64,000 nt of DNA from a virus. The DNA is taken from positions 3,781 through 67,780 of IMG/VR virus record IMGVR_UViG_3300035183_001487. One strand, 5' to 3'. Below are positions 1 through 64,000 of this stretch, in pieces (the first letter of the stretch is position 1; each line of letters starts with the position of its first letter). The translations under genes were made by a program, and so were the position numbers. The notes under the pieces were generated by a model, which was given only the letters and a program-made list of their open reading frames with translations, made no database searches and was not told the DNA's origin.

Positions 1-2
1 GC

Positions 3-68
3 GTCGTGGAGTTGCGGGGCGTGGAGCACCACCGGGGCAATTCGGGCGTCTACGTCCTGGTGGCGTGA
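3..68 (+). CDS. 3' end of a gene entering from the left edge (partial)
   Basis: Open frame ...VVELRGVEHHRGNSGVYVLVA* with GC-rich third positions, TGA at 66-68. Confidence 0.4.
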   Translation, partial: VVELRGVEHHRGNSGVYVLVA

Positions 69-107
69 TGAATCTTCCAAATCACCCCAAAACGCCCCAA
101 ATTGATC

Positions 108-136
108 TTGATTTTCGGCCGGGGGCGCTCCAACCT
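108..136 (+). promoter_or_regulatory. Sigma70-like promoter of the early operon
   Basis: TTGATT-17 nt-CAACCT; similar layout at 5816-5843, 23870-23897(-) and 50665-50693(-). Confidence 0.55.
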
Positions 137-141
137 TCAGC

Positions 142-160
142 TGGGCCGAAAACCCACAGG
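142..160 (+). promoter_or_regulatory. Antisense target site, upstream copy (a1/b1-like)
   Basis: TGGG-CCGAAAA-CCCA hairpin overlapping ACAGG; complementary to 268-284. Confidence 0.7.
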
Positions 161-206
161 CATCACGCACCCCTAGTTCCGCGTCCAGGGCTCACCTATT
201 CTTGGC

Positions 207-294
207 GTGGCGGGTGTGGGGCGGAATACAACACCTCACGCCAAGTAGGGAATACCCCCGCGCCCGATCCTGTGGCGTTTTCGGCACCCGCCGC
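207..294 (+). ncRNA. C4-like antisense RNA (P1 C4 / P4 CI type)
   Basis: Closing stem GTGGCGGGTG 207-216 / CACCCGCCGC 285-294; AATACAACACC...GGGAATA arm as I recall from C4-type RNAs; hairpin CGCC-CGATCCTGT-GGCG 261-277 then unpaired TTTTCGG 278-284; complementary sites on both flanks. Confidence 0.7.
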
Positions 295-311
295 CTCCGC
301 GCCGGAGGCAT

Positions 312-343
312 GGGCCGCCGAAACGGCCCCCGAAGAACAGGAG
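312..343 (+). promoter_or_regulatory. Antisense target site, downstream copy (a2/b2-like) overlapping RBS
   Basis: GGGCCG-CCGAAA-CGGCCC hairpin, then AACAGGAG 6 nt before ATG 350. Confidence 0.75.
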
Positions 344-349
344 GGCGAG

Positions 350-601
350 ATGCCCATTCCCAACCCCGCCAGGCCGGAGGTCCATCGGAAGGTGGGGGTC
401 CACGTCATGGACCCCGTCCAGAAGACCCTGGTCATCGCCTTCAAGGCCTACGACCCCATGGACGGCCACAGGCTGGCCCTGCGGCTGTCCCGCATGGCCG
501 AGTTCCAGGGCTGCTACGCGGTGCTCTGCGGTCGCGCCGAGGGTGTGGCCTACTACCCGGGCTCCATGGTCCGCGAGGCCGCTCCGCAGGGGGTGGCCTG
601 A
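350..601 (+). CDS. Hypothetical protein, first gene of early operon
   Basis: AGGAGG RBS then ATG at 350; stop overlaps next start. Confidence 0.7.
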   Translation: MPIPNPARPEVHRKVGVHVMDPVQKTLVIAFKAYDPMDGHRLALRLSRMAEFQGCYAVLCGRAEGVAYYPGSMVREAAPQGVA

Positions 602-867
602 TGCTGCCGCCGCCCTTCACTGGCCCTGAACTGATCCCCGTGGCGAACCGCCTGGACCGGGGCCTCGACTGCTCGCGCTGGGAGTCCATGCGGCTCCTCG
701 CCACCCTTCGCCTCGCGCTGGGCGCCCTCCTGGCGGAGCGGGTGGGCTCGCCCCACAGCCCCGCCGTGCTGGTTGACCACGACCTCCTCAACTTCGGGTG
801 CCACCCCGCCGTGCGTCAGCAGGACCGCGGCCGGATGGTGCCTCCCTCTCCGTCGGAGCCCCGATGA
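601..867 (+). CDS. Hypothetical protein
   Basis: TGATG coupling at 601; ATGA overlap with next gene. Confidence 0.6.
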   Translation: MLPPPFTGPELIPVANRLDRGLDCSRWESMRLLATLRLALGALLAERVGSPHSPAVLVDHDLLNFGCHPAVRQQDRGRMVPPSPSEPR

Positions 868-2006
868 CGAACACCACCACCACCGAGCGCCCCGTCGGGA
901 CGCTCCTGTCGAAGGCCGCCCTGAATTCCGCCCTGCTCGAGCGGTTCCACGGCGGCAAGACCTTCGAGGACCGCGAGACCTACGTCGGCGCCTCGGAAGT
1001 CGGCACCTGCCTGCGCCTCGTGGCGTGGCGCAAGCTCCACCCCGCCGAGTCGCAGATCACCGACCCCAAGAGCGCCGGCCGCATGCGCGCGGGCACGATC
1101 CTCGAGAACGAGTTCGTGCAGATGGTCCGCCTGGCCCTGGGCGGCAAGGTCCGGGAGACGGGCGGCGCGCAGGCCGAGATCGTGGTGCCGGACGCCCCCA
1201 TGCGCCTCCACCCGGACGGCCGCATCCTCGCCTCCGCCATCGCCGATCTGGCGGGCCACGAGATCCATGTCCTCGGCGTCGACGGGAAGCCCATGGTGCT
1301 CGACGCGCTGCCCGAGGGCGACGGCGCCCTGGAGATCAAGACGGCGGCCTCCTACCAGATGCGCCGCTTCCTCCGCGAGGGCCTGTCCCTGGCCTACAAG
1401 GACCAGACCCAGTGCCAGACGGGTTCCCAGGGCCTGAAGTGGGGCCTGCTCGTGCTGGGCAGCCGCGAGAACCTCGAGGACGTCGCCGTCTTCTTCTGGC
1501 ATGCCGATCCCGACGCCTACGAGGCGGCGAAGGAGCGCGCCCGCAGGACCATGGCCGCCGTCGAGAAGATCCAGGCGGGGATCCTCGAAGAGCAGGCTGG
1601 GCTCCCTGAACCCGACACCGAGCGCGGCTACTGCCAGTACTGCCCCATCGCCGACACCTGCCCGGCCCTGGTCGCCGCAAAGGCCGTCGGCGATGCCGCA
1701 CCGATCCCGCCCGACCTCCTGCCTGACGTCGAGGCGCTGGCCGAGACCTACCTGGAGCTGAAGCCCCAGGCCGATGAATTCGAGGAGGCCAAGAACACCT
1801 TGCGGGACCTCCTCATCAACGCTGGCGTCACCAAGGGCGACGTGCTGCCCGACGGCACGAAGATCTCCATGACGCTCAACAAGGGCAAGACCACCGCCGA
1901 CGCGAAGGCTCTGGCCCGCAAGTACCCCACCGCCGCTGCTGACCCCGAAGTCGTGAAGACCGGGGATCCCTACTTCGTCATGAAGATCACGCCCACCAAG
2001 GCCTAG
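864..2006 (+). CDS. Cas4-like PD-(D/E)XK exonuclease with Fe-S cluster
   Basis: ASEVGTC near N-terminus, HPDG...LEIKT nuclease motifs, QTQCQ, C-terminal CQYCPIADTC. Confidence 0.8.
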   Translation: MTNTTTTERPVGTLLSKAALNSALLERFHGGKTFEDRETYVGASEVGTCLRLVAWRKLHPAESQITDPKSAGRMRAGTILENEFVQMVRLALGGKVRETGGAQAEIVVPDAPMRLHPDGRILASAIADLAGHEIHVLGVDGKPMVLDALPEGDGALEIKTAASYQMRRFLREGLSLAYKDQTQCQTGSQGLKWGLLVLGSRENLEDVAVFFWHADPDAYEAAKERARRTMAAVEKIQAGILEEQAGLPEPDTERGYCQYCPIADTCPALVAAKAVGDAAPIPPDLLPDVEALAETYLELKPQADEFEEAKNTLRDLLINAGVTKGDVLPDGTKISMTLNKGKTTADAKALARKYPTAAADPEVVKTGDPYFVMKITPTKA

Positions 2007-2015
2007 GAGCAACCC

Positions 2016-3056
2016 ATGAACCAGCCGCTTCGCACCCTCGAAGCCATGCCACTGCAGGCGCCCCACGGATCGGGCGCCCACGCAGTGGTCAACGCCGCCG
2101 CCGCCCTCGGCGGGATCCGCGACCGCATCCAGATCATCCAGCGGGCCATGAAGGAGTCCATGCAGGAGGACGTCCACTACGGGAAGATCCCCGGGACCGA
2201 AAAGGCCACCCTGCTCAAGCCCGGCGCCGAGATGCTCTGCGCCCTGTTCCAGTTCAGCCCCGAGGTCGTGCCCACGCAGGTGGCGGACTACCCCGACGTC
2301 GTGCGCCCCTGGAAGGGCCGCCGGAAGAAGTGGTTCGACGGGCCCCGGGGCCGGGATTTCTCCTGGGAAGAGATCCAGGGCGAAACCTCCGGCTACTACG
2401 AGGTCATCTCGACCTGCACCATCCGCGCCGCCAACGGGGCCGTCATCGCCACGGCCGCGGGCTCCTGCAACAACCTGGAAAACAAGTACCGCGAGCAGAT
2501 CGTCTGGGACGTCCGGAACACGATCCTGAAGATGAGCGGCAAGCGGGCGCTGATCGCCTCCGTGCTGCTGGCGACCGGGTGCTCCGACATGTTCACCCAG
2601 GACCTGGACGACGACTGGGACGGCGAGCACGACGCTCCCCCAAAGGCCGCCAAGCCCTCCGCGGGCCCGCGGCCTGCAGCTTCGGCGCCGGCGGCCCAGC
2701 CCTCGGGCGGAGCGGGGGGCGATGACTGGGGCCCCTTCCTCAGCGAGAAGCAGCGCGGAGCCGCCTTCAGCAAAGTCAGCAAGCTGAAGCTCGACCACGA
2801 TGCCGGGCACCGAGTCCTCCTCGCCGTCTCGAGGGGCCCCAGGGGCGCCGCGGTCGAGTTCATGAACGTCCTGTTCAGCCAGGACGACGCGAAGATCCGC
2901 GCCGCCTTCGAGGGCCATCCGGCCTGGAAGGCCTCGGCTCCGGAACCCGCCAAGGCCGACGCCTCCGCCACGCCTCCTCCTTCCACCCCGCCGCCGCCCG
3001 CCGGCGCGGCTGTGCAGCCCGGCCTCGAGGACACGGGCTGGCCGCCGGAGCGCTGA
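2016..3056 (+). CDS. Probable ssDNA-annealing/recombination protein
   Basis: HYGKIPGTEKATLLKPGAE...NTILKMSGKRA...MFTQDLDD pattern; directly after exonuclease. Confidence 0.6.
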   Translation: MNQPLRTLEAMPLQAPHGSGAHAVVNAAAALGGIRDRIQIIQRAMKESMQEDVHYGKIPGTEKATLLKPGAEMLCALFQFSPEVVPTQVADYPDVVRPWKGRRKKWFDGPRGRDFSWEEIQGETSGYYEVISTCTIRAANGAVIATAAGSCNNLENKYREQIVWDVRNTILKMSGKRALIASVLLATGCSDMFTQDLDDDWDGEHDAPPKAAKPSAGPRPAASAPAAQPSGGAGGDDWGPFLSEKQRGAAFSKVSKLKLDHDAGHRVLLAVSRGPRGAAVEFMNVLFSQDDAKIRAAFEGHPAWKASAPEPAKADASATPPPSTPPPPAGAAVQPGLEDTGWPPER

Positions 3057-3337
3057 TGGATACGCCCTTCATCCTCGCCAACCTCGGCGTGGTGGCCGTC
3101 GTGGTCGGAGTGCTCGTGCTCTCCGACCGCGACGAGCGGCGCCGCCTGGCCGCGAAGTCGAACCGCGAGAAGCTCGAACGGGAGCGCCTGCAGCTCGAAC
3201 TGGAAGTGGCAAACCGCCAAGCCAGGGCTGAGGCCGATGCGAGCTTCGCCGCGCTCCGGGCCTGGACTGCTTCCTGGATCGCCAAGGGCGGCCCTGAGAA
3301 CTGGGAGCAGTTCGTCTACGCCCGGCGGAGGTACTGA
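3056..3337 (+). CDS. Small membrane-anchored coiled-coil protein
   Basis: N-terminal hydrophobic helix; coupled starts and stops. Confidence 0.6.
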   Translation: MDTPFILANLGVVAVVVGVLVLSDRDERRRLAAKSNREKLERERLQLELEVANRQARAEADASFAALRAWTASWIAKGGPENWEQFVYARRRY

Positions 3338-3735
3338 TGCCCGTCAAGCCCAACGGCCCCACCGCCAGCATCCACAGAGTGCTCTCCGGCCTCGACCTGG
3401 GAGGCATCTACTCCTACTCCGATCTGGCGCGTCGGCTGTATGAAGCCAACCCGGCCCTCGTGGGCTCGAACATCGGGCGCACGATCAAGATCGCCGTGAA
3501 GAGCGGGGCCCTGGTTCGCATCTGCACGGGCAGCTACCGCTTCCTGGGCCCCTTGGCCCAGGCCTTCGACTCCTTCGATTCCGCGGCGGAGCCCGGGAAC
3601 GTCAGGCCGATGCGCGTCTCACCGTCCTACCGCCCCGATCCAATCGCCGAGGTCCTGGCCTCGCTGGCCGCGCTCCACAACCGCCTGGACGACCTCCAGC
3701 GCGCCGTCGAGCGCATCGGCGCGAGGGCGTCATGA
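3337..3735 (+). CDS. Hypothetical, possible winged-helix protein
   Basis: Coupled ORF; helix-helix-GALVRICTGSYR wing-like pattern. Confidence 0.5.
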   Translation: MPVKPNGPTASIHRVLSGLDLGGIYSYSDLARRLYEANPALVGSNIGRTIKIAVKSGALVRICTGSYRFLGPLAQAFDSFDSAAEPGNVRPMRVSPSYRPDPIAEVLASLAALHNRLDDLQRAVERIGARAS

Positions 3736-4148
3736 TCGCCCGGGCCCTCGTGTGCTCCCTGGTGGCCCTGTGGGCGCGCCCCGCCGTGGCCCCGCCTTCC
3801 GGCCCGCGCCCGGATCCGCCGCCCACCACCCTCATGGTCGCCAGCTGGTACGGCCCGAAGCATCACGGCCGCATCACCGCCAGCGGCGAGCGGTTCGACA
3901 TGTACGCCCTGACCGCCGCCCACCGCTACCTGCCCTTCGGGACGCCGGTGTCCTGCAGCGTCGCAGGCCGTTCCGTTGTCGTCCGAATCAACGACCGAGG
4001 CCCCTACGTGCGCCGGAAAGGCCACTACACCCGCGACCTCGATCTCAGCATGGCCGCCGCCAATCGCCTCGGCTACCTCGCCCACGGCGAGGCCGTGCTG
4101 GAAGTCCAGATCCTCACCCCTGAAAGGAGCAGCCATGGCCGCCCCTGA
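3732..4148 (+). CDS. rlpA: RlpA-family lytic transglycosylase (DPBB)
   Basis: ASWYG...TASGERFDMYALTAAHRYLPFGT...VRINDRGPY...DLDLSMAAA signature; signal peptide. Confidence 0.9.
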   Translation: MIARALVCSLVALWARPAVAPPSGPRPDPPPTTLMVASWYGPKHHGRITASGERFDMYALTAAHRYLPFGTPVSCSVAGRSVVVRINDRGPYVRRKGHYTRDLDLSMAAANRLGYLAHGEAVLEVQILTPERSSHGRP

Positions 4149-4380
4149 ACCCTTCCTCTCCCAGGCCGCAACCATCCGCAAGCTCCGCGAGGAGCTGTTC
4201 GGCGGGCATCTGAGCCCCGAGACCTTCGCCACGATGGTGGCGCGTGGCCTGCCCTCCGAATCCGTCCCGGGCTTCAAGTTCCCGCGCTTCCGCTACTCCA
4301 AGGTCGTCGCATGGATCGAGCAGCAGGCCGGCGGCGAGAGCCGCGGCCCGGGGCGCCCCCGCCTGCGGAAGTCGGCATGA
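4135..4380 (+). CDS. Excisionase/AlpA-like DNA-binding protein
   Basis: GAAAGGAG RBS; ARGLP...PRFRYSKVVAWIE pattern; C-terminal GPGRPR. Confidence 0.55.
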   Translation: MAAPEPFLSQAATIRKLREELFGGHLSPETFATMVARGLPSESVPGFKFPRFRYSKVVAWIEQQAGGESRGPGRPRLRKSA

Positions 4381-4847
4381 TCACCAAGTTCGACCCCGCG
4401 GCCTACCCCCGGAACTGGACGCACCCCCCGGTGCCCATCCCGGAGCACGAGGCGCAGGCCGTCATCGTGGAGGCCCTCCAGGCCCATGGCCTGCAGGTCT
4501 GGGTCATCGACGCCGGCGGGGCCGGGATTCGGGGGAAGCTCCTGGGCGTGCTGGTCAAGTTCGGGATCTCGCGCGACCTGGCCCTGCGCATCGCCAAGGC
4601 GGTCTTCGGCGCGGCCCCGACGGCCTGGCCGGACCTCTTCACCATCCTGCCCCTCGGCCAGGCCTGCTTCATCGAGGTCAAGCGCCCGGCCTGCTGGGAC
4701 CCCTGCACCGGGAGGAAGGTGCAAGACGCCGGCGTCCCCACCACCAACCAGCTGCGCTTCCTCGAGGCGGCCGCCAAGCGCGGCGCCGCGGCGGGCGTGG
4801 CTTGGCATCCGAAGGATGCCCTTCGAATCGCGGGGCTCCGGGGATGA
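4377..4847 (+). CDS. VRR-NUC family nuclease / resolvase
   Basis: EHEAQ...WPDL...FIEVKRP...TNQLRFL. Confidence 0.8.
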   Translation: MITKFDPAAYPRNWTHPPVPIPEHEAQAVIVEALQAHGLQVWVIDAGGAGIRGKLLGVLVKFGISRDLALRIAKAVFGAAPTAWPDLFTILPLGQACFIEVKRPACWDPCTGRKVQDAGVPTTNQLRFLEAAAKRGAAAGVAWHPKDALRIAGLRG

Positions 4848-5809
4848 ACTGGACCATTCACCAGGGTGACGCACTGGAAACGCTGCGGGGACTGCCCTCA
4901 GAGTCCGTCCATTGCGTCGTGACCTCACCGCCCTACTGGGGCCTGCGGGACTACGGCCACGATGGGCAGATGGGCCTTGAGGAGACACCCGAGGCCTACG
5001 TCACCGGCATGGTGGAGGTGTTCCGCGAGGTCCGCCGGGTGCTCCGTGCGGACGGGACGCTCTGGTTGAACATCGGGGACAGCTACGCCAGCAGCACCAA
5101 GGGAAGCGGGGGCACTGGAAAAAGTACGCTCGGCGCCGCCAGTGGTGGGAACGGCATAAGCGAGGCAGGCATCCTTCGTTCGCAGAAGCGGCAAGCAATG
5201 GAAGCTCGGAAGGTCGCTTGTGGCCTACCAGAGAGGAACCTCGTCGGCATCCCTTGGCGCCTCGCCTTCGCCCTCCAGGCTGATGGCTGGTATCTGCGCC
5301 AGGACATCATCTGGCACAAGCCCAACCCCATGCCGGAGAGCGTGACCGACCGTTGCACGAAGGCGCACGAATACCTGTTTCTGCTCACCAAGGGGGAGCG
5401 GTACTACTTCGACCACGAGGCCATCAAAGAGGACGCCGTGCGCGGGGCGGCAGGTTCGTCCTTCAACACCGGCAAGACCGCCGAACACCAACTTGGCCGG
5501 GCCAGCACCGCCGAGCGGATGGAGGACGGGAAGCGCAACCGCCGCGACGTATGGACCATCCCGACGAAGCCCTTCAAGGGCGCCCATTTCGCGGTGATGC
5601 CCGAGGCCCTGGTCGAGCCCTGCATCCTGGCCGGATGCCCCTCCGGCGGGACCGTCCTGGATCCCTTCACGGGCTCGGGGACTGTGGGGGTGGTGGCCCG
5701 GCGCCTGGCCCGCGGATTCGTCGGCATCGAACTGAACACGAAGTACGCCCGCATGTCGCTCCGGCGCATCAACGCGGCCCCCATGGGCTTGGATGGGCTC
5801 GCCTCATGA
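4844..5809 (+). CDS. DNA methyltransferase, beta class (N4-C/N6-A)
   Basis: VTSPPYW catalytic motif before VLDPFTGSGT SAM motif. Confidence 0.95.
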   Translation: MNWTIHQGDALETLRGLPSESVHCVVTSPPYWGLRDYGHDGQMGLEETPEAYVTGMVEVFREVRRVLRADGTLWLNIGDSYASSTKGSGGTGKSTLGAASGGNGISEAGILRSQKRQAMEARKVACGLPERNLVGIPWRLAFALQADGWYLRQDIIWHKPNPMPESVTDRCTKAHEYLFLLTKGERYYFDHEAIKEDAVRGAAGSSFNTGKTAEHQLGRASTAERMEDGKRNRRDVWTIPTKPFKGAHFAVMPEALVEPCILAGCPSGGTVLDPFTGSGTVGVVARRLARGFVGIELNTKYARMSLRRINAAPMGLDGLAS

Positions 5810-5815
5810 CCCCCC

Positions 5816-5874
5816 TTGCGCCCCCCGCTGGTGGAGTTAACCTCCACACCCCGGGCCGAAATCCCGAACAGGAG
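5816..5874 (+). promoter_or_regulatory. Promoter plus antisense target site upstream of the replication gene
   Basis: TTGCGC-16 nt-TAACCT; CGGG-CCGAAAT-CCCG hairpin immediately followed by AACAGGAG. Confidence 0.7.
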
Positions 5875-5880
5875 TAGTGC

Positions 5881-5916
5881 ATGACCAGCCGTAGGCCTGC
5901 GAACGGAGGGTGGTGA
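5881..5916 (+). CDS. 11-aa leader peptide coupled to the replication gene
   Basis: AGGAG RBS, MTSRRPANGGW*, TGA overlaps ATG at 5916. Confidence 0.5.
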   Translation: MTSRRPANGGW

Positions 5917-7025
5917 TGGCGCGTCCCGGCTTCATCCACCACCGCAAGTTCAAGCGCCTTTCCAGGGCGCTCGGCTCGCCGGCGCTGGCGAGGGGGTGCC
6001 TAGAGATGCTCTGGGACACCTGCTATGAGGCTGGCGACGACTACCTCGGAACCGCCGAGGACGTGGAGCTATCCGCCTACTGGGATGGGGAGCCCGGGGT
6101 CCTGTGTGAAGCGCTGCTCACCGCTGGCGGGGAGGGGAACCCTGGGTTCATCGAGGAGGTGTCCGGGCGCCCCGGCCACTACCGGGTCCACGACCTGTAC
6201 GACCACGCCCCCGAGTACGTCCAGAAGCGGATGGCCCGGGAGGCCGAGCGCATCGCCAAGGGGCAGACGATCTCCGAAATCCGGAGTGCTGCCGGGAAGC
6301 GCGGGCGGCAGTCCCAGCTCGCCGCCGCCCTGGCAAACGTCGGGCAAACGTCGGGCAAACGTCGGGCAAACGGCGGGCAAACGGCGGACACTTGCCCGCA
6401 AAAACGGGCAAACGGCGGGCAAGCGGCGGCAAACGGCGGCACTCCCGCACCCGCACCCGCACCCACCACCCCAAAGAATCCTCCTCCGCTTCGCTACGGA
6501 GGTTGCTCCGAGGGCTCCTCGGAGCCGCCCGCGGCGAAGGCTTTGGACCCGAAATCGCCAGGAAGGCCCCTGGAAGCCCTGAAGCGACCCCAGGGGCCCG
6601 CTACCCCCGCCGGGAGTCCCGTCCCTGGCCTTCCTGGCCCGGTTCCTCTCAACGGCGGGGCCGTCGTGGCCCTGGTCCCAGCCCTCCAAGGCGCCCAGGT
6701 CCCGATCTCCCAGTCCCAGGTGGACGAGTGGGCCAAGGCCTACCCCGCGGTGGACGTGCCCCTGGAGATCCGGCGGGCCATCGCCTGGCTGAACGCCTCC
6801 CCCACCCGCCTGAAGACCCCGAGGGGTGTCCCCAGGTTCCTCGTGAGTTGGTTCGGGCGCACCCAGGACCAGGGCGGCTCGAAGGGGGTCCCCCCGAAGG
6901 GCAAGGGCCCCGCCTTCGCCTTCGCTCCCCCGGGCCCGAAGGGCATTGACCCCGACCTCGCCCACCTGCTGAGGCCCGATGAGATCGACTTCGAGTACCC
7001 CCCCGAACCCGAGGAGGCATCGTGA
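5916..7025 (+). CDS. Phage replication initiator (lambda O-like architecture)
   Basis: N-terminal HRKFKRLSRALG domain, internal tandem repeats, C-terminal AYPAVDV...WL...RFLVSW domain. Confidence 0.75.
   Translation: MARPGFIHHRKFKRLSRALGSPALARGCLEMLWDTCYEAGDDYLGTAEDVELSAYWDGEPGVLCEALLTAGGEGNPGFIEEVSGRPGHYRVHDLYDHAPEYVQKRMAREAERIAKGQTISEIRSAAGKRGRQSQLAAALANVGQTSGKRRANGGQTADTCPQKRANGGQAAANGGTPAPAPAPTTPKNPPPLRYGGCSEGSSEPPAAKALDPKSPGRPLEALKRPQGPATPAGSPVPGLPGPVPLNGGAVVALVPALQGAQVPISQSQVDEWAKAYPAVDVPLEIRRAIAWLNASPTRLKTPRGVPRFLVSWFGRTQDQGGSKGVPPKGKGPAFAFAPPGPKGIDPDLAHLLRPDEIDFEYPPEPEEAS
6332..6440 (+). repeat. Iteron-like 11-bp repeats, probable replication origin
   Basis: Five tandem GGCAAACG(T/G)CG units, an inverted CTTGCCCG, then about three further copies. 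Confidence 0.75.
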
Positions 7026-7339
7026 GCAGCCTGTATCCCGAGTACCGCGCCGCCGGGCGCTGCGGTGACTGCGGCGCCGACCCTGTGCCGGGCCGTGCCT
7101 TCTGCGCGGCGCATGCCGCCGCCCGCGCCACCCGCCAGCGGAAGTGGAACCCACGGCGCACCGTGCAGCGCCGGGCCTGGGCACGCCTGGGTCGGTGCAT
7201 CGACTGCGGGTCCATCCCCGTCCCCGGCCGCTCCCGCTGCGGCTACCACCTGGAGCAGGCGGCAGATCGCATGGCCGCCCTGCGCAACCGCCAAACCCGC
7301 GGCGCCGAGAACGCCGCCAACCCACAGGAGAATTCATGA
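7022..7339 (+). CDS. Double zinc-finger protein
   Basis: Two GRCxDCG..PVPGR..C..H repeats. Confidence 0.7.
   Translation: MSSLYPEYRAAGRCGDCGADPVPGRAFCAAHAAARATRQRKWNPRRTVQRRAWARLGRCIDCGSIPVPGRSRCGYHLEQAADRMAALRNRQTRGAENAANPQENS
7301..7330 (+). promoter_or_regulatory. Antisense target site upstream of RdgC-like gene
   Basis: GGCG-CCGAGAA-CGCC hairpin then ACAGGAG RBS before ATG 7336. Confidence 0.55.
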
Positions 7340-7950
7340 GCCTCTACCAAGGCGGGCTCGGCCTCCGGCGCTTCCTGGTCCTGGGCCCCGTGCCCGAGGA
7401 CGATGCGCTGGCCGAGGGCCTCGCTGAGAACCGCTTCCGCCCGTTCCAGGACGGCCTCGAGGAGGAGCGCGCCGGCTGGTGCGACTGGCGGAACCCCCTC
7501 ATCATCCCCCCCGACGCGGCCTGGGTCCGCCAGGATCGGTTCGCCGTCTTCGGGCTGCGCATCGACACGCGCCGGGTTCCGTCCGCCCTCCTGAAGGCCC
7601 ACGTGGACCTGCGCATCCGCCAGCTCATGGCGGAGAAGGACCTTGCCTTCATCGGCAAGGAGGCGCGGATCTCCATCCAGGACGAGGTCAAGGCGGAACT
7701 GCTCCACAAGGTGGTTCCGGCGATGCGCGTCTCCGACCTCGCCTGGGACCTGAAGGGCGGCGTCCTCTGGACCACGGCGACGTCTGGCCGGGCGGTGAGC
7801 GCCGTCATCGACCTCTTCATGAAGTCCTTCGGGGCCGAGCTTCAGCCCCTCCACCCGCTGCTGCTGGCGGGCCGCGTGGCCCCCGAGCTTCCGGTGGAGA
7901 CGCTGATGGCGCTGGACCCCATGGACCTCGAGCTTGATGAGGTGGAGTGA
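7336..7950 (+). CDS. rdgC: RdgC-like protein, N-terminal half
   Basis: F.P....EERAGW, LRIDTRRVPSALLK, IQDEVKAELL..V.P...WD motifs. Confidence 0.7.
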   Translation: MSLYQGGLGLRRFLVLGPVPEDDALAEGLAENRFRPFQDGLEEERAGWCDWRNPLIIPPDAAWVRQDRFAVFGLRIDTRRVPSALLKAHVDLRIRQLMAEKDLAFIGKEARISIQDEVKAELLHKVVPAMRVSDLAWDLKGGVLWTTATSGRAVSAVIDLFMKSFGAELQPLHPLLLAGRVAPELPVETLMALDPMDLELDEVE

Positions 7951-8321
7951 TGGGTATCCAAGACCGCGCCCAGGAATTCACCCTTCGAACGTGGACCTTC
8001 ACCCCGGCCGGGTTGGCCAGCGGCAGGTCCATCTCTATCAGCGCCACCTTTGCCATGGACGAGACCACGGCTCGCCTCCGCCTCGCGGCCCGCGGGACCC
8101 CTGTGGACGGGTGGGCCGGGAGGTTCGAGGATTCACCCGTCGAGGTCGATGAGCCGGCCCCCGAAGGCAAGAAGCGGTTCCTCGTCTCCATGTCCCGCAA
8201 GTCTGAGGCCGAGGTCGAGGTCTACGCCGCCGACGAGGACGAGGCCCGCCAGGAGGCTGTGGACTCGGATCCCGATTGGGACAACGAGATCCAGATCGAA
8301 TCTGTGAAGGAGATCAAGTGA
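7947..8321 (+). CDS. Hypothetical protein
   Basis: Coupled ORF; acidic C-terminus VEVYAADEDEARQEA. Confidence 0.6.
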   Translation: MMGIQDRAQEFTLRTWTFTPAGLASGRSISISATFAMDETTARLRLAARGTPVDGWAGRFEDSPVEVDEPAPEGKKRFLVSMSRKSEAEVEVYAADEDEARQEAVDSDPDWDNEIQIESVKEIK

Positions 8322-8878
8322 AGACGCTGCCCATCATCCTCGAAGGGAACCGCGCCTACGGCGAGGAGTTCCTGGTCTGGCTCTGGAAGCGCGGGATTGC
8401 GGACGGCGGCATGTCCGGCCTGGAGGGCGACCTCTCGTGCTGCTTCGTGGACGACTCCGTGCAGCTGGCCTCGGAGCGCGGCGACGTGAAGGAAGTCTCG
8501 CTGCGCAAGGGCAACCCGGCGGAGAGCCAGGAGGCCTTCGAGGCCCTGGCCCGGGGGATGCGCCCCGTCCGCGCAAAGCTCCGGGTCCTCAGCGGCGACC
8601 TGGAGTGGTCCTTCACGCTCGTGGCCTCCACCCTCGACCTCCAGGCCCTCAAGCTGCCCACCACCGCCTCGAAGGACCCGACGGCCCGCCTGGCCGACCG
8701 CCTGTTCCTCATGGAGGAGGGCGTCGCCCACCTGGAGCGCCGCTACGCCGCCTTCCTCCGCGCCAAGGCCAAGGACCCCGGGGGCGTCGAGGCCTCCCTG
8801 AAGTCCTGGCTCCGCGACTCCCTCACCCCGTTCCTCGACCCCGAATCCACCACCACCCCTCCCTGGAGCAAGCCATGA
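8318..8878 (+). CDS. RdgC-like protein, C-terminal half
   Basis: YGEEFLVWLW...EAFEALARG....AKL......EWSFTL...LKLP pattern. Confidence 0.6.
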   Translation: MKTLPIILEGNRAYGEEFLVWLWKRGIADGGMSGLEGDLSCCFVDDSVQLASERGDVKEVSLRKGNPAESQEAFEALARGMRPVRAKLRVLSGDLEWSFTLVASTLDLQALKLPTTASKDPTARLADRLFLMEEGVAHLERRYAAFLRAKAKDPGGVEASLKSWLRDSLTPFLDPESTTTPPWSKP

Positions 8879-9102
8879 AGTCCATCCTCGTCCTCTCCGT
8901 CCCGGCCCTCGTCCTGCAGGCCCAGGTGCCGCCCCCCCCGCCCATCCCCCACGCCCAGGTCCTGGACGTCAAGGTCGCCGGCCCCTCGGCCAGCATCCAC
9001 GTCATCACCGACGAGGCCATCCCGCTCACGGAGGCCCGCATCTACCAGGGCGAGAGGCTGCTCGGCCGCGTCCTGAACATCGCACCCCCGGAGACCCCAT
9101 GA
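8875..9102 (+). CDS. Hypothetical exported protein
   Basis: Signal-like N-terminus; coupled. Confidence 0.5.
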   Translation: MKSILVLSVPALVLQAQVPPPPPIPHAQVLDVKVAGPSASIHVITDEAIPLTEARIYQGERLLGRVLNIAPPETP

Positions 9103-9299
9103 TCCGCATCGCTCGCTCGATCCTTGCCGCCCTCGTGGTGGGCTTCGTCGCCTTCTGGCTCGTCCGCTTCGGGTTCTGGACCGACGGGCTGTTCACCCAG
9201 CGCACCGCGCTCTACTGGACCGCCTCGAAGGTCACCGCCTGGGCCTTGGCCGTCATGATGGGCGGCATGGCGGGGTTCGCCTCATGGAAGGCGCGGTGA
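9099..9299 (+). CDS. Small two-TM membrane protein
   Basis: Two hydrophobic helices. Confidence 0.6.
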   Translation: MIRIARSILAALVVGFVAFWLVRFGFWTDGLFTQRTALYWTASKVTAWALAVMMGGMAGFASWKAR

Positions 9300-9580
9300 A
9301 GCTCCGTCTCCCCCCCTCCCGCCGGCGCCGCCCGGCCGGTTCCCCGCCCTTCGACGCCGCGGCCCTGGCCCAGGTCGCCGAGGCTGCAGCCAGGGCCAAC
9401 GTGGGCCTTGGGGAGGCCTTGGAGGCCTTCCGGCGCGCCTACTTGGCCGAGGCCCTGGCTGTGCACCGGGGCAACGCCTCGGCGGCGGCCCGGGCCCTGG
9501 GCATCCACCGGAACACCCTCCACAAGGTCCTCCGGGGGGCTGGGCGTGGTAAAACGCCCGGTCCCTCGGAGGCCCCGTGA
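9296..9580 (+). CDS. Fis-family HTH protein
   Basis: YLAEALAVHRGNASAAARALGIHRNTLHK. Confidence 0.85.
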   Translation: MKLRLPPSRRRRPAGSPPFDAAALAQVAEAAARANVGLGEALEAFRRAYLAEALAVHRGNASAAARALGIHRNTLHKVLRGAGRGKTPGPSEAP

Positions 9581-9993
9581 TCACCGCTTCGCTCCTCGAC
9601 ATCCAGGTCCAGATGCGGGCGGCAGGCCGGCGCTGCAGGGTCTACGTGGCTGGGCCCTACACGGCACCCACGGCCCAGGGCGTGGCGGCGAACGTCCAGG
9701 CCGCGGTGGCGGTGGGCGTCGAGCTTCGGCGCCTCGGGTTCGTGCCCCTGGTGCCCCACATCACGATCCCCGGCGCCGAGGTGACGTGGAAGGAGGCAAT
9801 GGTGGAGTGCGTCTCCCACCTGCGCACCTGCGACTTCGCCGTCCTGCTCCCAGGCTGGGAGCGCAGCCGCGGCGCCTGTGTCGAGGCCTGGCTCTGCCGC
9901 CGGCGCCGTGGCTTCCCCCTGCTGGTGAGCCTGTCGGCCCTGGAGCAGGTGGTCCAGGCGGGGCAGGAGGCCCCCGGGGAACAGGCGGGCTGA
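9577..9993 (+). CDS. DUF4406 / nucleoside deoxyribosyltransferase-like protein
   Basis: VYVAGPYT...CD..VLLPGWERSRGACVE. Confidence 0.8.
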   Translation: MITASLLDIQVQMRAAGRRCRVYVAGPYTAPTAQGVAANVQAAVAVGVELRRLGFVPLVPHITIPGAEVTWKEAMVECVSHLRTCDFAVLLPGWERSRGACVEAWLCRRRRGFPLLVSLSALEQVVQAGQEAPGEQAG

Positions 9994-10000
9994 CCCCCCC

Positions 10001-10028
10001 TTGACGGCGCCGCTGCGATTTGTACGGT
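10001..10028 (+). promoter_or_regulatory. Sigma70-like promoter
   Basis: TTGACG-16 nt-TACGGT; near-duplicate in front of the tRNA. Confidence 0.55.
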
Positions 10029-10053
10029 TCCCGATCCGCCGTCGGGGGCACCT

Positions 10054-10455
10054 GTGTCCGTCCAGCTGTACCGTTCGCTCGACTTCCTCAAGCTGTTCAG
10101 CCGCGTCTTGACGGGCAAAGAGTACGACGATGCCCAGATCACCGAGGCCCTCGTGCGCACCTGGGAGGAGGCCCCGGCCGACACCCGCAAGAACGGGTGG
10201 CACATCCGGCACGCCTCCATCCGCTACCTCGGCGTGATCTACACGAACCGCGCGACGGCCCGCCTGGTCGCGCGCTGGTCGATCCAGGCCATGGGCGGGG
10301 ACACGCCGCTGGCCCACGCCTACCCCTTGTTCCGGGCCCTCGTGGAGCTTCGCGGCGTGCGCCCGTGGAACCGGGACTACTACGTCTCCAACGCCTTCGG
10401 CCACCGCCTCCGCCGCGGGGAGCGCCGGCGCCCTGATCCACAGGAGTCCTCATGA
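10054..10455 (+). CDS. Hypothetical protein
   Basis: GC3-rich ORF overlapping next start. Confidence 0.6.
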   Translation: MSVQLYRSLDFLKLFSRVLTGKEYDDAQITEALVRTWEEAPADTRKNGWHIRHASIRYLGVIYTNRATARLVARWSIQAMGGDTPLAHAYPLFRALVELRGVRPWNRDYYVSNAFGHRLRRGERRRPDPQESS

Positions 10456-11879
10456 CCTCCAGCGCGAAGAAGCGGGGCGCCAAGCCCGCCGCGAAGAAGC
10501 AGCACCCGGCCCGAAAGCCGACAGGGAAGAAGCCGAAGGAGCCCGAGACGACCGCCGCCGTCGCCGATCTGGCGGAGCCGCGGATGGTCCGCCTCCGCGT
10601 CTCGGACATCCTGCCCTGGGACGGGAACCCCCGCGAGCACTCCGCCGAGCAGATCCGGCTGCTGAAGAAGAGCCTCGGGGCCTATGGCCTTGCCTCGCTG
10701 CCCGTCGTGCAGGCCGGGACGCGGAAGCTGATTGCCGGGCACGGGCGGCTCGAGGCCCTCCGGGCCATGGGGCACACCGACCGCGTGATCCCGGTCCTCG
10801 AGGTCGACCTGGACGACGACCAGGCCAAGGCCTACGCCGTCACCGACAACCGCCTGACCGACATGAGCACCTGGAACCTCCCGGCCCTCCGGGAGATCCT
10901 GGTCGAGCTGGACAACGGCGCCTTCGACATCGAGTTGACCGGCTTCACCCCGGACGCGATGGCCGAGCTGTTCGACATCGACCAGGGCCCGCAGTCCGGC
11001 ATCCAGGCGGGGAAGGATCCCGATTCGGCGCCACCCCTGGCCACCACGGCCCCCAAGACCCAGCGCGGGGACCTCTACCTGCTGGGCCGCCATCGCCTGG
11101 TCTGCGGGGACGCGACGGTCAAGGCTGATGTGGACCACCTGATGGCCGGCCACGTGGCCGATCTGGTCATCACCGACCCGCCCTACGGGGTGAGCTACGA
11201 GTCCTCCGCGGCAGGGCTCAAGGCCTCGGGGAAGGCCTCGATCCTGAACGACGCGCTGGAAGGCGAGGCCTTCCAGGAGTTCTTGGACGCCGTCTTCGAG
11301 AACTACGCCCGCGTCTCGGCGCGGCATGCCGCCTTCTACGTCTTCTACGCCAGTCGGTTCCACGTCGCCTTCGAGACGGCGATGCGGCGCGCCGGCCTGG
11401 ACATCCGCGCCCAGATCATCTGGGCCAAGAACGCCGCCTCCTTCGGCTTCTCGCAGTACAAGTGGAAGCACGAGCCGGTGCTGCTGGGCGCCAAGGAGGG
11501 CGCGACGCCCCTCATCTACGTCCCGGCCCACGAGACGGCTTTCTACGCCTACCAAGCCGGCTCCTCCCCCGTCTGGGAGGGGGACCGCTCGCAGACCACG
11601 GTCTGGACCGTCGCCCGCGAGACGGGCTACACGCACCCCACGCAGAAACCCGTGGCCCTCCTCCGGCGCCCGATGCTCAACAGCTCCCGGGTGAAGGGCC
11701 TGGTCGTGGACTTCTTCGGCGGCTCGGGCTCGACCATGATCACCGCCGAGGACACCGGGCGGACCTGCTTCACCCTCGAGCTGGACCCCAAGTTCTGCGA
11801 CGTGATCGTGGCCCGCTGGGAGGACCTCACCGGCAGGCGGGCGACCCACATGCGGGGCGGGAAGGAGGTCAAGCGATGA
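10452..11879 (+). CDS. ParB/Srx-domain fused DNA adenine methyltransferase
   Basis: NPREH...LIAGHGRLEA...DNRL; ITDPPYGV; HPTQKPV; DFFGGSGST. Confidence 0.95.
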   Translation: MTSSAKKRGAKPAAKKQHPARKPTGKKPKEPETTAAVADLAEPRMVRLRVSDILPWDGNPREHSAEQIRLLKKSLGAYGLASLPVVQAGTRKLIAGHGRLEALRAMGHTDRVIPVLEVDLDDDQAKAYAVTDNRLTDMSTWNLPALREILVELDNGAFDIELTGFTPDAMAELFDIDQGPQSGIQAGKDPDSAPPLATTAPKTQRGDLYLLGRHRLVCGDATVKADVDHLMAGHVADLVITDPPYGVSYESSAAGLKASGKASILNDALEGEAFQEFLDAVFENYARVSARHAAFYVFYASRFHVAFETAMRRAGLDIRAQIIWAKNAASFGFSQYKWKHEPVLLGAKEGATPLIYVPAHETAFYAYQAGSSPVWEGDRSQTTVWTVARETGYTHPTQKPVALLRRPMLNSSRVKGLVVDFFGGSGSTMITAEDTGRTCFTLELDPKFCDVIVARWEDLTGRRATHMRGGKEVKR

Positions 11880-12190
11880 TCGACGGTTCCACCGTGGCCT
11901 TACTGGTCATGTCGTCCCTGTTCTATCTGGTGCTCCACTCGTTGGGCAAGAAGGAGTCCAAGGATGTGCGCGAGCGCCAGGTGGCCCTCGAGCACCGCAT
12001 GCGCGAGATGCAGCGCGCCTTTGAGCTGCGGGACTTGAAGGAGCGCCAGCAGGGCGCCATCCCCAGCGGCGTCCTCCTCATGACCTCCACCACCAAGGCC
12101 TGCGCCCACTGCGGGGAGAAGGAAGTCCCTGCGCAGGCTAGGCGCTGCCCGAACTGCGGCGGGGCCCGCTGGGAGATACGCCATGCCTAA
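11876..12190 (+). CDS. Membrane-anchored zinc-ribbon protein
   Basis: N-terminal TM; CAHCG...CPNCGG. Confidence 0.6.
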   Translation: MIDGSTVALLVMSSLFYLVLHSLGKKESKDVRERQVALEHRMREMQRAFELRDLKERQQGAIPSGVLLMTSTTKACAHCGEKEVPAQARRCPNCGGARWEIRHA

Positions 12191-12476
12191 CCCCATCCGA
12201 ATCAACCCGATCACCCACCGGATTGCTCGCACCGCCCAGGACATCCGGGCCCTGCCGGATGATGAGCCCGTTCTGGTCTTCGAGTGCTGCAACTGCGCCG
12301 TGCAATGCATGGACGGGACCACCCCGGAGCCCCCCAGCTACCTGGAGTGCCCGCCCGACGACGTGCCCTGCCCGGTCTGCGGGACGAGGAAACCCTGGAC
12401 CGCCGACGCCACCGACGCTGGATGGGCCAAGAAGCACGGGGTGGACCGCCTTGATGTGGATGGCAGCCGTGTCTGA
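12183..12476 (+). CDS. Hypothetical zinc-binding protein
   Basis: CCNC...CPVCG. Confidence 0.55.
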   Translation: MPNPIRINPITHRIARTAQDIRALPDDEPVLVFECCNCAVQCMDGTTPEPPSYLECPPDDVPCPVCGTRKPWTADATDAGWAKKHGVDRLDVDGSRV

Positions 12477-12477
12477 G

Positions 12478-12651
12478 ATGTGGCCCTGGGCTCACGCACA
12501 CCCCCTCTGCTTCACCTTCCTGGCCGTCTCGGCCCTCAGCGCCGCCGCGGCCGTCGCCCTGGGCCTGTGCGAGGCCCTCGCCGAGTTCGCCCGCCCGCTG
12601 GCCGTCCTGGCCCGCTGGATCGCCCGGGACCGCTCCCAGCGCCCCGAGTAG
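12478..12651 (+). CDS. Small membrane protein
   Basis: Hydrophobic ORF in operon. Confidence 0.4.
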   Translation: MWPWAHAHPLCFTFLAVSALSAAAAVALGLCEALAEFARPLAVLARWIARDRSQRPE

Positions 12652-12699
12652 TCCCCCAACCCGCGGGTGCCCCCGGCCCCGCCTTCACGGAGAAGCACC

Positions 12700-13047
12700 A
12701 TGAGCAAGCCCAAGCCCAAGACGCCCCACCGGAACGTCACGATGGCCACCGCCCCAAGGGTCCCCGCCGGTGAGGCTATCGACGCCCAGGCCCGCGGCAT
12801 CTGGTCAACGCTCGCCAACATGCAGGAGGCCCTCAACGAGCTGGGGAACAACATCATCAGTCTCAGGGCCCGGATGGATTCGGTCCTTCTTCCGCCTACC
12901 AATGAGCCGGCCAGGGCCGTCAAGGCCGACGGCGATGCCCAGGGCCCCGCCCTCGCCCCGCTGGACGAGACCCTCCGGGACAAGCTGCGCCAGATTCATG
13001 TGCTTAACGATTTCGTCCAAGACGCCGCGCACCGCCTGGACCTGTGA
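12700..13047 (+). CDS. Hypothetical coiled-coil protein
   Basis: GGAG RBS; helical composition. Confidence 0.6.
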   Translation: MSKPKPKTPHRNVTMATAPRVPAGEAIDAQARGIWSTLANMQEALNELGNNIISLRARMDSVLLPPTNEPARAVKADGDAQGPALAPLDETLRDKLRQIHVLNDFVQDAAHRLDL

Positions 13048-13054
13048 GCCCCGA

Positions 13055-13276
13055 ATGACCCGCGGCCGAGCCTCCAACCGCCACCACCGGGCCCGCGTCG
13101 TGGCCGCCCGGCGCCGCCTGGCCCTGGACGCCATGCGCTGGGACTACCCCGTGCCCGGGCGCCTCGCCAAGTGGAACCTCGTGTGCTCCTGCGACGTCTG
13201 CAGTGGGGCCCGGGCCGCCCGGCAGGCGGTGAAGGCGGCCCGGCGGGACCACTCCTTCCTCGAGGAGGATCCTTGA
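13055..13276 (+). CDS. Hypothetical basic protein
   Basis: Arg-rich, CSCDVC motif. Confidence 0.5.
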   Translation: MTRGRASNRHHRARVVAARRRLALDAMRWDYPVPGRLAKWNLVCSCDVCSGARAARQAVKAARRDHSFLEEDP

Positions 13277-13722
13277 ACCCCTTCGTGCCCAAGGAATGCA
13301 GCCTCGCTCCCATCCGCGGCTGGCGGCGCTGGCTCCTGCACGGCCTGCTGGGCCGGGAGCGCGCCTGCTGGCCGGCCTACCCGGTGCTCTACTACGCCAT
13401 CGACCCCATCCTGGAGGACAGGTTCGGCCGCCCCGACCTGTCCTTCACCCGGGGTATGGCCGTCATGGCCCAGCAGGAGCGGCACGGCCTCTGGGGGTGG
13501 CGGTGGCGGATGCTCACCGACCGCGCCTTCCGGCTGGAGGCCAATGCCGAAGCCGCGGCCGCCGAGCTGGCCGCCGTCAAGTCGGCGGGGGCCCGCCTGG
13601 CCCTGAAGATGGAGCGGGCCTGGGAGATGTCCACCGGCCTGATGCGCAGCACGACGTCCACCACCAGCGCCCTGCGGGCCATCGACGCCGCCATCCAGCG
13701 CGCCCGGGGGGAGTCGGAATGA
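13273..13722 (+). CDS. Hypothetical protein
   Basis: GAGGAGG RBS, TTG start overlapping previous stop. Confidence 0.55.
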   Translation: MNPFVPKECSLAPIRGWRRWLLHGLLGRERACWPAYPVLYYAIDPILEDRFGRPDLSFTRGMAVMAQQERHGLWGWRWRMLTDRAFRLEANAEAAAAELAAVKSAGARLALKMERAWEMSTGLMRSTTSTTSALRAIDAAIQRARGESE

Positions 13723-13892
13723 GCGACGCCCTGGCCACCCTCCTCATCGTTGGGGGCTGCGCCCTCTACCTCTGGGCCGTGCACCGCCTCCGGCGCCGCT
13801 ACGCCGCCCCGTCCGACGATCCCATGCCCGTGGACTGGGTGGATGACCTCCTGCCCAGCGACGAGACCCCCGACCACCGCCCCCGCCGCTGA
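13719..13892 (+). CDS. Small membrane protein
   Basis: ATGA coupling; one TM helix. Confidence 0.5.
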   Translation: MSDALATLLIVGGCALYLWAVHRLRRRYAAPSDDPMPVDWVDDLLPSDETPDHRPRR

Positions 13893-13916
13893 CCCCCGCC
13901 ACCCCAAGGAGCCGCC

Positions 13917-14177
13917 ATGGCCCAGAATGAACCCTCCTACGCCGTCCAGCCCGCCCGGACCTCCCTGTCCGCCGAGGAGCTGCGCATCCTGCTCGCGGCG
14001 ACGATCCTGAAGGCCGGCGGGGCCCTGGCTGTCTCCCCGGAGGACATGCACGCCGTCAAGGGCGCCCAGCTCGTGCTCGAGCCGGGGGCCCAGGGGGACG
14101 GGGTGTGCGCCATCCTGCGGGTGGTCCTGCCCGACGCCGCCCCCGTCGCAGGGAGTGCGAATGCGCTGGACTGCTGA
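13917..14177 (+). CDS. Hypothetical protein
   Basis: AAGGAG RBS. Confidence 0.55.
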   Translation: MAQNEPSYAVQPARTSLSAEELRILLAATILKAGGALAVSPEDMHAVKGAQLVLEPGAQGDGVCAILRVVLPDAAPVAGSANALDC

Positions 14178-14339
14178 CGCCCGCCTGGTGCGCCTGGTGT
14201 TGGGCTGTGGCGCGCCCGCAGGGCGCGCTGAGGCTTTTCCCCGGGTCTACCCCCTGCAGGTGCCCTCCCGGGTCCCGGGTGTCCCCGGCCCGGTCTACCA
14301 GCTGGCCGCCATCCCGCCCCCGGGAACGACGCCCCCCTG

Positions 14340-14999
14340 ATGGCCCTCGCCGTGCCCAAGCCCCGCGCCTCGAAGCCCTCGAAGCCCCCCGCCAAGAAGG
14401 CGGCGGCGAAGCATGGCGAAAAAACGACGCAACCCAAGCCAAAACGGGTACTTACGCCCGAACAAAGGGCGAAATGCGCCCCCAAGAAACCGTCTGAAGT
14501 AAAGTCCACAAAGTATGACTGGGTTGAAGTTGAGCGGATGTATGTGCAGGGCAACCCCGACCCCGCCCAGGGTCCCCGCTGGCCCTCCCTCGCCAACATC
14601 GCCCAGAGGGTTGGCGCCTCCATCACCACCGTGGAGGGCCGCTCCCGGGCGGGTGGCTGGCCTGAGAAGCGCTTGGCCTACCAGCGCCAGCTCCGGGAGC
14701 TGGAGGACCAGCAGCACCTCGAGCACCTCGCCTCCTTCAGCGTCAAGTCCCGGGTGGCCTTCCTCGGGACCGGCCTGCGCATCCAGCAGAAGGCCGACGA
14801 GAAGCTGCGGGACGAGACCGTGGACACCACGGACCTGCGCCGGATCTCGGGGGCCCTGAAGGACGCCCAGCAGGTGGTGGAGGTGGCGCTGGGCCGGCCC
14901 GCCGTGGGCCCGACGGTGATCGTGGACTGGGCCATCTTCGCCAAGCCTGACCCGAAGGTCGTTGAAACCCTGCCCCTGGCCCCCCGGGAGGATCCATGA
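14340..14999 (+). CDS. Probable terminase small subunit
   Basis: YDWVEVERMYVQG...SLANIAQRVGAS...GGW HTH pattern; two genes before the large terminase. Confidence 0.65.
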   Translation: MALAVPKPRASKPSKPPAKKAAAKHGEKTTQPKPKRVLTPEQRAKCAPKKPSEVKSTKYDWVEVERMYVQGNPDPAQGPRWPSLANIAQRVGASITTVEGRSRAGGWPEKRLAYQRQLRELEDQQHLEHLASFSVKSRVAFLGTGLRIQQKADEKLRDETVDTTDLRRISGALKDAQQVVEVALGRPAVGPTVIVDWAIFAKPDPKVVETLPLAPREDP

Positions 15000-15592
15000 C
15001 GCCGCCCCTGACCCTCTTCACGCCCCCCCGGCTGCCCGACGAGGTGGTGGGCTGGCTGCCCAGGACCCTGGTGGCGCCCATGCCGGGCCCGCCTGACACC
15101 CTGTCGGACCTCGGCGGGCTCTGGTGGATCTGCCTGGTGTCCTCGGTGGCCCTGGCCGAGTTCTACGACGGGCTCGGGGGCCGCCGGTTGGACAACGCCT
15201 TCCGCCGGATGATGGACCAGGCCAAGGACGGGCTGGACCAGGCCGGGGGCCGGGACGACATCCACCGGGCCTGCTCGGCGGGCGACAAGCTCGGGACGGA
15301 GGCGGCTTTGAACCGCCACGTGGAGCTGCTGTCCGTCGTGCCCTGGTGGGCTTCGGGCATCCGGGCGTCCTTCGCCATCGCGGCCCTGGTGGGCCTGGAC
15401 GCTGAGAACCTGCACGAACCCCTGGTGAACATGGCCACGCACCACCACCGCGCCTGGCGCGCCGGCATGACGGTGGTCCTGGATGACGAGGGCATGGCCC
15501 AGGCCGTGATCTCAGGGGCCTGCGGGGAGCTGGCGACCGACTGGATCCGCGTCCTGGCCGTCGCCATCGAGGCCAACCGACGGGCCCGGTGA
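14996..15592 (+). CDS. Hypothetical protein
   Basis: Coupled between terminase genes. Confidence 0.6.
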   Translation: MTPPLTLFTPPRLPDEVVGWLPRTLVAPMPGPPDTLSDLGGLWWICLVSSVALAEFYDGLGGRRLDNAFRRMMDQAKDGLDQAGGRDDIHRACSAGDKLGTEAALNRHVELLSVVPWWASGIRASFAIAALVGLDAENLHEPLVNMATHHHRAWRAGMTVVLDDEGMAQAVISGACGELATDWIRVLAVAIEANRRAR

Positions 15593-17544
15593 TGTTCGTC
15601 CCGACGCCCACGTCCCTGGAGGAGGCTCAGGCCGCCGCGGCGGCCGTCATGGAGCCCTACCAGGACCTGCCACGCGACGCTCGTGTCGCGCTGCTGGGCG
15701 CCCGGCTGGACCTCTTCGCCGCCACCTGCCTGCGCATCCGGGTCAAGGATGGCGGCATGCCCTGGCCCTTCGTGCTCAACCCCATCCAGGAGCGCTTCCT
15801 GCGGTCCATCCGGCGGGCCTATGGGAAGGACCCACGCATCGACCACTTCCGGGGCATCCGGGACATGATCGTCAAGCCCCGCCAGCTCGGGTTCTCCACC
15901 TTCATCGCGGCGTTGTTCTTCATGGACGGGCTGCGGAACCCGGGCCGGATCTCGGTGATCCTGACGCACGACCAGAAGATCTCCGAGGAGCTGCTGCGCA
16001 CCTACTCGATGCTCTGGGAGCAGCTGCCCGACGGCCTGAAGCGGGGCCTCAGCCTGGAGACCGATTCGAAGTACTCCATGGCCATCGCCTTCCCCGGCGG
16101 GGCCCCGCCGTCCCGGTTCCTGATCGCCACGGAGGCCGGCCACGACTGGCGCGGCGGCGTGATCCACAACCTCCACGCCTCGGAGGCGGCCTTCTACAAG
16201 GACTACCGGGGCTTCAAGGCCTCCTACCTGCAGGCCGTCCCGGAGGGCGCTGGGAACGCCATCTTCGAGACGACGGGCAACGGGCAGAACGAGTTCTACA
16301 TGGACGTCATGCGGGGCGAAGCCGGCGACTCCCGGTTCCGCCTGGTCTTCTACGCGTGGTGGGAGCACCCCGAGTACCGGCGGCCCTGGAACCCGGACGC
16401 CGAGCCCCCGCTCACCGCCGAGGAGATGCAGATCATGGCCCGGTTCGGACTTGACCTGCCTCAGATGGCTTGGCGCCGCGCGAAGATCCTGGAGCTTGGG
16501 CCGGACCTCTTCCGGCAGGAGTACCCCGCCGAGCTGGCCGACGCCTTCCTCACGACGGGCCGGCCCTTCTTCCCTGCCGACGACACCAGTCGCGGCCTCG
16601 AGGCCGCCAAGGCCATCCCGCTCCCCCCGGAGCTGCAGTTCGGCGAGCGGGTCTGGTCCCCGTATGAGCCCGGGGGCTCCTACCTGTTGTCCGCCGACAC
16701 CGCGGAGGGCATCTGGACGGGCGATGCGGACCCGCTGGACCCCGAGCACGGCGGCGCCGACTTCTGCGCGGCCTACGTCCTCGAAACCCGCTCGCTCCGC
16801 GTCGTGGCCACGCTGCATGGCCGCCTGGACCCCCCGGAGTACGCCCGCCGCCTGGCCATCCTGGGGCGTCGGTACCGGGCCCCCATCGCCGTGGAGCGCA
16901 ACAACCACGGCCACACCGTCCTGCACGCCCTGGAGGTCAGCGGCTACCCGGAGGTCTACCGCCACCTGGAGTACGACGAGACGGGCACCAAGTCCTTCCT
17001 CAAGCCCGGCTTCCCGACGACCAAGTCCACGCGGCCGCAGATCCTGGACGCCCTGTCCCACGCCATCCGCACCGGGGAGCTGAAGTGCCCGGATCCCGGG
17101 TTCTGGCGCGAGGCCTCGACCTTCCACCGCTCGCCGACCGGGAAGCCCGAGGCCTTGCCCGGCTTCAAGGATGACCGCGTCATCGGCCTCGCCATCGGCG
17201 TTTACCTGGCCACGCTGGGCCGGGGCGCCTGGGGCATTGATGGCCCCGAATCCCAGGCCCTTTGGGGCTCGGGCCCCCTGCAGGCGCCCGCCCCGCCGCC
17301 GGTGGCTGGGGGCCTCCCTCCCGCCAAGCCCGGCTTCGAGATCGGGAACGCCCTGGCCGAGCAGCGCCAGCTGCTCCGCGCCAACACCTGCGGCACCTGC
17401 ATGCACCTGGGCCCGGGCGACGTCTGCGCGATGTACCGCTTCACGGTGAAGCCGTCCGACCCGTCCTGCCCCTCCCACTATCCCCGGGGGGTCGCCAGTG
17501 GCGACGACCCCAGCGCGCCCTGGAGCGGCGACGGTGGGGGGTGA
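15589..17544 (+). CDS. terL: Terminase large subunit
   Basis: Walker A VKPRQLGFST, Walker B LHASEAAF, ETTGNG, nuclease ADTAEG, VERNNHG, DDRVIGLAI. Confidence 0.95.
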   Translation: MMFVPTPTSLEEAQAAAAAVMEPYQDLPRDARVALLGARLDLFAATCLRIRVKDGGMPWPFVLNPIQERFLRSIRRAYGKDPRIDHFRGIRDMIVKPRQLGFSTFIAALFFMDGLRNPGRISVILTHDQKISEELLRTYSMLWEQLPDGLKRGLSLETDSKYSMAIAFPGGAPPSRFLIATEAGHDWRGGVIHNLHASEAAFYKDYRGFKASYLQAVPEGAGNAIFETTGNGQNEFYMDVMRGEAGDSRFRLVFYAWWEHPEYRRPWNPDAEPPLTAEEMQIMARFGLDLPQMAWRRAKILELGPDLFRQEYPAELADAFLTTGRPFFPADDTSRGLEAAKAIPLPPELQFGERVWSPYEPGGSYLLSADTAEGIWTGDADPLDPEHGGADFCAAYVLETRSLRVVATLHGRLDPPEYARRLAILGRRYRAPIAVERNNHGHTVLHALEVSGYPEVYRHLEYDETGTKSFLKPGFPTTKSTRPQILDALSHAIRTGELKCPDPGFWREASTFHRSPTGKPEALPGFKDDRVIGLAIGVYLATLGRGAWGIDGPESQALWGSGPLQAPAPPPVAGGLPPAKPGFEIGNALAEQRQLLRANTCGTCMHLGPGDVCAMYRFTVKPSDPSCPSHYPRGVASGDDPSAPWSGDGGG

Positions 17545-19427
17545 TGCAGAGCTTCGGATTCCATCCCGTGAACGGCGGCTCCCTGTTCGGGCACCTTGGG
17601 CAGGCTGCGCAAGTGGCCCACGACCCCCGGGCGCCTGAAGACGAGCGCAGCGACGCCGCCAAGGAGACCTTCCGGCAGTTCTACGATCCCGGCTCGGTGG
17701 CCGGCCCGGACCTGCGCCAGGTGATCTCGGAATGGGCCAAGCTCATGCAGGCCGAGAAGAACGCGCGGGCCCTGCAGAAGAGCTTGAAGGAGCGCCAGGC
17801 CAGCCCGGCGGACCCCAAGGCGCAGACCGAGAGCGGGCTGTGGAAGACGGCCGCTTCGGGGCTCTACCTGTCGAAGCCCGGGATCCCCTTCGTCACCCTC
17901 CGGCAGATGGGCCGGACGGTGGAGGTCGCGCAGGCGGCCCACCGGACCCGCATCCGGCAGGTCCTGGCCTTCAGCCAGCGGAGCCAGAAGGACGACATCG
18001 TGGGCTGGCGCCTGAAGGCCAAGGACCCGAACGCCACGCTCGGCGACGACCACACGGCCTTCCTGGCCTGGCTCTCCGACTGGGTGCAGAACGGCGGGGA
18101 CGAGGAATCGGCGCTCCGACGCCGGCGGCTGGGCCGCCAGGGCATCCGCACCTTCCTGTCCCTGCTCACCGACGATTCCCTGACCATGGACCACGCCGCC
18201 GTGGAGACGGTGCCCTACCGGGAGGGCCCCGGGCTCTCGGCCTTCTTCCTGCGGGACTCCGCGACGTTCTTCCTCTCGCGCACCTTCGGCGACGCCGACG
18301 CCGACGACATCTACGCCTACCAGGACCTGATCCGCAACGCCGGGAAGCAGCAGCCCTTCCGCTACGAGGAGCTGGCGATCTTCCAGCGGAACCTCTCGAG
18401 CGACGTGGACCGCGTCGGCTACGGCTACAGTGAGCTGGAGGCCTCGCTGGACACCCTCGGGAACTTCCTGCAGGCCATGGCCTACACCCGCGAGGGCCTG
18501 GACAACAACGCCATCCCCCGCGGCATCCTCGTGCTCTCGGGCTCCTACTCCCCGGAGCAGATGACGGCCTTCCAGGCGATGTGGCAGGCCAAGGTCCGGG
18601 GCGTCCAGAACGCCCACGGCCTGCCCGTCCTGCAGTCCCGGGGCCAGCAGGGGGATGTGAAGTACGTCCAGACGAGCGGCCAGATCTCGGAAATGGCCTT
18701 CGTGAAGTGGATCTCGCTGCAGGCCTCGATCTTCTGCTCGATCTACGGCATGGACCCCATGGAGCTGTCCATGGAGGCCTTCTCGGCGTCCAGCCGCGGC
18801 CCGCTGGCCGGCGACGACACCGCCGAGCGCCTGGCCGCGGCCCGGGACAAGGGCCTGGCCCCCTTCCTGGCCGACATCGAGTCCTTCGTCACCGACGAGC
18901 TGATCGCCCGCTGGGTCCCCTGGGCCCAGTTCCAGTTCTGCGGCGTGAACCCGGGCGACCTGAAGGCCAAGGCGGACCTGACGGCCCGCATGCAGACCAT
19001 CGATGAGGCCCGGGCCTCGCTCGGGTTGCCGAAGCACCCCATCGCCTGGCTCGGGGCCCTGCCCGCCGACGCCAGCCTCCAGAGCGCCGAGTTCCAGCGC
19101 GCCTCCGCGGTCTTCACGCTCAACGAGGGCCGCCGGGCCTGGGGCGGCCTGGACGAGTACCCCAACCCCATCATGGGCGCGACGCCGCTCAATCCCTCCC
19201 TGCAGGCCAGCTACAACCAGGCGATCCAGGGGCAGGGCGGGGGCGACGAGCAGGACGGGGAAGATCCCTTCGCCGGTGAAGGTGAAGACGCTGAGGCCGG
19301 GGCCTCGGACGGGCCGCCCGAAGACGAGGGCGGGGGGGGCCTTGGGGGGCCCCCTGAGTCCGCCGAGGCCCCGACGGCCGGTGCCGAAGTGGCCCGCCGC
19401 CTGGAGGCCCTGAAGGGCGGTGCGTGA
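17544..19427 (+). CDS. Portal protein
   Basis: GYGYSELE...NNAIPRGIL...F...W...EMAF..W....CSIYGMDP.E; follows TerL. Confidence 0.9.
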   Translation: MQSFGFHPVNGGSLFGHLGQAAQVAHDPRAPEDERSDAAKETFRQFYDPGSVAGPDLRQVISEWAKLMQAEKNARALQKSLKERQASPADPKAQTESGLWKTAASGLYLSKPGIPFVTLRQMGRTVEVAQAAHRTRIRQVLAFSQRSQKDDIVGWRLKAKDPNATLGDDHTAFLAWLSDWVQNGGDEESALRRRRLGRQGIRTFLSLLTDDSLTMDHAAVETVPYREGPGLSAFFLRDSATFFLSRTFGDADADDIYAYQDLIRNAGKQQPFRYEELAIFQRNLSSDVDRVGYGYSELEASLDTLGNFLQAMAYTREGLDNNAIPRGILVLSGSYSPEQMTAFQAMWQAKVRGVQNAHGLPVLQSRGQQGDVKYVQTSGQISEMAFVKWISLQASIFCSIYGMDPMELSMEAFSASSRGPLAGDDTAERLAAARDKGLAPFLADIESFVTDELIARWVPWAQFQFCGVNPGDLKAKADLTARMQTIDEARASLGLPKHPIAWLGALPADASLQSAEFQRASAVFTLNEGRRAWGGLDEYPNPIMGATPLNPSLQASYNQAIQGQGGGDEQDGEDPFAGEGEDAEAGASDGPPEDEGGGGLGGPPESAEAPTAGAEVARRLEALKGGA

Positions 19428-20500
19428 TGCCCGCCGTGCTCGACCAGCGCCTCGTGGCCCTGGGGGGCGACTACCGCCTGGGCTCGGTGGCCCCCAAGCC
19501 CCCCCGGCCGCTCCTGAAGGCCTTGGGGCGCCGGCGCGTGCCCTCCAGGCCGCCCTCTGCCGCCCAGGTGGAGGCCGAGCGCCCCTTCTGGGGCCCGCAC
19601 CCGGACCCGGCCATCGCCTACATCGAGGACGAGTTCTGGCGGCCCGGCTCCCGGTTCCTGACGGCCCTGCTGTCCCACGCCCTCGGGAAGCAGGTCCGCC
19701 CCCTCGCCAAGGCCTACGGCCTCCCCGCCGGGGCGATCCCCGGGTGGGGGGAGGTCGCAGACCTCTTCCGGAAGGACCTGGACCCCGAGCACCTGATGGC
19801 CGGCTGGGGCCGCGTGATCGACAAGCTGGTGACCGGGCTGTTCCCCGCCACCACGAAGGAGCACGTGGCCCGGGGCATGGCCCTGCGGGCCCACCTGCTG
19901 CACAAGGCGGGGGAGCGCGTGGCCGCCGGGGACCTGCCAGCCTGGACGACGGCGGTGCGGGGGATGTCCGCGGTGCAGCGCCAGGCCATGGCCTGGACCA
20001 AGGCTCGGGCGGTGCAGTACATGACCGCCCTGGACGCCAAGGCCCGGGACGCCCTGATGTCCACCCTGCTCGTCTCCCGGGAGGCCGGGGAAGGGGTGGG
20101 GCAGCTGCAGCGCCGCCTCTTCGACGGCTTCTCCACGCTGAACCGGGACTGGCGGCGCGTGGCCCTGACCGAGACCGCGGCCGCGGTGTCCAATGGCGCC
20201 CTGGCCTCGGTGAACCCCGCCGAGGGCTGGCTGGCGGAGTGGGTGGCTGGCCCCAAGGCCTGCCCCTTCTGTAAGGCCATGGGCGGGCGCCGCTTCACCG
20301 TGGTCAGCCCTGACGCCCCCAAGAAGGACGGCACCACGCAGGTCTGGGCCGGGAAGTCGAACCACGGGCGCTCCGCCCACAAGTACTCCGAGAAGCTGGG
20401 CCGCTTCCGCACGCCTGACGAGCTGTGGTGGCCCTGCCTGCCTGTCCACCCGAACTGCGCATGCACCTGGGTGCTGCGCCGCAAGCCCAAGAAGCCCTGA
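19424..20500 (+). CDS. MuF/SPP1 gp7-like head morphogenesis protein
   Basis: RDWRRVALTETAAA, ACPFC, PVHPNCAC. Confidence 0.85.
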   Translation: MMPAVLDQRLVALGGDYRLGSVAPKPPRPLLKALGRRRVPSRPPSAAQVEAERPFWGPHPDPAIAYIEDEFWRPGSRFLTALLSHALGKQVRPLAKAYGLPAGAIPGWGEVADLFRKDLDPEHLMAGWGRVIDKLVTGLFPATTKEHVARGMALRAHLLHKAGERVAAGDLPAWTTAVRGMSAVQRQAMAWTKARAVQYMTALDAKARDALMSTLLVSREAGEGVGQLQRRLFDGFSTLNRDWRRVALTETAAAVSNGALASVNPAEGWLAEWVAGPKACPFCKAMGGRRFTVVSPDAPKKDGTTQVWAGKSNHGRSAHKYSEKLGRFRTPDELWWPCLPVHPNCACTWVLRRKPKKP

Positions 20501-20513
20501 AAGGAGGGGACCC

Positions 20514-21158
20514 ATGGCCACCAAGAAGGACGCCTTCTTCGTCTCGAACTACACGACGGTCTTCAAGAATCCGGAGATCGTGGGCCGGCCCGCGGCCGAG
20601 ATCGTGGAGGCCTTCGACGCCTACCTGGACGCCCTCGTCGCCGCCGGGACCCTGGACCCGAGCGACCCCCAGAACCCGAGCGTCGGCTACCCCGTGCCCT
20701 ACGCCACGGCCCAGGCTGCGGCCGCGGCTGCAGCGGTGGAAATCTTCCCCGTCAGCCTGGACGCCGCCGTGATCCCCGCCTTCCAGAAACAGGTGGCCGC
20801 CATCGTGGACGCCATGAGCGACCTCGGCATGGTGGGCCCCCAGCTGCTTGCCGGGCATCTGGCCGCCATGGCCATCGACTCCGGCGACCCGCAGACCTCG
20901 GATCCTGGCGTCCTGGTCTTCGACCCGTGCGTCGTGGTGGTCACCGACGACAACAACGATCCCATCGAGGGCGTGGTGGTCCACTTCGCTGGCACCGGGC
21001 TCACGCCGGCCAACGCGACGGACACCACGGACGCGGCAGGCCTGGCCTCCTCGGGCGCCGTGACCGCGGCCGCCTCGGGCGTGAAGACCCTGCTCGCCAC
21101 CATCCCGAACACGGCGCTGTCCGCGACCTTCCATCTCACCGCTACCCCCGCCCCCTGA
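20514..21158 (+). CDS. Virion protein with C-terminal Ig-like domain
   Basis: VVVTDDNNDPIEGVVVHF...TTDAAGLA; paralog of next gene. Confidence 0.6.
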   Translation: MATKKDAFFVSNYTTVFKNPEIVGRPAAEIVEAFDAYLDALVAAGTLDPSDPQNPSVGYPVPYATAQAAAAAAAVEIFPVSLDAAVIPAFQKQVAAIVDAMSDLGMVGPQLLAGHLAAMAIDSGDPQTSDPGVLVFDPCVVVVTDDNNDPIEGVVVHFAGTGLTPANATDTTDAAGLASSGAVTAAASGVKTLLATIPNTALSATFHLTATPAP

Positions 21159-21194
21159 AGCCCTGGCTCCGCTCTGGAGCCGTAGGAGGACGCC

Positions 21195-21884
21195 ATGGCC
21201 ACCGCCTTCGATACCTTCCTGGAAACCGCAGCCCCGGCGCTCGCCGGGAACCCCGACGCCCACGGCACGAACCTCAGCCCCGGGGAGGTCGTGGAGCGCT
21301 TCGAGGAGTACCTGGACGCCCTTGTGGGCGCAGGCATCATCGACCCGAAGGACCCCGAGACCTTCAACCCGCTGGTCCGCGCCACCATCGAGCCCATCAT
21401 GGCCGCCGAGGCTGTGCGGGGCATGCCGCTCTGGGGCAGCACCAAGCCCGCGGACGCCGTGGCCCGTGCCATGGCCATCATGGAGGCCCTGGCCGACCGC
21501 GGGCTGGTCGAGAAGCGCATGCTGGCGGGGCACATCGCCTCCGTCGAGAAGACCCAGGGCGATGAGCAGATCTACTCGCCGGGTTCGGTCGCGGCCGTGG
21601 ACCTGATCGTCACGGTCCTGGACGACTTCGGGGATCCCGTGGAGGGCGTGCCCTTCGTCTTCCAGGCGGTCGAGAGCGTGGACGATGGGAACACCTACAA
21701 CAACGGGGACCCGCTCGAAGTGGCGACCGACGTCAATGGCGAGGCGAACGGGGGGCCGCCAGAGAACGGCGTAGGGACGTACCACATCACCGCCCGCTGC
21801 AACGGGCTTGCGGACCTGACCTTCACCGTCACGCGGTTGGCCGGCGGTGGCGGCGGGGGTGGCGGTGGCGGCGGGGGCGCCTGA
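21195..21884 (+). CDS. Virion protein with C-terminal Ig-like domain and poly-Gly tail
   Basis: VTVLDDFGDPVEGVPFVF...TDVNGEA; paralog of previous gene. Confidence 0.6.
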   Translation: MATAFDTFLETAAPALAGNPDAHGTNLSPGEVVERFEEYLDALVGAGIIDPKDPETFNPLVRATIEPIMAAEAVRGMPLWGSTKPADAVARAMAIMEALADRGLVEKRMLAGHIASVEKTQGDEQIYSPGSVAAVDLIVTVLDDFGDPVEGVPFVFQAVESVDDGNTYNNGDPLEVATDVNGEANGGPPENGVGTYHITARCNGLADLTFTVTRLAGGGGGGGGGGGGA

Positions 21885-21932
21885 TCGGTCCCCTTGACGG
21901 CGCCGCTGGGCGTTGTCCCATTTCCGATCCGC

Positions 21933-22007
21933 TGCGGGGTAGCTCAGTGGGAGAGCGACGGTTTCATACGCCGAAGGTCGCCGGTTCAAATCCGGCCCCC
22001 GCTACCA
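21933..22007 (+). tRNA. tRNA with CAT anticodon (Met, initiator-like acceptor stem)
   Basis: Cloverleaf: GCGGGG/CCCCGC acceptor, GCTC/GAGC D arm, anticodon CAT 21965-21967, GCCGG-TTCAAAT-CCGGC T arm, encoded CCA. Confidence 0.95.
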
Positions 22008-22075
22008 ACACCCCGGAACCAGGCCCTGCACCCTCCCCCCGCATGGCTCCTTGCTGGTTCCGGGGTGTTCCTTTT
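22007..22075 (+). terminator. Long stem-loop after tRNA, probable terminator or processing signal
   Basis: 16-bp inverted repeat AACACCCCGGAACCAG / CTGGTTCCGGGGTGTT followed by CCTTTT. Confidence 0.6.
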
Positions 22076-22086
22076 CTGGAGGGCCC

Positions 22087-22344
22087 ATGAGCCTGCGATT
22101 CGACCAGAAGGTGCACAACGACGGCCCCGAGTTCCTGTGCCTCGGGGACACGGCTATCCGGAAGTGCGAGGTCGCCCAGGTGGCCGTCATCGACGGCAAT
22201 CTGTCCGACAAGCGCGTGGACATCCGCTTCACCCTCACGGCGGGCGGCCACGTGCAGCACGGCTTCAAGAGCGCCGAGCAGGTGAACAAGATCCTGGCGG
22301 CCTGGGGCCTCTTCTACACGCCCAACGCCGACGACGAGGCCTGA
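22087..22344 (+). CDS. Hypothetical protein
   Basis: GGAGG RBS; GC3-rich. Confidence 0.65.
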   Translation: MSLRFDQKVHNDGPEFLCLGDTAIRKCEVAQVAVIDGNLSDKRVDIRFTLTAGGHVQHGFKSAEQVNKILAAWGLFYTPNADDEA

Positions 22345-22443
22345 CGTGGCGGCCATCCCCGCCGACAAGCGCATCCACGTCTACGCCGGGGTGATCGTGG
22401 GCCTGGTGGCCTTCCGCGGCGCCTACTGGGCCCTTGGCGACGT

Positions 22444-22863
22444 CTACCCGGCCTGGTGGTGGGCCCGGATCTCGGCGTTCGCGCCTCGGATGATGGCGAT
22501 CTTGGCCCGGCGTGTGGCCTTCCGCTGGGACCTGACGGCGCCCCTGTCCAGGTGCTGCAGCTCGGGGTTGTCGCGGATCCACTGGCGTACCCGCTCCCGG
22601 GAGACCCCGAAGGCCTCGCCGGCCTTCGCCAGCGACCCATCTGGCGCGGTGAGGATCCGCTCGAGGGTGGGCAGCATCTTGGCGATGCGGGCCTTCTTCT
22701 GGGCGATCTGGGCCTCGATGTGCGCCCTGGAGGGCCGCATGGCGTGGGGCTTGGGGAGCGTCCTGGGGTCATTGGCGGCGATGCGGTGCTCCTTCCTGCA
22801 GGCGGTGCAGACCGTCCGGCCCCCGTTGCAGCCCTGGCCGCAGAATTCGCAGGGGGTGCGCAT
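22444..22863 (-). CDS. Zinc-finger plus sigma-region-4-like HTH protein
   Basis: CEFCG...CTAC; SLAKAGEAFGVSRERVRQWI. Confidence 0.7.
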   Translation of the reverse strand: MRTPCEFCGQGCNGGRTVCTACRKEHRIAANDPRTLPKPHAMRPSRAHIEAQIAQKKARIAKMLPTLERILTAPDGSLAKAGEAFGVSRERVRQWIRDNPELQHLDRGAVRSQRKATRRAKIAIIRGANAEIRAHHQAG

Positions 22864-22865
22864 GG

Positions 22866-23147
22866 TCAGGCTCCGCCCTGGGCCAGCAGGTCCCGGAACT
22901 CGCGCTGCAGGCGCGGCAGGTCGCCGTGGGAGACGAACCCCAGGACGAGGCGCAGCCGCTCGCGGTCCAGGCCCAGGGATGCGACTGGCTCGTGCTGGGA
23001 GAGCAGGTGGGCGATGTTGCGGTGCATGGTGGCCAGCTCGAGGCGGGCCGCGGCGTTCTCGGATTCCGCGCGCCAGCGGCGGACATGCTCCTCTTCCATG
23101 AAGAGATGGGCGAGGTCGAAGGTTCCAGCCGGGAGGAGGTCCATCAC
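22866..23147 (-). CDS. Hypothetical protein
   Basis: Coupled minus-strand operon. Confidence 0.6.
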   Translation of the reverse strand: MMDLLPAGTFDLAHLFMEEEHVRRWRAESENAAARLELATMHRNIAHLLSQHEPVASLGLDRERLRLVLGFVSHGDLPRLQREFRDLLAQGGA

Positions 23148-23461
23148 GCCCCCCCTTCCGTTTCGGCGATGGCGGCCTCGGCGATCTTGATGCCCTTGTC
23201 CATCGTTTCCAGGTCGTCGGGGTCCGACTTGTAGAGCCCGCAGATCTGCTTCAGCGCTTCCAGCAGCTTGGGCGCGGCGGCAATGGTCCGGAGGTAGCGC
23301 AGCTCCGCGATTTCGTCGCGGTCGAGGGCCAGATGGAGGGCTTCGGCCCGGCGGAAGGCGCTGAGGCTCTCGGCCTCGTCCCGAACCTTGGTTTCCAGCT
23401 CGCTCAGGCGCTCGGACACGAGGGCGGGGGTGATGGGGGTTGAGGTGTGCTCGGCCATCAC
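23144..23461 (-). CDS. Hypothetical phage protein
   Basis: IAAAPKLLEAL...AEAAIA motif common in phage early proteins. Confidence 0.7.
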   Translation of the reverse strand: MMAEHTSTPITPALVSERLSELETKVRDEAESLSAFRRAEALHLALDRDEIAELRYLRTIAAAPKLLEALKQICGLYKSDPDDLETMDKGIKIAEAAIAETEGGA

Positions 23462-23832
23462 CGCACCTCTTCCGCGACGCCCGCGTAGGCGTGGAAGATC
23501 CGGACGGGGCGGTTCAGCCCCACTTCGGCCTCGCGGGCCGTGGTCACGCGGGCCATGGCCAGGGCGTCCCGCTTGCTCCAGAGGGCCGCGCCGGTCCAGA
23601 AGTCGCCACCGCGGATCAGCAGGCTGTACCGGCCCCCGCCGTTCTCGCGCTGCTCGTGGCAGAGGGTCAACCAGCCGCCCTCAACGGCATCATCCAGGCC
23701 GGATTCCTGCACCTGGACGGCCCATCCCTGGCCGATGAGCGCCGGGGCGTCCCCGGGGCGGTTCATGCCGCGCATCGGCGGCGGCGGGCAGGAGTGGAAT
23801 CCGGCGCGCTGGGCGTTGGTGAGGGTCGTCAT
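23458..23832 (-). CDS. Hypothetical protein, first gene of minus-strand early operon
   Basis: ACAGGAG RBS before ATG 23832. Confidence 0.65.
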   Translation of the reverse strand: MTTLTNAQRAGFHSCPPPPMRGMNRPGDAPALIGQGWAVQVQESGLDDAVEGGWLTLCHEQRENGGGRYSLLIRGGDFWTGAALWSKRDALAMARVTTAREAEVGLNRPVRIFHAYAGVAEEVR

Positions 23833-23838
23833 CGTGGG

Positions 23839-23897
23839 CTCCTGTGTCTGGTTTTCGGCCAGTGGCACTAGGTTCGCCCCCGCGCTTACGAAGTCAA
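23839..23897 (-). promoter_or_regulatory. Promoter plus antisense target site
   Basis: Minus strand TTGACT-16 nt-GAACCT; CTGG-CCGAAAA-CCAG hairpin then ACACAGGAG. Confidence 0.75.
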
Positions 23898-23922
23898 GCC
23901 CCAAAACACCCCAAATTGCCCC

Positions 23923-24126
23923 CTACCGCCCGTCCGGGTTCCCCTGGACCTGGGCCATGGCCCCCGCCTGCTCCGCCCAGCCGTCGAGGTTCGCCTCCGT
24001 AGGGGCCTCCAGGCGCCGGGCGAAGTGCTCCACGCCCTCGCCTTGGGCCCGGGCGATGCTGGCCTGGGTCCGCTGGATGTCGGCTTCGATGGCGGCCAGG
24101 AGGCGGCGGGCGGGGTCGTTTTCCAT
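23923..24126 (-). CDS. Hypothetical protein
   Basis: GAGG RBS; follows large helicase gene. Confidence 0.5.
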   Translation of the reverse strand: MENDPARRLLAAIEADIQRTQASIARAQGEGVEHFARRLEAPTEANLDGWAEQAGAMAQVQGNPDGR

Positions 24127-24133
24127 GGTGGCC

Positions 24134-27100
24134 TCACGCTGCATGGGCTTGGTTCTTCCGGGCCCGGATCTCGCGGAGGGTGCCGGCGAGCCCGGTATCG
24201 TCCAGGTACCCCTCGGTGCTCTCGAAGATCTCCCCGAGGGCGGCCTTCGTCTCGACGCGCTTCCGGTTGGTCCGCTCCCACGGGTGGTCGGCCATGAGGG
24301 TGTGGACCTCGACGTCCTGGTCCTGGCCCAGCCGGTGGATGCGGGCCGTGCGCTGCTGGTGGATCATCGCCGTCGTGGGGATGTCGTGGTGGATGAGCAC
24401 CTTCCCCCGCTGGAGGTTCAGGCCCGTCGCGCCGGCGTCGCTCAGGACGATGACGTCGGCCTCCCCGCGCTGGAACTTCCCGGCCTTGAGCCCCTTGTCC
24501 TTCGAGGAATCCTTGCCGGTGAGGCTCACCACGCCCAGGCCCGCGGCCTCGAGGTTCTTGTGGATGGCGGCCACGGCGTCCAGGTTGCGCGCGAAGATCA
24601 CGACGGGCTTCCCTTCGGCCTTGGCCTCCTTGGCGATGCGGACGTGCTCCGCCATCTTGCCGCCGGCGGGGTCCAGGTTGATGGCGCGGTTCAGGGCGGC
24701 CTCGCGGAAGGTGCCGACGCTGCGCGTGACCTCCTCGGCGATGGTGGCGTGCTCCTCCTCCGGCTTCCCGGCGAAGGCCTCCGGGGCCAGGACGTGGGCC
24801 CACGACACCCGCTCCTCCGCGCTCCCCGTCCGGAGCTTCCCGGCGGCCAGCTCGACATCGTCCACGGTCTGCCGCTGCGACGGCGACAGGGGCACCTGGT
24901 CGTGCATGTGGTGGGCGTCCACGCCGACTTCGACGCGGCCGTTGTACCAGTAGCGGGTCAGCTGCTGGGCCAGCGACCGGCGGGCCAGGGCGGCGTCCCC
25001 GCCGAAGCGCCGCATGAACTCGTCCCGGCTGTCCTCGGGGTAGCGGTGGGGGTCCAGCTTGTTCAGGTCGCTCCAGACCTCGGAGACGTCGTTCTTCAGG
25101 GGGTTGCCCGTGGCCATGACGACGTGGTCGGCGTTGTGGGAGTGGGCGTCGAGGATCCGGCTGAAGGTGGAATCCTCCTTGCCCAGCCGGTCCAGGCCCC
25201 CGTGGGCTTCGTCCACCATCAGGGCGTTGAAGTCCACGCCGGCCTTCGTGAAGGCGGCCTTGACGGCGGCGGCCAGGTCCTTGGTGTGGGCGCTGGACAC
25301 CCATTCCCGCAGCTCCTGCCCCTGCTTGCCCACGTGGTCGCCCAGGATCTTCAGCGTGTCGTCCCGCAGGGTCTGGTGGGTGACGACGACGGCGTGCCGC
25401 TCCGGGTCCCGGTAGGCGGCCATGCGCTCCTCGAACGACTCCCCGGGCTTGGCGTGGACGCGGATGCCGGTCTTGGGGTCCAGGAACCGGATGGCCTCCG
25501 CGCCGAACTGGGCCTGGACCACGGACGGCACCGCCAGGATGGCCTTCTTCAGGTTCCCATCGGCGTGCATCTCGGAGAGCGCGCCCAGCATGATCCCGGT
25601 CTTGCCGCTCCCGGGGCCGAGGAAGAGGCCCACCCGCTTGAGCTTCGTGATCGCCTTGACCGCCCGCTGCTGGTTGACGTACTTGCCGTCCATGCGCAGG
25701 CCGTCGGCCACCTTCGTGCCGCGCTTCATGCCCGCGAAGGCCTGGGAGGCCCCGGGCATGGCCTGGCGGATCTGGGCCTCCAGGGTCGCGCCGAGGGTCA
25801 GGCGCTCCCCGGCGCCCGGGGTGGGGATGGACGCCGCCTTGGGCCCCTCCGGCGCGCCCTCCTGGGGCTCCGCCGCGGGCTCCTCGAAGTCCTCCATGCC
25901 GAACAGCCCGGCCTGGGCCTGGGCCTGGGCCAGCTTGGCCTCCCGCGCCTTGGCGGCGCGCTCGAGCAGGCCCCCCTCCTCCGCCTGGTACTTCCCGGTG
26001 GCGGTGCGGGTGCGCACGGACGCCAGCTCCTTGGCCCGCTGGGCCCGGAGGGCCTCCTGCTCCTCGGGCGTGCCGGTGGCCTTGGTGAAGGCCTCGCCGT
26101 GCTGCATGCCGACCTTGCCGACGCGGAAGGCCTGCCCCGCGGCCCGGCCGTGGTGCTGGCTGAAGGCCACGGCGAAGCGCCCCCGCATGACCTCCTGGAC
26201 GGCCTCCTGGGCCTGGACCAGCCCGCCCATGCTCTGGACGTAGTCCGCCCAGGGGGTGGAGGCCTGAGCCGCCAGCTGCTCCTCCGCCGCGGCCTTCCGG
26301 GCCGCCCAGGCCTGCCAGATGGGGCTCTCGACGGGCTCCTCATCCCCGAACAGCCCGCCGCCCTCCTCGAACTTGGGCGGCTCGGGGCCGACGGCCTTCA
26401 TGGCCTCCGCGTGGGCCTCCGCGGCCGCCTTGGCGCCCCCGGGCTCCTTCTTGGCGATCTCCCGGTAGAAGAAGTCCCGCAGGCCCGCCTGGTGCTCGTG
26501 GCCCAGCTCGGCGGGCGGGATGAAGGCGGCGGCGAGGCGGGGATCCTCCGCCAGGGTGCGGTGCAGGGCCTCGTGGAAGCCCGGGGCGTCGGTGTCCGCC
26601 ATCTGGGCGTGCAGGGCGGCCTCCGGCCCCAGGCCCAGGGCCTTCAGGTGGTCCTCCGCCATCGCCTGGAACTGGGGGAGGAGGCTGTCGGCCGGGCGCA
26701 TCCGCGTCTTCGGGACGAGGTTGCCCTTCGTGTCCTTCAGCAGCTCCCCGTGCTGGTCCCGCTCCCAGACCGGCTCGCCCTTGTCATCCCTGACGACCTC
26801 CTGCAGGGGGAAGGTGTCCTGGACGGCCTGCAGAAAGGCCGGCTGGTGCTCCGGGGGGACCCGGTCCAGGGCCGTGGCGCTGAAGAGGTCCGACAGGATG
26901 TCCGTGGGCCGCTCGCCGTCGGCCACGCGCAGGGCGACGTGCTCCCGGACGCTGCCCAGGATGTCGGTGTCCGGCATGCCCGGCGTGATGGCCAGCTTCC
27001 GGCGCAGCTCCATGGGCTGCGAAATCTCGCTGTCCTGGCGCAGGACCATCCGGTTGGCGAAGCCGCGGGGGAGCCAGGCTTCCTGGTCCAGCTGGCCGCC

Positions 27101-29440
27101 CTTGATGGCCAGCGCGACCTCCCGCTCGTAGACCTCCCCGGGGTCCACGGGCTTGACGAGGCGGGCCTGGCCCTCCGCGTTGAGGTGCAGCACGGCCTCC
27201 CCGGCCTCGTGGTCGATCCGGTAGTCCCCTTCCTGCAGGCCCATGGCCGCGGCGGTCTGGACGGCGCGCTCCGGCGTCATGGCGCCCAGCGGGACGGTCA
27301 TCACGTCCTGGTCCTTGCCCCGCATGGCAGCGATGAGGGCGGCCCGGGCCTCGAGGCGGCCCAGCGCCCCGCCGAGCGTCCGGCGCGCCTCCTTCAGGGC
27401 GGCCAGCTTGTTCTTCTGCATCTCCACGGCGGTCTGCAGGTCCCGGGGCGTGGCTGCGAGGTCCGCGGCGATGCTGTTGGCCTCCTGGCGCAGGGCGGCG
27501 GCCTGGTCCATGACGGCGGGCAGGCCCTCTTGGTCCTTCAGGTGGTGCTCCTCGAGGGCCTGGAGGATGGACGCCTGGTCCTCGGGCTCGAAGTTCGCCC
27601 GGAGGCCCCGGGCCAGGACCTGCGCCGCGGCCTCGGGGCCCAGGGCCTCGATCACGTCCCGGTCCATCATCCCCTGGCCGACGGAGGCCAGGGCCACCTC
27701 GTGCAGGGCGTCGTAGGCCGCGGCCCCGCGGACGGCGTGCAGCCCGTCCATGGCCTTGGGGTCGGAGTCCGGCGCCTCGCCCTCGGGGTAGGCTTCGCCG
27801 ACCTCACGCAGCAGGCCCTGGACGTGGCCCGACAGCATCTGCTCATAGATCCCCTGCTCGACCGTCCCGCTGACGTCGTCGTCCACCAGCATCTGGAAGC
27901 CGCCTTCGAAGGTCCGGGGCTTGCCGGTGCTGGCCTTGTAGGCCTCGCGCAGGGTGGCCCGGGCCTTCAGCAGGTCCGCCAGCCCCTGGTTCGCCTTCAG
28001 GGCCTCCTTGGCGGCCTCCCGCAGGGCCCCCGCCTTCTGCGCCGCCAGCTCCTTGGACGCGACGTGCGCCTTGACCGCGGCGTCGTGGGCCGGCTTCCCG
28101 GCGCGCTCCTTGATGTCCGCCACCGCGTCGACCAGCTTCTCCGCCGACAGCCCCGCGGCCTCCGCCCGCTTCGCCAGCTCCCGGCGGTACCCCGGGCCCG
28201 CCGGGTCCGTCTCGTGCACGAGTTCCTCCACGCCCACGGGCGTGATGCCCCCGCCGATCTGGGCGAGGCCCGCGCCGGCGCGCGCCTGGGCGTCCAGCAG
28301 GACCTTGCGCTCCGCCTCCTTCACGAGCTTGTGGGCCAGGGCGAGGCGCTTCCGGTGCTCCGCCTTGGGGTCGGCCTCCGCCTGGGCCCCCGCGCCGGGG
28401 CCCGCGGCCTCCTCGCCCTCGGGCTTGGCCTGGTCCAGCAGGGCGGGGTGGTCCTCCTGGATCCCGGCGTGCTGGAAGACGTCCCGGATGAAGGACTCCT
28501 CGTTCTTCTGCTTCGCCTCCCGGGCCTGGCCCTTGGCCTGCTTGTGCGCCTCCCGCTCCTCGGGCGTCATGGCCTGCAGCTTGGCCTTCTCGTCAGCCTT
28601 GCGCTGGGCGGCCCGCTCCCGGGCCTCGGCCTGGTACTGCCCGGGCTCCTTCAGCCCGTGGAGCCGGAGGCCGTTGAGCTTGCCGCCCGCCCCGCCGACC
28701 ACCCGGTAGACGCCCTTGGTGCCCTTCACCGGCTGGACCTTGATGGGGTGGCCCTCGCTGCCCGGCCCGCCGGGGTGGACGGTGATCCACCGGGATCCGT
28801 CGGCCTCCGCCTCGGCAAACCCGGCCTTGGCCGCGGGCCGGGTGATGGGCCCGTTCCCCAGCCAGTCCTTGAAGTCGTCCATCGTGCAGTAGGAGATGGC
28901 CCGGAAGCCCTTCCACCCGGGGCTGAAGGAGTCCAGGTACCCCTGGCGGGCCTCCTCCTCCGTGTGGAAGCCGAGCATCACCTTGTGCTCATCGAAGTCC
29001 CCGGTGGCGGGGTTCACCTGGTCCACGATCCAGACGTGCGGGCTCTCGGGATCGGGGCCGATGAAGACGTCCACGCCGTCCCCGTCGGCGCCCCAGGTGC
29101 CCTTGGCGAAGCCGTAGTGGTGGGCCATCTGGGCGGCCCAGGGCCGGCCCTTGGCGTCCTTGCCCCTCCGCCAGCTGCCCCGGGGGTTCTCGACGGCGAT
29201 CTGGATGCCCTGGACGACGACGTGGCCGCGGGGGTAGGCGTTGACGGATCCGTCCGGGTTGGGCCTGGCCGGGGGCTGGGCCTTGGCGGCCTGGGCGTCC
29301 AGGTCCGGGGTGGTGAGCGGCTTGATCTTGGCCGTCAGGTCGGGCGTCCAGCCCACCACGGTCCAGCCCAGGTCCTGGCCCTGCTCATCCAGGAAGGCCG
29401 GGGCCTCGGCGGGGGGAATGGTGGGGGCGGCGTAGGTCAT
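24134..29440 (-). CDS. Large polyvalent protein: inorganic-pyrophosphatase-like domain plus SNF2/SF2 helicase (DarB-like)
   Basis: IAVENPRGS...HYG...GADGDGVDVFIG...VDQ...FDEHKVMLGF; GPGSGKT, MVDEAH, ATGNP, SDAGATGLNLQ, QRTARIHRLGQ. Confidence 0.85.
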   Translation of the reverse strand: MTYAAPTIPPAEAPAFLDEQGQDLGWTVVGWTPDLTAKIKPLTTPDLDAQAAKAQPPARPNPDGSVNAYPRGHVVVQGIQIAVENPRGSWRRGKDAKGRPWAAQMAHHYGFAKGTWGADGDGVDVFIGPDPESPHVWIVDQVNPATGDFDEHKVMLGFHTEEEARQGYLDSFSPGWKGFRAISYCTMDDFKDWLGNGPITRPAAKAGFAEAEADGSRWITVHPGGPGSEGHPIKVQPVKGTKGVYRVVGGAGGKLNGLRLHGLKEPGQYQAEARERAAQRKADEKAKLQAMTPEEREAHKQAKGQAREAKQKNEESFIRDVFQHAGIQEDHPALLDQAKPEGEEAAGPGAGAQAEADPKAEHRKRLALAHKLVKEAERKVLLDAQARAGAGLAQIGGGITPVGVEELVHETDPAGPGYRRELAKRAEAAGLSAEKLVDAVADIKERAGKPAHDAAVKAHVASKELAAQKAGALREAAKEALKANQGLADLLKARATLREAYKASTGKPRTFEGGFQMLVDDDVSGTVEQGIYEQMLSGHVQGLLREVGEAYPEGEAPDSDPKAMDGLHAVRGAAAYDALHEVALASVGQGMMDRDVIEALGPEAAAQVLARGLRANFEPEDQASILQALEEHHLKDQEGLPAVMDQAAALRQEANSIAADLAATPRDLQTAVEMQKNKLAALKEARRTLGGALGRLEARAALIAAMRGKDQDVMTVPLGAMTPERAVQTAAAMGLQEGDYRIDHEAGEAVLHLNAEGQARLVKPVDPGEVYEREVALAIKGGQLDQEAWLPRGFANRMVLRQDSEISQPMELRRKLAITPGMPDTDILGSVREHVALRVADGERPTDILSDLFSATALDRVPPEHQPAFLQAVQDTFPLQEVVRDDKGEPVWERDQHGELLKDTKGNLVPKTRMRPADSLLPQFQAMAEDHLKALGLGPEAALHAQMADTDAPGFHEALHRTLAEDPRLAAAFIPPAELGHEHQAGLRDFFYREIAKKEPGGAKAAAEAHAEAMKAVGPEPPKFEEGGGLFGDEEPVESPIWQAWAARKAAAEEQLAAQASTPWADYVQSMGGLVQAQEAVQEVMRGRFAVAFSQHHGRAAGQAFRVGKVGMQHGEAFTKATGTPEEQEALRAQRAKELASVRTRTATGKYQAEEGGLLERAAKAREAKLAQAQAQAGLFGMEDFEEPAAEPQEGAPEGPKAASIPTPGAGERLTLGATLEAQIRQAMPGASQAFAGMKRGTKVADGLRMDGKYVNQQRAVKAITKLKRVGLFLGPGSGKTGIMLGALSEMHADGNLKKAILAVPSVVQAQFGAEAIRFLDPKTGIRVHAKPGESFEERMAAYRDPERHAVVVTHQTLRDDTLKILGDHVGKQGQELREWVSSAHTKDLAAAVKAAFTKAGVDFNALMVDEAHGGLDRLGKEDSTFSRILDAHSHNADHVVMATGNPLKNDVSEVWSDLNKLDPHRYPEDSRDEFMRRFGGDAALARRSLAQQLTRYWYNGRVEVGVDAHHMHDQVPLSPSQRQTVDDVELAAGKLRTGSAEERVSWAHVLAPEAFAGKPEEEHATIAEEVTRSVGTFREAALNRAINLDPAGGKMAEHVRIAKEAKAEGKPVVIFARNLDAVAAIHKNLEAAGLGVVSLTGKDSSKDKGLKAGKFQRGEADVIVLSDAGATGLNLQRGKVLIHHDIPTTAMIHQQRTARIHRLGQDQDVEVHTLMADHPWERTNRKRVETKAALGEIFESTEGYLDDTGLAGTLREIRARKNQAHAA

Positions 29441-29574
29441 GGGGTGGGCTCGGGGTGGACTTGCGCGGCGGCGGGTGGGGTGCCACATTGGGGGTTCAGT
29501 GCTCCCGCGGGGAAGGAAATATCCAGACGGAACCGCGCGTAGGCCCGCCCGAGGGTAACCCTTTGGCGGGCCAT
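29437..29574 (-). CDS. Small hypothetical protein
   Basis: TGATG and ATGA coupling at both ends. Confidence 0.35.
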   Translation of the reverse strand: MARQRVTLGRAYARFRLDISFPAGALNPQCGTPPAAAQVHPEPTP

Positions 29575-30206
29575 CACTTTTTCTCCGCGGTATTTGGGTT
29601 CTGAATCTGGATCTCCACAGGGGCGGCCTCTCGCGTCTCTTCGGGACGATTCCCGGCCATCTCGTACCCCGTGACCACCCAGGTTGGGACCTTGTCGGTG
29701 GGGAGGCCTTCCTCTTCCCAGAAAGGGGAAAGGGTCACCTGGTGCTTGCCGGACGTCGCCCAGATCTGGGGGCCCGTGTGCCGCTTGTTGTCCTTTATCG
29801 GCGGCTCCTTCCGTGGGTCCCCGTGGACCATGCATTCAGCGATCCCATCCAGAGCGGACTGCACGTCCTGGCCCTTCGCCACGCGCTCCCGGATGATGTG
29901 CTGCAGCCGGGCGAAGGTCAGGCCGATGGGGCCCAGGCGCATGTGCATGGTCGTGAGGTAGGGCGGCTTCCCACCGCCGGCCCGGAGGGCGGCGATGGCG
30001 GCCTTGGTCTTGGTCACGCGGGTGGCCTGGGTCTGGTCGAATTCCGAGGGCTCCACCCATCGCACATGGGCGCGCACCGGGTGCAGGCCTCCGCGGCCGT
30101 CATGGCTGAAATGGGCCGAGACGGTGATCGCCCGTTTGGCGTTCGGGTTGGCTTTGAGGACGGAGCGTGCGCCTCCGGGATCGCCCGGCGCGGAGGCGCT
30201 CAGGCT
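29574..30206 (-). CDS. -1 frame extension of the upstream gene; BECR-like nuclease domain candidate
   Basis: Frame open from the GGGAAAA slippery site with no start codon before 30077; contains LKA and His tag plus LGPIGL...LQHII...G pattern. Confidence 0.55.
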   Translation of the reverse strand, partial: SLSASAPGDPGGARSVLKANPNAKRAITVSAHFSHDGRGGLHPVRAHVRWVEPSEFDQTQATRVTKTKAAIAALRAGGGKPPYLTTMHMRLGPIGLTFARLQHIIRERVAKGQDVQSALDGIAECMVHGDPRKEPPIKDNKRHTGPQIWATSGKHQVTLSPFWEEEGLPTDKVPTWVVTGYEMAGNRPEETREAAPVEIQIQNPNTAEKK

Positions 30207-30212
30207 TTTCCC
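30169..30212 (-). other. Programmed -1 ribosomal frameshift signal
   Basis: G_GGA_AAA in frame, 6-nt spacer, perfect 9-bp stem GCGCCTCCG/CGGAGGCGC. Confidence 0.7.
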
Positions 30213-31363
30213 GATGATCCCTTGGCGACGCCGCGGCCAGCCCTCGCCTGGTGGTACTCCATGGCGGCCTTGTGCGCCTCGAACGCGCGCCCGTGGGGGG
30301 CGCCCTCGTCGTCCTCGTCGGCGTGGAGGTCCATGTGGTGTTCGGCGGCGGCCTTGTGCGCTTCCGCGGCCTTCGCGTGCGCGTCTGGGCTCCCGTCCTT
30401 CTTGGCGGCCTCGGCGGCTCGGTAGGCTTCGGTGCCGAGCCGGATACCTTCCTTGTCCTTGGTCATGTGGGATTCCTGCATCGCCCCCAGGCTCCGACGG
30501 TCGTCATCCTCCTGGTTCGCATGGTCCTTTGCGGCTGGCGCCTTCGCCGGGCTCTCCCCGCCGGCCGCCGCCGTCTCGTGCATCGTCCCGTAGGCCAGGG
30601 CGCCGTGGTGGTCCGCCATGGCGTGGTGCTCCTGGGCCAGGGCCTGGTGCTCGGGAGCCTCGTCCTTGCCGCTCACCTTGGCGGCCTCGGTGTGGATGCG
30701 CGCCGCATTCCGGTGCAGGCGCTCTGCGGCGATGTGGCTCTCCATGGAGTCGGAGAGGTGGGCCCGGTTGGTGGCGGAGTGGGCGGTGGTGGTGGCGTTG
30801 TGGGCGGTGCTGAAGGGGTGGCGGTTGTTCCGGCCCGCGGCGAGGCGCCCGGATCGGGTGGTCAGGCCCTCGCTCCGGCGGTTGGCCGTGTCGTAGTCCT
30901 GGACGTGGACCAGCTTCCCGTGGACGTTGCGCGTGTGGGCGGCGACGTGGGCCTTCATGATCGGCTCCCCGGAACCCTCCCCGGCTTCGTCCTCCTCCGG
31001 CGTGGGGGGCGGCGGGGGGCCGCCGGCGTCCATGCCGCCCTCGAGGTCCTCCTCGCCCTTCAGGATGGGCCGGGGCAGGGCCTCCTCCTCCTGCCCGCCC
31101 TGGGTCGCGTCGCTGAGGTCCTTGTCCATCTGGGGGATCATCAGCGCGTGGGCGTCCCCCGCCATGGGGCCCATGACGGCCTTCAGGATGCTGTGGACGT
31201 CCTGGCTGTCGCACCCTCCCTCCAGGGCCGCCTTGCAGGCCTCGCGGAGCGCCACGCCCTCCGGCATCGTCCCGAGGTCCTTGGTCCGGTTGAAGGGGCG
31301 GCTGCGCTCGCGGAAGGCGGCCGACGCGGCGGTGTTCACGGCGGTGAGCAGGGGCTTGGTCAT
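30200..31363 (-). CDS. His/Ala-rich probable internal head protein
   Basis: ILKA, ILKG, IMKAHVAAHTRNVHGKLVHVQDYD; AEAHKAAAEHH repeats. Confidence 0.7.
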   Translation of the reverse strand: MTKPLLTAVNTAASAAFRERSRPFNRTKDLGTMPEGVALREACKAALEGGCDSQDVHSILKAVMGPMAGDAHALMIPQMDKDLSDATQGGQEEEALPRPILKGEEDLEGGMDAGGPPPPPTPEEDEAGEGSGEPIMKAHVAAHTRNVHGKLVHVQDYDTANRRSEGLTTRSGRLAAGRNNRHPFSTAHNATTTAHSATNRAHLSDSMESHIAAERLHRNAARIHTEAAKVSGKDEAPEHQALAQEHHAMADHHGALAYGTMHETAAAGGESPAKAPAAKDHANQEDDDRRSLGAMQESHMTKDKEGIRLGTEAYRAAEAAKKDGSPDAHAKAAEAHKAAAEHHMDLHADEDDEGAPHGRAFEAHKAAMEYHQARAGRGVAKGSSGKA

Positions 31364-31366
31364 GGG

Positions 31367-33553
31367 TCAGCCTTTCTTCAGGTTGGCGGCGGCGTCGCTG
31401 TGCGCCTTGGCGCTTGCGGTGTGGGCCTCGTAGGCCTTGTTGTGGCTGCTGTACTGCCTCTTGTCGCCGTAGTGCATGGCGTGGAGGTGGGCGGCCGCGG
31501 CGCTGCCGTGGTAGGCCTGGGCCTTGTTGTGGGCCTCGGCCGTTCCTGCCTTCTCGGCGTCCTTCGTCGCCTTCGCCGCTTCGGCGGACTCCTTGTGGGT
31601 GTTCATCTCCCTGTTCCCGCTCCAGTAGGAGTGGGCCCCGACGGCGGTCGCGTGCTTCAGGGCCTCCGCGGCGTGCTGGGCGCCCGCTGACTGCTTCGGC
31701 GGATCGGCCTTGGGCGCCTCCGGCGGCTTGCCGTTCTTCTTCACCGCGTCGGTGTAGTGGGTCGGGCTTCCGGTGTCGGCGTGCTTGACCGCGCCGCCGA
31801 CGGCCTCGCCGGCGGGCTTCCCACTTTCCGGGAACAGGTCCGAGTGCTTCACCTTCCCTTTGAGGCCGCTGAGGCCCCGAGCCTTGAAGTGGAGATCCTC
31901 ACCATGGCGTTTGACGTCCCACTCGTGCCCCTGTTCGTCCTTGAAATAGGACGACTCGCCGTGCTTCAGGTCCTTCAGCTTCTGCTCGTGCTCGGGGTGG
32001 ATGATGGCGCTCCCCGACATCCCGTATTCGCCGTCCCGGTACTTTCCGAACCCGACCCGCTTCCGGTATTCATTGGCGTCGATGCCGGTGGGCTCGTATC
32101 CGGTTTCGTCGGGCCCGTCCTTCTCCTTGTCCATCGCCTCCTGGCGGGCCTTGCCCTGGCGTGCCAAGAAGGCGTCTTCCGTCTCGTCGTCCTGCTTTTC
32201 CAGGTGCGGAACGCGCTTGAAGTGGTCGTCTTCGGTCTCTCCGCGCCGGCGCTCAGACCACTCCTCCACTCCTCCCGACTTCGGCGGCTCCGCGTTCTTG
32301 TTCCCTGGGGCCTGGCTGGCGGGCTTGGCCCCAACCGGGCCGATCTGCGGCGTGACGGGCTTCTTCTCGATGTCCTTCTTGGGCTTGGCCCAGCCCGCGT
32401 CGGGCCCGTACTGCGTGTGCCCCAGTTGACCCTTCTTGTGCCCTTCGATGTACTCGAATTCGTGGAACGTCCCGCCGTGAAGGTCCTTCGTGTTCCCGGT
32501 GAACTTGATCTTGTCGCCCTTGAAGTAGTGGGCCTTCTCTGGTGCTTCTGTTGGCTTGTCGTTCTTCTGGCTTGGCGGGTTCCCCCCGGCTTGGGCAGCC
32601 TCCCGGTGCTCGATCTCCTTGGCGGTGTGGGCGGCCGCGGCGTTCTCGTGGAACTTGGCGGTGGCCTCGATCTCCTCGGGGTCGTACCCCTTGGTCGCGC
32701 GGACCTCCTTGGCGGCCTCGGTGTGGGCGGAGGCCGCGGCCCCGTGGTGGCCAGCCGCGCTCGTGTGCAATTCCTGGGTCCCGTTCTTCTCCGCCGACTT
32801 CGACTTCGTGTGCGCGATGTCGGACTTCGCCGCCGCCTTCTGGCCCCACTCCGTCTGGACGTGGGTTCCTGGCGGGTTCCCGCCTGCCGACGCGCTCCCG
32901 TGGTCCTTCTGGCCCTGGGCGCCTTCGACCTCCGCGTACTTCTTCTTCGCGTAGGTGGGCCAATCGTCGGTCTCGCCTTGGGCCTTGGCGTGCTCATACG
33001 CCTTGCCCTGATGGTACGAGGCTGCGGATCCGTGTTCTTTGGCCTTGTCCCCATATGCGGTCTTACCGGCAGCCTCTTCATGAGCGTGGGCGGCCTTCCA
33101 GTGAGCGGCCTCGGCGGCCTTGTGATCCCGGTTCTCTCTTGCGTGCTCGGCGGCCTTGGACAGCTCACCAGCCGACTCGGATTCCTTCTTCCCAGCCTGC
33201 TTCTTCAGCTCCTCGTGGATGGCGAGGGCCTGGCTCGGGTCCTGGACGTGGTAGTGGTCGTAGGCGCCCGTGCGCCCGTGGTGGGTGGCCCCGGCCCTGC
33301 GGCGCTCGACCGGGATGCCCAGCTTCTGGGCCGCGGCCTTGATGTGCTCGCCGTCCTCGGCGTCGGTGGCGCGGAGGTAGTGCGTCCCGCCCTTGTGCTT
33401 GCCGATGGCCGTGCGCTCGTGGAGGGTGGCCGCCCGGCCCTGGGGCCTGGAGTCGTCATGGTCGGCGACGTGGACCACCTTCCCGTTCACCACGCGGTAG
33501 TGCGACTTCACGTGGGCCTTGAGGATTTCGCGCGGCTGGATGGCGGTGGTCAT
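31367..33553 (-). CDS. His/Ala/Lys-rich probable internal head protein
   Basis: GAGG RBS; ILKAHVKSHYRVVNGKVVHV; N-terminal domain paralogous to 54485-56284. Confidence 0.75.
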   Translation of the reverse strand: MTTAIQPREILKAHVKSHYRVVNGKVVHVADHDDSRPQGRAATLHERTAIGKHKGGTHYLRATDAEDGEHIKAAAQKLGIPVERRRAGATHHGRTGAYDHYHVQDPSQALAIHEELKKQAGKKESESAGELSKAAEHARENRDHKAAEAAHWKAAHAHEEAAGKTAYGDKAKEHGSAASYHQGKAYEHAKAQGETDDWPTYAKKKYAEVEGAQGQKDHGSASAGGNPPGTHVQTEWGQKAAAKSDIAHTKSKSAEKNGTQELHTSAAGHHGAAASAHTEAAKEVRATKGYDPEEIEATAKFHENAAAAHTAKEIEHREAAQAGGNPPSQKNDKPTEAPEKAHYFKGDKIKFTGNTKDLHGGTFHEFEYIEGHKKGQLGHTQYGPDAGWAKPKKDIEKKPVTPQIGPVGAKPASQAPGNKNAEPPKSGGVEEWSERRRGETEDDHFKRVPHLEKQDDETEDAFLARQGKARQEAMDKEKDGPDETGYEPTGIDANEYRKRVGFGKYRDGEYGMSGSAIIHPEHEQKLKDLKHGESSYFKDEQGHEWDVKRHGEDLHFKARGLSGLKGKVKHSDLFPESGKPAGEAVGGAVKHADTGSPTHYTDAVKKNGKPPEAPKADPPKQSAGAQHAAEALKHATAVGAHSYWSGNREMNTHKESAEAAKATKDAEKAGTAEAHNKAQAYHGSAAAAHLHAMHYGDKRQYSSHNKAYEAHTASAKAHSDAAANLKKG

Positions 33554-33619
33554 GGTCCTCGTCTCCCGGGCTCGCCCCAAGGGTGCCCCGCGCGGCGCTA
33601 GGCCCCGTCGAAGCCACGG

Positions 33620-33644
33620 CACTATCCCAGGGGGGTTGCCAGCC
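33620..33644 (-). promoter_or_regulatory. Putative late promoter motif
   Basis: GGCTGGCAACCCCCCTGGGATAGTG; four intergenic copies, each pointing into a gene. Confidence 0.65.
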
Positions 33645-33678
33645 AGCAACCGCCGCCCGGCGCTGGCCCGGCGACGGT

Positions 33679-34533
33679 ATGCGCATGCTCGCGGCCCTGG
33701 GCAATCTCGCCGCCATCCTCGCAAACAGCGAGGCGCTTCCCGTCCGCCTGCCCTTCGACCGTCCGGCCCTGAAGGCCTACCCCTCGATGGAGCAGGGCCA
33801 GCGGATCCTCTACATGGAGGCGTCCAACGAGATCCGGGACCTGCAGGGCGAGAAGATCTTGCTCGGCGCCCTCGAGGAGTCCATCCCGTACTTCCTGAAG
33901 TACGGCCGCATCGACTTGGACCACGCCTCCGTCGCCAAGGAGATCCGGGGCCAGCGGGTGAACCCCTACGCCTTCGAGATCGGCCGCCCGCTGGACGCCA
34001 AGGTCGCCGAGGGCTCCGTCTGGGTGAAGGCCGCCATCTTCTCCTCCAGCGACCGCTCGGGGGCGCAGAACCGCTTCACCGAGGCCGCTGACCTCTTCTG
34101 GGACAGCCTGCACACCCAGCCCCCGGTCATCTGGTACCCCTCCGTGGCCGGCGACGTCTACGACGACTACCAGACCGTCGAGGACGGGAAGCCGACGGTG
34201 GCGGTGCGGAAGATGCGCTGGCACTCCATCGGCCTCTCGCGCACCCCGGTCAACCACGGTGTGCAGCCCGTCAGCACCATGCCCCTCCGCGAGTTCGCCA
34301 AGGCCTTCAGCAGCCTCGGGGACCTCAAGGACGCCCTGCGCGCCCTGAGCCCTGACGCCTACGCCGTGGACGGCCCCATCAACCCGAAGGACCCGGACAT
34401 CGCCGCGATGCTCCAGGTCATTTCCGACACGCCGTCGGACGCAGGCATCGACTTCCTGCTCGGCCTCGCGGCCCAGCGGGGCATCCCGCCCACCCACGCC
34501 CTCGCCACCGTGCTGGCCCTTCTCTCCGCATAG
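33679..34533 (+). CDS. Prohead protease
   Basis: EASNEIRDLQGEKI...IDLDH...IGRP...VWVKA...PSVAG...LSRTPVN; precedes scaffold and capsid. Confidence 0.8.
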   Translation: MRMLAALGNLAAILANSEALPVRLPFDRPALKAYPSMEQGQRILYMEASNEIRDLQGEKILLGALEESIPYFLKYGRIDLDHASVAKEIRGQRVNPYAFEIGRPLDAKVAEGSVWVKAAIFSSSDRSGAQNRFTEAADLFWDSLHTQPPVIWYPSVAGDVYDDYQTVEDGKPTVAVRKMRWHSIGLSRTPVNHGVQPVSTMPLREFAKAFSSLGDLKDALRALSPDAYAVDGPINPKDPDIAAMLQVISDTPSDAGIDFLLGLAAQRGIPPTHALATVLALLSA

Positions 34534-34542
34534 GAGCCCTCT

Positions 34543-35349
34543 ATGTCCGCCTCTCCTGCTGCCCAGCCCAACATCCTTGACCGCCTGAAGGCCCGCACCC
34601 GCGAAGTCCTCAAGGCTCTTGGCGAGACCGCCAAGAAGGAGGAGGGCGACGAGACCAAGACCATCCCCGTCCCGCCGGATGCTCCGAGCGGCATGGAGAC
34701 CGACCCCCGCGTGGGCGACGCCTCCCCGACCGAGGGCGATCTCTCGGAAGCCGCGGAGGGCGCTGCGGGTGCCGACGACGGCGCTGCGGGTGCCGATGGT
34801 GCCGAGGGCCTGCCCCCCGAGGGTGCGGGCGATGGCGACGGCGACGAGGCCCCGGGCGCCCCGGGTGGCGACAAGGACGGCGACGAGTTCGACGCCCACG
34901 GGAACCACGACTTCTCCGAGGAGGAGAAGCGCGCGATGCAGAAGGCCTACGGGAACGAGACCGGCCAGGCCGAGCCCAAGGAACTGCTCGACGGCGGCGT
35001 GGACGTAGTGGAGCTGATGCACCGCCTCCTCGAGGCCCTCGAGGACATGAGCGTCCGCGTCGGAGCCTCCATCGATGAGATCCGCGCCGACGTGAACAAG
35101 CTGAAGGCCGGCGGCACCGTCACCGACCGCAAGCTCTCCAAGGCGCTGCAGGAGATCGAGCGGCTGGGCCAGCCCAAGCCCAAGGCCATCACCAAGAGCT
35201 ACGGCGGACCTGGCGGCGCGGAAATCCCCGCGCCCCCGGCCCTGCCGGACAGCTCCGACCTGTACCTGCAGATGAAGTACGGCAAGACCACCCCGCAGGA
35301 AGCCCTGCGGACCGTCCGGATGACGAAGGGCCAGGGCCTCGATGCCTAG
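34543..35349 (+). CDS. Probable capsid scaffold protein
   Basis: Acidic low-complexity plus coiled-coil; between protease and capsid; several xKA/KS sites. Confidence 0.65.
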   Translation: MSASPAAQPNILDRLKARTREVLKALGETAKKEEGDETKTIPVPPDAPSGMETDPRVGDASPTEGDLSEAAEGAAGADDGAAGADGAEGLPPEGAGDGDGDEAPGAPGGDKDGDEFDAHGNHDFSEEEKRAMQKAYGNETGQAEPKELLDGGVDVVELMHRLLEALEDMSVRVGASIDEIRADVNKLKAGGTVTDRKLSKALQEIERLGQPKPKAITKSYGGPGGAEIPAPPALPDSSDLYLQMKYGKTTPQEALRTVRMTKGQGLDA

Positions 35350-35406
35350 GCCGACCAACCATTCCACCCCACCGGCCAGCACCGGCCGTTCCTAGAGGAG
35401 GCGTCA

Positions 35407-36873
35407 ATGCTCGACGCAATCACCATCCTCGGCCAGCTCGCCGAGGGCAGTTCCGACCCCAGGGTCCGCAACATCATGAAGGCCCTGACCAGCACCCAGG
35501 CGGGGACCGACCTCTCCGCCCTCAGCGGCGGCGGCGCGCTGCGCATCGAGTCGATGGACCACGAGCTGGCCATCGCCGCCGTCCAGAACGAGCACTTCAA
35601 GCTGTTCAACAAGCTCTTTCCGTCGAAGGTCACGACGTGGAGCCTGATCGACCAGCAGGCCGTGAAGGACGAGATCGGCGGCTACCCCGGCGGTTCGGTG
35701 TCGAACGAGACGGCCTCGAACGTGCCCGAGCGCTCGGGCAAGTACCGGCGCGAGATCACGGAGCTGAAGGTCCTGGCCGAGTACGGCGGCGTCTCCGTCC
35801 CCACGGCGATGCAGGGCGTCCTGCAGCAGGCGGCGGGCATGGCCGACTTCAACAGCGGCGAGGAGGAGGTCTTCAATTCCCTTCTGCGCATCATGCAGAC
35901 CACCGAGTGGCTGCTGCTGAAGGGCGACGCCAGCATCGACACCTTCGAGTTCACGGGCCTCATCCCCGCCATCCAGTCCCGCGCGCCGCAGAACATCGTG
36001 GACATGGCCGGCGCCAAGCTGGAATCCGGCGCCAAGGTGGCGAGCCTGGCCGCCCAGCTCTCGAGCTTCGGGAACTGGGGCTCCCCGGACACCATCTACT
36101 GCTCCCCGCTGGTGAAGGCCGACTTCGACGCCAAGCTGGAATCCGGCTACCGCGTCAACCTGGACGCCAACATCCCGGCGACCGAGATCGGCGCCCTGGT
36201 GAAGGCCATCCGCTACAACGGCCTGGGCGTGGGCAACGGCATCCTGGACCTCGAGCCCCACGTCTACCTGGACGAGGCCCTGAAGGCCCCGGTCAGCACC
36301 TACGCCGACTCCGCCAACATCACCATTCCCGCCCCCGACAGCCTGGCCGGCGTGGCCGCCGCCGACGCCGCCAGCAAGTTCCTGGCTGGCCACGCGGGTG
36401 ACTACGTCTACCGCGCGGAGGCCGCCTCGGGCGCCAACGTCTCGACCACCGTGGCGAGTTCGGCGGTGACCGTGGCTGCTGGCGACAAGGTGACGCTCAC
36501 CATCAACGACGCCACCAACGGGTCGGAGACCTACTACAACGTCTACCGCGGCCGCAAGAACGCCGCCGGGGCCGCTTCCGACGTGCGTCTCATCGGGCGC
36601 GTGAAGAAGGCCGGCGCGACCACCACGTTCGTGGACTACAACGCCACCATCCCCGGCACCTCGGAGGCCCTGGTGCTCTCCACGAGCGTGCAGCAGCAGG
36701 CCCTCCGGCTCCTGCAGATGTGCCCGCCCTCCAAGCTGCCCCTGGCCCTGACCGGCCTCAACTACCGCTGGGTGATCTTCGCCATCATGGCCCTGCGCGT
36801 CGCGCAGCCGAAGAAGCTGGGCCTGATCAAGAACATCTTGCCCGCCAACGCCGCCTGGCTGCCCTTCGGCTGA
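35407..36873 (+). CDS. Major capsid protein
   Basis: MKALT...GGALRIESMD...EWLLLKGD...EFTGL...NIVDMAG, resembling A511/K-type myovirus capsids; strong codon bias. Confidence 0.9.
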   Translation: MLDAITILGQLAEGSSDPRVRNIMKALTSTQAGTDLSALSGGGALRIESMDHELAIAAVQNEHFKLFNKLFPSKVTTWSLIDQQAVKDEIGGYPGGSVSNETASNVPERSGKYRREITELKVLAEYGGVSVPTAMQGVLQQAAGMADFNSGEEEVFNSLLRIMQTTEWLLLKGDASIDTFEFTGLIPAIQSRAPQNIVDMAGAKLESGAKVASLAAQLSSFGNWGSPDTIYCSPLVKADFDAKLESGYRVNLDANIPATEIGALVKAIRYNGLGVGNGILDLEPHVYLDEALKAPVSTYADSANITIPAPDSLAGVAAADAASKFLAGHAGDYVYRAEAASGANVSTTVASSAVTVAAGDKVTLTINDATNGSETYYNVYRGRKNAAGAASDVRLIGRVKKAGATTTFVDYNATIPGTSEALVLSTSVQQQALRLLQMCPPSKLPLALTGLNYRWVIFAIMALRVAQPKKLGLIKNILPANAAWLPFG

Positions 36874-36909
36874 CGGGGAGCGCCCCTTCGCCCCTGCGGA
36901 GGCATCGAG

Positions 36910-36950
36910 AAGGGGCCCGGCTCCACCCACGGGCCGGGCCCCTTGGTTTT
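36910..36950 (+). terminator. Rho-independent terminator after capsid gene
   Basis: AAGGGGCCCGGC / GCCGGGCCCCTT stem then GGTTTT. Confidence 0.7.
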
Positions 36951-36976
36951 CCTGAACCCTTCCCCACGGAGTCCCC

Positions 36977-37477
36977 ATGTCCAACGCACCCCTCGTGGTC
37001 ATCGCCAGGAACGGCATGCCCTTCACGCCGCCGGTCATCGACGGCGAGACCTTCCGCCTGCTCGCCGACGACGTCTGGCTGGCCCTCGTCACCGAGGAGA
37101 AGGCCCAGCACATGACGCGCGTCCCGAACTACCGCCGATTCGGTGGCAAGGTGCCCGACGGCTTCTTCCCGGGCGTCACGGTGACCGTCGCCCCGCCGCC
37201 GAGCAACGATCCGGCCCTGCCTGGTGATGCCGGTGCGCCTGGCGGCGCCCCGCCGGCGGGCCAGGACGGCACCGACGGCACCCAGGGTGGTGACGGCGCC
37301 CCCGCGGGCTCCGCGCCGGACGGCCTCTCCCCGGAGATCGCCAGCCTCACCAGGAAGGAGCTGGCGGCCTACGCCTTCGAGAAATTCAAGGCCCCGCTGG
37401 AGCTGGGGCGCCGGGAGGACATGCTCCAGGCCGTCCAGAAGCTCATCAACGACGCGAAGGGCGCCCCGAAGGAGTAA
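36977..37477 (+). CDS. Hypothetical head-associated protein
   Basis: GGAG RBS; C-terminal LTRKELAAYA...RREDML helical motif. Confidence 0.6.
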   Translation: MSNAPLVVIARNGMPFTPPVIDGETFRLLADDVWLALVTEEKAQHMTRVPNYRRFGGKVPDGFFPGVTVTVAPPPSNDPALPGDAGAPGGAPPAGQDGTDGTQGGDGAPAGSAPDGLSPEIASLTRKELAAYAFEKFKAPLELGRREDMLQAVQKLINDAKGAPKE

Positions 37478-37480
37478 CCA

Positions 37481-38269
37481 ATGGCCAGCGGCGTCACGGC
37501 CCAGGAGCTGAAGGACCAGCTGCTCTACGGGCTCATCTCCCAGATCCCCCTCCTCCAGTCCTGGGGGGGGATCGATGATGCCTTGACGGCCGCCATCGAG
37601 GAGGCCGAGGGCTTCGTGGAGCGGGAGCTGGGCACCCGGTTCGCCGTCACCCAGTTCCGGTCCTACATGGCGGCGGCCGCGGAGCCCGTCCCCCCGACGC
37701 CCGGCCCGGGGCAGGACGCGGTGGAGTACGAGCCGCCCTACCAGTGGCCCGGCTACACGCCCGGGGACGGCTATCCGAGGATCCGCACCCGGGTCCGGCC
37801 GCTCCTCGAAGTCACGGCGCTCAAGCTGAACCTCCCGGGCTCCATCGTGGCGCCCTACACGGTGCCCCTGGGCTGGCTCCGCGTGGACCGGACCATCCAC
37901 GAGGTGATGGTCGCCCCGTCGGCGGGGACGGTGCCCTTCGGGCTGGCCCAGGCGCGCTGGTGGACCGGGCTGCGCCTGCCGCAGTCGGCCCTGCTGGAGT
38001 ACCGGGCTGGGCTGGGCGCCGACGGCCTGAAGAAGTGGCCCCAGGTGCTGCGCCTGGTGAAGCTCCACGCCGCCATCGCCTTCCTCCCGACGGCCGGGCT
38101 GATCCTGAACCCCACGGTCAGCACGAGCGAGAGCGCCGACGGCCTCTCCCAGAGCCGGTCCAACGGCTACGTGTTCAAGGACCTGGAGGACCGCCTGCGC
38201 TCGGAGGCCGAGGCCCTGATGCTCTCGATGCGCAACGTCTGGGAAGGTCCCGGGCTGTTCGTCCTGTAG
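37481..38269 (+). CDS. Probable head-tail adaptor/neck protein
   Basis: AIEEAEGFVERELG, LEYRAG, SESADGLSQS; position. Confidence 0.6.
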   Translation: MASGVTAQELKDQLLYGLISQIPLLQSWGGIDDALTAAIEEAEGFVERELGTRFAVTQFRSYMAAAAEPVPPTPGPGQDAVEYEPPYQWPGYTPGDGYPRIRTRVRPLLEVTALKLNLPGSIVAPYTVPLGWLRVDRTIHEVMVAPSAGTVPFGLAQARWWTGLRLPQSALLEYRAGLGADGLKKWPQVLRLVKLHAAIAFLPTAGLILNPTVSTSESADGLSQSRSNGYVFKDLEDRLRSEAEALMLSMRNVWEGPGLFVL

Positions 38270-38278
38270 GAGGCCGCC

Positions 38279-39466
38279 GTGCCGATCATCGATGGCCTGT
38301 CGCAGCTCACGGGGGCCGTGCAGGGCGCCCGGGCCCTTCTGTCGCCTAACCCGCTCGGGAAGGCGTCCCAGGCCACGACGCTGCCCTTCTACCGCTTCGA
38401 GGTCTGGAACGACGCCGGCCCGGCCCCTGTGGCGGACCTGCAGGGCGAGATCCTGACCGTCTCCAAGGGGACCCTGGCCCTCCGCCTGCCGCCGTCCTCC
38501 TTCCAGTACGAGCCGGTGTACCGCGCCGAGGTCAGCCTGGACATGGCCGGTGAGGTCGTGGTCTACGACGGCGGCCCGGGCATCGGGCGGTGCTCCATCC
38601 GGGGCCAGCATGGGCTGGGCATCCCGACGGCGGACCTGGCCCGCCTCTTCGGCAAGGACATCAAGTCCACCCAGGAGAGCGCCGGCTTCCTGATGGTCCA
38701 GGCCCTGGAGCGGTGGTTCGAGGACTGGGCCGAGACCAACAAGCGGCGCTACGCCGACGGGAAGGAGGGCCTCCGCTTGGCCTTCTCGGTGCGCGACGGC
38801 TCCTGGACGGAGTGGCAGAACCGGACGCGCTGGATCATGCCCATCACCCTGCCCACGCAGGAGCGCTCCGTGGCGCGCCCGCTGGACTGGGCCTACTCCA
38901 TGTCCTGGTGGGACCTGGGGCCGATGAAGCCCAAGGGCAAGGCGACCGACCCGGCGAAGCCCGGGGGGCCCGCCGACCTGCTGGGGAAGGCGGCATCCCT
39001 GAAGGCCCGCGCCCAGGCTCTGGTGGCGCCGTTGACCTCGCGCAGCCTGGGGCCCCTGGCTTCCCAGGCCCAGGCCCTCGCCAACGGGCTTGGCGACCTC
39101 CGCTCCTCCCTGGAGGCCCTGCGGCGGGACGCCGTGGGCGTGGTCCAGGGCGTCCGGGACACCGCGGCCCAGATCAGCCTGAATGCTGCGGGCATCATGG
39201 CCGCCGTGAACCCTCAGACCTTCGGCGACTCCCTGCTCGCGGAGGTCCGGGGCGTCAGCCTCGACTCCCGGCAGCTGGCCGGCGAGGTCATGCGCTGGGA
39301 CACGACCCTGGGGCTCACCGACGTGCCCTCGCGCGCTCCCGAGGTCGTCTTCCAGGGCACTGGGAACCTCCAGACCCTTGCCGCCTCCCAGGGCGGGGGC
39401 ATCGATGAGTGGGTGGACATGGCGCGTGGCGGACAGCTGCGCTGGCCCTACACGGAGGTGCCCTGA
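38279..39466 (+). CDS. Probable tail tube initiator/baseplate protein
   Basis: LRLPPSSFQY, ERSVARPLDWAYSM, degenerate LysM-like C-terminus; precedes gp25-like gene. Confidence 0.5.
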   Translation: MPIIDGLSQLTGAVQGARALLSPNPLGKASQATTLPFYRFEVWNDAGPAPVADLQGEILTVSKGTLALRLPPSSFQYEPVYRAEVSLDMAGEVVVYDGGPGIGRCSIRGQHGLGIPTADLARLFGKDIKSTQESAGFLMVQALERWFEDWAETNKRRYADGKEGLRLAFSVRDGSWTEWQNRTRWIMPITLPTQERSVARPLDWAYSMSWWDLGPMKPKGKATDPAKPGGPADLLGKAASLKARAQALVAPLTSRSLGPLASQAQALANGLGDLRSSLEALRRDAVGVVQGVRDTAAQISLNAAGIMAAVNPQTFGDSLLAEVRGVSLDSRQLAGEVMRWDTTLGLTDVPSRAPEVVFQGTGNLQTLAASQGGGIDEWVDMARGGQLRWPYTEVP

Positions 39467-39918
39467 TGCCGCGCGTCGTCGGTGTGCCCAACCCGGGGAC
39501 CGTCCTTCAGCCTGGGGACCGGGCGAGCCAGCCCGTGCAGAACCTTCGGGGCCGCCTGGCTGGCGATCCCATCGGCCGGGACCTCGACCCCGATGGCCGG
39601 CCCGGGGTGCTGATCCCTGGGATCCAGAACCTCAAGAACGCCCTCGAGCGCCGGCTGCGCACGCCCAGGGGCTACCTCCCCCATCACCCCCAGTACGGCT
39701 CGGGCCTCCACCGCTACATCGGCTCGATGCTGGCCCTCGCCGAGGTCCTGGGCGCCCGGGACGAGGCGGCCCGCACCCTGCTCGATGATCCGCGGGTGCT
39801 GGGCATCGTGCGGCTGGCCGTCGACGTGGAGGGGGACGCCATCCTCATCAACGGGGCCGTCGAGACGCCGCTGGGTGAGGTCGAGATCTCGACGTCCGTC
39901 ATTTCCTCGGAGGGCTGA
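39466..39918 (+). CDS. Baseplate wedge protein (gp25/gpW-like)
   Basis: GIQNLKNALERRLRTPRG...HPQYGS...LLDDPRV. Confidence 0.85.
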   Translation: MPRVVGVPNPGTVLQPGDRASQPVQNLRGRLAGDPIGRDLDPDGRPGVLIPGIQNLKNALERRLRTPRGYLPHHPQYGSGLHRYIGSMLALAEVLGARDEAARTLLDDPRVLGIVRLAVDVEGDAILINGAVETPLGEVEISTSVISSEG

Positions 39919-39920
39919 CC

Positions 39921-41162
39921 ATGGCCGGGTTTGAAATTCGCCGCTGGGAAGGCCTGACGCAGAAGGCCATCGACTGGATCCAGTCCAACCCCGACGCCGC
40001 CGACGGCGTCATCCCCTCCGACCTCTTCGTGGGGAGCCTCGAGCGGTCGCACATCGAGGCCGTCGCCCTGCTCATGGAGGAGCTGGACGTCCGGGCCGCC
40101 CAGGCCATTTCCTGGGCCGTCCAGGAGAGCGCCTTCCGCGCCTTCGGCTTCACCCTCCTGCCCGCCAAGGCCGCCACGGGCTCCGTGGTGTTCATGGCCG
40201 TCGTGCCTCCGGCCCTGGAGATCGAAATCCCCCAGGGGACCAAGGTGGTGAGCAAGGGCGGCCAGGTGTTCATCACGACCGCGCCTGGCGTCATCGCCGT
40301 AGGCGAGTACGCCTCCGCCGAGATCCCCGTCGTGGCGGCGGTGCCGGGCCCTGATGGGAACGTGCCGACCGAGGACATCGCCGCCCTGGTGTACCCCATC
40401 GCCGGGGTCGACGGCGTGACGAACTACGAGCCCATGCGGTACGGAAGCCCCGAGGAGGGCGACACGGCCCGGCGGGCCCGGTTCGTGCGCTACATCCGGT
40501 CGCTGCCTCGCGGGACCGTGGACGCCCTGGAGTTCGCCGCGGAGTCCACCGGGGTGGTGGCCTCGGCGAAGTGCGTTGAGCCGTGGGCGCTCAACCCCAT
40601 CCCCGCCGGCTCCCCCGCGGCGGGCGTGGCCTACCTGTACGTGGACGACGGCGTGGGCGGGCCGACCCTGCTCCCCGACGTGGAGGCCGCCGTCCGGGAG
40701 ACGGTGAACGGCTACATCGACGGCGACGGGCGCCGGGTCCCCGGGTGGAAGGCTGCGGGGATCCCCGTGCTGCTCTACCCCGTCCAGCAGAAGGGCATCA
40801 AGCTCAGGGCCACGGTGCGCGTGGCGCCCGCCGCCCGCCAGCGGTGGTCCTCGGTCGCCGAGAACCTCAGCGCGGCCGCCACCGCCTACTTCGCGTCCCT
40901 CGGGATCGCGCAGCCCGTCAGCTACCAGGACCTGTTCATCGCCCTCACGCTCTGCGATGACGCGATTGTCTCGGTTGCCCTGTCCATGTGGCCCGCCGAC
41001 TCGGTGGCCCCTGGCTACGATGCCCCGCTCTCCGCGGACGACATCCAGCTTTCCGACAGCACCACGGCGGCGGGCTACGGGGTGCGGCACACCCTCTTCT
41101 CCGGGCAGGCCCTGGAGCCCTCCGGCGCCGTGGACTACCCCGAGTGGAGGCTCGCTCCGTGA
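39921..41162 (+). CDS. Baseplate J-like protein
   Basis: AKAATGSVVF...IPQGT...GPDGNV...EEGDTARRARF...RGT. Confidence 0.9.
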   Translation: MAGFEIRRWEGLTQKAIDWIQSNPDAADGVIPSDLFVGSLERSHIEAVALLMEELDVRAAQAISWAVQESAFRAFGFTLLPAKAATGSVVFMAVVPPALEIEIPQGTKVVSKGGQVFITTAPGVIAVGEYASAEIPVVAAVPGPDGNVPTEDIAALVYPIAGVDGVTNYEPMRYGSPEEGDTARRARFVRYIRSLPRGTVDALEFAAESTGVVASAKCVEPWALNPIPAGSPAAGVAYLYVDDGVGGPTLLPDVEAAVRETVNGYIDGDGRRVPGWKAAGIPVLLYPVQQKGIKLRATVRVAPAARQRWSSVAENLSAAATAYFASLGIAQPVSYQDLFIALTLCDDAIVSVALSMWPADSVAPGYDAPLSADDIQLSDSTTAAGYGVRHTLFSGQALEPSGAVDYPEWRLAP

Positions 41163-43066
41163 GCGCCCTCCGGGGCATCACCGCCAAGGTTTCCCTCGTC
41201 TCGAGCTACGTCGATGGGGAGAAGGAGCGGTACTCGCTGCTGTGGAACCCGGCCGCCGGGCTCTCGGTGCTGCTCATCCGCCAGGGCGACAAGGACGAGG
41301 CCATCGAGGGCGCTCTGGGCCTGGTCCAGGTCGAGACCCAGGAGACGCTCCAGCAGCACGCCTGCACCCTGGTCTTCAAGGCCGGGGGGGTGGCCGACCG
41401 GCTGCTGGACCTTGTGGAGCCCATGGACGCCCTCCGGGTGGAGATCCTCGGCGACGACGGCGTGTGGGAGGTGGCCTTCGACGGCTTCGTGGTGTCCGAG
41501 AACGACCGCCAGGTGTCCACCATGCGTTCGGCCTCCCGGGGCTACACGATCCAGGCCGTGGGCTTCCGGAAGATCCTCGAGCAGTCCTGGCTCAACTGGC
41601 AGGGGAAGATCCGCGCCGGCGCGTCCAAGGAGTTGTTCGGGCCGGGATCCTCGCTCTACAAGAAGCTCACGGACGAGGGGGTGGGCAAGCAGCCCACTTG
41701 GCTGATCGAGACCCTGCTGCGGGATGGCGTGGGCCAGTTCCTGGGCCTCTACGTCGGCGGGGAGAAGCTGGAGTTCGGGACGGCCTTCCAGGTGGGCGAG
41801 GGCGCGGACTGGGATACCGCCTTCGACCTGAAGCAGGCGTTCAGCCGGGACTGGTACCTGCAGAGCAACGGGCCGCTCTGGAGCATCCTGGCGGGCCTGT
41901 CGGAGCCGGACGTCCACGAGTTCTTCGTCTCCTACCGCCCCCGGGCCTCGGGGAACGGTGACTTCGACATCCCCACGCTGATCTTCCGGCCGCGGCCCTG
42001 GCCCGGCCCTGAAGGCGACGACGCCGGGTGGAACGCCCTGGACGTGACGTCCGTGGGCGCGCCTGGCTCGGGGACGGCCAGCCGGGACGTGGTGTGGCAG
42101 AAGTCCGACACCCAGGCGCCCAACGTCTTCAGCTTGGCCGCGGCCTCGGCTTCCGACGGCACGGCGGCCGACAACAACGTGAAGATCCGGACGCCCTTCA
42201 TGGTGGACCGGAAGGGCATCGCCAGGCGCGGGTTCTTCGAGCGCCAGGTGGTCATGACGCTGACCCCGCAGGGGACGGCGGGCTGGTGGGGCGAGGTCGG
42301 CACGAAGATCCTCCGGCGCGTCGCCTACCAGGAGGCCCCGCTGCCCTACCTCTGGGACTTCAGCGGCACCTATCCCCTCCTGGCCGGCGCCCGGGCGGGG
42401 ACGGCCTTCGAGGACCAGGCGCTCGGCATGGCTGGCTACCTCGTCTCCGTCTCCCACCGGATCTCGGTGCGCGAGGATGGGGTGTCGGCGTCCACGTCCC
42501 TGGGCGCCGTCCGCTGCCTCCGGGGCTCGGACGTCGCCACCTACCCCGACATCGTGCGGCGGCTGGTGAACATCACCGAGGAGCGGTGGATCGAGTCCGA
42601 GCCCGCCAAGGAGACCGAGAAGGCGGCGAAGCCGACCAGCGAGGAAAGCCAGCCGGCCGTGCGCAAGGGCGGGGATCACCAGCGTCTCACGAAGTCGGAG
42701 AAGCACCCGAACATCCCCAACACGCCGACGGGCCAGGCCGCCCAGAACCTGGAGCGCCTGAAGAAGAAGCTCCAGCAGGTGGAGGGCCTGGTCGGCCCTG
42801 TGCGGGTGACGTCCGGCTACCGCTCGGACGCGCTGAACCGGGCCGTGAAGGGCAGGGAGAACAGCCAGCACAAGGACGGCAACGCCGTGGACTTCCAGCC
42901 GGCGGGCGACGCCCAGGCAGCCTGGGAGACCCTGAAGAACACGCCGGGTCTGCTCTACGACCAGCTGATCCTCGAGATCCGCAGCGACGGCACCAAGTGG
43001 ATCCACATGAGCCAGGCCAACGAGGGCGACACGCCCCGCCGCCAGGCCTTCATCGACCACGTGTAG
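41159..43066 (+). CDS. Baseplate hub protein fused to peptidase M15
   Basis: N-terminal hub-like region; C-terminal TSGYRS..LN.AV.G..NSQH..GNAVDF...DQLILE...WIHMS. Confidence 0.8.
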   Translation: MSALRGITAKVSLVSSYVDGEKERYSLLWNPAAGLSVLLIRQGDKDEAIEGALGLVQVETQETLQQHACTLVFKAGGVADRLLDLVEPMDALRVEILGDDGVWEVAFDGFVVSENDRQVSTMRSASRGYTIQAVGFRKILEQSWLNWQGKIRAGASKELFGPGSSLYKKLTDEGVGKQPTWLIETLLRDGVGQFLGLYVGGEKLEFGTAFQVGEGADWDTAFDLKQAFSRDWYLQSNGPLWSILAGLSEPDVHEFFVSYRPRASGNGDFDIPTLIFRPRPWPGPEGDDAGWNALDVTSVGAPGSGTASRDVVWQKSDTQAPNVFSLAAASASDGTAADNNVKIRTPFMVDRKGIARRGFFERQVVMTLTPQGTAGWWGEVGTKILRRVAYQEAPLPYLWDFSGTYPLLAGARAGTAFEDQALGMAGYLVSVSHRISVREDGVSASTSLGAVRCLRGSDVATYPDIVRRLVNITEERWIESEPAKETEKAAKPTSEESQPAVRKGGDHQRLTKSEKHPNIPNTPTGQAAQNLERLKKKLQQVEGLVGPVRVTSGYRSDALNRAVKGRENSQHKDGNAVDFQPAGDAQAAWETLKNTPGLLYDQLILEIRSDGTKWIHMSQANEGDTPRRQAFIDHV

Positions 43067-43074
43067 GAGGGCCC

Positions 43075-43797
43075 ATGTCCGACCTGGCCATCTGCCTGGA
43101 GCGCGTCGAGGGTGGCATCCGCGTCCTCTACCGGGACGGCGTCGAGTCCTCGAAGGACAACCCCGTCCGGGTGCTCATGCGCCGGGCCCACACCGCCGGC
43201 GGGACCGCCAGCGAGTTCCCCCAGCCCGGGGAGCTTGGCCTGGTGGAGCGCGTGGACGAGGGCCTTGCCATCTGGCTCGGCTCCCTACCCGAGCAGGAGG
43301 CCAACCAGATCCCCCTCGAGCTGAACATGGCCTACTGGCGCCACGAGTCCGGCCTGCGCCGCTGGACCGCCCAGAACGGCGATGTGGCGTTCGACCACCC
43401 TTCCGGGCTGAAGCTCTGGGCCACCATCGAAGACGGCCCTCCTGCGCGCCCGGAAACCTCCGCAAGCCCCACCGAGGTGAAGACCGACCCTGTGCAGGTG
43501 GGCCTGGACCACCCCTCGGGCGTGAAGGTCCGCATCGAGGCCGACGGCCGGGTCCGCCTTGAGGCCTTGGGCGGGGCCCTCCTGACCGTGGACGCCGAGG
43601 GGAAGGTCGCCCTGCAGGGCGCCGAGGTCATGTTCCAGGACGCCTCGGCCCGGTTTGTCATGGAGGCCCTCGTCGACTGGGTGAAGACGCACACCCACTC
43701 GGGGGTTCAGACGGGCGGGGGCGTGTCGGGGGCGCCCTCCTCCCAGCCCCCGGCGTCCAGCCTGAGCCCCTCCACCTTCAAGGGCCCCCATGCCTGA
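43075..43797 (+). CDS. Baseplate central spike (gpV-like)
   Basis: FPQPGE.GLV OB-fold motif, HPSG beta repeats, HTHSGV apex. Confidence 0.8.
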   Translation: MSDLAICLERVEGGIRVLYRDGVESSKDNPVRVLMRRAHTAGGTASEFPQPGELGLVERVDEGLAIWLGSLPEQEANQIPLELNMAYWRHESGLRRWTAQNGDVAFDHPSGLKLWATIEDGPPARPETSASPTEVKTDPVQVGLDHPSGVKVRIEADGRVRLEALGGALLTVDAEGKVALQGAEVMFQDASARFVMEALVDWVKTHTHSGVQTGGGVSGAPSSQPPASSLSPSTFKGPHA

Positions 43798-44599
43798 CGC
43801 CTCCTTCGCCGCCTGGGTGAACCTGGACGCCCTCCGGGTCGAGCTGGAGCTGGTGGCCGGCGGCCTGGTGCCGGGCGACTTCACGTCCTTCGCCGCGGGC
43901 ATGGAGGCCACCGCCGAGGACGCCGAGGCCAAGTACCGGGGCTACCTGACCGGGCACCCCATCCCGGGGAAGGGCGCGCTGAAGCGGCCCACCGGGGGCT
44001 TGGCGCGGGGCGTCTACCGCCGCCAGGACGCCCTCCTGCAGTGGGCCCTCGGGAACGCCTCCGACCACGCAAAGGCCGTCGAGGAGGGCGCGCCGGAGCG
44101 GGACATGAAGAAGTCCCTAGCGACGGCCCCGCGGGCCCGGAAGGCCAAGGATGGGAGCCTGTACCTGATCATCCCCTTCCGCCACGGCGTCTCCACGGCC
44201 TCGCGCCTGGCGCCCATGCCGAAGGCCGTTCACGCCATGGCGGTGCAGATGGCGCACTCCCGCGTCGTGAGCCAGAAGACCCGGGTGTCCGCGACGGGGC
44301 ACACGGTGCCCGCCTGGATCTACGAGTGGAACGGCCGCCTCACGAAGCAGCAGCTGCAGGACGCCGGGATGGACGATGCGACGGTGAAGCGCTACCAGGG
44401 CCTCGTGCGCATGGGCAAGCCCAAGCAGACCACCTACATGACCTTCCGGGTGATGAGCCAGAAGAGCAAGGGGTGGATCCGCCCCGCCCAGCCTGGGCTG
44501 GCCCCCCTCCAGACGGCCATCGATGTGGCCTGGACCACGAACAAGCCGGCCCTCGAGGAGGCTCTGCAGGCGGACCTGGAGAGCCTCCTGCTGGGCTAG
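43790..44599 (+). CDS. Virion morphogenesis/neck protein
   Basis: HAKAVEEG...YLIIPFRHG...YMTFRVMS...GWIRP. Confidence 0.55.
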   Translation: MPDASFAAWVNLDALRVELELVAGGLVPGDFTSFAAGMEATAEDAEAKYRGYLTGHPIPGKGALKRPTGGLARGVYRRQDALLQWALGNASDHAKAVEEGAPERDMKKSLATAPRARKAKDGSLYLIIPFRHGVSTASRLAPMPKAVHAMAVQMAHSRVVSQKTRVSATGHTVPAWIYEWNGRLTKQQLQDAGMDDATVKRYQGLVRMGKPKQTTYMTFRVMSQKSKGWIRPAQPGLAPLQTAIDVAWTTNKPALEEALQADLESLLLG

Positions 44600-47571
44600 T
44601 TCGAGATGAGGCTGATCCCCTTGGCGCCCCAGGGGGTTCCGTAGTCCTCGAGGGTGTTGTTGCAGAGGACCAGGACGTTGCCGCCCACCGATGCGACGGC
44701 GAACGGGCCCTGGTAGTAGCCGCCCGTCGTGATCTGGTTCTGGCTCCAGGTGATGCCGTCGGTGCTCATGAGGTAGAAGTGGTTCTGCGTCGCTCCGGTG
44801 CCTCCGGCCTGCTGGCCGGCCACGAAGATGGATTCTCCGGTCCACTCGATCACGTTCCAGTTCTTCGTGCTCGGCAGGTAGCGCGTGGTCCACGTCACGG
44901 CGTCCGGGGAGGTGAGCGCGCGGTTCCCGCCGTACTCGACCAGGACCCAGCTCGCCCCGGTCCAGATCGGGCCGCGCCAGTTCCCGCTGGGGATGCTGGT
45001 CGTGCTCCAGGTCGTCCCGTCGGTCGTGTAGGCGGCCTTGTTGTTGGCGATGGCCAGCCAGCCGACGCCATCGCTGCCGAGCCTGGTGTACGGGCTCGGG
45101 TCGCTGGCGGTGCTCCCGGAGATGAGGGCCACCGGGGTGGAGTTCCAGGACCTGCCGTTCCCGCTGGTAAAGAAGCCCTGCCCGCTCAGGCCGAAGCTCG
45201 AAAGGATGGCGTACTTGTTCCCCGTCGCCCCTGCGTTGTAGGCGATCTGGCCCAGGGGCCTGGGGCCGGAGGCCAGAACGTCGGCGCCCTCTGTCCAGGC
45301 CAGCATGTCGGTGGAGGTGGCAAACTTCAGGGTCGGCCCGGCCTCGTTGTAGACCAGGGCCACGTAGGTGGTCCCGCACTTCGCCAGGGTGGCGTCCACG
45401 CGGTCGGTCGTAGGGTCGGTCGGCAGGGTGATGCCCGTCGGCGATTCCAGCGTCCAGGTGGAGCCGTCCGAGGTGGAGAAGAGGCGGGTCTTCTTGCTCG
45501 TGACGTTCGGGCTCCCGTTGAAGTCCCGGGCCCAGACCCAGAACTTGGAGCTGTGGTAGACCACGCCCCCGTTGCTGTTGAAGGGGCCGGCGGCGGGGTT
45601 GGTCGCCCAGAACCAGTGTTCGTTGGAACCAGCGTGGATCGTCGTGGTGTTCAGCGTCCAGGAGAGCCCCAGCCAGCCATGGGGGACCAGATTGACCGTG
45701 AAGAGTTCCTCGGTGGTGGTGGTCTGGGATCCCACCGTCACCACGGCCTTGGTCTTGAAGGTGTAGGCCCCGAGGTCGTTGGGCACGTCGGCGGTGAAGG
45801 TGCTGGTGTAGCTGGTGCCGGCGCTGACTCCTGCTCCTGCGAACGTCGTTCCGGCGCCGACCACGGACCAGACGTGGGTTCCGGTCTGGAAGTTCGAGTC
45901 CGCCGGGCTCCCGGTCGCGAGAAGAATGGAGAAGGTGGCCGTGGTGGGCCGGGCCAGGGTGATAAGGGTCGGGGACTCCCTGCGGTAGAGGGTGGCGGCG
46001 CCAGCCTTCGCGTGCATCCTCGGCGCGTAGGCCTTGACCGTCTTGTCGGTCCTGGCCCCGTAGGCGCCCGTCACGGTCAGCGTCATGGTGCTCTGGCCGT
46101 TGTATTCCGCGTTGCTGGCCTGGGGCGGGAGCGCGGGGAGGAAGAGCGTGGACACGCCCGTGTTCACCGCGACGTTGGGGTTGAGCAGGCTGCCCGGTTC
46201 ACGCCCGAAGTACTGGTACGGGCCGACGCCTCCGCTCCGGGTGATGGTGAAGGTGCGGGTGAAGCCGCTCTCTCCGCCGTACCCGTACCCCGTGCCGTCG
46301 ATGTTGTCCCAGGCCTCGCCGACCGTGCCGCCCGAGAGGAGGAGGTAGGCGGGGGTGTCCACGACGATCTGGCTGGGCAGCTTGAGGATCTTGATCACCT
46401 TCCGGGCGGTCTTCCCCGTGCTGTCCTTGCCGTAGATCTTGAGCGTCCACGCGCCGTAGCTCACCAGCGTGGACTTCACGTCGCTGCCGTCGAAGGCTGC
46501 ATTCGGGAGGTCGGTGCCCGCGAGGATCTTCCAGGCGATGGGCGGCGTGTCGCCGGTGGTGGTGATGGGGATGACCATCTCGTAGGGGAACGTCTCCTCC
46601 CCGTACTCCGAAATGTCGGCGTTGGTGATGGTGAAGGAGTTCCCAGGGTCCTGCAGCTCGCCTTCCTGGTCGCTGAAGCCCAGGTAGACGAAGGACCCGG
46701 CGAGGGTGACCGCGCCGCTGTCGCCGCTGAAGATCACCTTGTCCCCGGCGGTGAAGAAGAGGACGGCGGAGATCCGGCCCACCGTCTCGTGGACCTGGGA
46801 GTACCCCGTCTCCGCCATGGCCTTGCGCTCGATGCGGCAGATCTTGTCCGCGGCCTCGGCGGTCAGCAGGACGTGGTAGTACCCCGTCCGGCTGATGTAG
46901 ACCGCCAGGTCATCGAAGTCGAAGGTGGGGAGTTCGCTGGTGGCCTTGACGATGCCGAAGGTGTAGGCGTGGTCGTTCCCGGGGTCGGGGTTCGTGGCCT
47001 CGAAGGTGAGCACGTGGGGGATGCCGCGGCGGTCGTGCGTCCAGTCCGTGGGGTCCCACCGCTCGACCACGGCGACGTTGTCCACCTCGGCGGCCACCCG
47101 CACGGCGGCCAGGACCACCGGGTGCCTCCCCACGCCGTCGTAGGGGTCCTCCACGGTGGGGATCTCGGGCTCGGTGGCGGGGGTGCCCTTCAGGACGGCA
47201 TAGACCGCCTGCTGGCTGGTGGTGAATTCCCCGGTAGGCTCCCCGGTGAGCCCGTCCACTGGGCCCTGCACCCACTTGTGCAGCCCCAGGATGAGGTCGA
47301 TCCGGGGGTTGGCGTCCGGCGGGTCGATCTGCAGGGCCACGCCCTCCGTCTCTTCGACGGTCTGGCACCCATGGTCGGCGTCCCCCTTCGTCCTCCAGAC
47401 GGAGACCCCGCGGCCGCTGGTCCCGAGGGTGACGGTCCATCCCGCGCCGGCGCCGATGCCGCTGATGGATGGGACGAGCCCCTCCACAACGGCCCCGTAC
47501 CAGGGCATCACGCGGTGGAGGTCGTCGTCGGTGACGTAGGTGCCGAACAGGCCTGGCTGTCGCTGAGTCAT
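44596..47571 (-). CDS. Tail fibre / receptor-binding protein
   Basis: N-terminal DANPRIDLI...VLKGTPA...LAAVRV anchor; C-terminal S/T-x-DG-x-TW repeats (BNR-like propeller). Confidence 0.75.
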   Translation of the reverse strand: MTQRQPGLFGTYVTDDDLHRVMPWYGAVVEGLVPSISGIGAGAGWTVTLGTSGRGVSVWRTKGDADHGCQTVEETEGVALQIDPPDANPRIDLILGLHKWVQGPVDGLTGEPTGEFTTSQQAVYAVLKGTPATEPEIPTVEDPYDGVGRHPVVLAAVRVAAEVDNVAVVERWDPTDWTHDRRGIPHVLTFEATNPDPGNDHAYTFGIVKATSELPTFDFDDLAVYISRTGYYHVLLTAEAADKICRIERKAMAETGYSQVHETVGRISAVLFFTAGDKVIFSGDSGAVTLAGSFVYLGFSDQEGELQDPGNSFTITNADISEYGEETFPYEMVIPITTTGDTPPIAWKILAGTDLPNAAFDGSDVKSTLVSYGAWTLKIYGKDSTGKTARKVIKILKLPSQIVVDTPAYLLLSGGTVGEAWDNIDGTGYGYGGESGFTRTFTITRSGGVGPYQYFGREPGSLLNPNVAVNTGVSTLFLPALPPQASNAEYNGQSTMTLTVTGAYGARTDKTVKAYAPRMHAKAGAATLYRRESPTLITLARPTTATFSILLATGSPADSNFQTGTHVWSVVGAGTTFAGAGVSAGTSYTSTFTADVPNDLGAYTFKTKAVVTVGSQTTTTEELFTVNLVPHGWLGLSWTLNTTTIHAGSNEHWFWATNPAAGPFNSNGGVVYHSSKFWVWARDFNGSPNVTSKKTRLFSTSDGSTWTLESPTGITLPTDPTTDRVDATLAKCGTTYVALVYNEAGPTLKFATSTDMLAWTEGADVLASGPRPLGQIAYNAGATGNKYAILSSFGLSGQGFFTSGNGRSWNSTPVALISGSTASDPSPYTRLGSDGVGWLAIANNKAAYTTDGTTWSTTSIPSGNWRGPIWTGASWVLVEYGGNRALTSPDAVTWTTRYLPSTKNWNVIEWTGESIFVAGQQAGGTGATQNHFYLMSTDGITWSQNQITTGGYYQGPFAVASVGGNVLVLCNNTLEDYGTPWGAKGISLISN

Positions 47572-47723
47572 GTGTTACCTCGATTGAACTGGGACGCCGC
47601 GGGGCCAGAGCTGGCCAGCGGCTGGGCGCGGGTAACCGCCCCGGCGCACAGAGGGCGGGAAGCTCTTGGTGACCGCCGGCTTCCCGGTCACCACGAAGTT
47701 TCCGGTGGGTGAGATCACAGCCA

Positions 47724-48581
47724 TCAGTCATACCTCACAAGGACGGTCGCGCCGGTCGCCTGGCCCAGGCCGGTGATGTTCGCGCTACCTACCGGATAGA
47801 ACGTCCGATAGGTCCCGTAGTGGGAAATGGATTGCGGGACACCCTGCGATATGTCGCCGTTGAAGTAGGTGAGCACACCTTGGGCCGGAGGATGGACGCC
47901 GAAGCCCAGCGGCAGGACCGGGCCCGTGTAGACGTTCGCGCCCAAGGCCCAGCTCGGTCCAGCTGGCATCACGGTCTGGATCGAACTCGCGGCAATGGAG
48001 AGTGGGCCGCTGAATTGCACTACCTGATTTCCACTGGCCGCATTTCTCGTTGCGTAGACGAAGACAATGCCCTCGTTCGTGTTCCCCCCAGAGACGTTCT
48101 GGGTACGCTCCACTGTCGCGAAGTAGGCCTGCCCTGTGGTGCCGCCAGCGTACATCATCAGCGTGAGGCGGCTGGTATCGCCGCTGACCCAACAGAGGTA
48201 CGGCGTCGCCGAGGACGTGGTGGCCGTCCCGAGCTGGATCCTGGACGACTTCTGCGCCCCGAGGTTCCCCGCACCGTCGGTCGAGGATCCGACCGTCATC
48301 CAGATCCCGAACGTGTTTGCGTTGGCGCCGTTGGTCCCATACTCGATCTTGATGAACACGGGAGCGGTCGCCTGTAGTGCGTCGTTGAATCGCCAGATCT
48401 CGTAACCTGCGGATGTGTTGATCGTCCCCGGCTTCACGACCGTCGCCAGGTCGATTTGCCCCGTGTCTGCCGTCTGGACGAGGCCGACGGCCGCCAGGGC
48501 GTTGTGAATGTCCTGACACGCCGTGCGGAAGGTAGCGTCCGAATTCGTCAGGTTGCCTCTGCTCCAGGTTGAGAGGGTCAT
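47724..48581 (-). CDS. Tail-associated structural protein
   Basis: LVQTADTGQID...GYEIWRFND...FIKIEYG; in fibre operon. Confidence 0.6.
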   Translation of the reverse strand: MTLSTWSRGNLTNSDATFRTACQDIHNALAAVGLVQTADTGQIDLATVVKPGTINTSAGYEIWRFNDALQATAPVFIKIEYGTNGANANTFGIWMTVGSSTDGAGNLGAQKSSRIQLGTATTSSATPYLCWVSGDTSRLTLMMYAGGTTGQAYFATVERTQNVSGGNTNEGIVFVYATRNAASGNQVVQFSGPLSIAASSIQTVMPAGPSWALGANVYTGPVLPLGFGVHPPAQGVLTYFNGDISQGVPQSISHYGTYRTFYPVGSANITGLGQATGATVLVRYD

Positions 48582-49336
48582 TAGTCCTCCAGCTTCACGA
48601 AAGAGAGAGTCACGGTGATAGCGGCTGAAGAACCGCTCTTATTTGTCACCCTCAAATAAAAGGTTGTCGCAGGGGTGCTATCGGCGTTGCTGCCAACGAA
48701 CACGGGCGCGAGATCGAGAACGAGATTCCCGGAATCCGTCAGGACCTCGCCGATCAGCCCGACCTCGCCCTCTGGGTCGGTGGTGATGGCTCGGCCAACG
48801 TCAGCAGTCCTAAATGCCGCCGTGGAGTAGATCTGAACCCAGGCATCGGCGCTGGTTTCAATCCTGGTGATGAGCGCGCTTTTGGCGACGGTGAGGTCGA
48901 TCTCCTCGGAGGCGCCGTCCGCCAGGGTCCCGGTGACAGCCGTTGCGGGCGTCCTGGCCGGCTGCTCCTGGATGTAGATGGGGTACGTCTCGGGGGTGAC
49001 CGTCTGGGTTCCGGGGAGGACCGTCCACTCCGAGGCGATGCCGCCAGCGTACCGGGCTTGGACAGCGGCCTTCACCACCAGGGGGGATGTGGGCGCCACG
49101 GCCACCTGCACGGATCGGACGTTGGGCCCTACGTCCACGGCAGACGCCACGCGCGCAGCCGCGTCCTCCGGGTCGGATCCGGTGAAAAAGATCACCGTGA
49201 AGCCGACGTGCACGGTCGGCGTGTTCGTGCTCGAGTAGGTCCAGGACGCCTTGAGGATCTTCCTCCCCACGAGCAGGGGGGTTCCGCCGTCGAGGAAGAT
49301 GAGGGCATCGCTGTGCTGGATGGATGTAGTCGGCAT
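48581..49336 (-). CDS. Tail-associated beta-rich protein
   Basis: Thr/Ser/Val-rich; coupled in fibre operon. Confidence 0.6.
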   Translation of the reverse strand: MPTTSIQHSDALIFLDGGTPLLVGRKILKASWTYSSTNTPTVHVGFTVIFFTGSDPEDAAARVASAVDVGPNVRSVQVAVAPTSPLVVKAAVQARYAGGIASEWTVLPGTQTVTPETYPIYIQEQPARTPATAVTGTLADGASEEIDLTVAKSALITRIETSADAWVQIYSTAAFRTADVGRAITTDPEGEVGLIGEVLTDSGNLVLDLAPVFVGSNADSTPATTFYLRVTNKSGSSAAITVTLSFVKLED

Positions 49337-50169
49337 CAGGTCACCAGGGAAATGCCTTCGGGGTCGGCGTCTGGGCTCGCAACCACGAGGGTGGCCGGGG
49401 CTTCGGTCGGGCTGTCATCGGACCACTCGAGCGAGACGGCAGAAGGCGCCGGCGGGACGAAGGACGCCCCGGACTCGACGCCGAGGACTGGGACGGGGGC
49501 CCCAGGGGTGCCGTAGGTCCGCCAGTGCCGGGTTCCCGCGTCGTGGCATCGCCTGGCGATCTCCTCGACCCTGGCCTTCAGCGTGGCGTTGATGGCGCCG
49601 GCGTAAAGGACGACCACGAACATGGCGTAGCCGGAGTGGCCCTCGAGGTCCACGCCGGCGTTCATGCGGGTGTTGTAGTTCAGGCGCCAGCCCGGGCCGT
49701 TCCACCTCGGGATCTGGTAGTAGTCCACGGCGTCCAGCACCTTGGTTCCCGTGAGCCCCAGGGCGTCATCCAGGACGTCGGCCATGCCCAGGTTGGTGGT
49801 CTTCGGCTTGGTGATCTCGGCGAGGATCCTATGCGCGTAGCGCAGGTCCGGCTCCGCCGTGAACCTCGGGACTCCCCAGACGTCGCCCCAGATGTCGAGC
49901 CACGTCCCCTGGGCTCCGTTCTCCGCCTGCTGCTCGAAGACCCACGACGTCTCGGAGACCGTCCAGTCCGTCGCCTGGTCATCGACCCTGGCGAGCCTCG
50001 AACCCAGCACGAGCTGGCGCTCCATGCTCGACATGGCGTCGTCGGCGTCCGGCCCCAGCATCTGCGCCTCGATGCGCAGGCGGGCGTAGAGCCAGCCCTT
50101 GCTGGGGGGCGGCATCGGGAGCAGGCGGCGCAGCTTGGCCCAGGCCGTCTGGTAGGGGGTGGTGGTCAT
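49336..50169 (-). CDS. Baseplate wedge protein (P2 gpI / Mu gp48-like)
   Basis: AQGTWLDIWGDVWGVPR..AEPD..Y..RIL. Confidence 0.75.
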   Translation of the reverse strand: MTTTPYQTAWAKLRRLLPMPPPSKGWLYARLRIEAQMLGPDADDAMSSMERQLVLGSRLARVDDQATDWTVSETSWVFEQQAENGAQGTWLDIWGDVWGVPRFTAEPDLRYAHRILAEITKPKTTNLGMADVLDDALGLTGTKVLDAVDYYQIPRWNGPGWRLNYNTRMNAGVDLEGHSGYAMFVVVLYAGAINATLKARVEEIARRCHDAGTRHWRTYGTPGAPVPVLGVESGASFVPPAPSAVSLEWSDDSPTEAPATLVVASPDADPEGISLVT

Positions 50170-50224
50170 CGCGTCTCCAAGCCGATGCTCCACCACGAGG
50201 CCGCTTGGGCGCGGCCCGGGGTTC

Positions 50225-50249
50225 CACTATCCGGGGGGGGTCGGCAGTC
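50225..50249 (-). promoter_or_regulatory. Putative late promoter motif
   Basis: GACTGCCGACCCCCCCCGGATAGTG upstream of the fibre operon. Confidence 0.5.
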
Positions 50250-50258
50250 CCGACGCCC

Positions 50259-50630
50259 CTACCCGACCCAGGGGAATTCGTCGTCCGCGGCCCGCTTGGC
50301 GGCGCCCTTGCGGGCCCGCTGGACCTGCAGCCTGTGCATCTCGCTCCAGACCCCCATGTAGGCGACGTGCCGGTCGTGCTCCTTCACGGAGGACTTGAAG
50401 TTGCCGTAGGCGATGTCCCGGGCGGCCTGCGCCAGCGCCTCGGCGACCTGCTCCAGGGGCACCAGGGCCCGGAAGCGGTAGTCCCGATCCGGCGTCATCG
50501 TGACCTCGGCTCCCGGGAAGACCCGCTCGATGTCGCCCTTGACCCGGGCCCGGACGAGCAGGTTCTTCCGCCCTGCAGCGCCGGGCGGCTTGACGATGCT
50601 GAGGAATGCGTCGCTGAGGAAGATCCACAT
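50259..50630 (-). CDS. Hypothetical phage protein
   Basis: MWIFLSDAFLSIV...LLVRAR...DY.FRA...YGNFKSSV; own promoter and RBS. Confidence 0.75.
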   Translation of the reverse strand: MWIFLSDAFLSIVKPPGAAGRKNLLVRARVKGDIERVFPGAEVTMTPDRDYRFRALVPLEQVAEALAQAARDIAYGNFKSSVKEHDRHVAYMGVWSEMHRLQVQRARKGAAKRAADDEFPWVG

Positions 50631-50636
50631 GGCTGG

Positions 50637-50693
50637 CTCCTGTTCCGCTTTCGGCGGTTCGGACACCATGCGCCCCGGCCTGGGTTGAGTCAA
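50637..50693 (-). promoter_or_regulatory. Promoter plus antisense target site
   Basis: Minus strand TTGACT-17 nt-CATGGT; CCG-CCGAAAG-CGG hairpin then AACAGGAG. Confidence 0.7.
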
Positions 50694-50698
50694 GCGGG

Positions 50699-51634
50699 CT
50701 AAGATTCGTCCTCGAACAGGCCCCGGACATGGGCACCCCAGCTGCTCCACCGCTTCGGGGCCACCCGGGGGTCGGGCTCCGGGGGGGGCGGCGGCGGGGC
50801 GGGGCGGGGGCCGGCGCCCAGGGCCTCGGCCAGCCCGTGGTCCGTCGGCTGGTTCAGGACCTCATACAGCCTGGTCCTGGGGACGAGGCTGACCGCCTGG
50901 GCCTCCCACCCCATGTCGGAGGGCGTCCCCCCCACCCGGCGGGCCGTGTAGTACCGGGCCGTGGTCACCGAGCGCCGGACATCGGCAATCCACCCGGTGA
51001 TCTCGACCTGCAGGCCCGTCTCCTCGAAGGCCTCCCGGATGGCCGCCGCCTGTAGGTTGGCGCCGTGGTCATCGACGCGGCCCTTGGGGAAGGTGCCCCG
51101 GTAGCCTCCGAAGGCGTTGGTGGGGTGGATGACCCAGACCCGGCCGTCCGGCTCCTCGATGACGACGCCCGCCGCGGCCTGGTGCCCCTGCTCGACCTGC
51201 AGGGGGGGCTCGGGCAGGCCGGGATCCTGGCCGGCGACCTCCTCCCATTCCTCGTCCGTGGTGGGGTGGTCCTTCCAGGGGGTGAAGGGCACGCTGTTCA
51301 GCGTCCTGGGCACCGGGCTCCCCGGGGTCCAGGTGGCGCGCTCGTGGGGGTCCCCCCACAGGGCGGGCGGGGTGGGCTGGTGGGGGTGCTGGATCCAGAC
51401 CCGCTTCCCCTCCTCGTCGCGCTTGGGGTGGGCTTGGCCCCTCCCGGGCCCCCTGGGGGGCGCCAGCGCGCCGCCGGGCGCCTCGGCGGCGGGGCGGGGG
51501 CTGCGGCGGGGCACCCTGGCCTCCTGGGCCTGCTGGGCCCGCTGCTGGGCCTCCAGGTGGGCCTGGTGGGGGCTGACCCAGACGTTCTTCCCGTTCACGA
51601 AGCGGAAGAAGCCGCGGACGTGGATGTCGCTCAT
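50699..51634 (-). CDS. Nudix hydrolase with N-terminal His tag motif
   Basis: PKGRVD......AAAIREAFEETGL Nudix box; IHVRGFFRFVNGKNVWVSPH. Confidence 0.85.
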   Translation of the reverse strand: MSDIHVRGFFRFVNGKNVWVSPHQAHLEAQQRAQQAQEARVPRRSPRPAAEAPGGALAPPRGPGRGQAHPKRDEEGKRVWIQHPHQPTPPALWGDPHERATWTPGSPVPRTLNSVPFTPWKDHPTTDEEWEEVAGQDPGLPEPPLQVEQGHQAAAGVVIEEPDGRVWVIHPTNAFGGYRGTFPKGRVDDHGANLQAAAIREAFEETGLQVEITGWIADVRRSVTTARYYTARRVGGTPSDMGWEAQAVSLVPRTRLYEVLNQPTDHGLAEALGAGPRPAPPPPPPEPDPRVAPKRWSSWGAHVRGLFEDES

Positions 51635-52095
51635 GGCGTCACCCCGGTCAGGAACTGGACGGCCTCGAGCATGCCCTGCTTGACGATGGGGCCGGCCTCC
51701 TGGTCCGCCATCCCGCCCTCCATGGCGGTGCAGAGGGCCAGCACCTGCTTGGCGAGCCACCGGAAGTACTCCACGCCGGCGTGCTCCTCGCCGCGGACAC
51801 CAGGGATCAAGGCCCGGATCCGCCCGGCGAGGCGCGGGCCGTTCCAGGGGGCCGGCTGGTAGCTCGGGTCCTCGCCCAGGAAGATGTGGCCCATCTCGAA
51901 GCACCAGTCTTCGATGTCCTGCAGCGAGGCCTCGCGCGTGGCGGTGCCAGCCGCGAACGCATGCCGGGCCTGCATGACGCCCGTCACGAAGTTGTGCACG
52001 AGGCCCGAGACCACGGCGACCTCGCCCAGGTAGGGGCGCCCGTCCCGCTCGGGGAGTTCGATGCCGTCGCCGACGTGGATCATCGCAGCGTTCAT
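51631..52095 (-). CDS. Hypothetical protein
   Basis: ATGA coupling at both ends. Confidence 0.7.
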   Translation of the reverse strand: MNAAMIHVGDGIELPERDGRPYLGEVAVVSGLVHNFVTGVMQARHAFAAGTATREASLQDIEDWCFEMGHIFLGEDPSYQPAPWNGPRLAGRIRALIPGVRGEEHAGVEYFRWLAKQVLALCTAMEGGMADQEAGPIVKQGMLEAVQFLTGVTP

Positions 52096-54488
52096 TGTAG
52101 GGCCTCGATGTAGGTTGGGTCGGGCGGGAGGACGAGGACGCGGTACACGGGTTTCCCGCTCGAGTGCTTGCCCTTCGAGAGGAGCATGTACCGCTGCCCC
52201 GGCAGGGTGGTGATCTCCTGCTCGGAGGCGTAGCTCCCGCTGCCGGCTGTCGGGAGGCCCTTCGCGCCCTTCGCATAGACCATCTCCATGAGGCAGCCCG
52301 TCTTGTTGTGGCCGCCAAACTTGGGGCTGTCCCCCCACGAGCTGGACATGGAGGCGCAGGTCGAGCGGGGGTTTTCGAAGAGGAGCCCGATGGGAGCCTT
52401 CTCCATGAGGGGCAGCATGGTGGGCTCGAGGGCCAGCCACCGGCGCAGCATGGTCCCCTCCGGGAATTCCACGGCGTGCTTGTAGGCGAGCTTCACGATC
52501 TTGCGTTGCTCGGGCGTCAGGCCCTTGTTGCCGAAGTTCGAGGAACCGCTGACCTGCACGTGACCGAGCCAGGTTTTCAGCTCGCTCGGGATGGTGGTGT
52601 ACGCCTGGTTGACGGCGGCGCGCTCCTTCGCGGTGACGTCGTGGGTCTGCTTGGGGGTGAGGTCCAAGGTGCTTTCCACGGTGCCCAAGGTCATCCACCA
52701 GCCTAGGCGCTCATCGGCGGGGATCTGGGCCACGGTGGTCCCGGGCGGACGGTTCGGGAAGGCTTCCGACAAGGAGTCGTAGTCGGTGACGTCCTCAGCG
52801 ACCCAGGCCTTCGCCTTCTTCGCCGAGGGGTTGGCGATCACCTCCATGAAGGCGACGCAGTCGGCCCAGTAGGCCTGGACGTGCTGGCTGGGGTGCTCGT
52901 TGATCGGCTTCATGCCGAGCGATGCGCCCGTGCTCTTGTCCACCGCCTCGTACTTGTAGTCCTGGAGGGCGATGAGGTTGCCCTTCATGGCGAACTTCAG
53001 GACCGCGTTCACGTCCCGCTGGTTGGCCTGGTTGACGGCCTCGCTGCTGGAGAGGCCCTTGCCCTGCCCATTCCAGTTCAGGAAGTCCGGCGGCTTGGGC
53101 AGCTTCGACTCGTCCACGGGCAGCTTCGTGGGGTCTGGCTTCGGGGGGTTGGCGAGCAGGTCGGCCCCGGGGTAGACCTTGGCTAGGTAGGCCTTCCGGG
53201 CGACGAGCTTGGCGGCCAGATCCTGCTTCTCCTTCGCCCCGCCGGGCCCCCACTTCTCGACGGCGGCCTGGATCGCGCTGTCCGGGATCTCGAGGACCTG
53301 GGCGACGGAGGTTTCCACCTGGTCGCTGGTCATGCCCTTGAAGAGAGCGGCGGTGTTGGGGTTCGTCGCCGGGTTGTTCAGGGTGTGGATCTCGTTCACC
53401 GTGGCGCTGAAGGCCTCGCCCTTGGGACCGCCCTGGGCCCGGAAGAGGAGCGCCCCGCCGACGTCGATGCGCACCGCGCTCCCGTCCGGGTCGAGGAGGA
53501 GGTTGTCGTTGCCGAGCCCGCAGACGTCCCAGTTGGCGAGCCAGGCGTCAGCGCCGAACCCGCCCTGGGCTCCTGGGGCCTTGGGGAGCGCCTTGGCGTC
53601 CTTCTTCAGGCCCTCCTTCCAGGCCGAGGCCACGCCCACCTTGCCGCCGAGGGTGACGATGCGGAGGTTCGGGACGGCCACGCCGGCGAACTTGTAGAGC
53701 TTGGAGGCCAGGACCTCGTTCTTGGCGTGGTCCTCGGTCGGCGGGAACTTGACGTACCACTTCTTGCCCAGGGCGTCCTGGTAGAGCGCACCTTCGTTGC
53801 TACCCATCTGTCCGCCGATCTTCTTCCACCCGGCGATGCTCGTGGGCACGGGCCCCGTGGCGGCCTTGCTGGACGCCGTGGCGGGCGCCGTGGGCGGGGC
53901 CGGGGATGGGGCTTGCGAAGGCGTCCCGGCCTGGGGCGGCCCGAAGGCGCCCTTGAGGTATCCGTGCAGCGCCTCGCTGGTCTTCTTCCCGCCGGCCTGG
54001 GGCATGCCGTGCAGCCAGACCATGACGCACTTCCCCTGCGGCATCCACCGGGCCTGGATCCCCAGTTCCTTCAGGTCGCTGATGATGCCCTGGCCCTTAG
54101 CCTTATCGACCTTGATCCGAGCCGTCGGCTTGAGCCCGTACTTGCCGAAGGTGACGGGCACGTCGCCGTAGAGCAGGTTCGGCGTCTGATCGCCCTTCCA
54201 GGCCAGGATTCCCTTGTGGGGCCCTCCGCGCTCCTGGGGGGCTTGGGCGGCTTGCGGGGCCTGCAGGCCGGGCGTGGGCCCGAAGACGGCGGCGAAGTCG
54301 TCATGAAGGGTCTGGTCGTCCTCCGGCTCCGCCGCGGCGCCAGGCTCTGGCTCGGGTTCGACCTCCGGCTTCGCTCCCCCGAAGATCGCATGGAAGTCCT
54401 GGGCCACCTCGTAGTCGTGGCCGTGGACGTAGATGACCTTCCCCGAGGCCGTGGTGCGCCAGTGGTCCTTGGAGTGCTTGGTGGTCAC
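52092..54488 (-). CDS. PI3/4-kinase/HipA-like domain plus C-terminal ADP-ribosyltransferase
   Basis: GGQMGSNEG...WYVK...NEVLA..LY...DAWLANWD...DN...RIDVG; LRR...STCAS...SEQEI (R-S-ExE). Confidence 0.7.
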   Translation of the reverse strand: MTTKHSKDHWRTTASGKVIYVHGHDYEVAQDFHAIFGGAKPEVEPEPEPGAAAEPEDDQTLHDDFAAVFGPTPGLQAPQAAQAPQERGGPHKGILAWKGDQTPNLLYGDVPVTFGKYGLKPTARIKVDKAKGQGIISDLKELGIQARWMPQGKCVMVWLHGMPQAGGKKTSEALHGYLKGAFGPPQAGTPSQAPSPAPPTAPATASSKAATGPVPTSIAGWKKIGGQMGSNEGALYQDALGKKWYVKFPPTEDHAKNEVLASKLYKFAGVAVPNLRIVTLGGKVGVASAWKEGLKKDAKALPKAPGAQGGFGADAWLANWDVCGLGNDNLLLDPDGSAVRIDVGGALLFRAQGGPKGEAFSATVNEIHTLNNPATNPNTAALFKGMTSDQVETSVAQVLEIPDSAIQAAVEKWGPGGAKEKQDLAAKLVARKAYLAKVYPGADLLANPPKPDPTKLPVDESKLPKPPDFLNWNGQGKGLSSSEAVNQANQRDVNAVLKFAMKGNLIALQDYKYEAVDKSTGASLGMKPINEHPSQHVQAYWADCVAFMEVIANPSAKKAKAWVAEDVTDYDSLSEAFPNRPPGTTVAQIPADERLGWWMTLGTVESTLDLTPKQTHDVTAKERAAVNQAYTTIPSELKTWLGHVQVSGSSNFGNKGLTPEQRKIVKLAYKHAVEFPEGTMLRRWLALEPTMLPLMEKAPIGLLFENPRSTCASMSSSWGDSPKFGGHNKTGCLMEMVYAKGAKGLPTAGSGSYASEQEITTLPGQRYMLLSKGKHSSGKPVYRVLVLPPDPTYIEALQ

Positions 54489-56284
54489 GGCTTGCCCTTG
54501 GCGGCGATGGCGGCGTCGAGCGCGTGGGCGCGGCCGGCCCAGATCGCGGCGACATCACCCATGCCCTTCGCGTGCGTGTAGAGCGCCGCCTTCTTGCAGA
54601 CCGTCGCTGCCTTCTTCAGGTCGGCGTCGGCCACCATCCCCAGCCCAGCACCGCCAGCATTGATCATGTGGGCGATGGTCCCGCCGTGGGTGACACCGAC
54701 CCCCGTGGCCTCCTTCATCAGCTCGCCCCAGTTGAGGCTTGCCCACTTCGGGTTGGCCTTGGGCGCCGCCGCGGCTTCGGCCTCCTTCTTCTCGCTGATG
54801 GAATCGAGGGCCTTGGCGCTGGCCAGCGCGTTGATCTTCCACTTGTTGATGGTCCCAGTCCACGATGCCGCTTCTTCGGCATCGCCCTGCGCATACCACC
54901 CATCCTGGATCGAGGTCGCAAGGTCCACCATCTTCTCGGCGGTCTTGTTCATCTCGTAGAGTTCGGATTCGGTCTTGGTGGCGGCCAGCTCGGGCGACGT
55001 AGGCCAGAACCCGAGCCACCCGTTGGAAGCAACATCGTTGTTCCAGGCCGTCCACTCGCTCAGTTTGGCGGCAAGGGCAGGGTCCTTTTTCGTGCTCACG
55101 ATGGAGTCGTCCTGCGCACCGCCCAGTAGTTGGTTCGCCAGCTGGTAGTGCGCATGTGCAAGGGCTTGATGGAACGGCTGGAGTTCTTTCGCCGCCGGGG
55201 GGTAGGCCTCAATCGGGGCCACGCCGCCCAGCGAGGAGTGCGCGACGCTCGCCTTGGCATGGAGCTTCGCGGCCTCCGCGGTCCCCTCGGGGGTCCCCTT
55301 CATCTGGTACCCGTAGGCGTTGAGGCTGATGTTGGTCGCCGCGGCCGCCGGGCCTTCGTCACCCGCCTTCTTCGCCAAGAGGACGGCTAGGCCAGCGGCC
55401 TTGGCGGCCTTGTCGTTCTGGTCGGTGGCTTTGGCCAGGAGATCCTTCGCGGTGGCGACGTGGATCATGTCCACATCGGGTTCCTTGGCTGGCGTGCCGT
55501 GCGTCTGTTCCAGCCAGTGGATCGGGGCGTTGTCGTGCTTGACGTACCCCTTGCCCGCCTTCGACGCAGCGAGCTTCCCGGCGAACGCCTGGGCCTCCTG
55601 GAAGGTCGCGTCCTTGACCTTGGCCTCCTGGATCTGCGGCTTCCCCGTCTTCCCGTAGGCCGTCAGCACGCTGAACTTCCCGTTCGGCTGCTTGTGGATC
55701 TCGATGGTGTAGGTCTTGTCATGGCCTGGGAGGGTATTGCGCAGCTGCCAGACCTGCTGGACCGTCAGGTTGTTGGGCGTCCACGTCCCGCCCAGCGGGT
55801 TCGGCGCTGGTTCCGGCGCGTGGGCTGGTGCCGGCGCGGCAGGCGGCTCGGGTTTCGGCGGGGGCGGGGCAGCAGCCTTCGGCGCCGCGGCGCCCGGGCC
55901 GCCCTCGAGGTGGGCGTGGACCTTGGCGGCGTCCTCGGTGCTGGCGAAGTGCAGGTGGTCGTAGGCCCCGGTTCGGCCATGGTGGTTCGCGCCGGCGCGG
56001 CGGGCCTTCGTGACCTTCACGCCCAGGCTGTCGGCCACCTGCTTGATGGCCTTGGCGTCGTGGGCGTCGGTGGCCCGGATGTAGGCCCCCTCCTTGGCGT
56101 GCACGCCCAGGGCCGACCGCTGGTGGAGGGACGCCTCGGGGTGTTCGCCGTGGACCTTGTTGTCGTACTCGTGGATGTAGACGACCTTGCCGCCCTGGAC
56201 CCGGTAGTGGGACTTGACGTGGGCCTTGAGCAGAAGCCGCCCCAGGATGGCTCGGATTTCCATGCGCGCTCCGGTAGGCCTCAT
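54485..56284 (-). CDS. WGR-domain probable virion internal protein
   Basis: HDKTYTIEI...VLTAYGKTG...EA......ASKAGKGY; N-terminus paralogous to 31367-33553. Confidence 0.7.
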   Translation of the reverse strand: MRPTGARMEIRAILGRLLLKAHVKSHYRVQGGKVVYIHEYDNKVHGEHPEASLHQRSALGVHAKEGAYIRATDAHDAKAIKQVADSLGVKVTKARRAGANHHGRTGAYDHLHFASTEDAAKVHAHLEGGPGAAAPKAAAPPPPKPEPPAAPAPAHAPEPAPNPLGGTWTPNNLTVQQVWQLRNTLPGHDKTYTIEIHKQPNGKFSVLTAYGKTGKPQIQEAKVKDATFQEAQAFAGKLAASKAGKGYVKHDNAPIHWLEQTHGTPAKEPDVDMIHVATAKDLLAKATDQNDKAAKAAGLAVLLAKKAGDEGPAAAATNISLNAYGYQMKGTPEGTAEAAKLHAKASVAHSSLGGVAPIEAYPPAAKELQPFHQALAHAHYQLANQLLGGAQDDSIVSTKKDPALAAKLSEWTAWNNDVASNGWLGFWPTSPELAATKTESELYEMNKTAEKMVDLATSIQDGWYAQGDAEEAASWTGTINKWKINALASAKALDSISEKKEAEAAAAPKANPKWASLNWGELMKEATGVGVTHGGTIAHMINAGGAGLGMVADADLKKAATVCKKAALYTHAKGMGDVAAIWAGRAHALDAAIAAKGKP

Positions 56285-56322
56285 GGTGATTCCCCCTCCG
56301 GGCGCCCTCGTCATGGGGTCCC

Positions 56323-56347
56323 CACTATCCCCGGGGGGTTGCCAGCC
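56323..56347 (-). promoter_or_regulatory. Putative late promoter motif
   Basis: GGCTGGCAACCCCCCGGGGATAGTG, 24/25 identical to 33620-33644. Confidence 0.65.
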
Positions 56348-56388
56348 CCACAGAACCAAGCGCCCGCGCAGGGGGTGAGGATGGCCCC

Positions 56389-57213
56389 GTGGCCGCTACC
56401 TGGAAGACCTTCCTGCTCGTGCCCCTCGCCATCGGGGGAGCCGCGGAGCTGACCGCCGAGGTCGTGCCCCCGGCGGGGGCCACGCTGACCGCGGTGCGGG
56501 CCCTGGTGGGCGCCGCACCCGCCGCGGACCAAGACGACCCCACCCTGGCTCCGGTGGATCTCCCGGTCGCGCCGATGGAGACCGTCATCGCCTGGAAGCT
56601 CCCGGCATCCGATGCCCAGGTGGTGTCCTGGTTCGCAGAGTTCTCCCCCGGGGGCTGGCAGGCCGGCCCGGTGGTGGAGGGTGTGGACCTGCGCCCGGGC
56701 TTCGACACCGACCTGAACGCCCCCCTCCGGTGGTTCCTGGACCGGCTGAAGGGGCTTCACGCCGCCTCCCCCTTCCTGCCGGATGGCCGCTTCGAGTTCC
56801 GGGAGGCCTACCCCCGGGACGTGAACGGCTTCCCCCTCGGGGCCGTGCTGGTGAACCAGATCTCCCCCCTCCCGGGGCCCCTGAACGACATGGAGGGCGT
56901 GGATGGGCCCCAGGTCGGAGACCTGCGCCGCTATGGCCGCATCCACCACGTGCAGATGTCCTGCCGGGCCTGGTTCGCCACCCCCGAGGAGCGGATCCTC
57001 GGCTTCAACTGGCTGGTGAAGCACATCCCGATCATCGCCTTCTTCTCGTCCAAGGCCGGGTTCATGGAGCCGACTTGGCATGTAGTGCAAGAAGAGGACT
57101 TCGAGTCCTTCGGCGTGCCCACCTTCATTGCCCAGGCCACCTTCGAGGCCGACATCCACTGCACCTTTTCCACGTCCATCCGTACCGGCTATGGCCGGGT
57201 TCTTGTCAGCTAA
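56389..57213 (+). CDS. Probable tail completion/terminator protein
   Basis: Directly before sheath; AYP...FP...V pattern. Confidence 0.5.
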   Translation: MAATWKTFLLVPLAIGGAAELTAEVVPPAGATLTAVRALVGAAPAADQDDPTLAPVDLPVAPMETVIAWKLPASDAQVVSWFAEFSPGGWQAGPVVEGVDLRPGFDTDLNAPLRWFLDRLKGLHAASPFLPDGRFEFREAYPRDVNGFPLGAVLVNQISPLPGPLNDMEGVDGPQVGDLRRYGRIHHVQMSCRAWFATPEERILGFNWLVKHIPIIAFFSSKAGFMEPTWHVVQEEDFESFGVPTFIAQATFEADIHCTFSTSIRTGYGRVLVS

Positions 57214-57222
57214 GGAGGTCCC

Positions 57223-59352
57223 ATGCCTGGTCTGGTCGGCATCAACGTTGACGGCGCCTACGTCGTGCGCCCCGGCGTCTACCCCACCATCGACGCCTCG
57301 GAGATGGTGCCCACCCGCCCCGCCCTCGGCGGGCCCGTCGCCATCGCCAGCCCGGCGGATGGCGGCGTCCCGGGCGAGACCTACATGTTCCGGTCCTTCG
57401 CGGCGGCCCAGGCGGTCATCCGCGGCGGCGCGGTCCTGAGCTTCCTCAGCCGCATCTTCCGGCCCTCGGGCTCCCGGCCCGGCGCCTCCACGGTCTACTG
57501 GACGCGCATCGGCGCGCCCACCCAGGCCACGGCCTCTCTGGCCGGCATGGACTTCACGTCCGTGGACTACGGCCGCCACACGAACGGCATCAGCATCGCC
57601 GTCGCCAGCGTGGGCGAGGCCGCCGCGGTCGCCGCGTCCAACACGCTGACCTCGGACGGCACGGCTCCGGCCGACGGCGCGACCGTCACCATCGGCGCCA
57701 AGACCTACACCTTCAAGACGGCGCTCACGCCGACGGAGGGCGAGGTCCTGATCGGCGGCTCGGCTGCGACCGCCCTCGCAAACCTGAAGTCCGCCATCAA
57801 CCACACGGGCGTCCCGGACACGGACTACAAGTGCGCCGCCGCGCACCCCACCGTCTCGGCTGGCACCCTGACGGCCACGACCCTCGCGGTCGCGGCCCTC
57901 ACGCCCGGCACCGCTGGGAATTCCATCGCCACCACGGAGACCTCCACGCACCTGTCCTGGGGCTCCGCCACCCTCACGGGCGGGACGGCGGCCGTGCTGC
58001 CGACCTGGACGGTGACCATCCGCAAGCGCATCGACAAGTTCACCCGCGCCATCAGCGTGGGCCGGGCCCTGGAGGTCAAGAGCACGGCGACCTCGCCGAA
58101 GGTGGTTTTCGACCACGCGGCGAAGCAGGTCCTGCAGTACGAAAACGGCACCGTCGTGGCGACGCTCGACTACCCCTCGGACGCGGTCACGATCTCCAAC
58201 GTGGCAGCCTTCCTCTCGGCGCGCTCCGGCTGGACGGCCAGGGTCAAGAGCGGCGGCGACCCCTCCATGCCGGCGCGCTACATGGACAACCCGGTCCTGG
58301 GTTCGGCGGTGGTGATCTCCGCGACGGACTGGACCGAGCTGCAGGCCTGCCAGGGCCAGCTGGTCTGGAAGCTCGCCAACGGTGGCCTGCAGGTGACCGC
58401 CGTGGAAACGGCGACCGGGACCTACGACGTGCTCTCGGAGGTCGCCGAGACCTACCTCACCGGCGGCACCGGGACGGCCAACGACACCTTCGTCTCGCAG
58501 GACTGGAGCGACGGCCTGGCCCTGCTCGAGACGGTGCCGGCGCGGCATCTCTTCCTGCCCAGCGCCGATCCGACCGTCCAGACCCTCGGCCTGAACCACT
58601 GCATCGACCTCGCGGCCGTCACGCGCAAGCGGTGGCGGGCCTTCTACACGGGCGGGCTCCCCGGCGAGACCTACGAGGACGCCGCTGCCGCCGCCGTCAC
58701 CTTCGACGGACCCTGCGTCTACGCCTGGAACGGGACCGAGGACGGGAACCCGATCTCCGGGCTCCGCGAGAACCTCGGCGGCCTCGGGACGGCGGCGCAG
58801 ATCTGCGGTCTGGCCGCGGGCTCCTATTCCAGCGAGCCGCTGACCAACAAGCAGGTCCGGGCGTCCAGCCTGGAAGTGGCGAACCCCTCGGACGAGGTGG
58901 TGGACACCCTCCTGGTGGCCGGCGTCACGCCCATTGCCCCGGACCCCACCACCGGCGCGGCGACCATCGTCCAGGCCATCACGACCTACCAGGGCGGCCC
59001 CAACGTCATGTTCCGCAAGCTCCAGGGCCTGCTGATCCAGTTCGACATCCTGTACGGCTGGCAGGCGATCCTGTCGGACTTCGTGGGCCAGCCGCTGGAC
59101 CTCGAAACCGCCGAGAAGATCAAGGCGCGGTGCGCGAAGTTCCTGGACGCCATCACCCGCAGCCCGCAGAACCCGGGCGGCGTCCTCACCAAGGGGTACG
59201 CCAACGGCGACGAGCTTCCGGCCTGGGAGGACCTCACGGTCGAGGGCGACGGCATCGACTCCTGGGACATCCGGGTCAACGCGCACCCCGTGGGCGAGAC
59301 GGCCTACATCCCGGTCAAGACCAAGCTCACCCCGCAGAAGTTCTCGCTCTGA
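57223..59352 (+). CDS. Tail sheath protein
   Basis: VRPGVY, LTGGT repeats, DWSDGLALLE, EPLTNK, LLVAGVTPI, IVQAITT. Confidence 0.9.
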   Translation: MPGLVGINVDGAYVVRPGVYPTIDASEMVPTRPALGGPVAIASPADGGVPGETYMFRSFAAAQAVIRGGAVLSFLSRIFRPSGSRPGASTVYWTRIGAPTQATASLAGMDFTSVDYGRHTNGISIAVASVGEAAAVAASNTLTSDGTAPADGATVTIGAKTYTFKTALTPTEGEVLIGGSAATALANLKSAINHTGVPDTDYKCAAAHPTVSAGTLTATTLAVAALTPGTAGNSIATTETSTHLSWGSATLTGGTAAVLPTWTVTIRKRIDKFTRAISVGRALEVKSTATSPKVVFDHAAKQVLQYENGTVVATLDYPSDAVTISNVAAFLSARSGWTARVKSGGDPSMPARYMDNPVLGSAVVISATDWTELQACQGQLVWKLANGGLQVTAVETATGTYDVLSEVAETYLTGGTGTANDTFVSQDWSDGLALLETVPARHLFLPSADPTVQTLGLNHCIDLAAVTRKRWRAFYTGGLPGETYEDAAAAAVTFDGPCVYAWNGTEDGNPISGLRENLGGLGTAAQICGLAAGSYSSEPLTNKQVRASSLEVANPSDEVVDTLLVAGVTPIAPDPTTGAATIVQAITTYQGGPNVMFRKLQGLLIQFDILYGWQAILSDFVGQPLDLETAEKIKARCAKFLDAITRSPQNPGGVLTKGYANGDELPAWEDLTVEGDGIDSWDIRVNAHPVGETAYIPVKTKLTPQKFSL

Positions 59353-59385
59353 TCGCCATCGCGCATCGCGTAAAGGAGGCAGGCC

Positions 59386-59802
59386 ATGGCTAACCGTAAC
59401 GAAGCCCAGGTGATCGGCGGCCATACCGCCATCATCCAGATCGACGGCCAGAACGTCGGATTCATGCAGGGCGTCACCTGGAACCGCGATTTCGGCGTGC
59501 AGCCTGTCCGCGTGCTCGGCACCATCGAGCACCAGGAGCATCAGCAGACCGACTACGCCATCACCGGGGAGATCAACAAGCACTACCTCCGGAGGAACCT
59601 GGGCGAGGATTCCAAACTGGATTCCCGGACTGCGGCCCAGCTCGTCAGGACTGGTACCTTCGACCTCGTGGTGCTGGACGACGTCACGAAGAAGCCGATC
59701 CAGGTCCTAGAGGGCTGCACGCTGCGCGGCGACTCCTCGGGCGTGCAGGTCGGCCAGCTCACCACGAAGCGCTTCACCTTCCAGGCGCTCCGCACTCGCT
59801 GA
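59386..59802 (+). CDS. Tail tube protein
   Basis: Follows sheath; IDGQNVGFMQ...FGVQPV..LG...FDLVVLD...LEGC. Confidence 0.85.
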   Translation: MANRNEAQVIGGHTAIIQIDGQNVGFMQGVTWNRDFGVQPVRVLGTIEHQEHQQTDYAITGEINKHYLRRNLGEDSKLDSRTAAQLVRTGTFDLVVLDDVTKKPIQVLEGCTLRGDSSGVQVGQLTTKRFTFQALRTR

Positions 59803-59810
59803 GGTAGAAC

Positions 59811-60239
59811 ATGAGCATCACCGACCCCGTCCTCGCCGCCGCCGCCGGGCTGGACCCCAACATGGCGGAGTTCAGCGCCAGCGACATCTTCAAGGCCCCG
59901 ACCTTCACCTACGACTTCAAGAGCCCGGCTTTCCCGGTGCTGAACGGCCCCGTGGTGATGAAGTACCCCACCATCGGGGACGCCGTGGAGATCGAGCGCG
60001 TCATGCGCCTGTACGGCGGCGGGCCGGTGGCCGAGGTCTTCGCCACCGCGCGGGTCCTGGTGCAGCGCGCGCCCTCCAGCTGGTACCGGCGGGAGTCGGA
60101 GACCCAGCCCCCCGTGCTGGTTGTGGACCTGATCCCGGACCCCGATGGCCTGCGCGACATGGTCGTGGCCTTCGACCGCTGGAGGTCGTCTTTTCGATCT
60201 GGTGGCGCTGGAGAGGGTGTGGGACGCGCCGCAGGCTGA
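59811..60239 (+). CDS. Tail assembly chaperone
   Basis: Follows tube; MKYPTIGD..IE; candidate shift site TCT TTT CGA. Confidence 0.7.
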   Translation: MSITDPVLAAAAGLDPNMAEFSASDIFKAPTFTYDFKSPAFPVLNGPVVMKYPTIGDAVEIERVMRLYGGGPVAEVFATARVLVQRAPSSWYRRESETQPPVLVVDLIPDPDGLRDMVVAFDRWRSSFRSGGAGEGVGRAAG

Positions 60240-60471
60240 CATCGCCCTGCTCTGGGCGGGGTCGAGGGCCCTGGGCCTCCACCCCTGGCACCCCGAGGCC
60301 CTCAACCGCACGGCCTACCAGCTCACCTGGGCTGTCCTGCTGGCGAAGCGCGAGGAGGGGGAGGATCCCTTGGAGACCCGGAACAAGCACCGACAGCAGC
60401 GCCTGGATGAGCAGGCGGGCGAGCTGGTGGCCTGGGCCGATGCGCACGTGACCAAGTGGAGGGGGCTGTGA
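60193..60471 (+). CDS. +1 frame extension of tail assembly chaperone
   Basis: GC3-biased +1 frame starting at the shift site, no clear RBS. Confidence 0.55.
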   Translation, partial: FDLVALERVWDAPQADIALLWAGSRALGLHPWHPEALNRTAYQLTWAVLLAKREEGEDPLETRNKHRQQRLDEQAGELVAWADAHVTKWRGL

Positions 60472-61073
60472 TCGTCCAGACCTTCGACGCCCTTCTCTCT
60501 GGACGGCTTGGAACCCGCCTCAGCTGGGAGCGGGCCCACCGCTGCCCGTGCACCGAGGAGTTCGGCGGCGCGGACGTGAGCTGCCCGGTGTGCCTCGGGA
60601 AGGGCCGGTACTGGGACACGCCCAGCGCCGATTTCCGGGCGGGCGTCGTGAGCCTCACGGCCCGGGCCCTGGCCGCCATGCAGATGCAGTTCGGCCCCGG
60701 CTTCGTGGGCGACGGGACCATCTCCCTGCCTTCGAACTGCCCGGCCTGGTTCGATGTGGGGGAGGGTGACCGCTTCCTCAGCCTGGACAACCAGGACTCT
60801 GTCGAGCAGGTGGTCGGCGCCGGCTCCGTGGTGAAGCTCCCCGCCGGCGCCGACGTCGTGTCGGCCTACATCCGGCAGGGCAGCACCCTCCAGGCCGTCA
60901 CGCCGCCCACGCCGGACGACCAGGGCCGGGTGACGGTGGCCCGGGCCACGGTGCTCGCCCTGCGGGTGCCCCGCCGCTACGAGGTGGTGCGCGCCATCCC
61001 CCAGATCCGCGGCTGGACGCCCGGGCTCCCCAAGAAGGTGCTCGTGCGCATGCTCGACGTCTCCACGAGGTGA
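60468..61073 (+). CDS. Virion neck/head-closure-like protein with Cys cluster
   Basis: WERAHRCPC...CPVCLGKG. Confidence 0.6.
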   Translation: MIVQTFDALLSGRLGTRLSWERAHRCPCTEEFGGADVSCPVCLGKGRYWDTPSADFRAGVVSLTARALAAMQMQFGPGFVGDGTISLPSNCPAWFDVGEGDRFLSLDNQDSVEQVVGAGSVVKLPAGADVVSAYIRQGSTLQAVTPPTPDDQGRVTVARATVLALRVPRRYEVVRAIPQIRGWTPGLPKKVLVRMLDVSTR

Positions 61074-61076
61074 TCC

Positions 61077-63431
61077 ATGGGTGTCGAGCGCAATCTGGAC
61101 GGCGGGCAGGTGATGAAGGGGTTCCTCTCGAACCTGCAGGAGAGCATCCGCGGGGCTTTCCAGGGGACCAGCTTCGGCACCGCCTCGGCTTCGGTCCAGG
61201 TGGACATCGATGTCAAGGACGCCAAGCTCAAGGCCACCGAGGAGGCCATGGACCGGCTGGCCCAGGCGGGGAAGTCCGGCACGCCCTACATGCCGTCCGC
61301 GGCGCCCAGCCCAGTGCCGAGCGTCCTACCCGAAGTCCCCCCGCTCTCGGGCTCGGATCTCGCCTGGCGGCGCTTCGACCTGGTGGAGCCGGGGCGGCAC
61401 CGCGCGCCCGTGGACTACGGCTCCCCGGATGCCCCGCCGCCGGGCCAAACGCCCGGGTCGCGGGCCAGCTCGCTCTGGTCCCAGATCAAGGAAGGCGGGG
61501 CCATCCACACGCTGCGGGAGGCCGGTCGGTTCGGCGGCTCCTGGCTGGGCGCCCTGCAGGGGGACGAGAAGGAGGAGGCCACCCGCTGGATGAGCCTGGG
61601 CGGGCGCCGGGAGGCCTTCCAGGCCTCGGAGTCCTTCGAGGGCATCGAGAAGGCGGGGCGGCGGGTCGCGGCCCTCTTCCGGGAGATCGAGAAGTTCGGG
61701 GAGAAGGCCCCGGAGTCCATCCGTGCGGCCGCGGAGATCGAGAAGCTGCGAGCCCGGATCGATGAACTGGCCTCCAGCGGGAAGGTCGCGGCGGACTCCC
61801 TCGGCGGGGCGGAGGGCGCCCGGGCCCGGGCTGAAATCGAGGCCGTTCAGCGCGCCGCTGGGGCCGGGAGCATGGCGCCCCCCCCGGACGAGCGTGGCGG
61901 CCTGGGGCTGCCCCACATCGGCGTTCGGGACCTCGGCTACATGGCCCGGGATCCCCTCGGGGCGGCGCGGAGCCTGGCCTCCCGGTCGATCCTGCAGGCC
62001 ATCATGCAGTCGGGGCTCTCCAAGGCCCTCCAGGCGCCCTCCCTGGCCGGCGCGGGCGGGGCCATGGAGGCCTTGGGTGGCGGGGCAGGGGGCGCAGCCG
62101 GAGTCGCGGGCCTCGGGGCCGGGGCGCTGGTCGCCGGGCTGGCCGCCGGCTGGAAGTTCAATTCCAGCCAGGCGAGCGACGCCGTCATGGACGCCGAGGG
62201 CAAGATCGCGGACGTCCGGGGCTCCCGGGCACTGGGCCGGGACTTCGACTTCCGGGGCCTGACTTGGAACCCGGACAGGATGCGCTTCCGTGAGGGCACG
62301 GGGCTCCTGAACGCCCGCGCCGCCTTCGGCGTGCTGGGCCAGATGGGGATCGGGACCGACAATTTCCAGGGCGGCGGGATGGAGGCCCTGCGCATGGCCG
62401 ACAGGATGCGCGTCTCCGCGCTGGACATGGGCGTGGACGAGGGGGCCCTGGCCTCCTTCGTCGGCACGTCCATGCGCTCCGGGGAGACGGGGCGCAGCGG
62501 CCAAGCCGTCACGTCCCTGCTGGCGCGGATCAGCGGGCTCATCGAGGAGGGCAACAAGGCCGGGGTCGCTACCAGCGAGAAGCTGGGCGTCCTGGCCTCC
62601 CTCCGCCAGCAGGAGCAGGCCGCGACGGGGTACGTGAGCGCCGAAAGCTCCCGGATCACCGACCTCATGTCCGCCCGGCTGGACGCCACTGGCGTGGCGG
62701 CCCTCCGCGGCCAGGCCGGCTTGGCGCCCATGCAGGCCCTGGCCCAGAACCAGAACCAGGAGTTCCGGGCCATGGCCCTCCAGCAGATGCTGGACGGCCG
62801 GGGCGGCCTGTCGGCAAGCGGGAAGGCCCTGGTGGATCGGTTCCTGGATCCCGAGACCCAGAAGCTGATGCGCGCCGGCGGGGCGGACTCCACCGCCATG
62901 GCCCAGGCCGTGCTTGAGAAGCCCGGGTTCCGCCAGCAGTTCGCCGAACGGTTCATGAAGGAGCACCCCGAGCTTTCGGGCTTCCAGATGCAGCACTTCC
63001 TGGGCCTGACCGGGCTGTCGGAAGCCCAGGCCTACTCGTTCATGGGCGCCCTTCGAACCGGGCGGGATCCCCGGTCCTCCACCGCCGCTGGCGGCGAGGC
63101 CCCGCGGCGCCGGACCAAGACCGACGACAACCTGGACATGCTGAAGAAGGAGGGTCTGGACGCCCTCACCATCCAGGGCGCCGCCGGCCTGCAAGTGGAG
63201 ATGCTGAAGACCACCCGGGAGTCCACGGAGCTGCTGAAGGTCATTGCGGCCAACACCGCGGCCAAGGGCGCGATTCAGGACGTCAAGGCCCAGGTGGCCG
63301 ATACGGTTTCCGCCACGGCTGCAGCCGTCGTGGACCCCAAGCAAGAGACGATCATGCAGGCGGCAGCGATGCTGGGCCCGCAGGGCGTCGGGATGCTCAT
63401 CGACCGGCTGCGCCAGGGCTCCCGGAAGTAG
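61077..63431 (+). CDS. Probable tape measure protein
   Basis: 784 aa Ala/Gly-rich helical protein with hydrophobic GAG stretch, downstream of chaperone. Confidence 0.65.
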   Translation: MGVERNLDGGQVMKGFLSNLQESIRGAFQGTSFGTASASVQVDIDVKDAKLKATEEAMDRLAQAGKSGTPYMPSAAPSPVPSVLPEVPPLSGSDLAWRRFDLVEPGRHRAPVDYGSPDAPPPGQTPGSRASSLWSQIKEGGAIHTLREAGRFGGSWLGALQGDEKEEATRWMSLGGRREAFQASESFEGIEKAGRRVAALFREIEKFGEKAPESIRAAAEIEKLRARIDELASSGKVAADSLGGAEGARARAEIEAVQRAAGAGSMAPPPDERGGLGLPHIGVRDLGYMARDPLGAARSLASRSILQAIMQSGLSKALQAPSLAGAGGAMEALGGGAGGAAGVAGLGAGALVAGLAAGWKFNSSQASDAVMDAEGKIADVRGSRALGRDFDFRGLTWNPDRMRFREGTGLLNARAAFGVLGQMGIGTDNFQGGGMEALRMADRMRVSALDMGVDEGALASFVGTSMRSGETGRSGQAVTSLLARISGLIEEGNKAGVATSEKLGVLASLRQQEQAATGYVSAESSRITDLMSARLDATGVAALRGQAGLAPMQALAQNQNQEFRAMALQQMLDGRGGLSASGKALVDRFLDPETQKLMRAGGADSTAMAQAVLEKPGFRQQFAERFMKEHPELSGFQMQHFLGLTGLSEAQAYSFMGALRTGRDPRSSTAAGGEAPRRRTKTDDNLDMLKKEGLDALTIQGAAGLQVEMLKTTRESTELLKVIAANTAAKGAIQDVKAQVADTVSATAAAVVDPKQETIMQAAAMLGPQGVGMLIDRLRQGSRK

Positions 63432-63434
63432 GGC

Positions 63435-63458
63435 ACGGGCAACCCCCCGGGGATAGCG
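63435..63458 (+). promoter_or_regulatory. Putative late promoter motif
   Basis: ACGGGCAACCCCCCGGGGATAGCG. Confidence 0.6.
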
Positions 63459-63535
63459 CCCAGCGCCCAGGGCGGGCCGGGCCCGCGCCTGGAGATGCTT
63501 GGGGGACCGACCGGCCTCTCTGCCTGGAGCCCACA

Positions 63536-64000
63536 ATGAAAAGCATCCGAGCCTGGTTCACCGACACCTGGAACCTCATCCAAGCCTGGTTCACCGACAC
63601 CTGGAAGCTCGACGCCGACACCGCGGCGCGCGTCACGCGCGTCACCCTCTGGCTCGCCCTCTTCGCGCTGCTGGGCTCCGTGCTCGGCATGCTGGCCTTC
63701 GCCATGCAGTGGGCGGATCCCAACGGCCTCTTCTGGGAGCTGGTGGTCCGGGCCAGGAAGGACCTCTTCAAGGGCTTCGGGGACCTGGGCCGCAGCATCT
63801 TCGTGCTCCTGCTCACCACGCTCGAGTGGTGGGCCGTGGAAAGCTCGCCCATGGGCCGCCGGTGGATGATCTACCACCAGGACGAAGCCGGGAACTTCAC
63901 CGAGCCCGCCGAGGTCCGCGCCGCCAAGAAGCGCAACGGCGTCCTGGTCTTCATCGGCATGCTGGTGGGGAACGCCATCATCTTCGCGGCGGGGCGCTGA
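63536..64000 (+). CDS. Three-TM membrane protein, possible holin
   Basis: GGAG RBS; three hydrophobic helices; behind late motif. Confidence 0.55.
   Translation: MKSIRAWFTDTWNLIQAWFTDTWKLDADTAARVTRVTLWLALFALLGSVLGMLAFAMQWADPNGLFWELVVRARKDLFKGFGDLGRSIFVLLLTTLEWWAVESSPMGRRWMIYHQDEAGNFTEPAEVRAAKKRNGVLVFIGMLVGNAIIFAAGR
63544..63606 (+). repeat. 33-nt period direct repeat (IxAWFTDTW twice)
   Basis: CATCC(G/A)AGCCTGGTTCACCGACACCTGGAA at 63544-63573 and 63577-63606. Confidence 0.85.

Follow-up and report, generated by a model that had tools for sequence, protein, structure and literature searches.

A C4-type antisense RNA of a temperate phage with complementary two-part sites at its flanks and at distant operons: a candidate repressor in trans

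In this study, we describe a small C4-type antisense RNA, encoded by a temperate microbial-mat phage, which probably represses operons of its own phage in trans, through two-part sites at its flanks and at least four further sites dispersed over the genome. We put the chance that this reading is correct at roughly two in three. It is carried by the complementarity between RNA and sites, the architecture and enrichment of the sites, family-wide co-variation and conservation in relatives. C4-type RNAs are single-operon regulators, one RNA controlling one antirepressor operon. If one RNA indeed serves at least four unlinked operons, RNA-based immunity would do genome-wide work usually credited to protein repressors, and regulons could be carried by a two-part loop-junction contact as they are by linear seeds. 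As far as the compared sequences tell, it is the dispersed sites that are unusual here; the flanking-pair arrangement is already known from other phages.

The genome of this myovirus-type temperate phage comprises 67,780 bp (67.8 kb) and encodes an integrase, an S24 CI-like repressor, an Ant antirepressor, tail sheath, portal and terminase. Its nearest relatives are prophages of Holophagaceae (Acidobacteriota). The window, i.e. the whole stretch of DNA analysed, covers 64,000 nt of this genome, and coordinates refer to it unless stated otherwise. A first-pass annotation of the window had found no CI-like gene and had proposed that the RNA takes the place of CI. The former is true of the window itself but not of the genome, since the 3.8 kb immediately 5' of the window hold the S24 CI-like repressor, the integrase and the Bro-N/KilAC antirepressor (Ant, genome 2574-3401), the latter upstream of the small RNA. 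Because these three genes lie just upstream, the RNA more likely adds a second layer of immunity than replaces CI, and it probably works beside the protein repressor.

The small RNA extends from 209 to 292 (+). It aligns over its full length with the Rfam family sRNA-Xcc1 (RF02221; model positions 1-87, 39.3 bits, E 1.1e-5 in a 301-nt search), below the curated cut-off of 53 bits; accordingly, a gathering-threshold Rfam scan of the window left it unmatched. The Rfam models C4 (RF01695), c4-2 and c4-a1b1, against which the annotation had proposed to compare it, are absent among the nine matches listed at E<=10 for 100-400, and the IsrK model (RF01394) did not match the window. The designation as a C4-like antisense RNA therefore holds for the type and the flanking sites, not for the Rfam C4 models, the best fit being the sub-cut-off one to sRNA-Xcc1. 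Judged by alignment, fold and compensatory changes, RNA 209-292 is a divergent member of the sRNA-Xcc1 family. It shares with that family the AAUACAACACC and GGGAAUA core, letter for letter, and all three helices; its host group is Acidobacteriota and not Proteobacteria, to which the sRNA-Xcc1/C4-type family is hereby extended. The first reported sRNA-Xcc1 came from a Xanthomonas integron cassette, and the family is usually treated as a virulence-linked small RNA.

The core AAUACAAyACC ... GGGAAUA is exact in the small RNA, where it forms P2 (AATACAACACC, 225-235; GGGAATA, 248-254), and the same exact motif occurs in more than 103 IMG/VR contigs; among 15 core-motif loci tested, eight contain a total of nine RF02221 matches at the cut-off. 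P1 pairs 209-217 with 284-292, and P3 pairs 260-264 with 274-278. A consensus fold of 14 family members including the small RNA, derived from a MAFFT alignment with imperfections in the P1 part of some rows, comprises 13 pairs in P1 and P3, nine of them with compensatory changes on both sides. Two segments are exposed, in the Rfam alignment and also in the minimum-energy fold, in agreement with the first-pass annotation: b', UCCUGU in the loop of the third helix (268-273, extendable to GG), and a', UUUUCGG in the junction (278-284, extendable to C). A -10-like hexamer, TATTCT (197-202, +), stands 6 nt 5' of the RNA start and has a counterpart, TATCCT, in the same place in the orthologous loci L122 and L114; it is possibly the RNA's own promoter. 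The RNA begins with GG at 209, as is described for c4 (PMC5320573), and TATYCT 6 nt before 209 could mark its own transcription start instead of a c4-like 5' end cut by RNase P. Its 3' end adjoins a hairpin without U-tract (GCCUCCG-CGC-CGGAGGC, 293-309, +). Small hairpins of comparable kind are found 3' of other sRNA-Xcc1 family members.

The RNA is flanked by the two-part sites canonical for C4-type antisense RNAs, as had been claimed, and its exposed segments are complementary to both (142-160 upstream, 312-343 downstream). The upstream, a1b1-type site (142-160, +) has the stem TGGG/CCCA with the loop CCGAAAA, followed by CCACAGG, and lies away from any Shine-Dalgarno sequence; in the L122 ortholog the stem becomes TGGA/TCCA, a compensatory change. 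The downstream, a2b2-type site (312-352, +) has the stem GGGCCG/CGGCCC and the loop CCGAAA, and its ACAGGAG (337-343) is the Shine-Dalgarno sequence for ATG 350, which opens an 83-aa ORF (350-601, +, GC3 0.93) without family match. L114 and L122 contain orthologs of both this site and its ORF. Throughout the family, 47 of 76 distinct RNAs have two-part sites complementary to junction and loop, one some 115 nt upstream of the RNA and one some 80 nt downstream, the second running into a Shine-Dalgarno sequence and ATG; the box sequences vary between phages and co-vary with the RNA. This family-wide co-variation indicates that sRNA-Xcc1 works like c4 on the neighbouring gene, and the pairing logic matches that given for c4 RNA in PMC5320573.

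Searching for CCGARA, 0-30 nt and ACAGG retrieved exactly seven sites, all where the first-pass annotation had placed them, together with, trivially, the RNA gene's own complement (284-269, -); the remaining 3,780 genome bases contain no additional site of this pattern. At the first dispersed site (5816-5918, +), TTGCGC and TAACCT spaced by 16 nt precede a stem CGGG/CCCG with loop CCGAAAT (5852-5866) and ACAGGAG (5868-5874). The following ATG opens merely an 11-codon ORF (5881-5916), whose TGA overlaps the ATG (5916) of a 369-aa ORF. The second is operon-internal (7299-7338, +), with stem GCGGCG/CGCCGC, loop CCGAGAA and ACAGGAG (7324-7330) ahead of an RdgC-like ORF (ATG 7336); the A-to-G change in its loop would still permit a G-U pair with the RNA. 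The third (23830-23917, -) consists of TTGACT (23897-23892), a stem CTGG/CCAG with loop CCGAAAA (23862-23848), ACAGGAG (23845-23839) and ATG 23832, and heads an operon of four small ORFs on the minus strand, the last with a helix-turn-helix. At the fourth (50628-50693, -), TTGACT (50693-50688), 17 nt and CATGGT are followed by a stem CCG/CGG with loop CCGAAAG (50657-50645), ACAGGAG (50643-50637) and ATG 50630 of a 123-aa ORF, after which come ORFs with tail- or baseplate-like matches. One further candidate, listed as possible in the annotation, is present but doubtful and atypical (10440-10525, +): its stem CGGC/GCCG, loop CCGAAA and ACAGG (10507-10525) form a weaker site (6 + 5 nt) within the ParB-methyltransferase ORF, of which the Shine-Dalgarno sequence is CCACAGGAG (10438-10446) and the start ATG 10452.

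All these sites share one design. The a-box lies in a loop of 6-7 nt on a stem of 3-6 bp, and, as previously remarked, all stems differ while loop and b-box are kept, at the dispersed as at the flanking sites. Both halves of each site complement, in the correct order, the two segments that the RNA exposes, the paired segments being short (6-9 plus 5-8 nt), and every site is in sense orientation relative to its downstream gene. At least four sites thus lie 5.6-50 kb from the RNA, on both strands, and four cover Shine-Dalgarno sequences (5868, 7324, 23845(-), 50643(-)). ACAGGAG occurs seven times in the genome, six times 5-7 nt before the ATG of an ORF with high GC3; an upstream hairpin is present at five of these six, which bears out the claim of five Shine-Dalgarno sites, with the qualification that the ATG after 5868 is that of the 11-codon ORF. 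The products encoded after the sites are function-unassigned, RdgC-like, HTH-containing or tail-like; a replication gene is absent among the targets of the site-bearing leaders, and the earlier inclusion of replication is without basis.

The motif had been expected to exceed its frequency in shuffled sequence, and it does. With 300 dinucleotide shuffles of the 67,780-bp genome as null, the loose pattern was observed eight times against a mean of 2.63, one shuffle reaching eight; the strict pattern (GCCGARA, 0-25 nt, ACAGGA) was observed six times (five sites and the RNA complement) against a mean of 0.14, with a maximum of two and none of the 300 shuffles reaching six. CCGARA was found in hairpin loops 19 times (7.5 +/- 2.6 in 100 shuffles). 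Individually, the site hairpins are not stabler than shuffles (z -1.85 to +0.67). A duplex-energy scan of 84 gene starts ranked g07 first, g19 second and g71 seventh and left the 23832 gene and the 5881 ORF outside the top 15; the genome-wide scan was dominated by GC-rich windows and did not single out the sites.

Since this site stands at the head of at least four further transcription or translation units, one RNA would repress several phage operons in trans, beside the protein repressor. The closing helix and the conserved core would hold the two short single-stranded segments, a' and b', in place. On each target mRNA, a short hairpin with a loop of 6-7 nt would present the a-box, (G)CCGARA, and the b-box, (C)ACAGGA(G), a few bases 3' of it, would be the Shine-Dalgarno sequence of the target; ribosomes would be kept from binding once a' had paired with the loop and b' with the Shine-Dalgarno sequence. 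The 5852 site may act through the 11-codon ORF and its coupling to the following gene. Production of the RNA, its pairing in vivo, its repressive effect and the timing of its action are here predictions from sequence.

The leaders also resemble each other upstream. A promoter-like site (108-136, +; TTGATT, 17 nt, CAACCT) ends 5 nt before the first hairpin, and its layout is kept in L122 and L114. The pattern at the sites is TTGAYT or TTGCGC, 16-17 nt, and NAACCT or CATGGT; the 7301 site has no promoter. TTGACT or TTGATT occurs five times in the genome, three times directly before a site. Four sites had been said to follow sigma70-like promoters: sequences of the TTGAYT/TTGCGC type are indeed seen, but a sigma-70 consensus scan of 1-12000 called no promoter at threshold, the 108-136 site included. 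Directly upstream of the -35 lies a 19-nt element with two TTTGGGG repeats, AATTTGGGGCGTTTTGGGG (85-103, -). A second copy with one difference (23917-23899, -) abuts the -35 of the 23897 promoter, and a degenerate copy is located in the CI-Ant intergenic region (genome 2465-2483). The element is a candidate operator for a DNA-binding protein.

Related Holophagaceae prophages (G001, G032) support trans action as far as sequence comparison can, and they retain sites of this kind alongside a cognate RNA. After the g50 homolog, the ortholog of the 23839 site has the compensatory stem CGGG/CCCG in place of CTGG/CCAG in G001 (G001:C117) and the stem GCGC/GCGC in G032 (G032:C24:187138). G032 carries a syntenic prophage, matched by 40 of the 84 crude ORFs of the phage, and an sRNA-Xcc1-like RNA (47.3 bits) with identical a' and b', followed by a U-tract; within the 100 kb examined, no matching site lies on the RNA's own strand. 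In the 3.0 Mb of G032, the pattern CCGARA, 0-25 nt, ACAGGAG, 4-9 nt, ATG has three matches, all in the prophage and 33-47 kb from the RNA, while the reversed-pattern control has none. A looser pattern gave three matches in G001 against five for the reversed control. The g19 homologs (RdgC-like ORF) of G001 and G075 are without the site, and a search of G001 yielded no homolog of g17 or g71. G034, a fragmented assembly, has three sites, and its cognate RNA was not found by the pattern used. RF02221 scores of relatives are 51.1 (L114), 51.7 (G075) and 47.3/46.7 bits (G032). Because three related genomes alone carry dispersed sites, the comparative sample is small. The dispersed set, which the annotation had thought undescribed, is unusual: all four near-complete comparison phages with sRNA-Xcc1-type RNAs, like the other sRNA-Xcc1 members examined, have the flanking pair only.

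Tentatively, and with more doubt than belief, one may go further and regard the C4-class RNA as the master post-transcriptional immunity repressor of this lineage. It would have been freed from its cis sites, as the stand-alone gene of G032 with promoter-like site and U-tract suggests, and would control a portable leader of promoter, loop hairpin and ACAGGAG, gained and lost among operons, including those of the HTH regulator and tail genes. With the TTTGGGG protein operator it would form a double lock, and it could silence every homo-immune superinfecting genome at several points simultaneously.

Repression in trans has to be weighed against other readings of the same sites. The distal sites could be a promoter-leader cassette spread by recombination (a 5' stabilising hairpin with a strong Shine-Dalgarno sequence), its complementarity to the RNA inherited from a2b2 and of little or no distant effect. 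The TTGAYT promoters common to three sites, the 19-nt element common to two and the gain and loss of sites among relatives agree with this, as does the fact that trans action is deduced from sequence. Stems and spacers, however, all differ while both boxes are kept, which argues for the boxes being under selection and against recent copying; the promoterless 7301 site does not fit, orthologous sites hold their boxes despite compensatory stem changes, and, given the RNA, pairing with identical boxes is hard to avoid. We consider a cassette of this kind unlikely. Rather improbable, too, is that hairpin and ACAGGAG are the site of an RNA-binding protein, be it a translational repressor or a boxB/N-type antiterminator, with the RNA regulating its own flanking sites only. 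Proteins that bind RNA, as at lambda boxB and the MS2 operator, do recognise a short stem of variable sequence with a conserved purine-rich loop of 6-7 nt, the hairpins stand at predicted transcript 5' ends, and most neighbouring small ORFs are without assigned function. A protein site would nevertheless leave unexplained why both halves complement the exposed RNA segments in order, the general target design of the family, and why G032 has a stand-alone RNA with the same two segments and no local site; nor was a candidate RNA-binding protein found.

Instead of simple repression, the RNA might activate the leaders, or these might act as sponges titrating it, several leaders competing for one shared RNA; IsrK, beside C4 and sRNA-Xcc1 genes in L017, is reported to act as an activator of translation (PMC12197685). 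We hold this for quite improbable, as the predicted leader folds leave the Shine-Dalgarno sequence free, with nothing for the RNA to open, and b' pairs with the Shine-Dalgarno sequence itself, as described for c4 in PMC5320573. Double-stranded DNA operators for a repressor, suggested by a short inverted repeat just 3' of a promoter-like sequence, are very improbable, because the repeat arms vary freely while centre and asymmetric flanking box are conserved, the opposite of DNA operators, every site is sense-oriented, and the TTTGGGG repeats are the better operator candidate.

The natural leaders, whose stems differ and whose boxes are shared, offer a testable set for target selection by structured kissing contacts. 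Among known systems, the P4 CI RNA is cut from the operon it controls, and its seqB pairs with seqA and seqC on both sides; the likeness is an immunity RNA with pairing sites either side of itself, but CI terminates transcription of one operon, whereas here the b-box is a Shine-Dalgarno sequence, in several operons. Seed-pairing small RNAs such as prophage DicF use one linear seed, usually Hfq, and mostly host-gene targets. They share the several unlinked mRNA targets and the pairing at ribosome-binding sites, and differ from the two-part structured loop-junction contact with the phage's own operons. Likewise, c4 of P1/P7 (immI) is a small structured RNA with exposed a' and b' and sites a1b1 upstream and a2b2 downstream, b2 lying over the ribosome-binding site of the following ORF, in an immunity region where an antirepressor and a protein repressor coexist (PMC5320573); the c4 target listed in a 2025 review is ant mRNA (PMC12197685). 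The phage RNA differs in being unmatched by RF01695, in its at least four extra sites and in gene order, icd/ant following c4 in P1 and Ant lying upstream of the RNA here. IsrK of Salmonella Gifsy-1, an immunity-region RNA, controls an antirepressor operon via a short coupled ORF and is reported to activate translation of a downstream ORF (PMC12197685); the coupling at 5881-5916 is reminiscent of it, although IsrK is a reported activator and has another fold. In L017, IsrK stands in tandem with C4 and sRNA-Xcc1 genes, and in the relative G075 the antirepressor is placed after the RNA.

The small RNA encoded at window 209-292 (+) belongs to the sRNA-Xcc1 family (Rfam RF02221). It aligns to this family over its full length with 39.3 bits (E 1.1e-5), a score below the cut-off of 53 bits, and at the gathering threshold Rfam reports only a tRNA in the window. 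Its membership follows from the exact RNA core (AATACAACACC then GGGAATA), a pattern also present in more than 103 IMG/VR contigs, from RF02221 matches at cut-off in 8 of 15 tested core-bearing loci, and from the consensus fold of 14 members including this RNA, in which the closing helix and the third hairpin are recovered and 9 of 13 pairs carry compensatory changes. The first-pass annotation had regarded the RNA as C4-like; the Rfam models C4, c4-2 and c4-a1b1 give no match even at E<=10. One core-bearing locus, L017, harbours isrK, C4 and sRNA-Xcc1 genes in tandem. The two exposed segments are those originally described, UCCUGU (b', 268-273) in the loop of hairpin P3 (260-264/274-278) and UUUUCGG (a', 278-284) in the junction, with P1 formed by 209-217/284-292. 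The first G of the RNA is preceded at 6 nt by a -10-like TATYCT (window 197-202), which recurs in the same relative place in the related loci L122 and L114, so that the RNA 5' end could mark the start of transcription instead of cleavage by RNase P. In IMG/VR, GGGAATA..TCCTGT..TTTTCGG matched six loci, all of one identical low-GC sequence lacking the RNA core, which we regard as chance.

Concerning the targets of the family, the 45-nt stretch following the core was taken from every distinct RNA and two-part complements were sought in the flanks. These searches were limited to the boxes; a looser version was dominated by stem matches. At the IMG/VR loci L002-L104, 47 of 76 distinct family RNAs have a two-part site both ~115 nt upstream and ~80 nt downstream, with the downstream site extending into the Shine-Dalgarno and start-codon region. 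Box sequences vary between phages and always match the resident RNA (a-box/b-box for instance TCGAAAC/CTCAACG, CTCAAAA/CAAACAA or GCTAGTAACT/AAAAGGAA). For c4, the antisense immunity RNA of phage P1 with its sites a1b1 and a2b2, an Acinetobacter study outlines that b' blocks the ribosome-binding site, specificity being due to a' (PMC5320573). The co-varying flanking sites match this logic, and the sRNA-Xcc1 family therefore works like c4, though the two are separate in Rfam. Sites 142 (a1b1) and 312 (a2b2) are the canonical flanking pair of the present phage.

Two-part sites, consisting of an a-box (G)CCGARA complementary to a' in a hairpin loop and a downstream b-box (C)ACAGGA(G) complementary to b', had been reported at window 142, 312, 5852, 7301, 10507, 23839 (-) and 50637 (-), and all seven were found there. 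In the whole genome, CCGARA, 0-30 nt, ACAGG occurs at exactly these seven sites and, trivially, in the complement of the RNA gene. The motif exceeds shuffled sequence: against 300 dinucleotide shuffles of the genome, this loose pattern is modestly enriched (8 observed vs 2.63 in shuffles; 8 reached in 1/300) and the strict pattern GCCGARA, 0-25 nt, ACAGGA strongly so (6 vs 0.14; 6 reached in 0/300). ACAGGAG is found only seven times in the genome, six times as a Shine-Dalgarno sequence 5-7 nt before ATG, and five of these six have the upstream hairpin, in agreement with the five sites for which this role had been claimed. It also holds that stems vary and boxes are kept: in all sites the a-box sits in a loop of 6-7 nt, closed by a stem of 3-6 bp that differs from site to site. 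The individual hairpins are no stabler than shuffled sequence (z -1.85 to +0.67). When the 84 gene starts were ranked by duplex energy, a measure that discriminates poorly in this GC-rich genome, ORF g07 came first, g19 (the RdgC-like ORF after site 7301) second and g71 seventh, with the other two site-bearing starts outside the top 15. Site 10507 departs from this pattern: the Shine-Dalgarno sequence of the methyltransferase gene is CCACAGGAG, and the loop-CCGAAA hairpin with ACAGG lies 55 nt inside the ORF. It had been listed as possible; the motif is present, but its position within the ORF leaves the site doubtful. CCGAAA-loop hairpins without an ACAGG box occur at 2574-2600 (+) of the phage genome (L001), 4 nt after the antirepressor ATG, and at window 23175-23144 (-), where the ATG of the third ORF in the 23839 operon follows after ~14 nt. 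Both may be half-sites or may have arisen by chance.

Sites 142, 5852, 23839 and 50637 start 5-8 nt after promoter-like sequence (TTGAYT or TTGCGC, 16-17 nt, NAACCT or CATGGT), which would place the hairpin at the 5' end of the transcript. To this extent the claim of four sites just after sigma70-like promoters stands, but a scan of window 1-12000 for consensus sigma-70 promoters called nothing. TTGACT/TTGATT occurs only five times in the genome, three times before a site, and the promoter layout is common to L122, L114 and the Holophagaceae genome G001. Taken together, hairpin stability, promoter scan and the incomplete duplex-energy ranking weaken the picture of the sites. Site 7301 overlaps the end of the preceding ORF and would thus uncouple the RdgC-like gene inside an operon. 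Site 5852 is followed by an ORF of 11 codons (window 5881-5918 region), whose stop codon TGA overlaps with the ATG of the following gene (TGATG); the latter has its own Shine-Dalgarno sequence, GGAGGG. This arrangement suggests translational coupling of the 11-codon ORF to the next gene and recalls control via a coupled leader ORF. The 23839 operon ends with a gene for a small helix-turn-helix protein, and the 50637 operon continues into ORFs with tail/baseplate-like matches. No recognisable replication gene follows any site, and the proposal that replication is among the silenced functions was not borne out. Directly beside the -35 of two site-bearing promoters, and in opposite orientations, lies an element of 19 nt in which two TTTGGGG repeats are spaced 10 nt apart (window 85-103 (-) and 23917-23899 (-)), and a degenerate copy is located at L001 2465-2483 between the CI-like and Ant genes. 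The element is a candidate operator of the phage's protein repressor, in which case these two promoters would be under both protein and RNA control.

Dispersed sites are not ordinary in the sRNA-Xcc1 family. In the available flanks of the other family RNAs, extra box-restricted matches show no excess over a reversed decoy (93 vs 124), also under stricter rules (30 vs 55) or with a start codon required (8 vs 15), and none resembles a ribosome-binding site. Likewise, in four of four near-complete virus records (93-100% complete) the record-specific pattern is confined to ~250 bp around the RNA gene, the remainder of the 44-65 kb having no match. The same strict search in the present phage gives three further sites (5852, 23839 and 50637), all with start codons; 7301 escapes this search solely owing to a G in its loop, with which a G-U pair would form.

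A search for the phage helicase in the bacterial class matched 6 of 157 genomes. One of them, G032, carries an 80-kb syntenic prophage matching 40 of the 84 crude phage ORFs. Three paralogous sRNA-Xcc1-like RNAs with three box specificities lie in its immunity region (L191 10675-12343 (-), i.e. G032:C24:220,675-222,343) and score 47.3, 46.7 and 29.2 bits, all below cut-off. For two of these RNAs, flanking sites with RNA-specific boxes are present. The third is placed like the RNA studied here, between antirepressor and RecE-like gene, has identical b' (UCUCCUGU) and a' (UUUUCGG) and ends with a U-tract; the 100 kb examined contain no matching site on its own strand. Throughout the 3.0-Mb G032 genome, CCGARA, 0-25 nt, ACAGGAG, 4-9 nt, ATG has only three matches (reversed control 0), all in the prophage, on the strand opposite to the RNA and 33-47 kb away. 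The first is orthologous to site 23839 (stem GCGC/GCGC), the second precedes a homolog of ORF g48 and the third an 80-aa ORF. RNA and leaders are thus kept together in this lineage, also where cis sites are absent, and we consider this the best available evidence for action in trans. G034, a fragmented assembly, has three such sites, and the patterns TCCTGT..TTTTCG and GGGAATA..CCTGT..TTTCG found no cognate RNA in it; G082, G007 and G100 have no such sites. The leader of the 80-aa ORF, a loop-CCGAAA hairpin with ACAGGAG, is identical in G032:C24:173353 and G034:C210:4277 (L181/L182), and the equivalent position in the window lacks a site. By eye, the 80-aa sequence resembles a putative AP2-type DNA-binding domain.

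Relatives of the RNA locus were sought with a pattern keeping core and b' loop, which yielded two true relatives, L114 (a 3-kb contig of G001) and L122 (a 2.1-kb metagenome contig). Both have the order of the window: antirepressor, small ORF, a1b1, RNA, a2b2 and a homolog of the 83-aa ORF (61-85% protein identity). The a1b1 stem shows a compensatory pair, TGGG/CCCA in this phage and TGGA/TCCA in L122. A second G001 contig is syntenic with window 23.1-29.5 kb (helicase 78%, g50 62%), and at the 23839 position it has stem CGGG/CCCG vs CTGG/CCAG here, with identical loop, CACAGGAG and ATG. On the negative side, the g19 homolog of G001 has no site, homologs of g17 and g71 were not found in this genome, and the loose pattern matches it three times vs five for the reversed control. 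In the same bacterial family, a prophage of G075 encodes a family RNA with different a' (box GTCAGAAC) and has the flanking pair only, directly before the antirepressor, with no other site in 140 kb. Across 133 Holophagaceae genomes, scanning for the motif returned 30 matches vs 7 in the reversed control; apart from two in G001, these were rejected as host leaders or as lying antisense to a conserved coding region.

Complementarity, architecture, enrichment and co-occurrence in relatives are thus observed features of the sites. The 3.8 kb upstream of the window encode a tyrosine integrase, an S24 CI-like repressor and a divergent Bro-N/KilAC antirepressor, and the phage is therefore temperate, with a protein repressor of the conventional kind. 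The earlier statement that no CI-like gene is visible is correct for the window itself, but not for the genome. Since this repressor is present, the RNA is best seen as a putative second lock beside it, similar to P1 immI, with the difference that here several operons would be affected at once. The RNA would be made from the leader of an early transcript starting near 140 or, alternatively, from its own start at the conserved TATYCT. On each leader, its a' would pair with the loop of the hairpin and its b' with the Shine-Dalgarno sequence, and initiation would be prevented. From the sequence we infer RNA expression, pairing in vivo, and the direction and timing of the effect. We give roughly two chances in three to the reading that the RNA binds the leaders in trans and represses several phage operons as a second lock.

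The leaders could instead be bound by a protein, the leader cassette could have spread without function, the sites could act as a DNA operator, or the RNA could serve activation or titration. All four are less well supported than trans repression by the RNA, chiefly since in every site the two boxes fit the two exposed segments of the RNA, and since G032 retains the RNA although it has no local target. In its list, a 2025 review of phage small RNAs names ant mRNA as the c4 target (PMC12197685), and the Acinetobacter study speculates, in a passage on C4-like RNAs, that many copies may have acquired bacterial targets (PMC5320573). In the literature on c4, C4-like and sRNA-Xcc1 RNAs we found no C4-type RNA described as having several targets within the phage that encodes it; this scope leaves out supplements and the founding sRNA-Xcc1 paper, and a prior mention is possible. 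A C4-type RNA with several targets within its own phage would so far be a new variation on the known c4 logic.

The virus record comprises 67,780 bp (window, bases 3781-67780) with a G+C content of ~70%. IMG/VR relatives sought with the RecE-like protein, the major head protein and the 1784-aa helicase were not found, and GenBank phages include no close relative (head protein identity <=35%; DNA matches restricted to methyltransferase stretches). Profile searches of the phage genome identified terminase, portal, major head protein, baseplate wedge and tail sheath, moreover two DNA methyltransferases, a RecE-like exonuclease, an RdgC-like protein and the 1784-aa SNF2-type helicase. In the latter (window 24134-29488 (-)), an InPase-family domain (E 2.6e-48) is joined to a C-terminal SNF2/helicase region; in five Holophagaceae genomes, the portions that match it are 47-82% identical. 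A tRNA gene (63.5 bits) is located at window 21933-22004 (+), between the head-morphogenesis block and the minus-strand operon. Two DNA runs of microbial-mat metagenomes, but no RNA runs, are listed as containing the phage sequence, and these two are possibly its source.

What the first reader, a model, noticed from the sequence alone, without database searches (positions are those of the whole stretch)
50699..56284. Packaged ADP-ribosylation toolkit: WGR, kinase-like plus ART, unknown, Nudix
Four translationally coupled genes encode a WGR nucleic-acid-binding domain (as in PARPs), a PI3/4-kinase/HipA-like domain fused to an R-S-ExE ADP-ribosyltransferase, an untagged 154-aa protein, and a Nudix hydrolase. 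Three carry the His tag. T4 Alt is a known injected ART. Inference: sensor, writer and ADP-ribose-processing enzymes delivered together for host takeover or anti-defence; the untagged protein could be an inhibitor or chaperone.
Basis: partly seen in the sequence, partly recalled or inferred. Interest (0 to 1): 0.75.

Follow-up and report, generated by a model that had tools for sequence, protein, structure and literature searches.

The report
Phage effector cassette: kinase, ART, Nudix
A temperate tailed phage carries a widely conserved gene cassette for a WGR protein, a kinase fused to an ADP-ribosylating enzyme, that enzyme's likely small partner protein and a Nudix hydrolase, probably loaded into the virus particle to reprogram the next host cell.

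Summary
Four minus-strand genes overlap by 4 bases at each junction.

- **WGR protein:** 54485-56263, above Pfam's cut-off.
- **798-aa protein:** 52092-54488. A confident model (pLDDT 89.7) shows a PI3/4-kinase/CtkA-like kinase fold (Z 15.9) and a C3/VIP2-type ADP-ribosyltransferase fold (Z 13-14). The ExE motif is invariant.
- **154-aa orphan:** 51631-52095.
- **Nudix hydrolase:** 50699-51634.

A fifth conserved gene (50259-50630) belongs to the set. The cassette recurs: kinase, small protein, Nudix and fifth gene co-occur in 57 of 78 related loci, always in the same order. WGR is fused to the kinase-ART protein in 25 of 78 loci.

The "His tag" is a real motif of about 29 residues. It is found in 65 of 78 loci and in five proteins here.

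Packaging is inferred, not shown. Relatives carry the same kinase/ART domains on MuF or portal head proteins.

The small protein co-varies specifically with the ART domain (partial Mantel r 0.50, 0 of 999 permutations), like an immunity or chaperone partner.

The Nudix is closest to Ap4A hydrolases, not ADP-ribose pyrophosphatases.

Verdict: a new variant of the known virion-delivered effector theme.

The parts
54485..56263 (-). Gene for the 592-aa WGR protein. It has the N-terminal tag, a WGR domain, and an Ala-rich C-terminal half of unknown fold.
   Evidence: Pfam WGR 28 bits. The 592-aa form is on record (P0234). PADLOC WGR_XIII domain-level hit at 1.4e-5. The C-terminal half gave no Atlas hit.
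56162..56236 (-). His-rich tag of the WGR protein (residues 10-34).
55529..55726 (-). WGR domain (about residues 180-245). The name-giving triad reads Y-G-K here and across this clade.
   Evidence: Pfam. Clade model and conserved columns.
52092..54488 (-). Gene for the 798-aa protein: tag, linker, kinase, middle region, ART.
54414..54479 (-). His-rich tag of the 798-aa protein (residues 4-25).
53136..53849 (-). PI3/4-kinase / CtkA / HipA-like kinase domain (residues 214-451). Conserved K247, E258, D314, N319, D321, N329 and D342.
   Evidence: VIA-align: CtkA Z 15.9, PI4KII-alpha Z 12.0. Foldseek: CtkA E 5e-6. Invariant columns in 53 sequences. Pfam HipA_C below cut-off in 34 of 53 members.
52674..53135 (-). 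Conserved middle region (residues 452-605). Confidently modelled, but with no match among the listed structures.
   Evidence: tblastn in 62 of 78 loci. Model. The rows cover only residues 10-247 and 402-592 of the model.
52101..52673 (-). C3/VIP2/Alt-type ADP-ribosyltransferase domain (residues 606-796): R683, C711-A-S713, E756-Q-E758.
   Evidence: Profile against PDB: VIP2 E 1.9e-8 and 9e-5 with motifs aligned. Fold Z 13-14. E756 and E758 invariant in 36 sequences.
51631..52095 (-). Untagged 154-aa protein. It is the likely cognate partner of the ART domain (immunity or chaperone).
   Evidence: Family of 108 representative clusters, all small and free-standing. No invariant column. Present in 64 of 78 loci, always between the big gene and the Nudix gene. 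Co-varies with the ART domain.
50699..51634 (-). Gene for the 311-aa tagged Nudix hydrolase: tag at residues 4-23, a conserved N-terminal region, and the Nudix fold at about residues 151-253.
   Evidence: Pfam NUDIX. 54% identical to Dolphis gp119. Invariant Nudix-box glutamates in 51 sequences. Closest solved relative is the Ap4A hydrolase 3i7u, E 2.5e-12.
51566..51625 (-). His-rich tag of the Nudix protein.
50259..50630 (-). Fifth cassette gene, about 123 aa, untagged, function unknown. It is the homologue of Dolphis gp120 and ST4_106.
   Evidence: tblastn in 65 of 78 loci. Start fixed by homologues. No PDB, Pfam, NCBIfam or PADLOC match.

Best explanation
This is a mobile effector cassette of a temperate myovirus. 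It is transcribed with the late tail genes.

Three of its products carry a His-rich N-terminal motif of about 29 residues: the WGR protein, the kinase-ART fusion and the Nudix hydrolase. I infer that this motif loads them into the particle, doing the job that a covalent MuF or portal fusion does for the same domains in other phages. They would then enter the next host with the DNA.

Inferred actions in the new host:
- The kinase domain phosphorylates host targets.
- The C3/VIP2/Alt-type ART domain ADP-ribosylates host targets. The ExE motif suggests arginine.
- The Nudix enzyme cleaves a dinucleotide-type molecule (ApnA, an NAD or Np4N RNA cap, or an ADPr-derived signal).

The untagged 154-aa protein is inferred to stay in the producing cell. 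There it would act as the ART domain's cognate neutraliser or folding and packaging chaperone.

Shown here: the genes, their coupling, the folds, the catalytic residues, the conservation and fusions of the cassette, and the ART-p154 co-variation.

Inferred: packaging, injection, targets, and any sensing role of WGR.
For: **Folds and catalytic residues**
-.

**Gene coupling and operon position**
- 4-base overlaps at all three junctions.
- The cassette lies between tail-fibre/baseplate genes and the divergent sheath gene.
- No minus-strand terminator-like site lies inside it.

**Conservation across 78 loci (76 IMG/VR loci plus phages Dolphis and ST4)**
- tblastn found the kinase in 78, Nudix in 64 and the fifth gene in 65.
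- An HMM found p154 in 64.
- All four are present in 57 of 78, with p154 directly upstream of Nudix in 57 of 57.
- Only the cassette genes are shared with the Dolphis and ST4 neighbourhoods.

**Fusions that link the parts**
- WGR lies in the same reading frame as the kinase in 25 of 78 loci and 26 of 120 database relatives.
- Among the 120 listed relatives, precomputed Pfam gives WGR 24, Phage_Mu_F 30, NUDIX 13, ADPrib_exo_Tox 19 and ART 8. One protein (P0083) carries ART and NUDIX together with the kinase.
- Kinase-Nudix fusions occur in several loci.

**Link to the virion**
- In 6 of 28 scanned large proteins the kinase follows a MuF head domain. Those loci lack p154 and Nudix.
- BFVD matches include proteins named portal, head-morphogenesis and minor-capsid, and T4-type Alt.
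- A neighbouring 1784-aa InPase/SNF2 protein is of the polyvalent type.

**The tag**
- 108 copies in 65 of 78 loci, mostly at Nudix N-termini, plus 5 in the window.

**p154**
- Partial Mantel correlation over 51 distinct loci: with the ART C-terminus r 0.50 (0 of 999 permutations as high), kinase 0.21 (0 of 999), Nudix 0.05 (138 of 999), fifth gene 0.05 (153 of 999).
- It is the fastest-evolving member: mean column identity 21%, against 41% (ART), 54% (kinase), 42% (Nudix) and 37% (fifth gene).

**Literature (passages read)**
- PMC9503650 argues that ARTs and Nudix proteins are often packaged in myovirus heads.
- PMC5576092 reports small ORFs downstream of MuF toxin genes as putative immunity genes.
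Against: - No direct evidence shows that any of these proteins is in a virion. I found no proteomics for Dolphis, ST4, Mecenats66, PHB04 or fHe-Yen8-01.
- In Dolphis and ST4 the cassette sits next to a restriction-endonuclease-like gene and regulators, not structural genes.
- The tag could serve another purpose, such as metal binding, oligomerisation or a processing site. In one window protein it is internal (residue ~135 of 387).
- The window proteins themselves carry no MuF domain.
- The Arg of R-S-E is Lys in several relatives, and the first Ser of S-T-S is Cys throughout. Activity or substrate may therefore differ from classic ARTs.
- The ART-p154 co-variation could partly reflect physical adjacency. 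However, the equally adjacent Nudix shows none.
- The HipA relation is weak by sequence: hhalign probability 2.3% against E. coli HipA alone, and Pfam hits are all below the cut-off.
Confidence: 0.5

Rival explanations
1. The enzymes are not packaged. They act inside the cell in which they are made, modifying host or phage proteins and nucleotides late in infection or after induction. The shared N-terminal motif would then be a metal-binding, oligomerisation or regulatory element rather than a loading signal.
For: - No virion data exist.
- In Dolphis and ST4 the cassette lies away from structural genes.
- The tag is internal in the 387-aa protein.
- The conserved His/Asp positions of the tag are compatible with metal binding.
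Against: - The same kinase and ART domains are fused to MuF or portal head proteins in other phages.
- In the window the cassette lies in the late tail operon.
- Tagged proteins have unrelated folds and share only the tag.
- The one clearly non-enzymatic partner, p154, lacks the tag.
Confidence: 0.22
2. The kinase-ART protein and p154 form a prophage toxin-immunity or abortive-infection module. It would be expressed from the lysogen to exclude other phages or competitors, with no role in the phage's own infection.
For: - The record is a provirus with an integrase, a CI-type repressor and an antirepressor.
- A small, fast-evolving gene lies directly downstream of a toxin-type domain and co-varies with it.
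- Foldseek lists ART toxin/immunity pairs among the matches (6drh, 8za7).
Against: - The genes overlap within a late structural operon, with no promoter-like site of their own found.
- The cassette is kept in phages isolated by plaque formation, such as Dolphis and ST4.
- No PADLOC defence model matches the ART, p154 or Nudix proteins.
- This reading does not explain the tag or the Nudix and WGR partners.
Confidence: 0.1
3. The cassette acts on nucleic acids or nucleotide caps rather than on host proteins. WGR would bind DNA or RNA ends, the ART would modify a nucleic-acid end or attach NAD-capped RNA (as recalled for T4 ModB RNAylation), and the Nudix would decap NAD- or Np4N-capped RNA.
For: - WGR is a nucleic-acid-end-binding domain in PARPs (PMC8120803 passages). 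It is repeatedly fused to this ART protein.
- The Nudix family is nearest to Ap4A/Ap6A hydrolases.
- The fold search also lists ModB-named proteins.
Against: - The ExE motif and the C3/VIP2 fold are typical of protein-arginine ARTs (PMC8120803 passages).
- Most relatives lack WGR: 53 of 78 loci.
- Nothing here tests substrates.
Confidence: 0.13

Closest known systems
Phage T4 Alt (virion-packaged, injected R-S-E ADP-ribosyltransferase)
   Same: Both are phage-encoded ARTs of the cholera-toxin/VIP2 clade with ExE. Alt-named proteins appear among the BFVD fold matches. Delivery with the DNA is proposed for both.
   Different: - Here the ART is fused to a kinase and, in many relatives, to WGR.
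- It has a dedicated small partner gene and a Nudix neighbour.
- It carries a different N-terminal motif.
- Packaging is not demonstrated.
- Cys replaces the first Ser of S-T-S.
MuF polymorphic toxins and polyvalent proteins of phages (PMC5576092, PMC5512222; passages read)
   Same: - Multi-domain effector proteins with ART and kinase modules, and a small ORF downstream.
- Found in temperate phages.
- 30 of the 120 listed relatives of this kinase carry MuF.
   Different: - The window proteins have no MuF domain.
- The effectors are split over several tagged genes.
- The kinase group described in PMC5512222 is a C-lobe-less protein-kinase group of Verrucomicrobia/Chlamydia/Bacteroidetes (pro)phages, not this CtkA/PI4K-like one.
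- Neither that paper nor PMC9503650 mentions WGR (0 occurrences).
C3 exoenzymes and VIP2 / iota-type ARTs
   Same: Same fold: Z 13-14, rmsd about 3, about 170 residues aligned. Profile E 1.9e-8 to VIP2, with the R, S-T-S and ExE positions aligned.
   Different: - Only 12-19% identity.
- C-x-S in place of S-T-S.
- Arg is replaced by Lys in some relatives.
- The context is a phage, not a secreted toxin.
Helicobacter pylori CtkA, E. coli HipA and type II PI4-kinases
   Same: - Kinase fold: CtkA Z 15.9, PI4KII-alpha Z 12.0.
- The motif order matches HipA K181, D309, N314 and D332 by eye.
- Pfam HipA_C is the only family hit by many members, 34 of 53.
   Different: - All Pfam hits are below the cut-off.
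- There is no HipA N-terminal domain and no HipB-like partner.
- The domain is fused to ART, Nudix or MuF.
PARP-type WGR-ART enzymes
   Same: A WGR domain joined to an ADP-ribosyltransferase.
   Different: PARPs are H-Y-E (diphtheria-toxin clade) ARTs (PMC8120803 passages). Here WGR is paired with an R-S-E clade ART and a kinase, and the triad reads Y-G-K.

Membership tests
R-S-E (cholera-toxin/C3/VIP2/Alt) ADP-ribosyltransferases | ART fold of the C3/VIP2 type | tested here: met
   Model residues 402-592 match C3lim 3bw8 (Z 14.1, rmsd 3.1, 172 aligned) and VIP2 1qs2 (Z 13.2). Foldseek gives E 3.5e-7.
R-S-E (cholera-toxin/C3/VIP2/Alt) ADP-ribosyltransferases | Catalytic ExE (or QxE) on the ARTT loop | tested here: met
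   E756 and E758 are invariant in 36 of 36 sequences and aligned to the VIP2 ExE.
R-S-E (cholera-toxin/C3/VIP2/Alt) ADP-ribosyltransferases | Arg of strand 1 | tested here: met
   R683 in the window aligns to the VIP2 YRW Arg. The column is R or K across the 36 relatives.
R-S-E (cholera-toxin/C3/VIP2/Alt) ADP-ribosyltransferases | S-T-S motif | tested here: inconclusive
   The aligned triplet is C711-A712-S713. Cys and the last Ser are nearly invariant, so the first Ser is not kept.
R-S-E (cholera-toxin/C3/VIP2/Alt) ADP-ribosyltransferases | NAD+-dependent transfer to a substrate | not testable with these tools
   Needs an enzyme assay.
HipA / PI3-PI4-kinase-like kinases | Bilobal kinase fold of this superfamily | tested here: met
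   CtkA 3akk: Z 15.9, rmsd 3.8, 219 aligned. PI4KII-alpha 4hnd: Z 12.0, 206 aligned.
HipA / PI3-PI4-kinase-like kinases | ATP-binding Lys, catalytic Asp/Asn and metal-binding Asp conserved | tested here: met
   K247, E258, D314, N319, D321, N329 and D342 are invariant in 53 of 53 sequences. The correspondence to HipA K181/D309/N314/D332 is read by eye.
HipA / PI3-PI4-kinase-like kinases | Pfam HipA_C at the gathering score | tested here: not met
   The window domain scores 15.1 bits against a cut-off of 30.5. 34 of 53 members hit, all below the cut-off, with a best E of 1.4e-5. hhalign against E. coli HipA gives probability 2.3%.
WGR domain | Pfam PF05406 at the gathering score | tested here: met
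   28 bits against 22; 31.4 bits. The triad reads Y-G-K.
Nudix hydrolases | Nudix fold and box with REx2EE glutamates | tested here: met
   Pfam 48.7 bits against 21.1. E201, E204, E205 and G207 are invariant in 51 of 51 sequences.
ADP-ribose pyrophosphatase subfamily of Nudix | Specific relation to ADPRases (recalled mark: Pro about 16 residues after the box) | tested here: not met
   No Pro at that spacing (sequence; the mark itself is recalled, not from a call). The closest solved relatives are the Ap4A hydrolase 3i7u (E 2.5e-12) and Ndx1. NCBIfam hits are all far below cut-offs.
MuF polymorphic toxins / polyvalent proteins | MuF (PF04233) or another head-anchoring domain in the same polypeptide | tested here: not met
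   None in the four window proteins. MuF is present in 30 of 120 listed relatives of the kinase domain and 6 of 28 scanned large proteins.
Virion-packaged, injected phage effectors (T4 Alt type) | Presence in purified particles and entry into the host | not testable with these tools
   Only contextual evidence is available.
Toxin-immunity pair | Small gene directly downstream that tracks the toxin domain | tested here: met
   Found in 64 of 78 loci, always directly after the large gene. Partial Mantel r 0.50, with 0 of 999 permutations as high.
Toxin-immunity pair | Physical binding and neutralisation | not tested
   The complex prediction never ran. It needs co-expression and pull-down.

The most novel reading that the evidence does not exclude
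The conserved His-rich motif of about 29 residues (consensus printed) is a previously undescribed portable signal. It would load otherwise unrelated enzymes into the particle of a large clade of roughly 90-kb myoviruses, replacing covalent MuF or portal fusion.

It would mark a whole ejected proteome: five proteins in this phage. One cargo would be a WGR-gated dual writer, a kinase plus an arginine ART, kept harmless in the producer cell by a fast-evolving cognate partner.
Probability: 0.3. Interest if true: 0.8.

Novelty: new variant of a known kind. Interest (0 to 1): 0.6.

Why it matters
Phage proteins injected with the DNA act before any phage gene is expressed. They are therefore prime candidates for host takeover and for defeating defences that respond immediately.

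- **Size of the family.** This cassette defines a large, uncharacterised family: 509 confirmed relatives in IMG/VR, but only 20 of 50,697 phage records. It joins a kinase, an ART and a Nudix enzyme by gene order and by fusion.
- **A simple handle.** The short shared motif is a handle for testing how cargo is chosen for the particle.
- **An unreported pairing.** WGR paired with an R-S-E ART is not mentioned in the two surveys I searched by term. My literature searches did not find it either.
- **Practical use if the tag works.** A working loading signal could be used to load foreign proteins into phage particles.

Tried and rejected
**Searches that gave nothing**
- PHROGs gave nothing for the WGR, kinase-ART, p154 and fifth-gene proteins.
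- NCBIfam gave nothing useful.
- PADLOC gave only a WGR domain hit.
- The single-sequence PDB search of the 798-aa protein gave only a low-complexity hit.
- The kinase profile against PDB sequences gave only E 0.59 to LepB.
- hhalign of the kinase alignment against E. coli HipA gave probability 2.3%.
- ESM Atlas gave no usable hit for the WGR C-terminal half. For p154 no match exceeded TM 0.42 by query length.
- The fifth-gene profile against PDB was not significant.
- The word-indexed search found only the query itself for p154 and 3 proteins for the WGR protein.
- The promoter and terminator scan was uninformative: 0 promoter-like sites, and terminator-like sites at the shuffled rate.
- Earlier findings of this scan held nothing.

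**Literature**
- No virion proteomics of relatives was found. The Mecenats66 paper does not contain 'mass spectrometry'. Supplements were not opened.

**Jobs that could not be run**
There is no verdict.
- A structure of p154 could not be made: the jobs were interrupted or the machine did not answer.
- A wider HipA alignment for a profile-profile test was not possible, because the E. coli record received a handle without relatives.

**Ideas rejected**
- The WGR protein is not the split-off N-terminal half of the Dolphis or ST4 large protein (no similarity).
- The Nudix is not an ADPRase by subfamily.

**Not listed by the fold search**
- HipA itself is not among the 50 rows.
- The middle region (residues 452-605) is not covered by any row there. 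That says little, because one domain can fill the list.

Full report
**What the window is.** The record is an IMG/VR provirus of 67,780 bases, estimated 74% complete, with about 70% G+C. It encodes a terminase, portal, major capsid protein, baseplate proteins and a tail sheath. An integrase, a CI-type repressor and an antirepressor lie just left of the window, so the phage is a temperate myovirus. By capsid protein its nearest isolated relatives are myoviruses of about 86-95 kb that infect Bordetella, Pseudomonas, Aeromonas, Morganella, Yersinia and Escherichia, at 30-35% identity.

**The observation.** Four minus-strand genes run head to tail with 4-base overlaps (GTGA, ATGA, ATGA):
- a WGR protein, 54485-56263 (592 aa)
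- a 798-aa protein, 52092-54488
- a 154-aa protein, 51631-52095
- a Nudix protein, 50699-51634

After a 68-base gap comes a fifth gene (50259-50630), followed by baseplate-like and tail-fibre genes on the same strand. Upstream, the operon diverges from the sheath operon.

**The 798-aa protein.** Pfam, PHROGs and NCBIfam do not recognise it. I aligned 62 relatives and modelled residues 205-798, which gave mean pLDDT 89.7 and pTM 0.80.
- *Kinase domain, residues 214-451.* It matches the Helicobacter kinase CtkA (Z 15.9, rmsd 3.8, 219 aligned) and human PI4KII-alpha (Z 12.0) (Foldseek E 5e-6). In 53 of 53 aligned sequences, K247, E258, D314, N319, D321, N329 and D342 are invariant. This set includes the copies fused to MuF or Nudix. 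The order of these motifs parallels E. coli HipA K181, D309, N314 and D332 when read by eye. Pfam HipA_C is hit by 34 of 53 members, always below its cut-off. The profile comparison with HipA alone was weak, at probability 2.3%. I therefore call it a CtkA/PI4K/HipA-like kinase, not a HipA family member.
- *ART domain, residues 606-796.* It matches C3 exoenzymes, VIP2 and iota-type ARTs (Z 13-14). The family profile hits VIP2 at E 1.9e-8, with the Arg, S-T-S and ExE positions aligned. E756 and E758 are invariant in 36 of 36 sequences. The Arg column holds R or K, and the first Ser is Cys.
- *Middle region, residues 452-605.* It is conserved (62 of 78 loci) and confidently modelled. No listed structure covers it.

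**The cassette elsewhere.** A pattern scan of IMG/VR gave 509 confirmed relatives of the kinase-ART region, and 76 distinct loci were kept. Adding Dolphis and ST4 makes 78 loci.
- tblastn finds the Nudix in 64 and the fifth gene in 65.
- An HMM of the small protein finds it in 64, always starting at the end of the large gene and upstream of the Nudix gene.
- All four are present in 57 of 78, and in 57 of 57 the small gene sits directly before the Nudix gene.
- Fourteen loci lack the Nudix. Six of them were scanned with Pfam and all six carry the kinase downstream of a MuF domain (L067, L069, L071, L073, L075, L078). Several others are cut by contig ends.
- In Dolphis and ST4 only the cassette genes are shared with the window, and their neighbours differ. 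The cassette therefore moves as a unit.

**Fusions.**
- WGR lies in the same frame as the kinase in 25 of 78 loci and 26 of 120 listed database relatives. Pfam confirms WGR in 11 of 28 scanned large proteins.
- Among the 120 listed relatives, the precomputed Pfam columns give WGR 24, Phage_Mu_F 30, NUDIX 13, ADPrib_exo_Tox 19 and ART 8 (my count).
- One Pseudomonas protein joins ART, NUDIX and the kinase (P0083).
- Several loci have Nudix-kinase fusions.
- BFVD matches include proteins named portal, head morphogenesis, minor capsid, Nudix hydrolase, PI3/4-kinase, Alt and ModB.

**The tag.** The N-termini of the WGR, kinase-ART and Nudix proteins share a His-rich motif. So does the N-terminus of a 785-aa protein (31367-33724), and an internal site of a 387-aa protein (30200-31363). 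A model iterated from these five copies finds 108 copies at E up to 0.01. They lie in 65 of 78 loci plus the window, mostly at Nudix N-termini and also at the N-termini of the large proteins and of downstream orphans. Of 20 such tagged proteins scanned, 18 have no Pfam family and 2 have DUF6900. The small protein and the fifth protein lack the tag. The tagged architecture and the MuF-fused architecture are alternatives for the same kinase/ART domains. That is my main reason to read the tag as a loading signal, and it is an inference.

**The small protein.** An exhaustive search gives 108 representative clusters, nearly all of 106-220 residues and free-standing. The 78-sequence alignment has no invariant column and 21% mean column identity, so an enzyme is unlikely.

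Over 51 distinct loci, I compared its pairwise distances with those of the last 190 residues of the upstream protein. The partial Mantel r was 0.50, with 0 of 999 permutations as high, after controlling for the kinase, Nudix and fifth protein. The corresponding values were 0.21 for the kinase (0 of 999), 0.05 for the Nudix (138 of 999) and 0.05 for the fifth protein (153 of 999). For this test I dropped loci lacking any of the five parts, and duplicates: 78 became 56, then 51.

The ART domain's distances are themselves uncorrelated with those of the Nudix and the fifth protein (-0.01 and 0.00). The ART domain and the small gene therefore swap together, as toxin-immunity cassettes do. Binding was not tested.

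**The Nudix.** The catalytic glutamates are invariant in 51 of 51 sequences. The family profile is closest to Aquifex Ap4A hydrolase (E 2.5e-12) and Thermus Ndx1, not to ADP-ribose pyrophosphatases. A conserved region of about 90 residues precedes the fold. Its substrate is open.

**What is known.**
- PMC9503650 already argues from context that ARTs and Nudix proteins are often packaged in myovirus heads (abstract and passages read).
- PMC5512222 describes polyvalent proteins, including ART and a different kinase group (passages read).
- PMC5576092 describes MuF toxins with downstream small ORFs (passages read).
- The first two of these papers contain no mention of WGR, and my searches for WGR or HipA-like with phage ARTs found nothing on this architecture.
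- PMC8120803 links WGR only to PARPs (passages read).

**Verdict.** The cassette is real, widespread and functionally linked. Delivery in the virion is plausible but unproven, and the label 'ADP-ribosylation toolkit' is too narrow. It is a new variant of the virion-effector / polyvalent-protein theme. Two testable novelties stand out: the shared tag and the ART-specific small partner.

Noticed in passing
window 30200-33724 (-): Two further proteins with no family match carry the same His-rich tag. The 785-aa protein has it at the N-terminus. The 387-aa protein has it internally, near residue 135. They sit beside the 1784-aa protein described in the next item, between the portal and capsid genes.
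   Followed up: partly
window 24134-29488 (-): A 1784-aa protein with an InPase domain (Pfam 2.6e-48) and an SNF2/DEAD helicase. PHROGs also match DarB-like antirestriction and minor head protein families. It is a polyvalent-type protein without the tag.
   Followed up: partly
window 50259-50630 (-): A conserved protein of about 123 aa follows the Nudix gene in 65 of 78 loci (Dolphis gp120, ST4_106). It has invariant D, Y, R, N, K and W columns but no match in Pfam, NCBIfam, PADLOC or PDB sequences.
   Followed up: partly
L081 (record bases 1-3900, left of the window): A tyrosine integrase, a CI-type HTH plus S24 peptidase repressor, and a Bro-N/KilAC antirepressor. The phage is temperate. No tRNA was found there.
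   Followed up: yes
L029, L041-L043, L053, L061-L063, L065, L074: In these relatives a second copy of the kinase domain is fused to the C-terminus of the tagged Nudix protein, in addition to the copy in the ART protein.
   Followed up: partly
A1 consensus; L002 5715-9383 (Dolphis gp117): Large relatives carry a second short conserved hairpin-like motif (G-D-T-K ... N-G-R-W-x-K) upstream of the kinase and again near their N-terminus. It may be a diverged form of the tag.
   Followed up: no
window 4244-5809 (+) and 10452-11879 (+): Two DNA methyltransferase genes, the second fused to a ParB-like domain, in the early region.
   Followed up: no
phage records: The kinase domain also occurs in Gordonia phages of 113-122 kb and in one Actinomycetia phage (33-37% identity). 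It therefore crosses the Gram divide.
   Followed up: no
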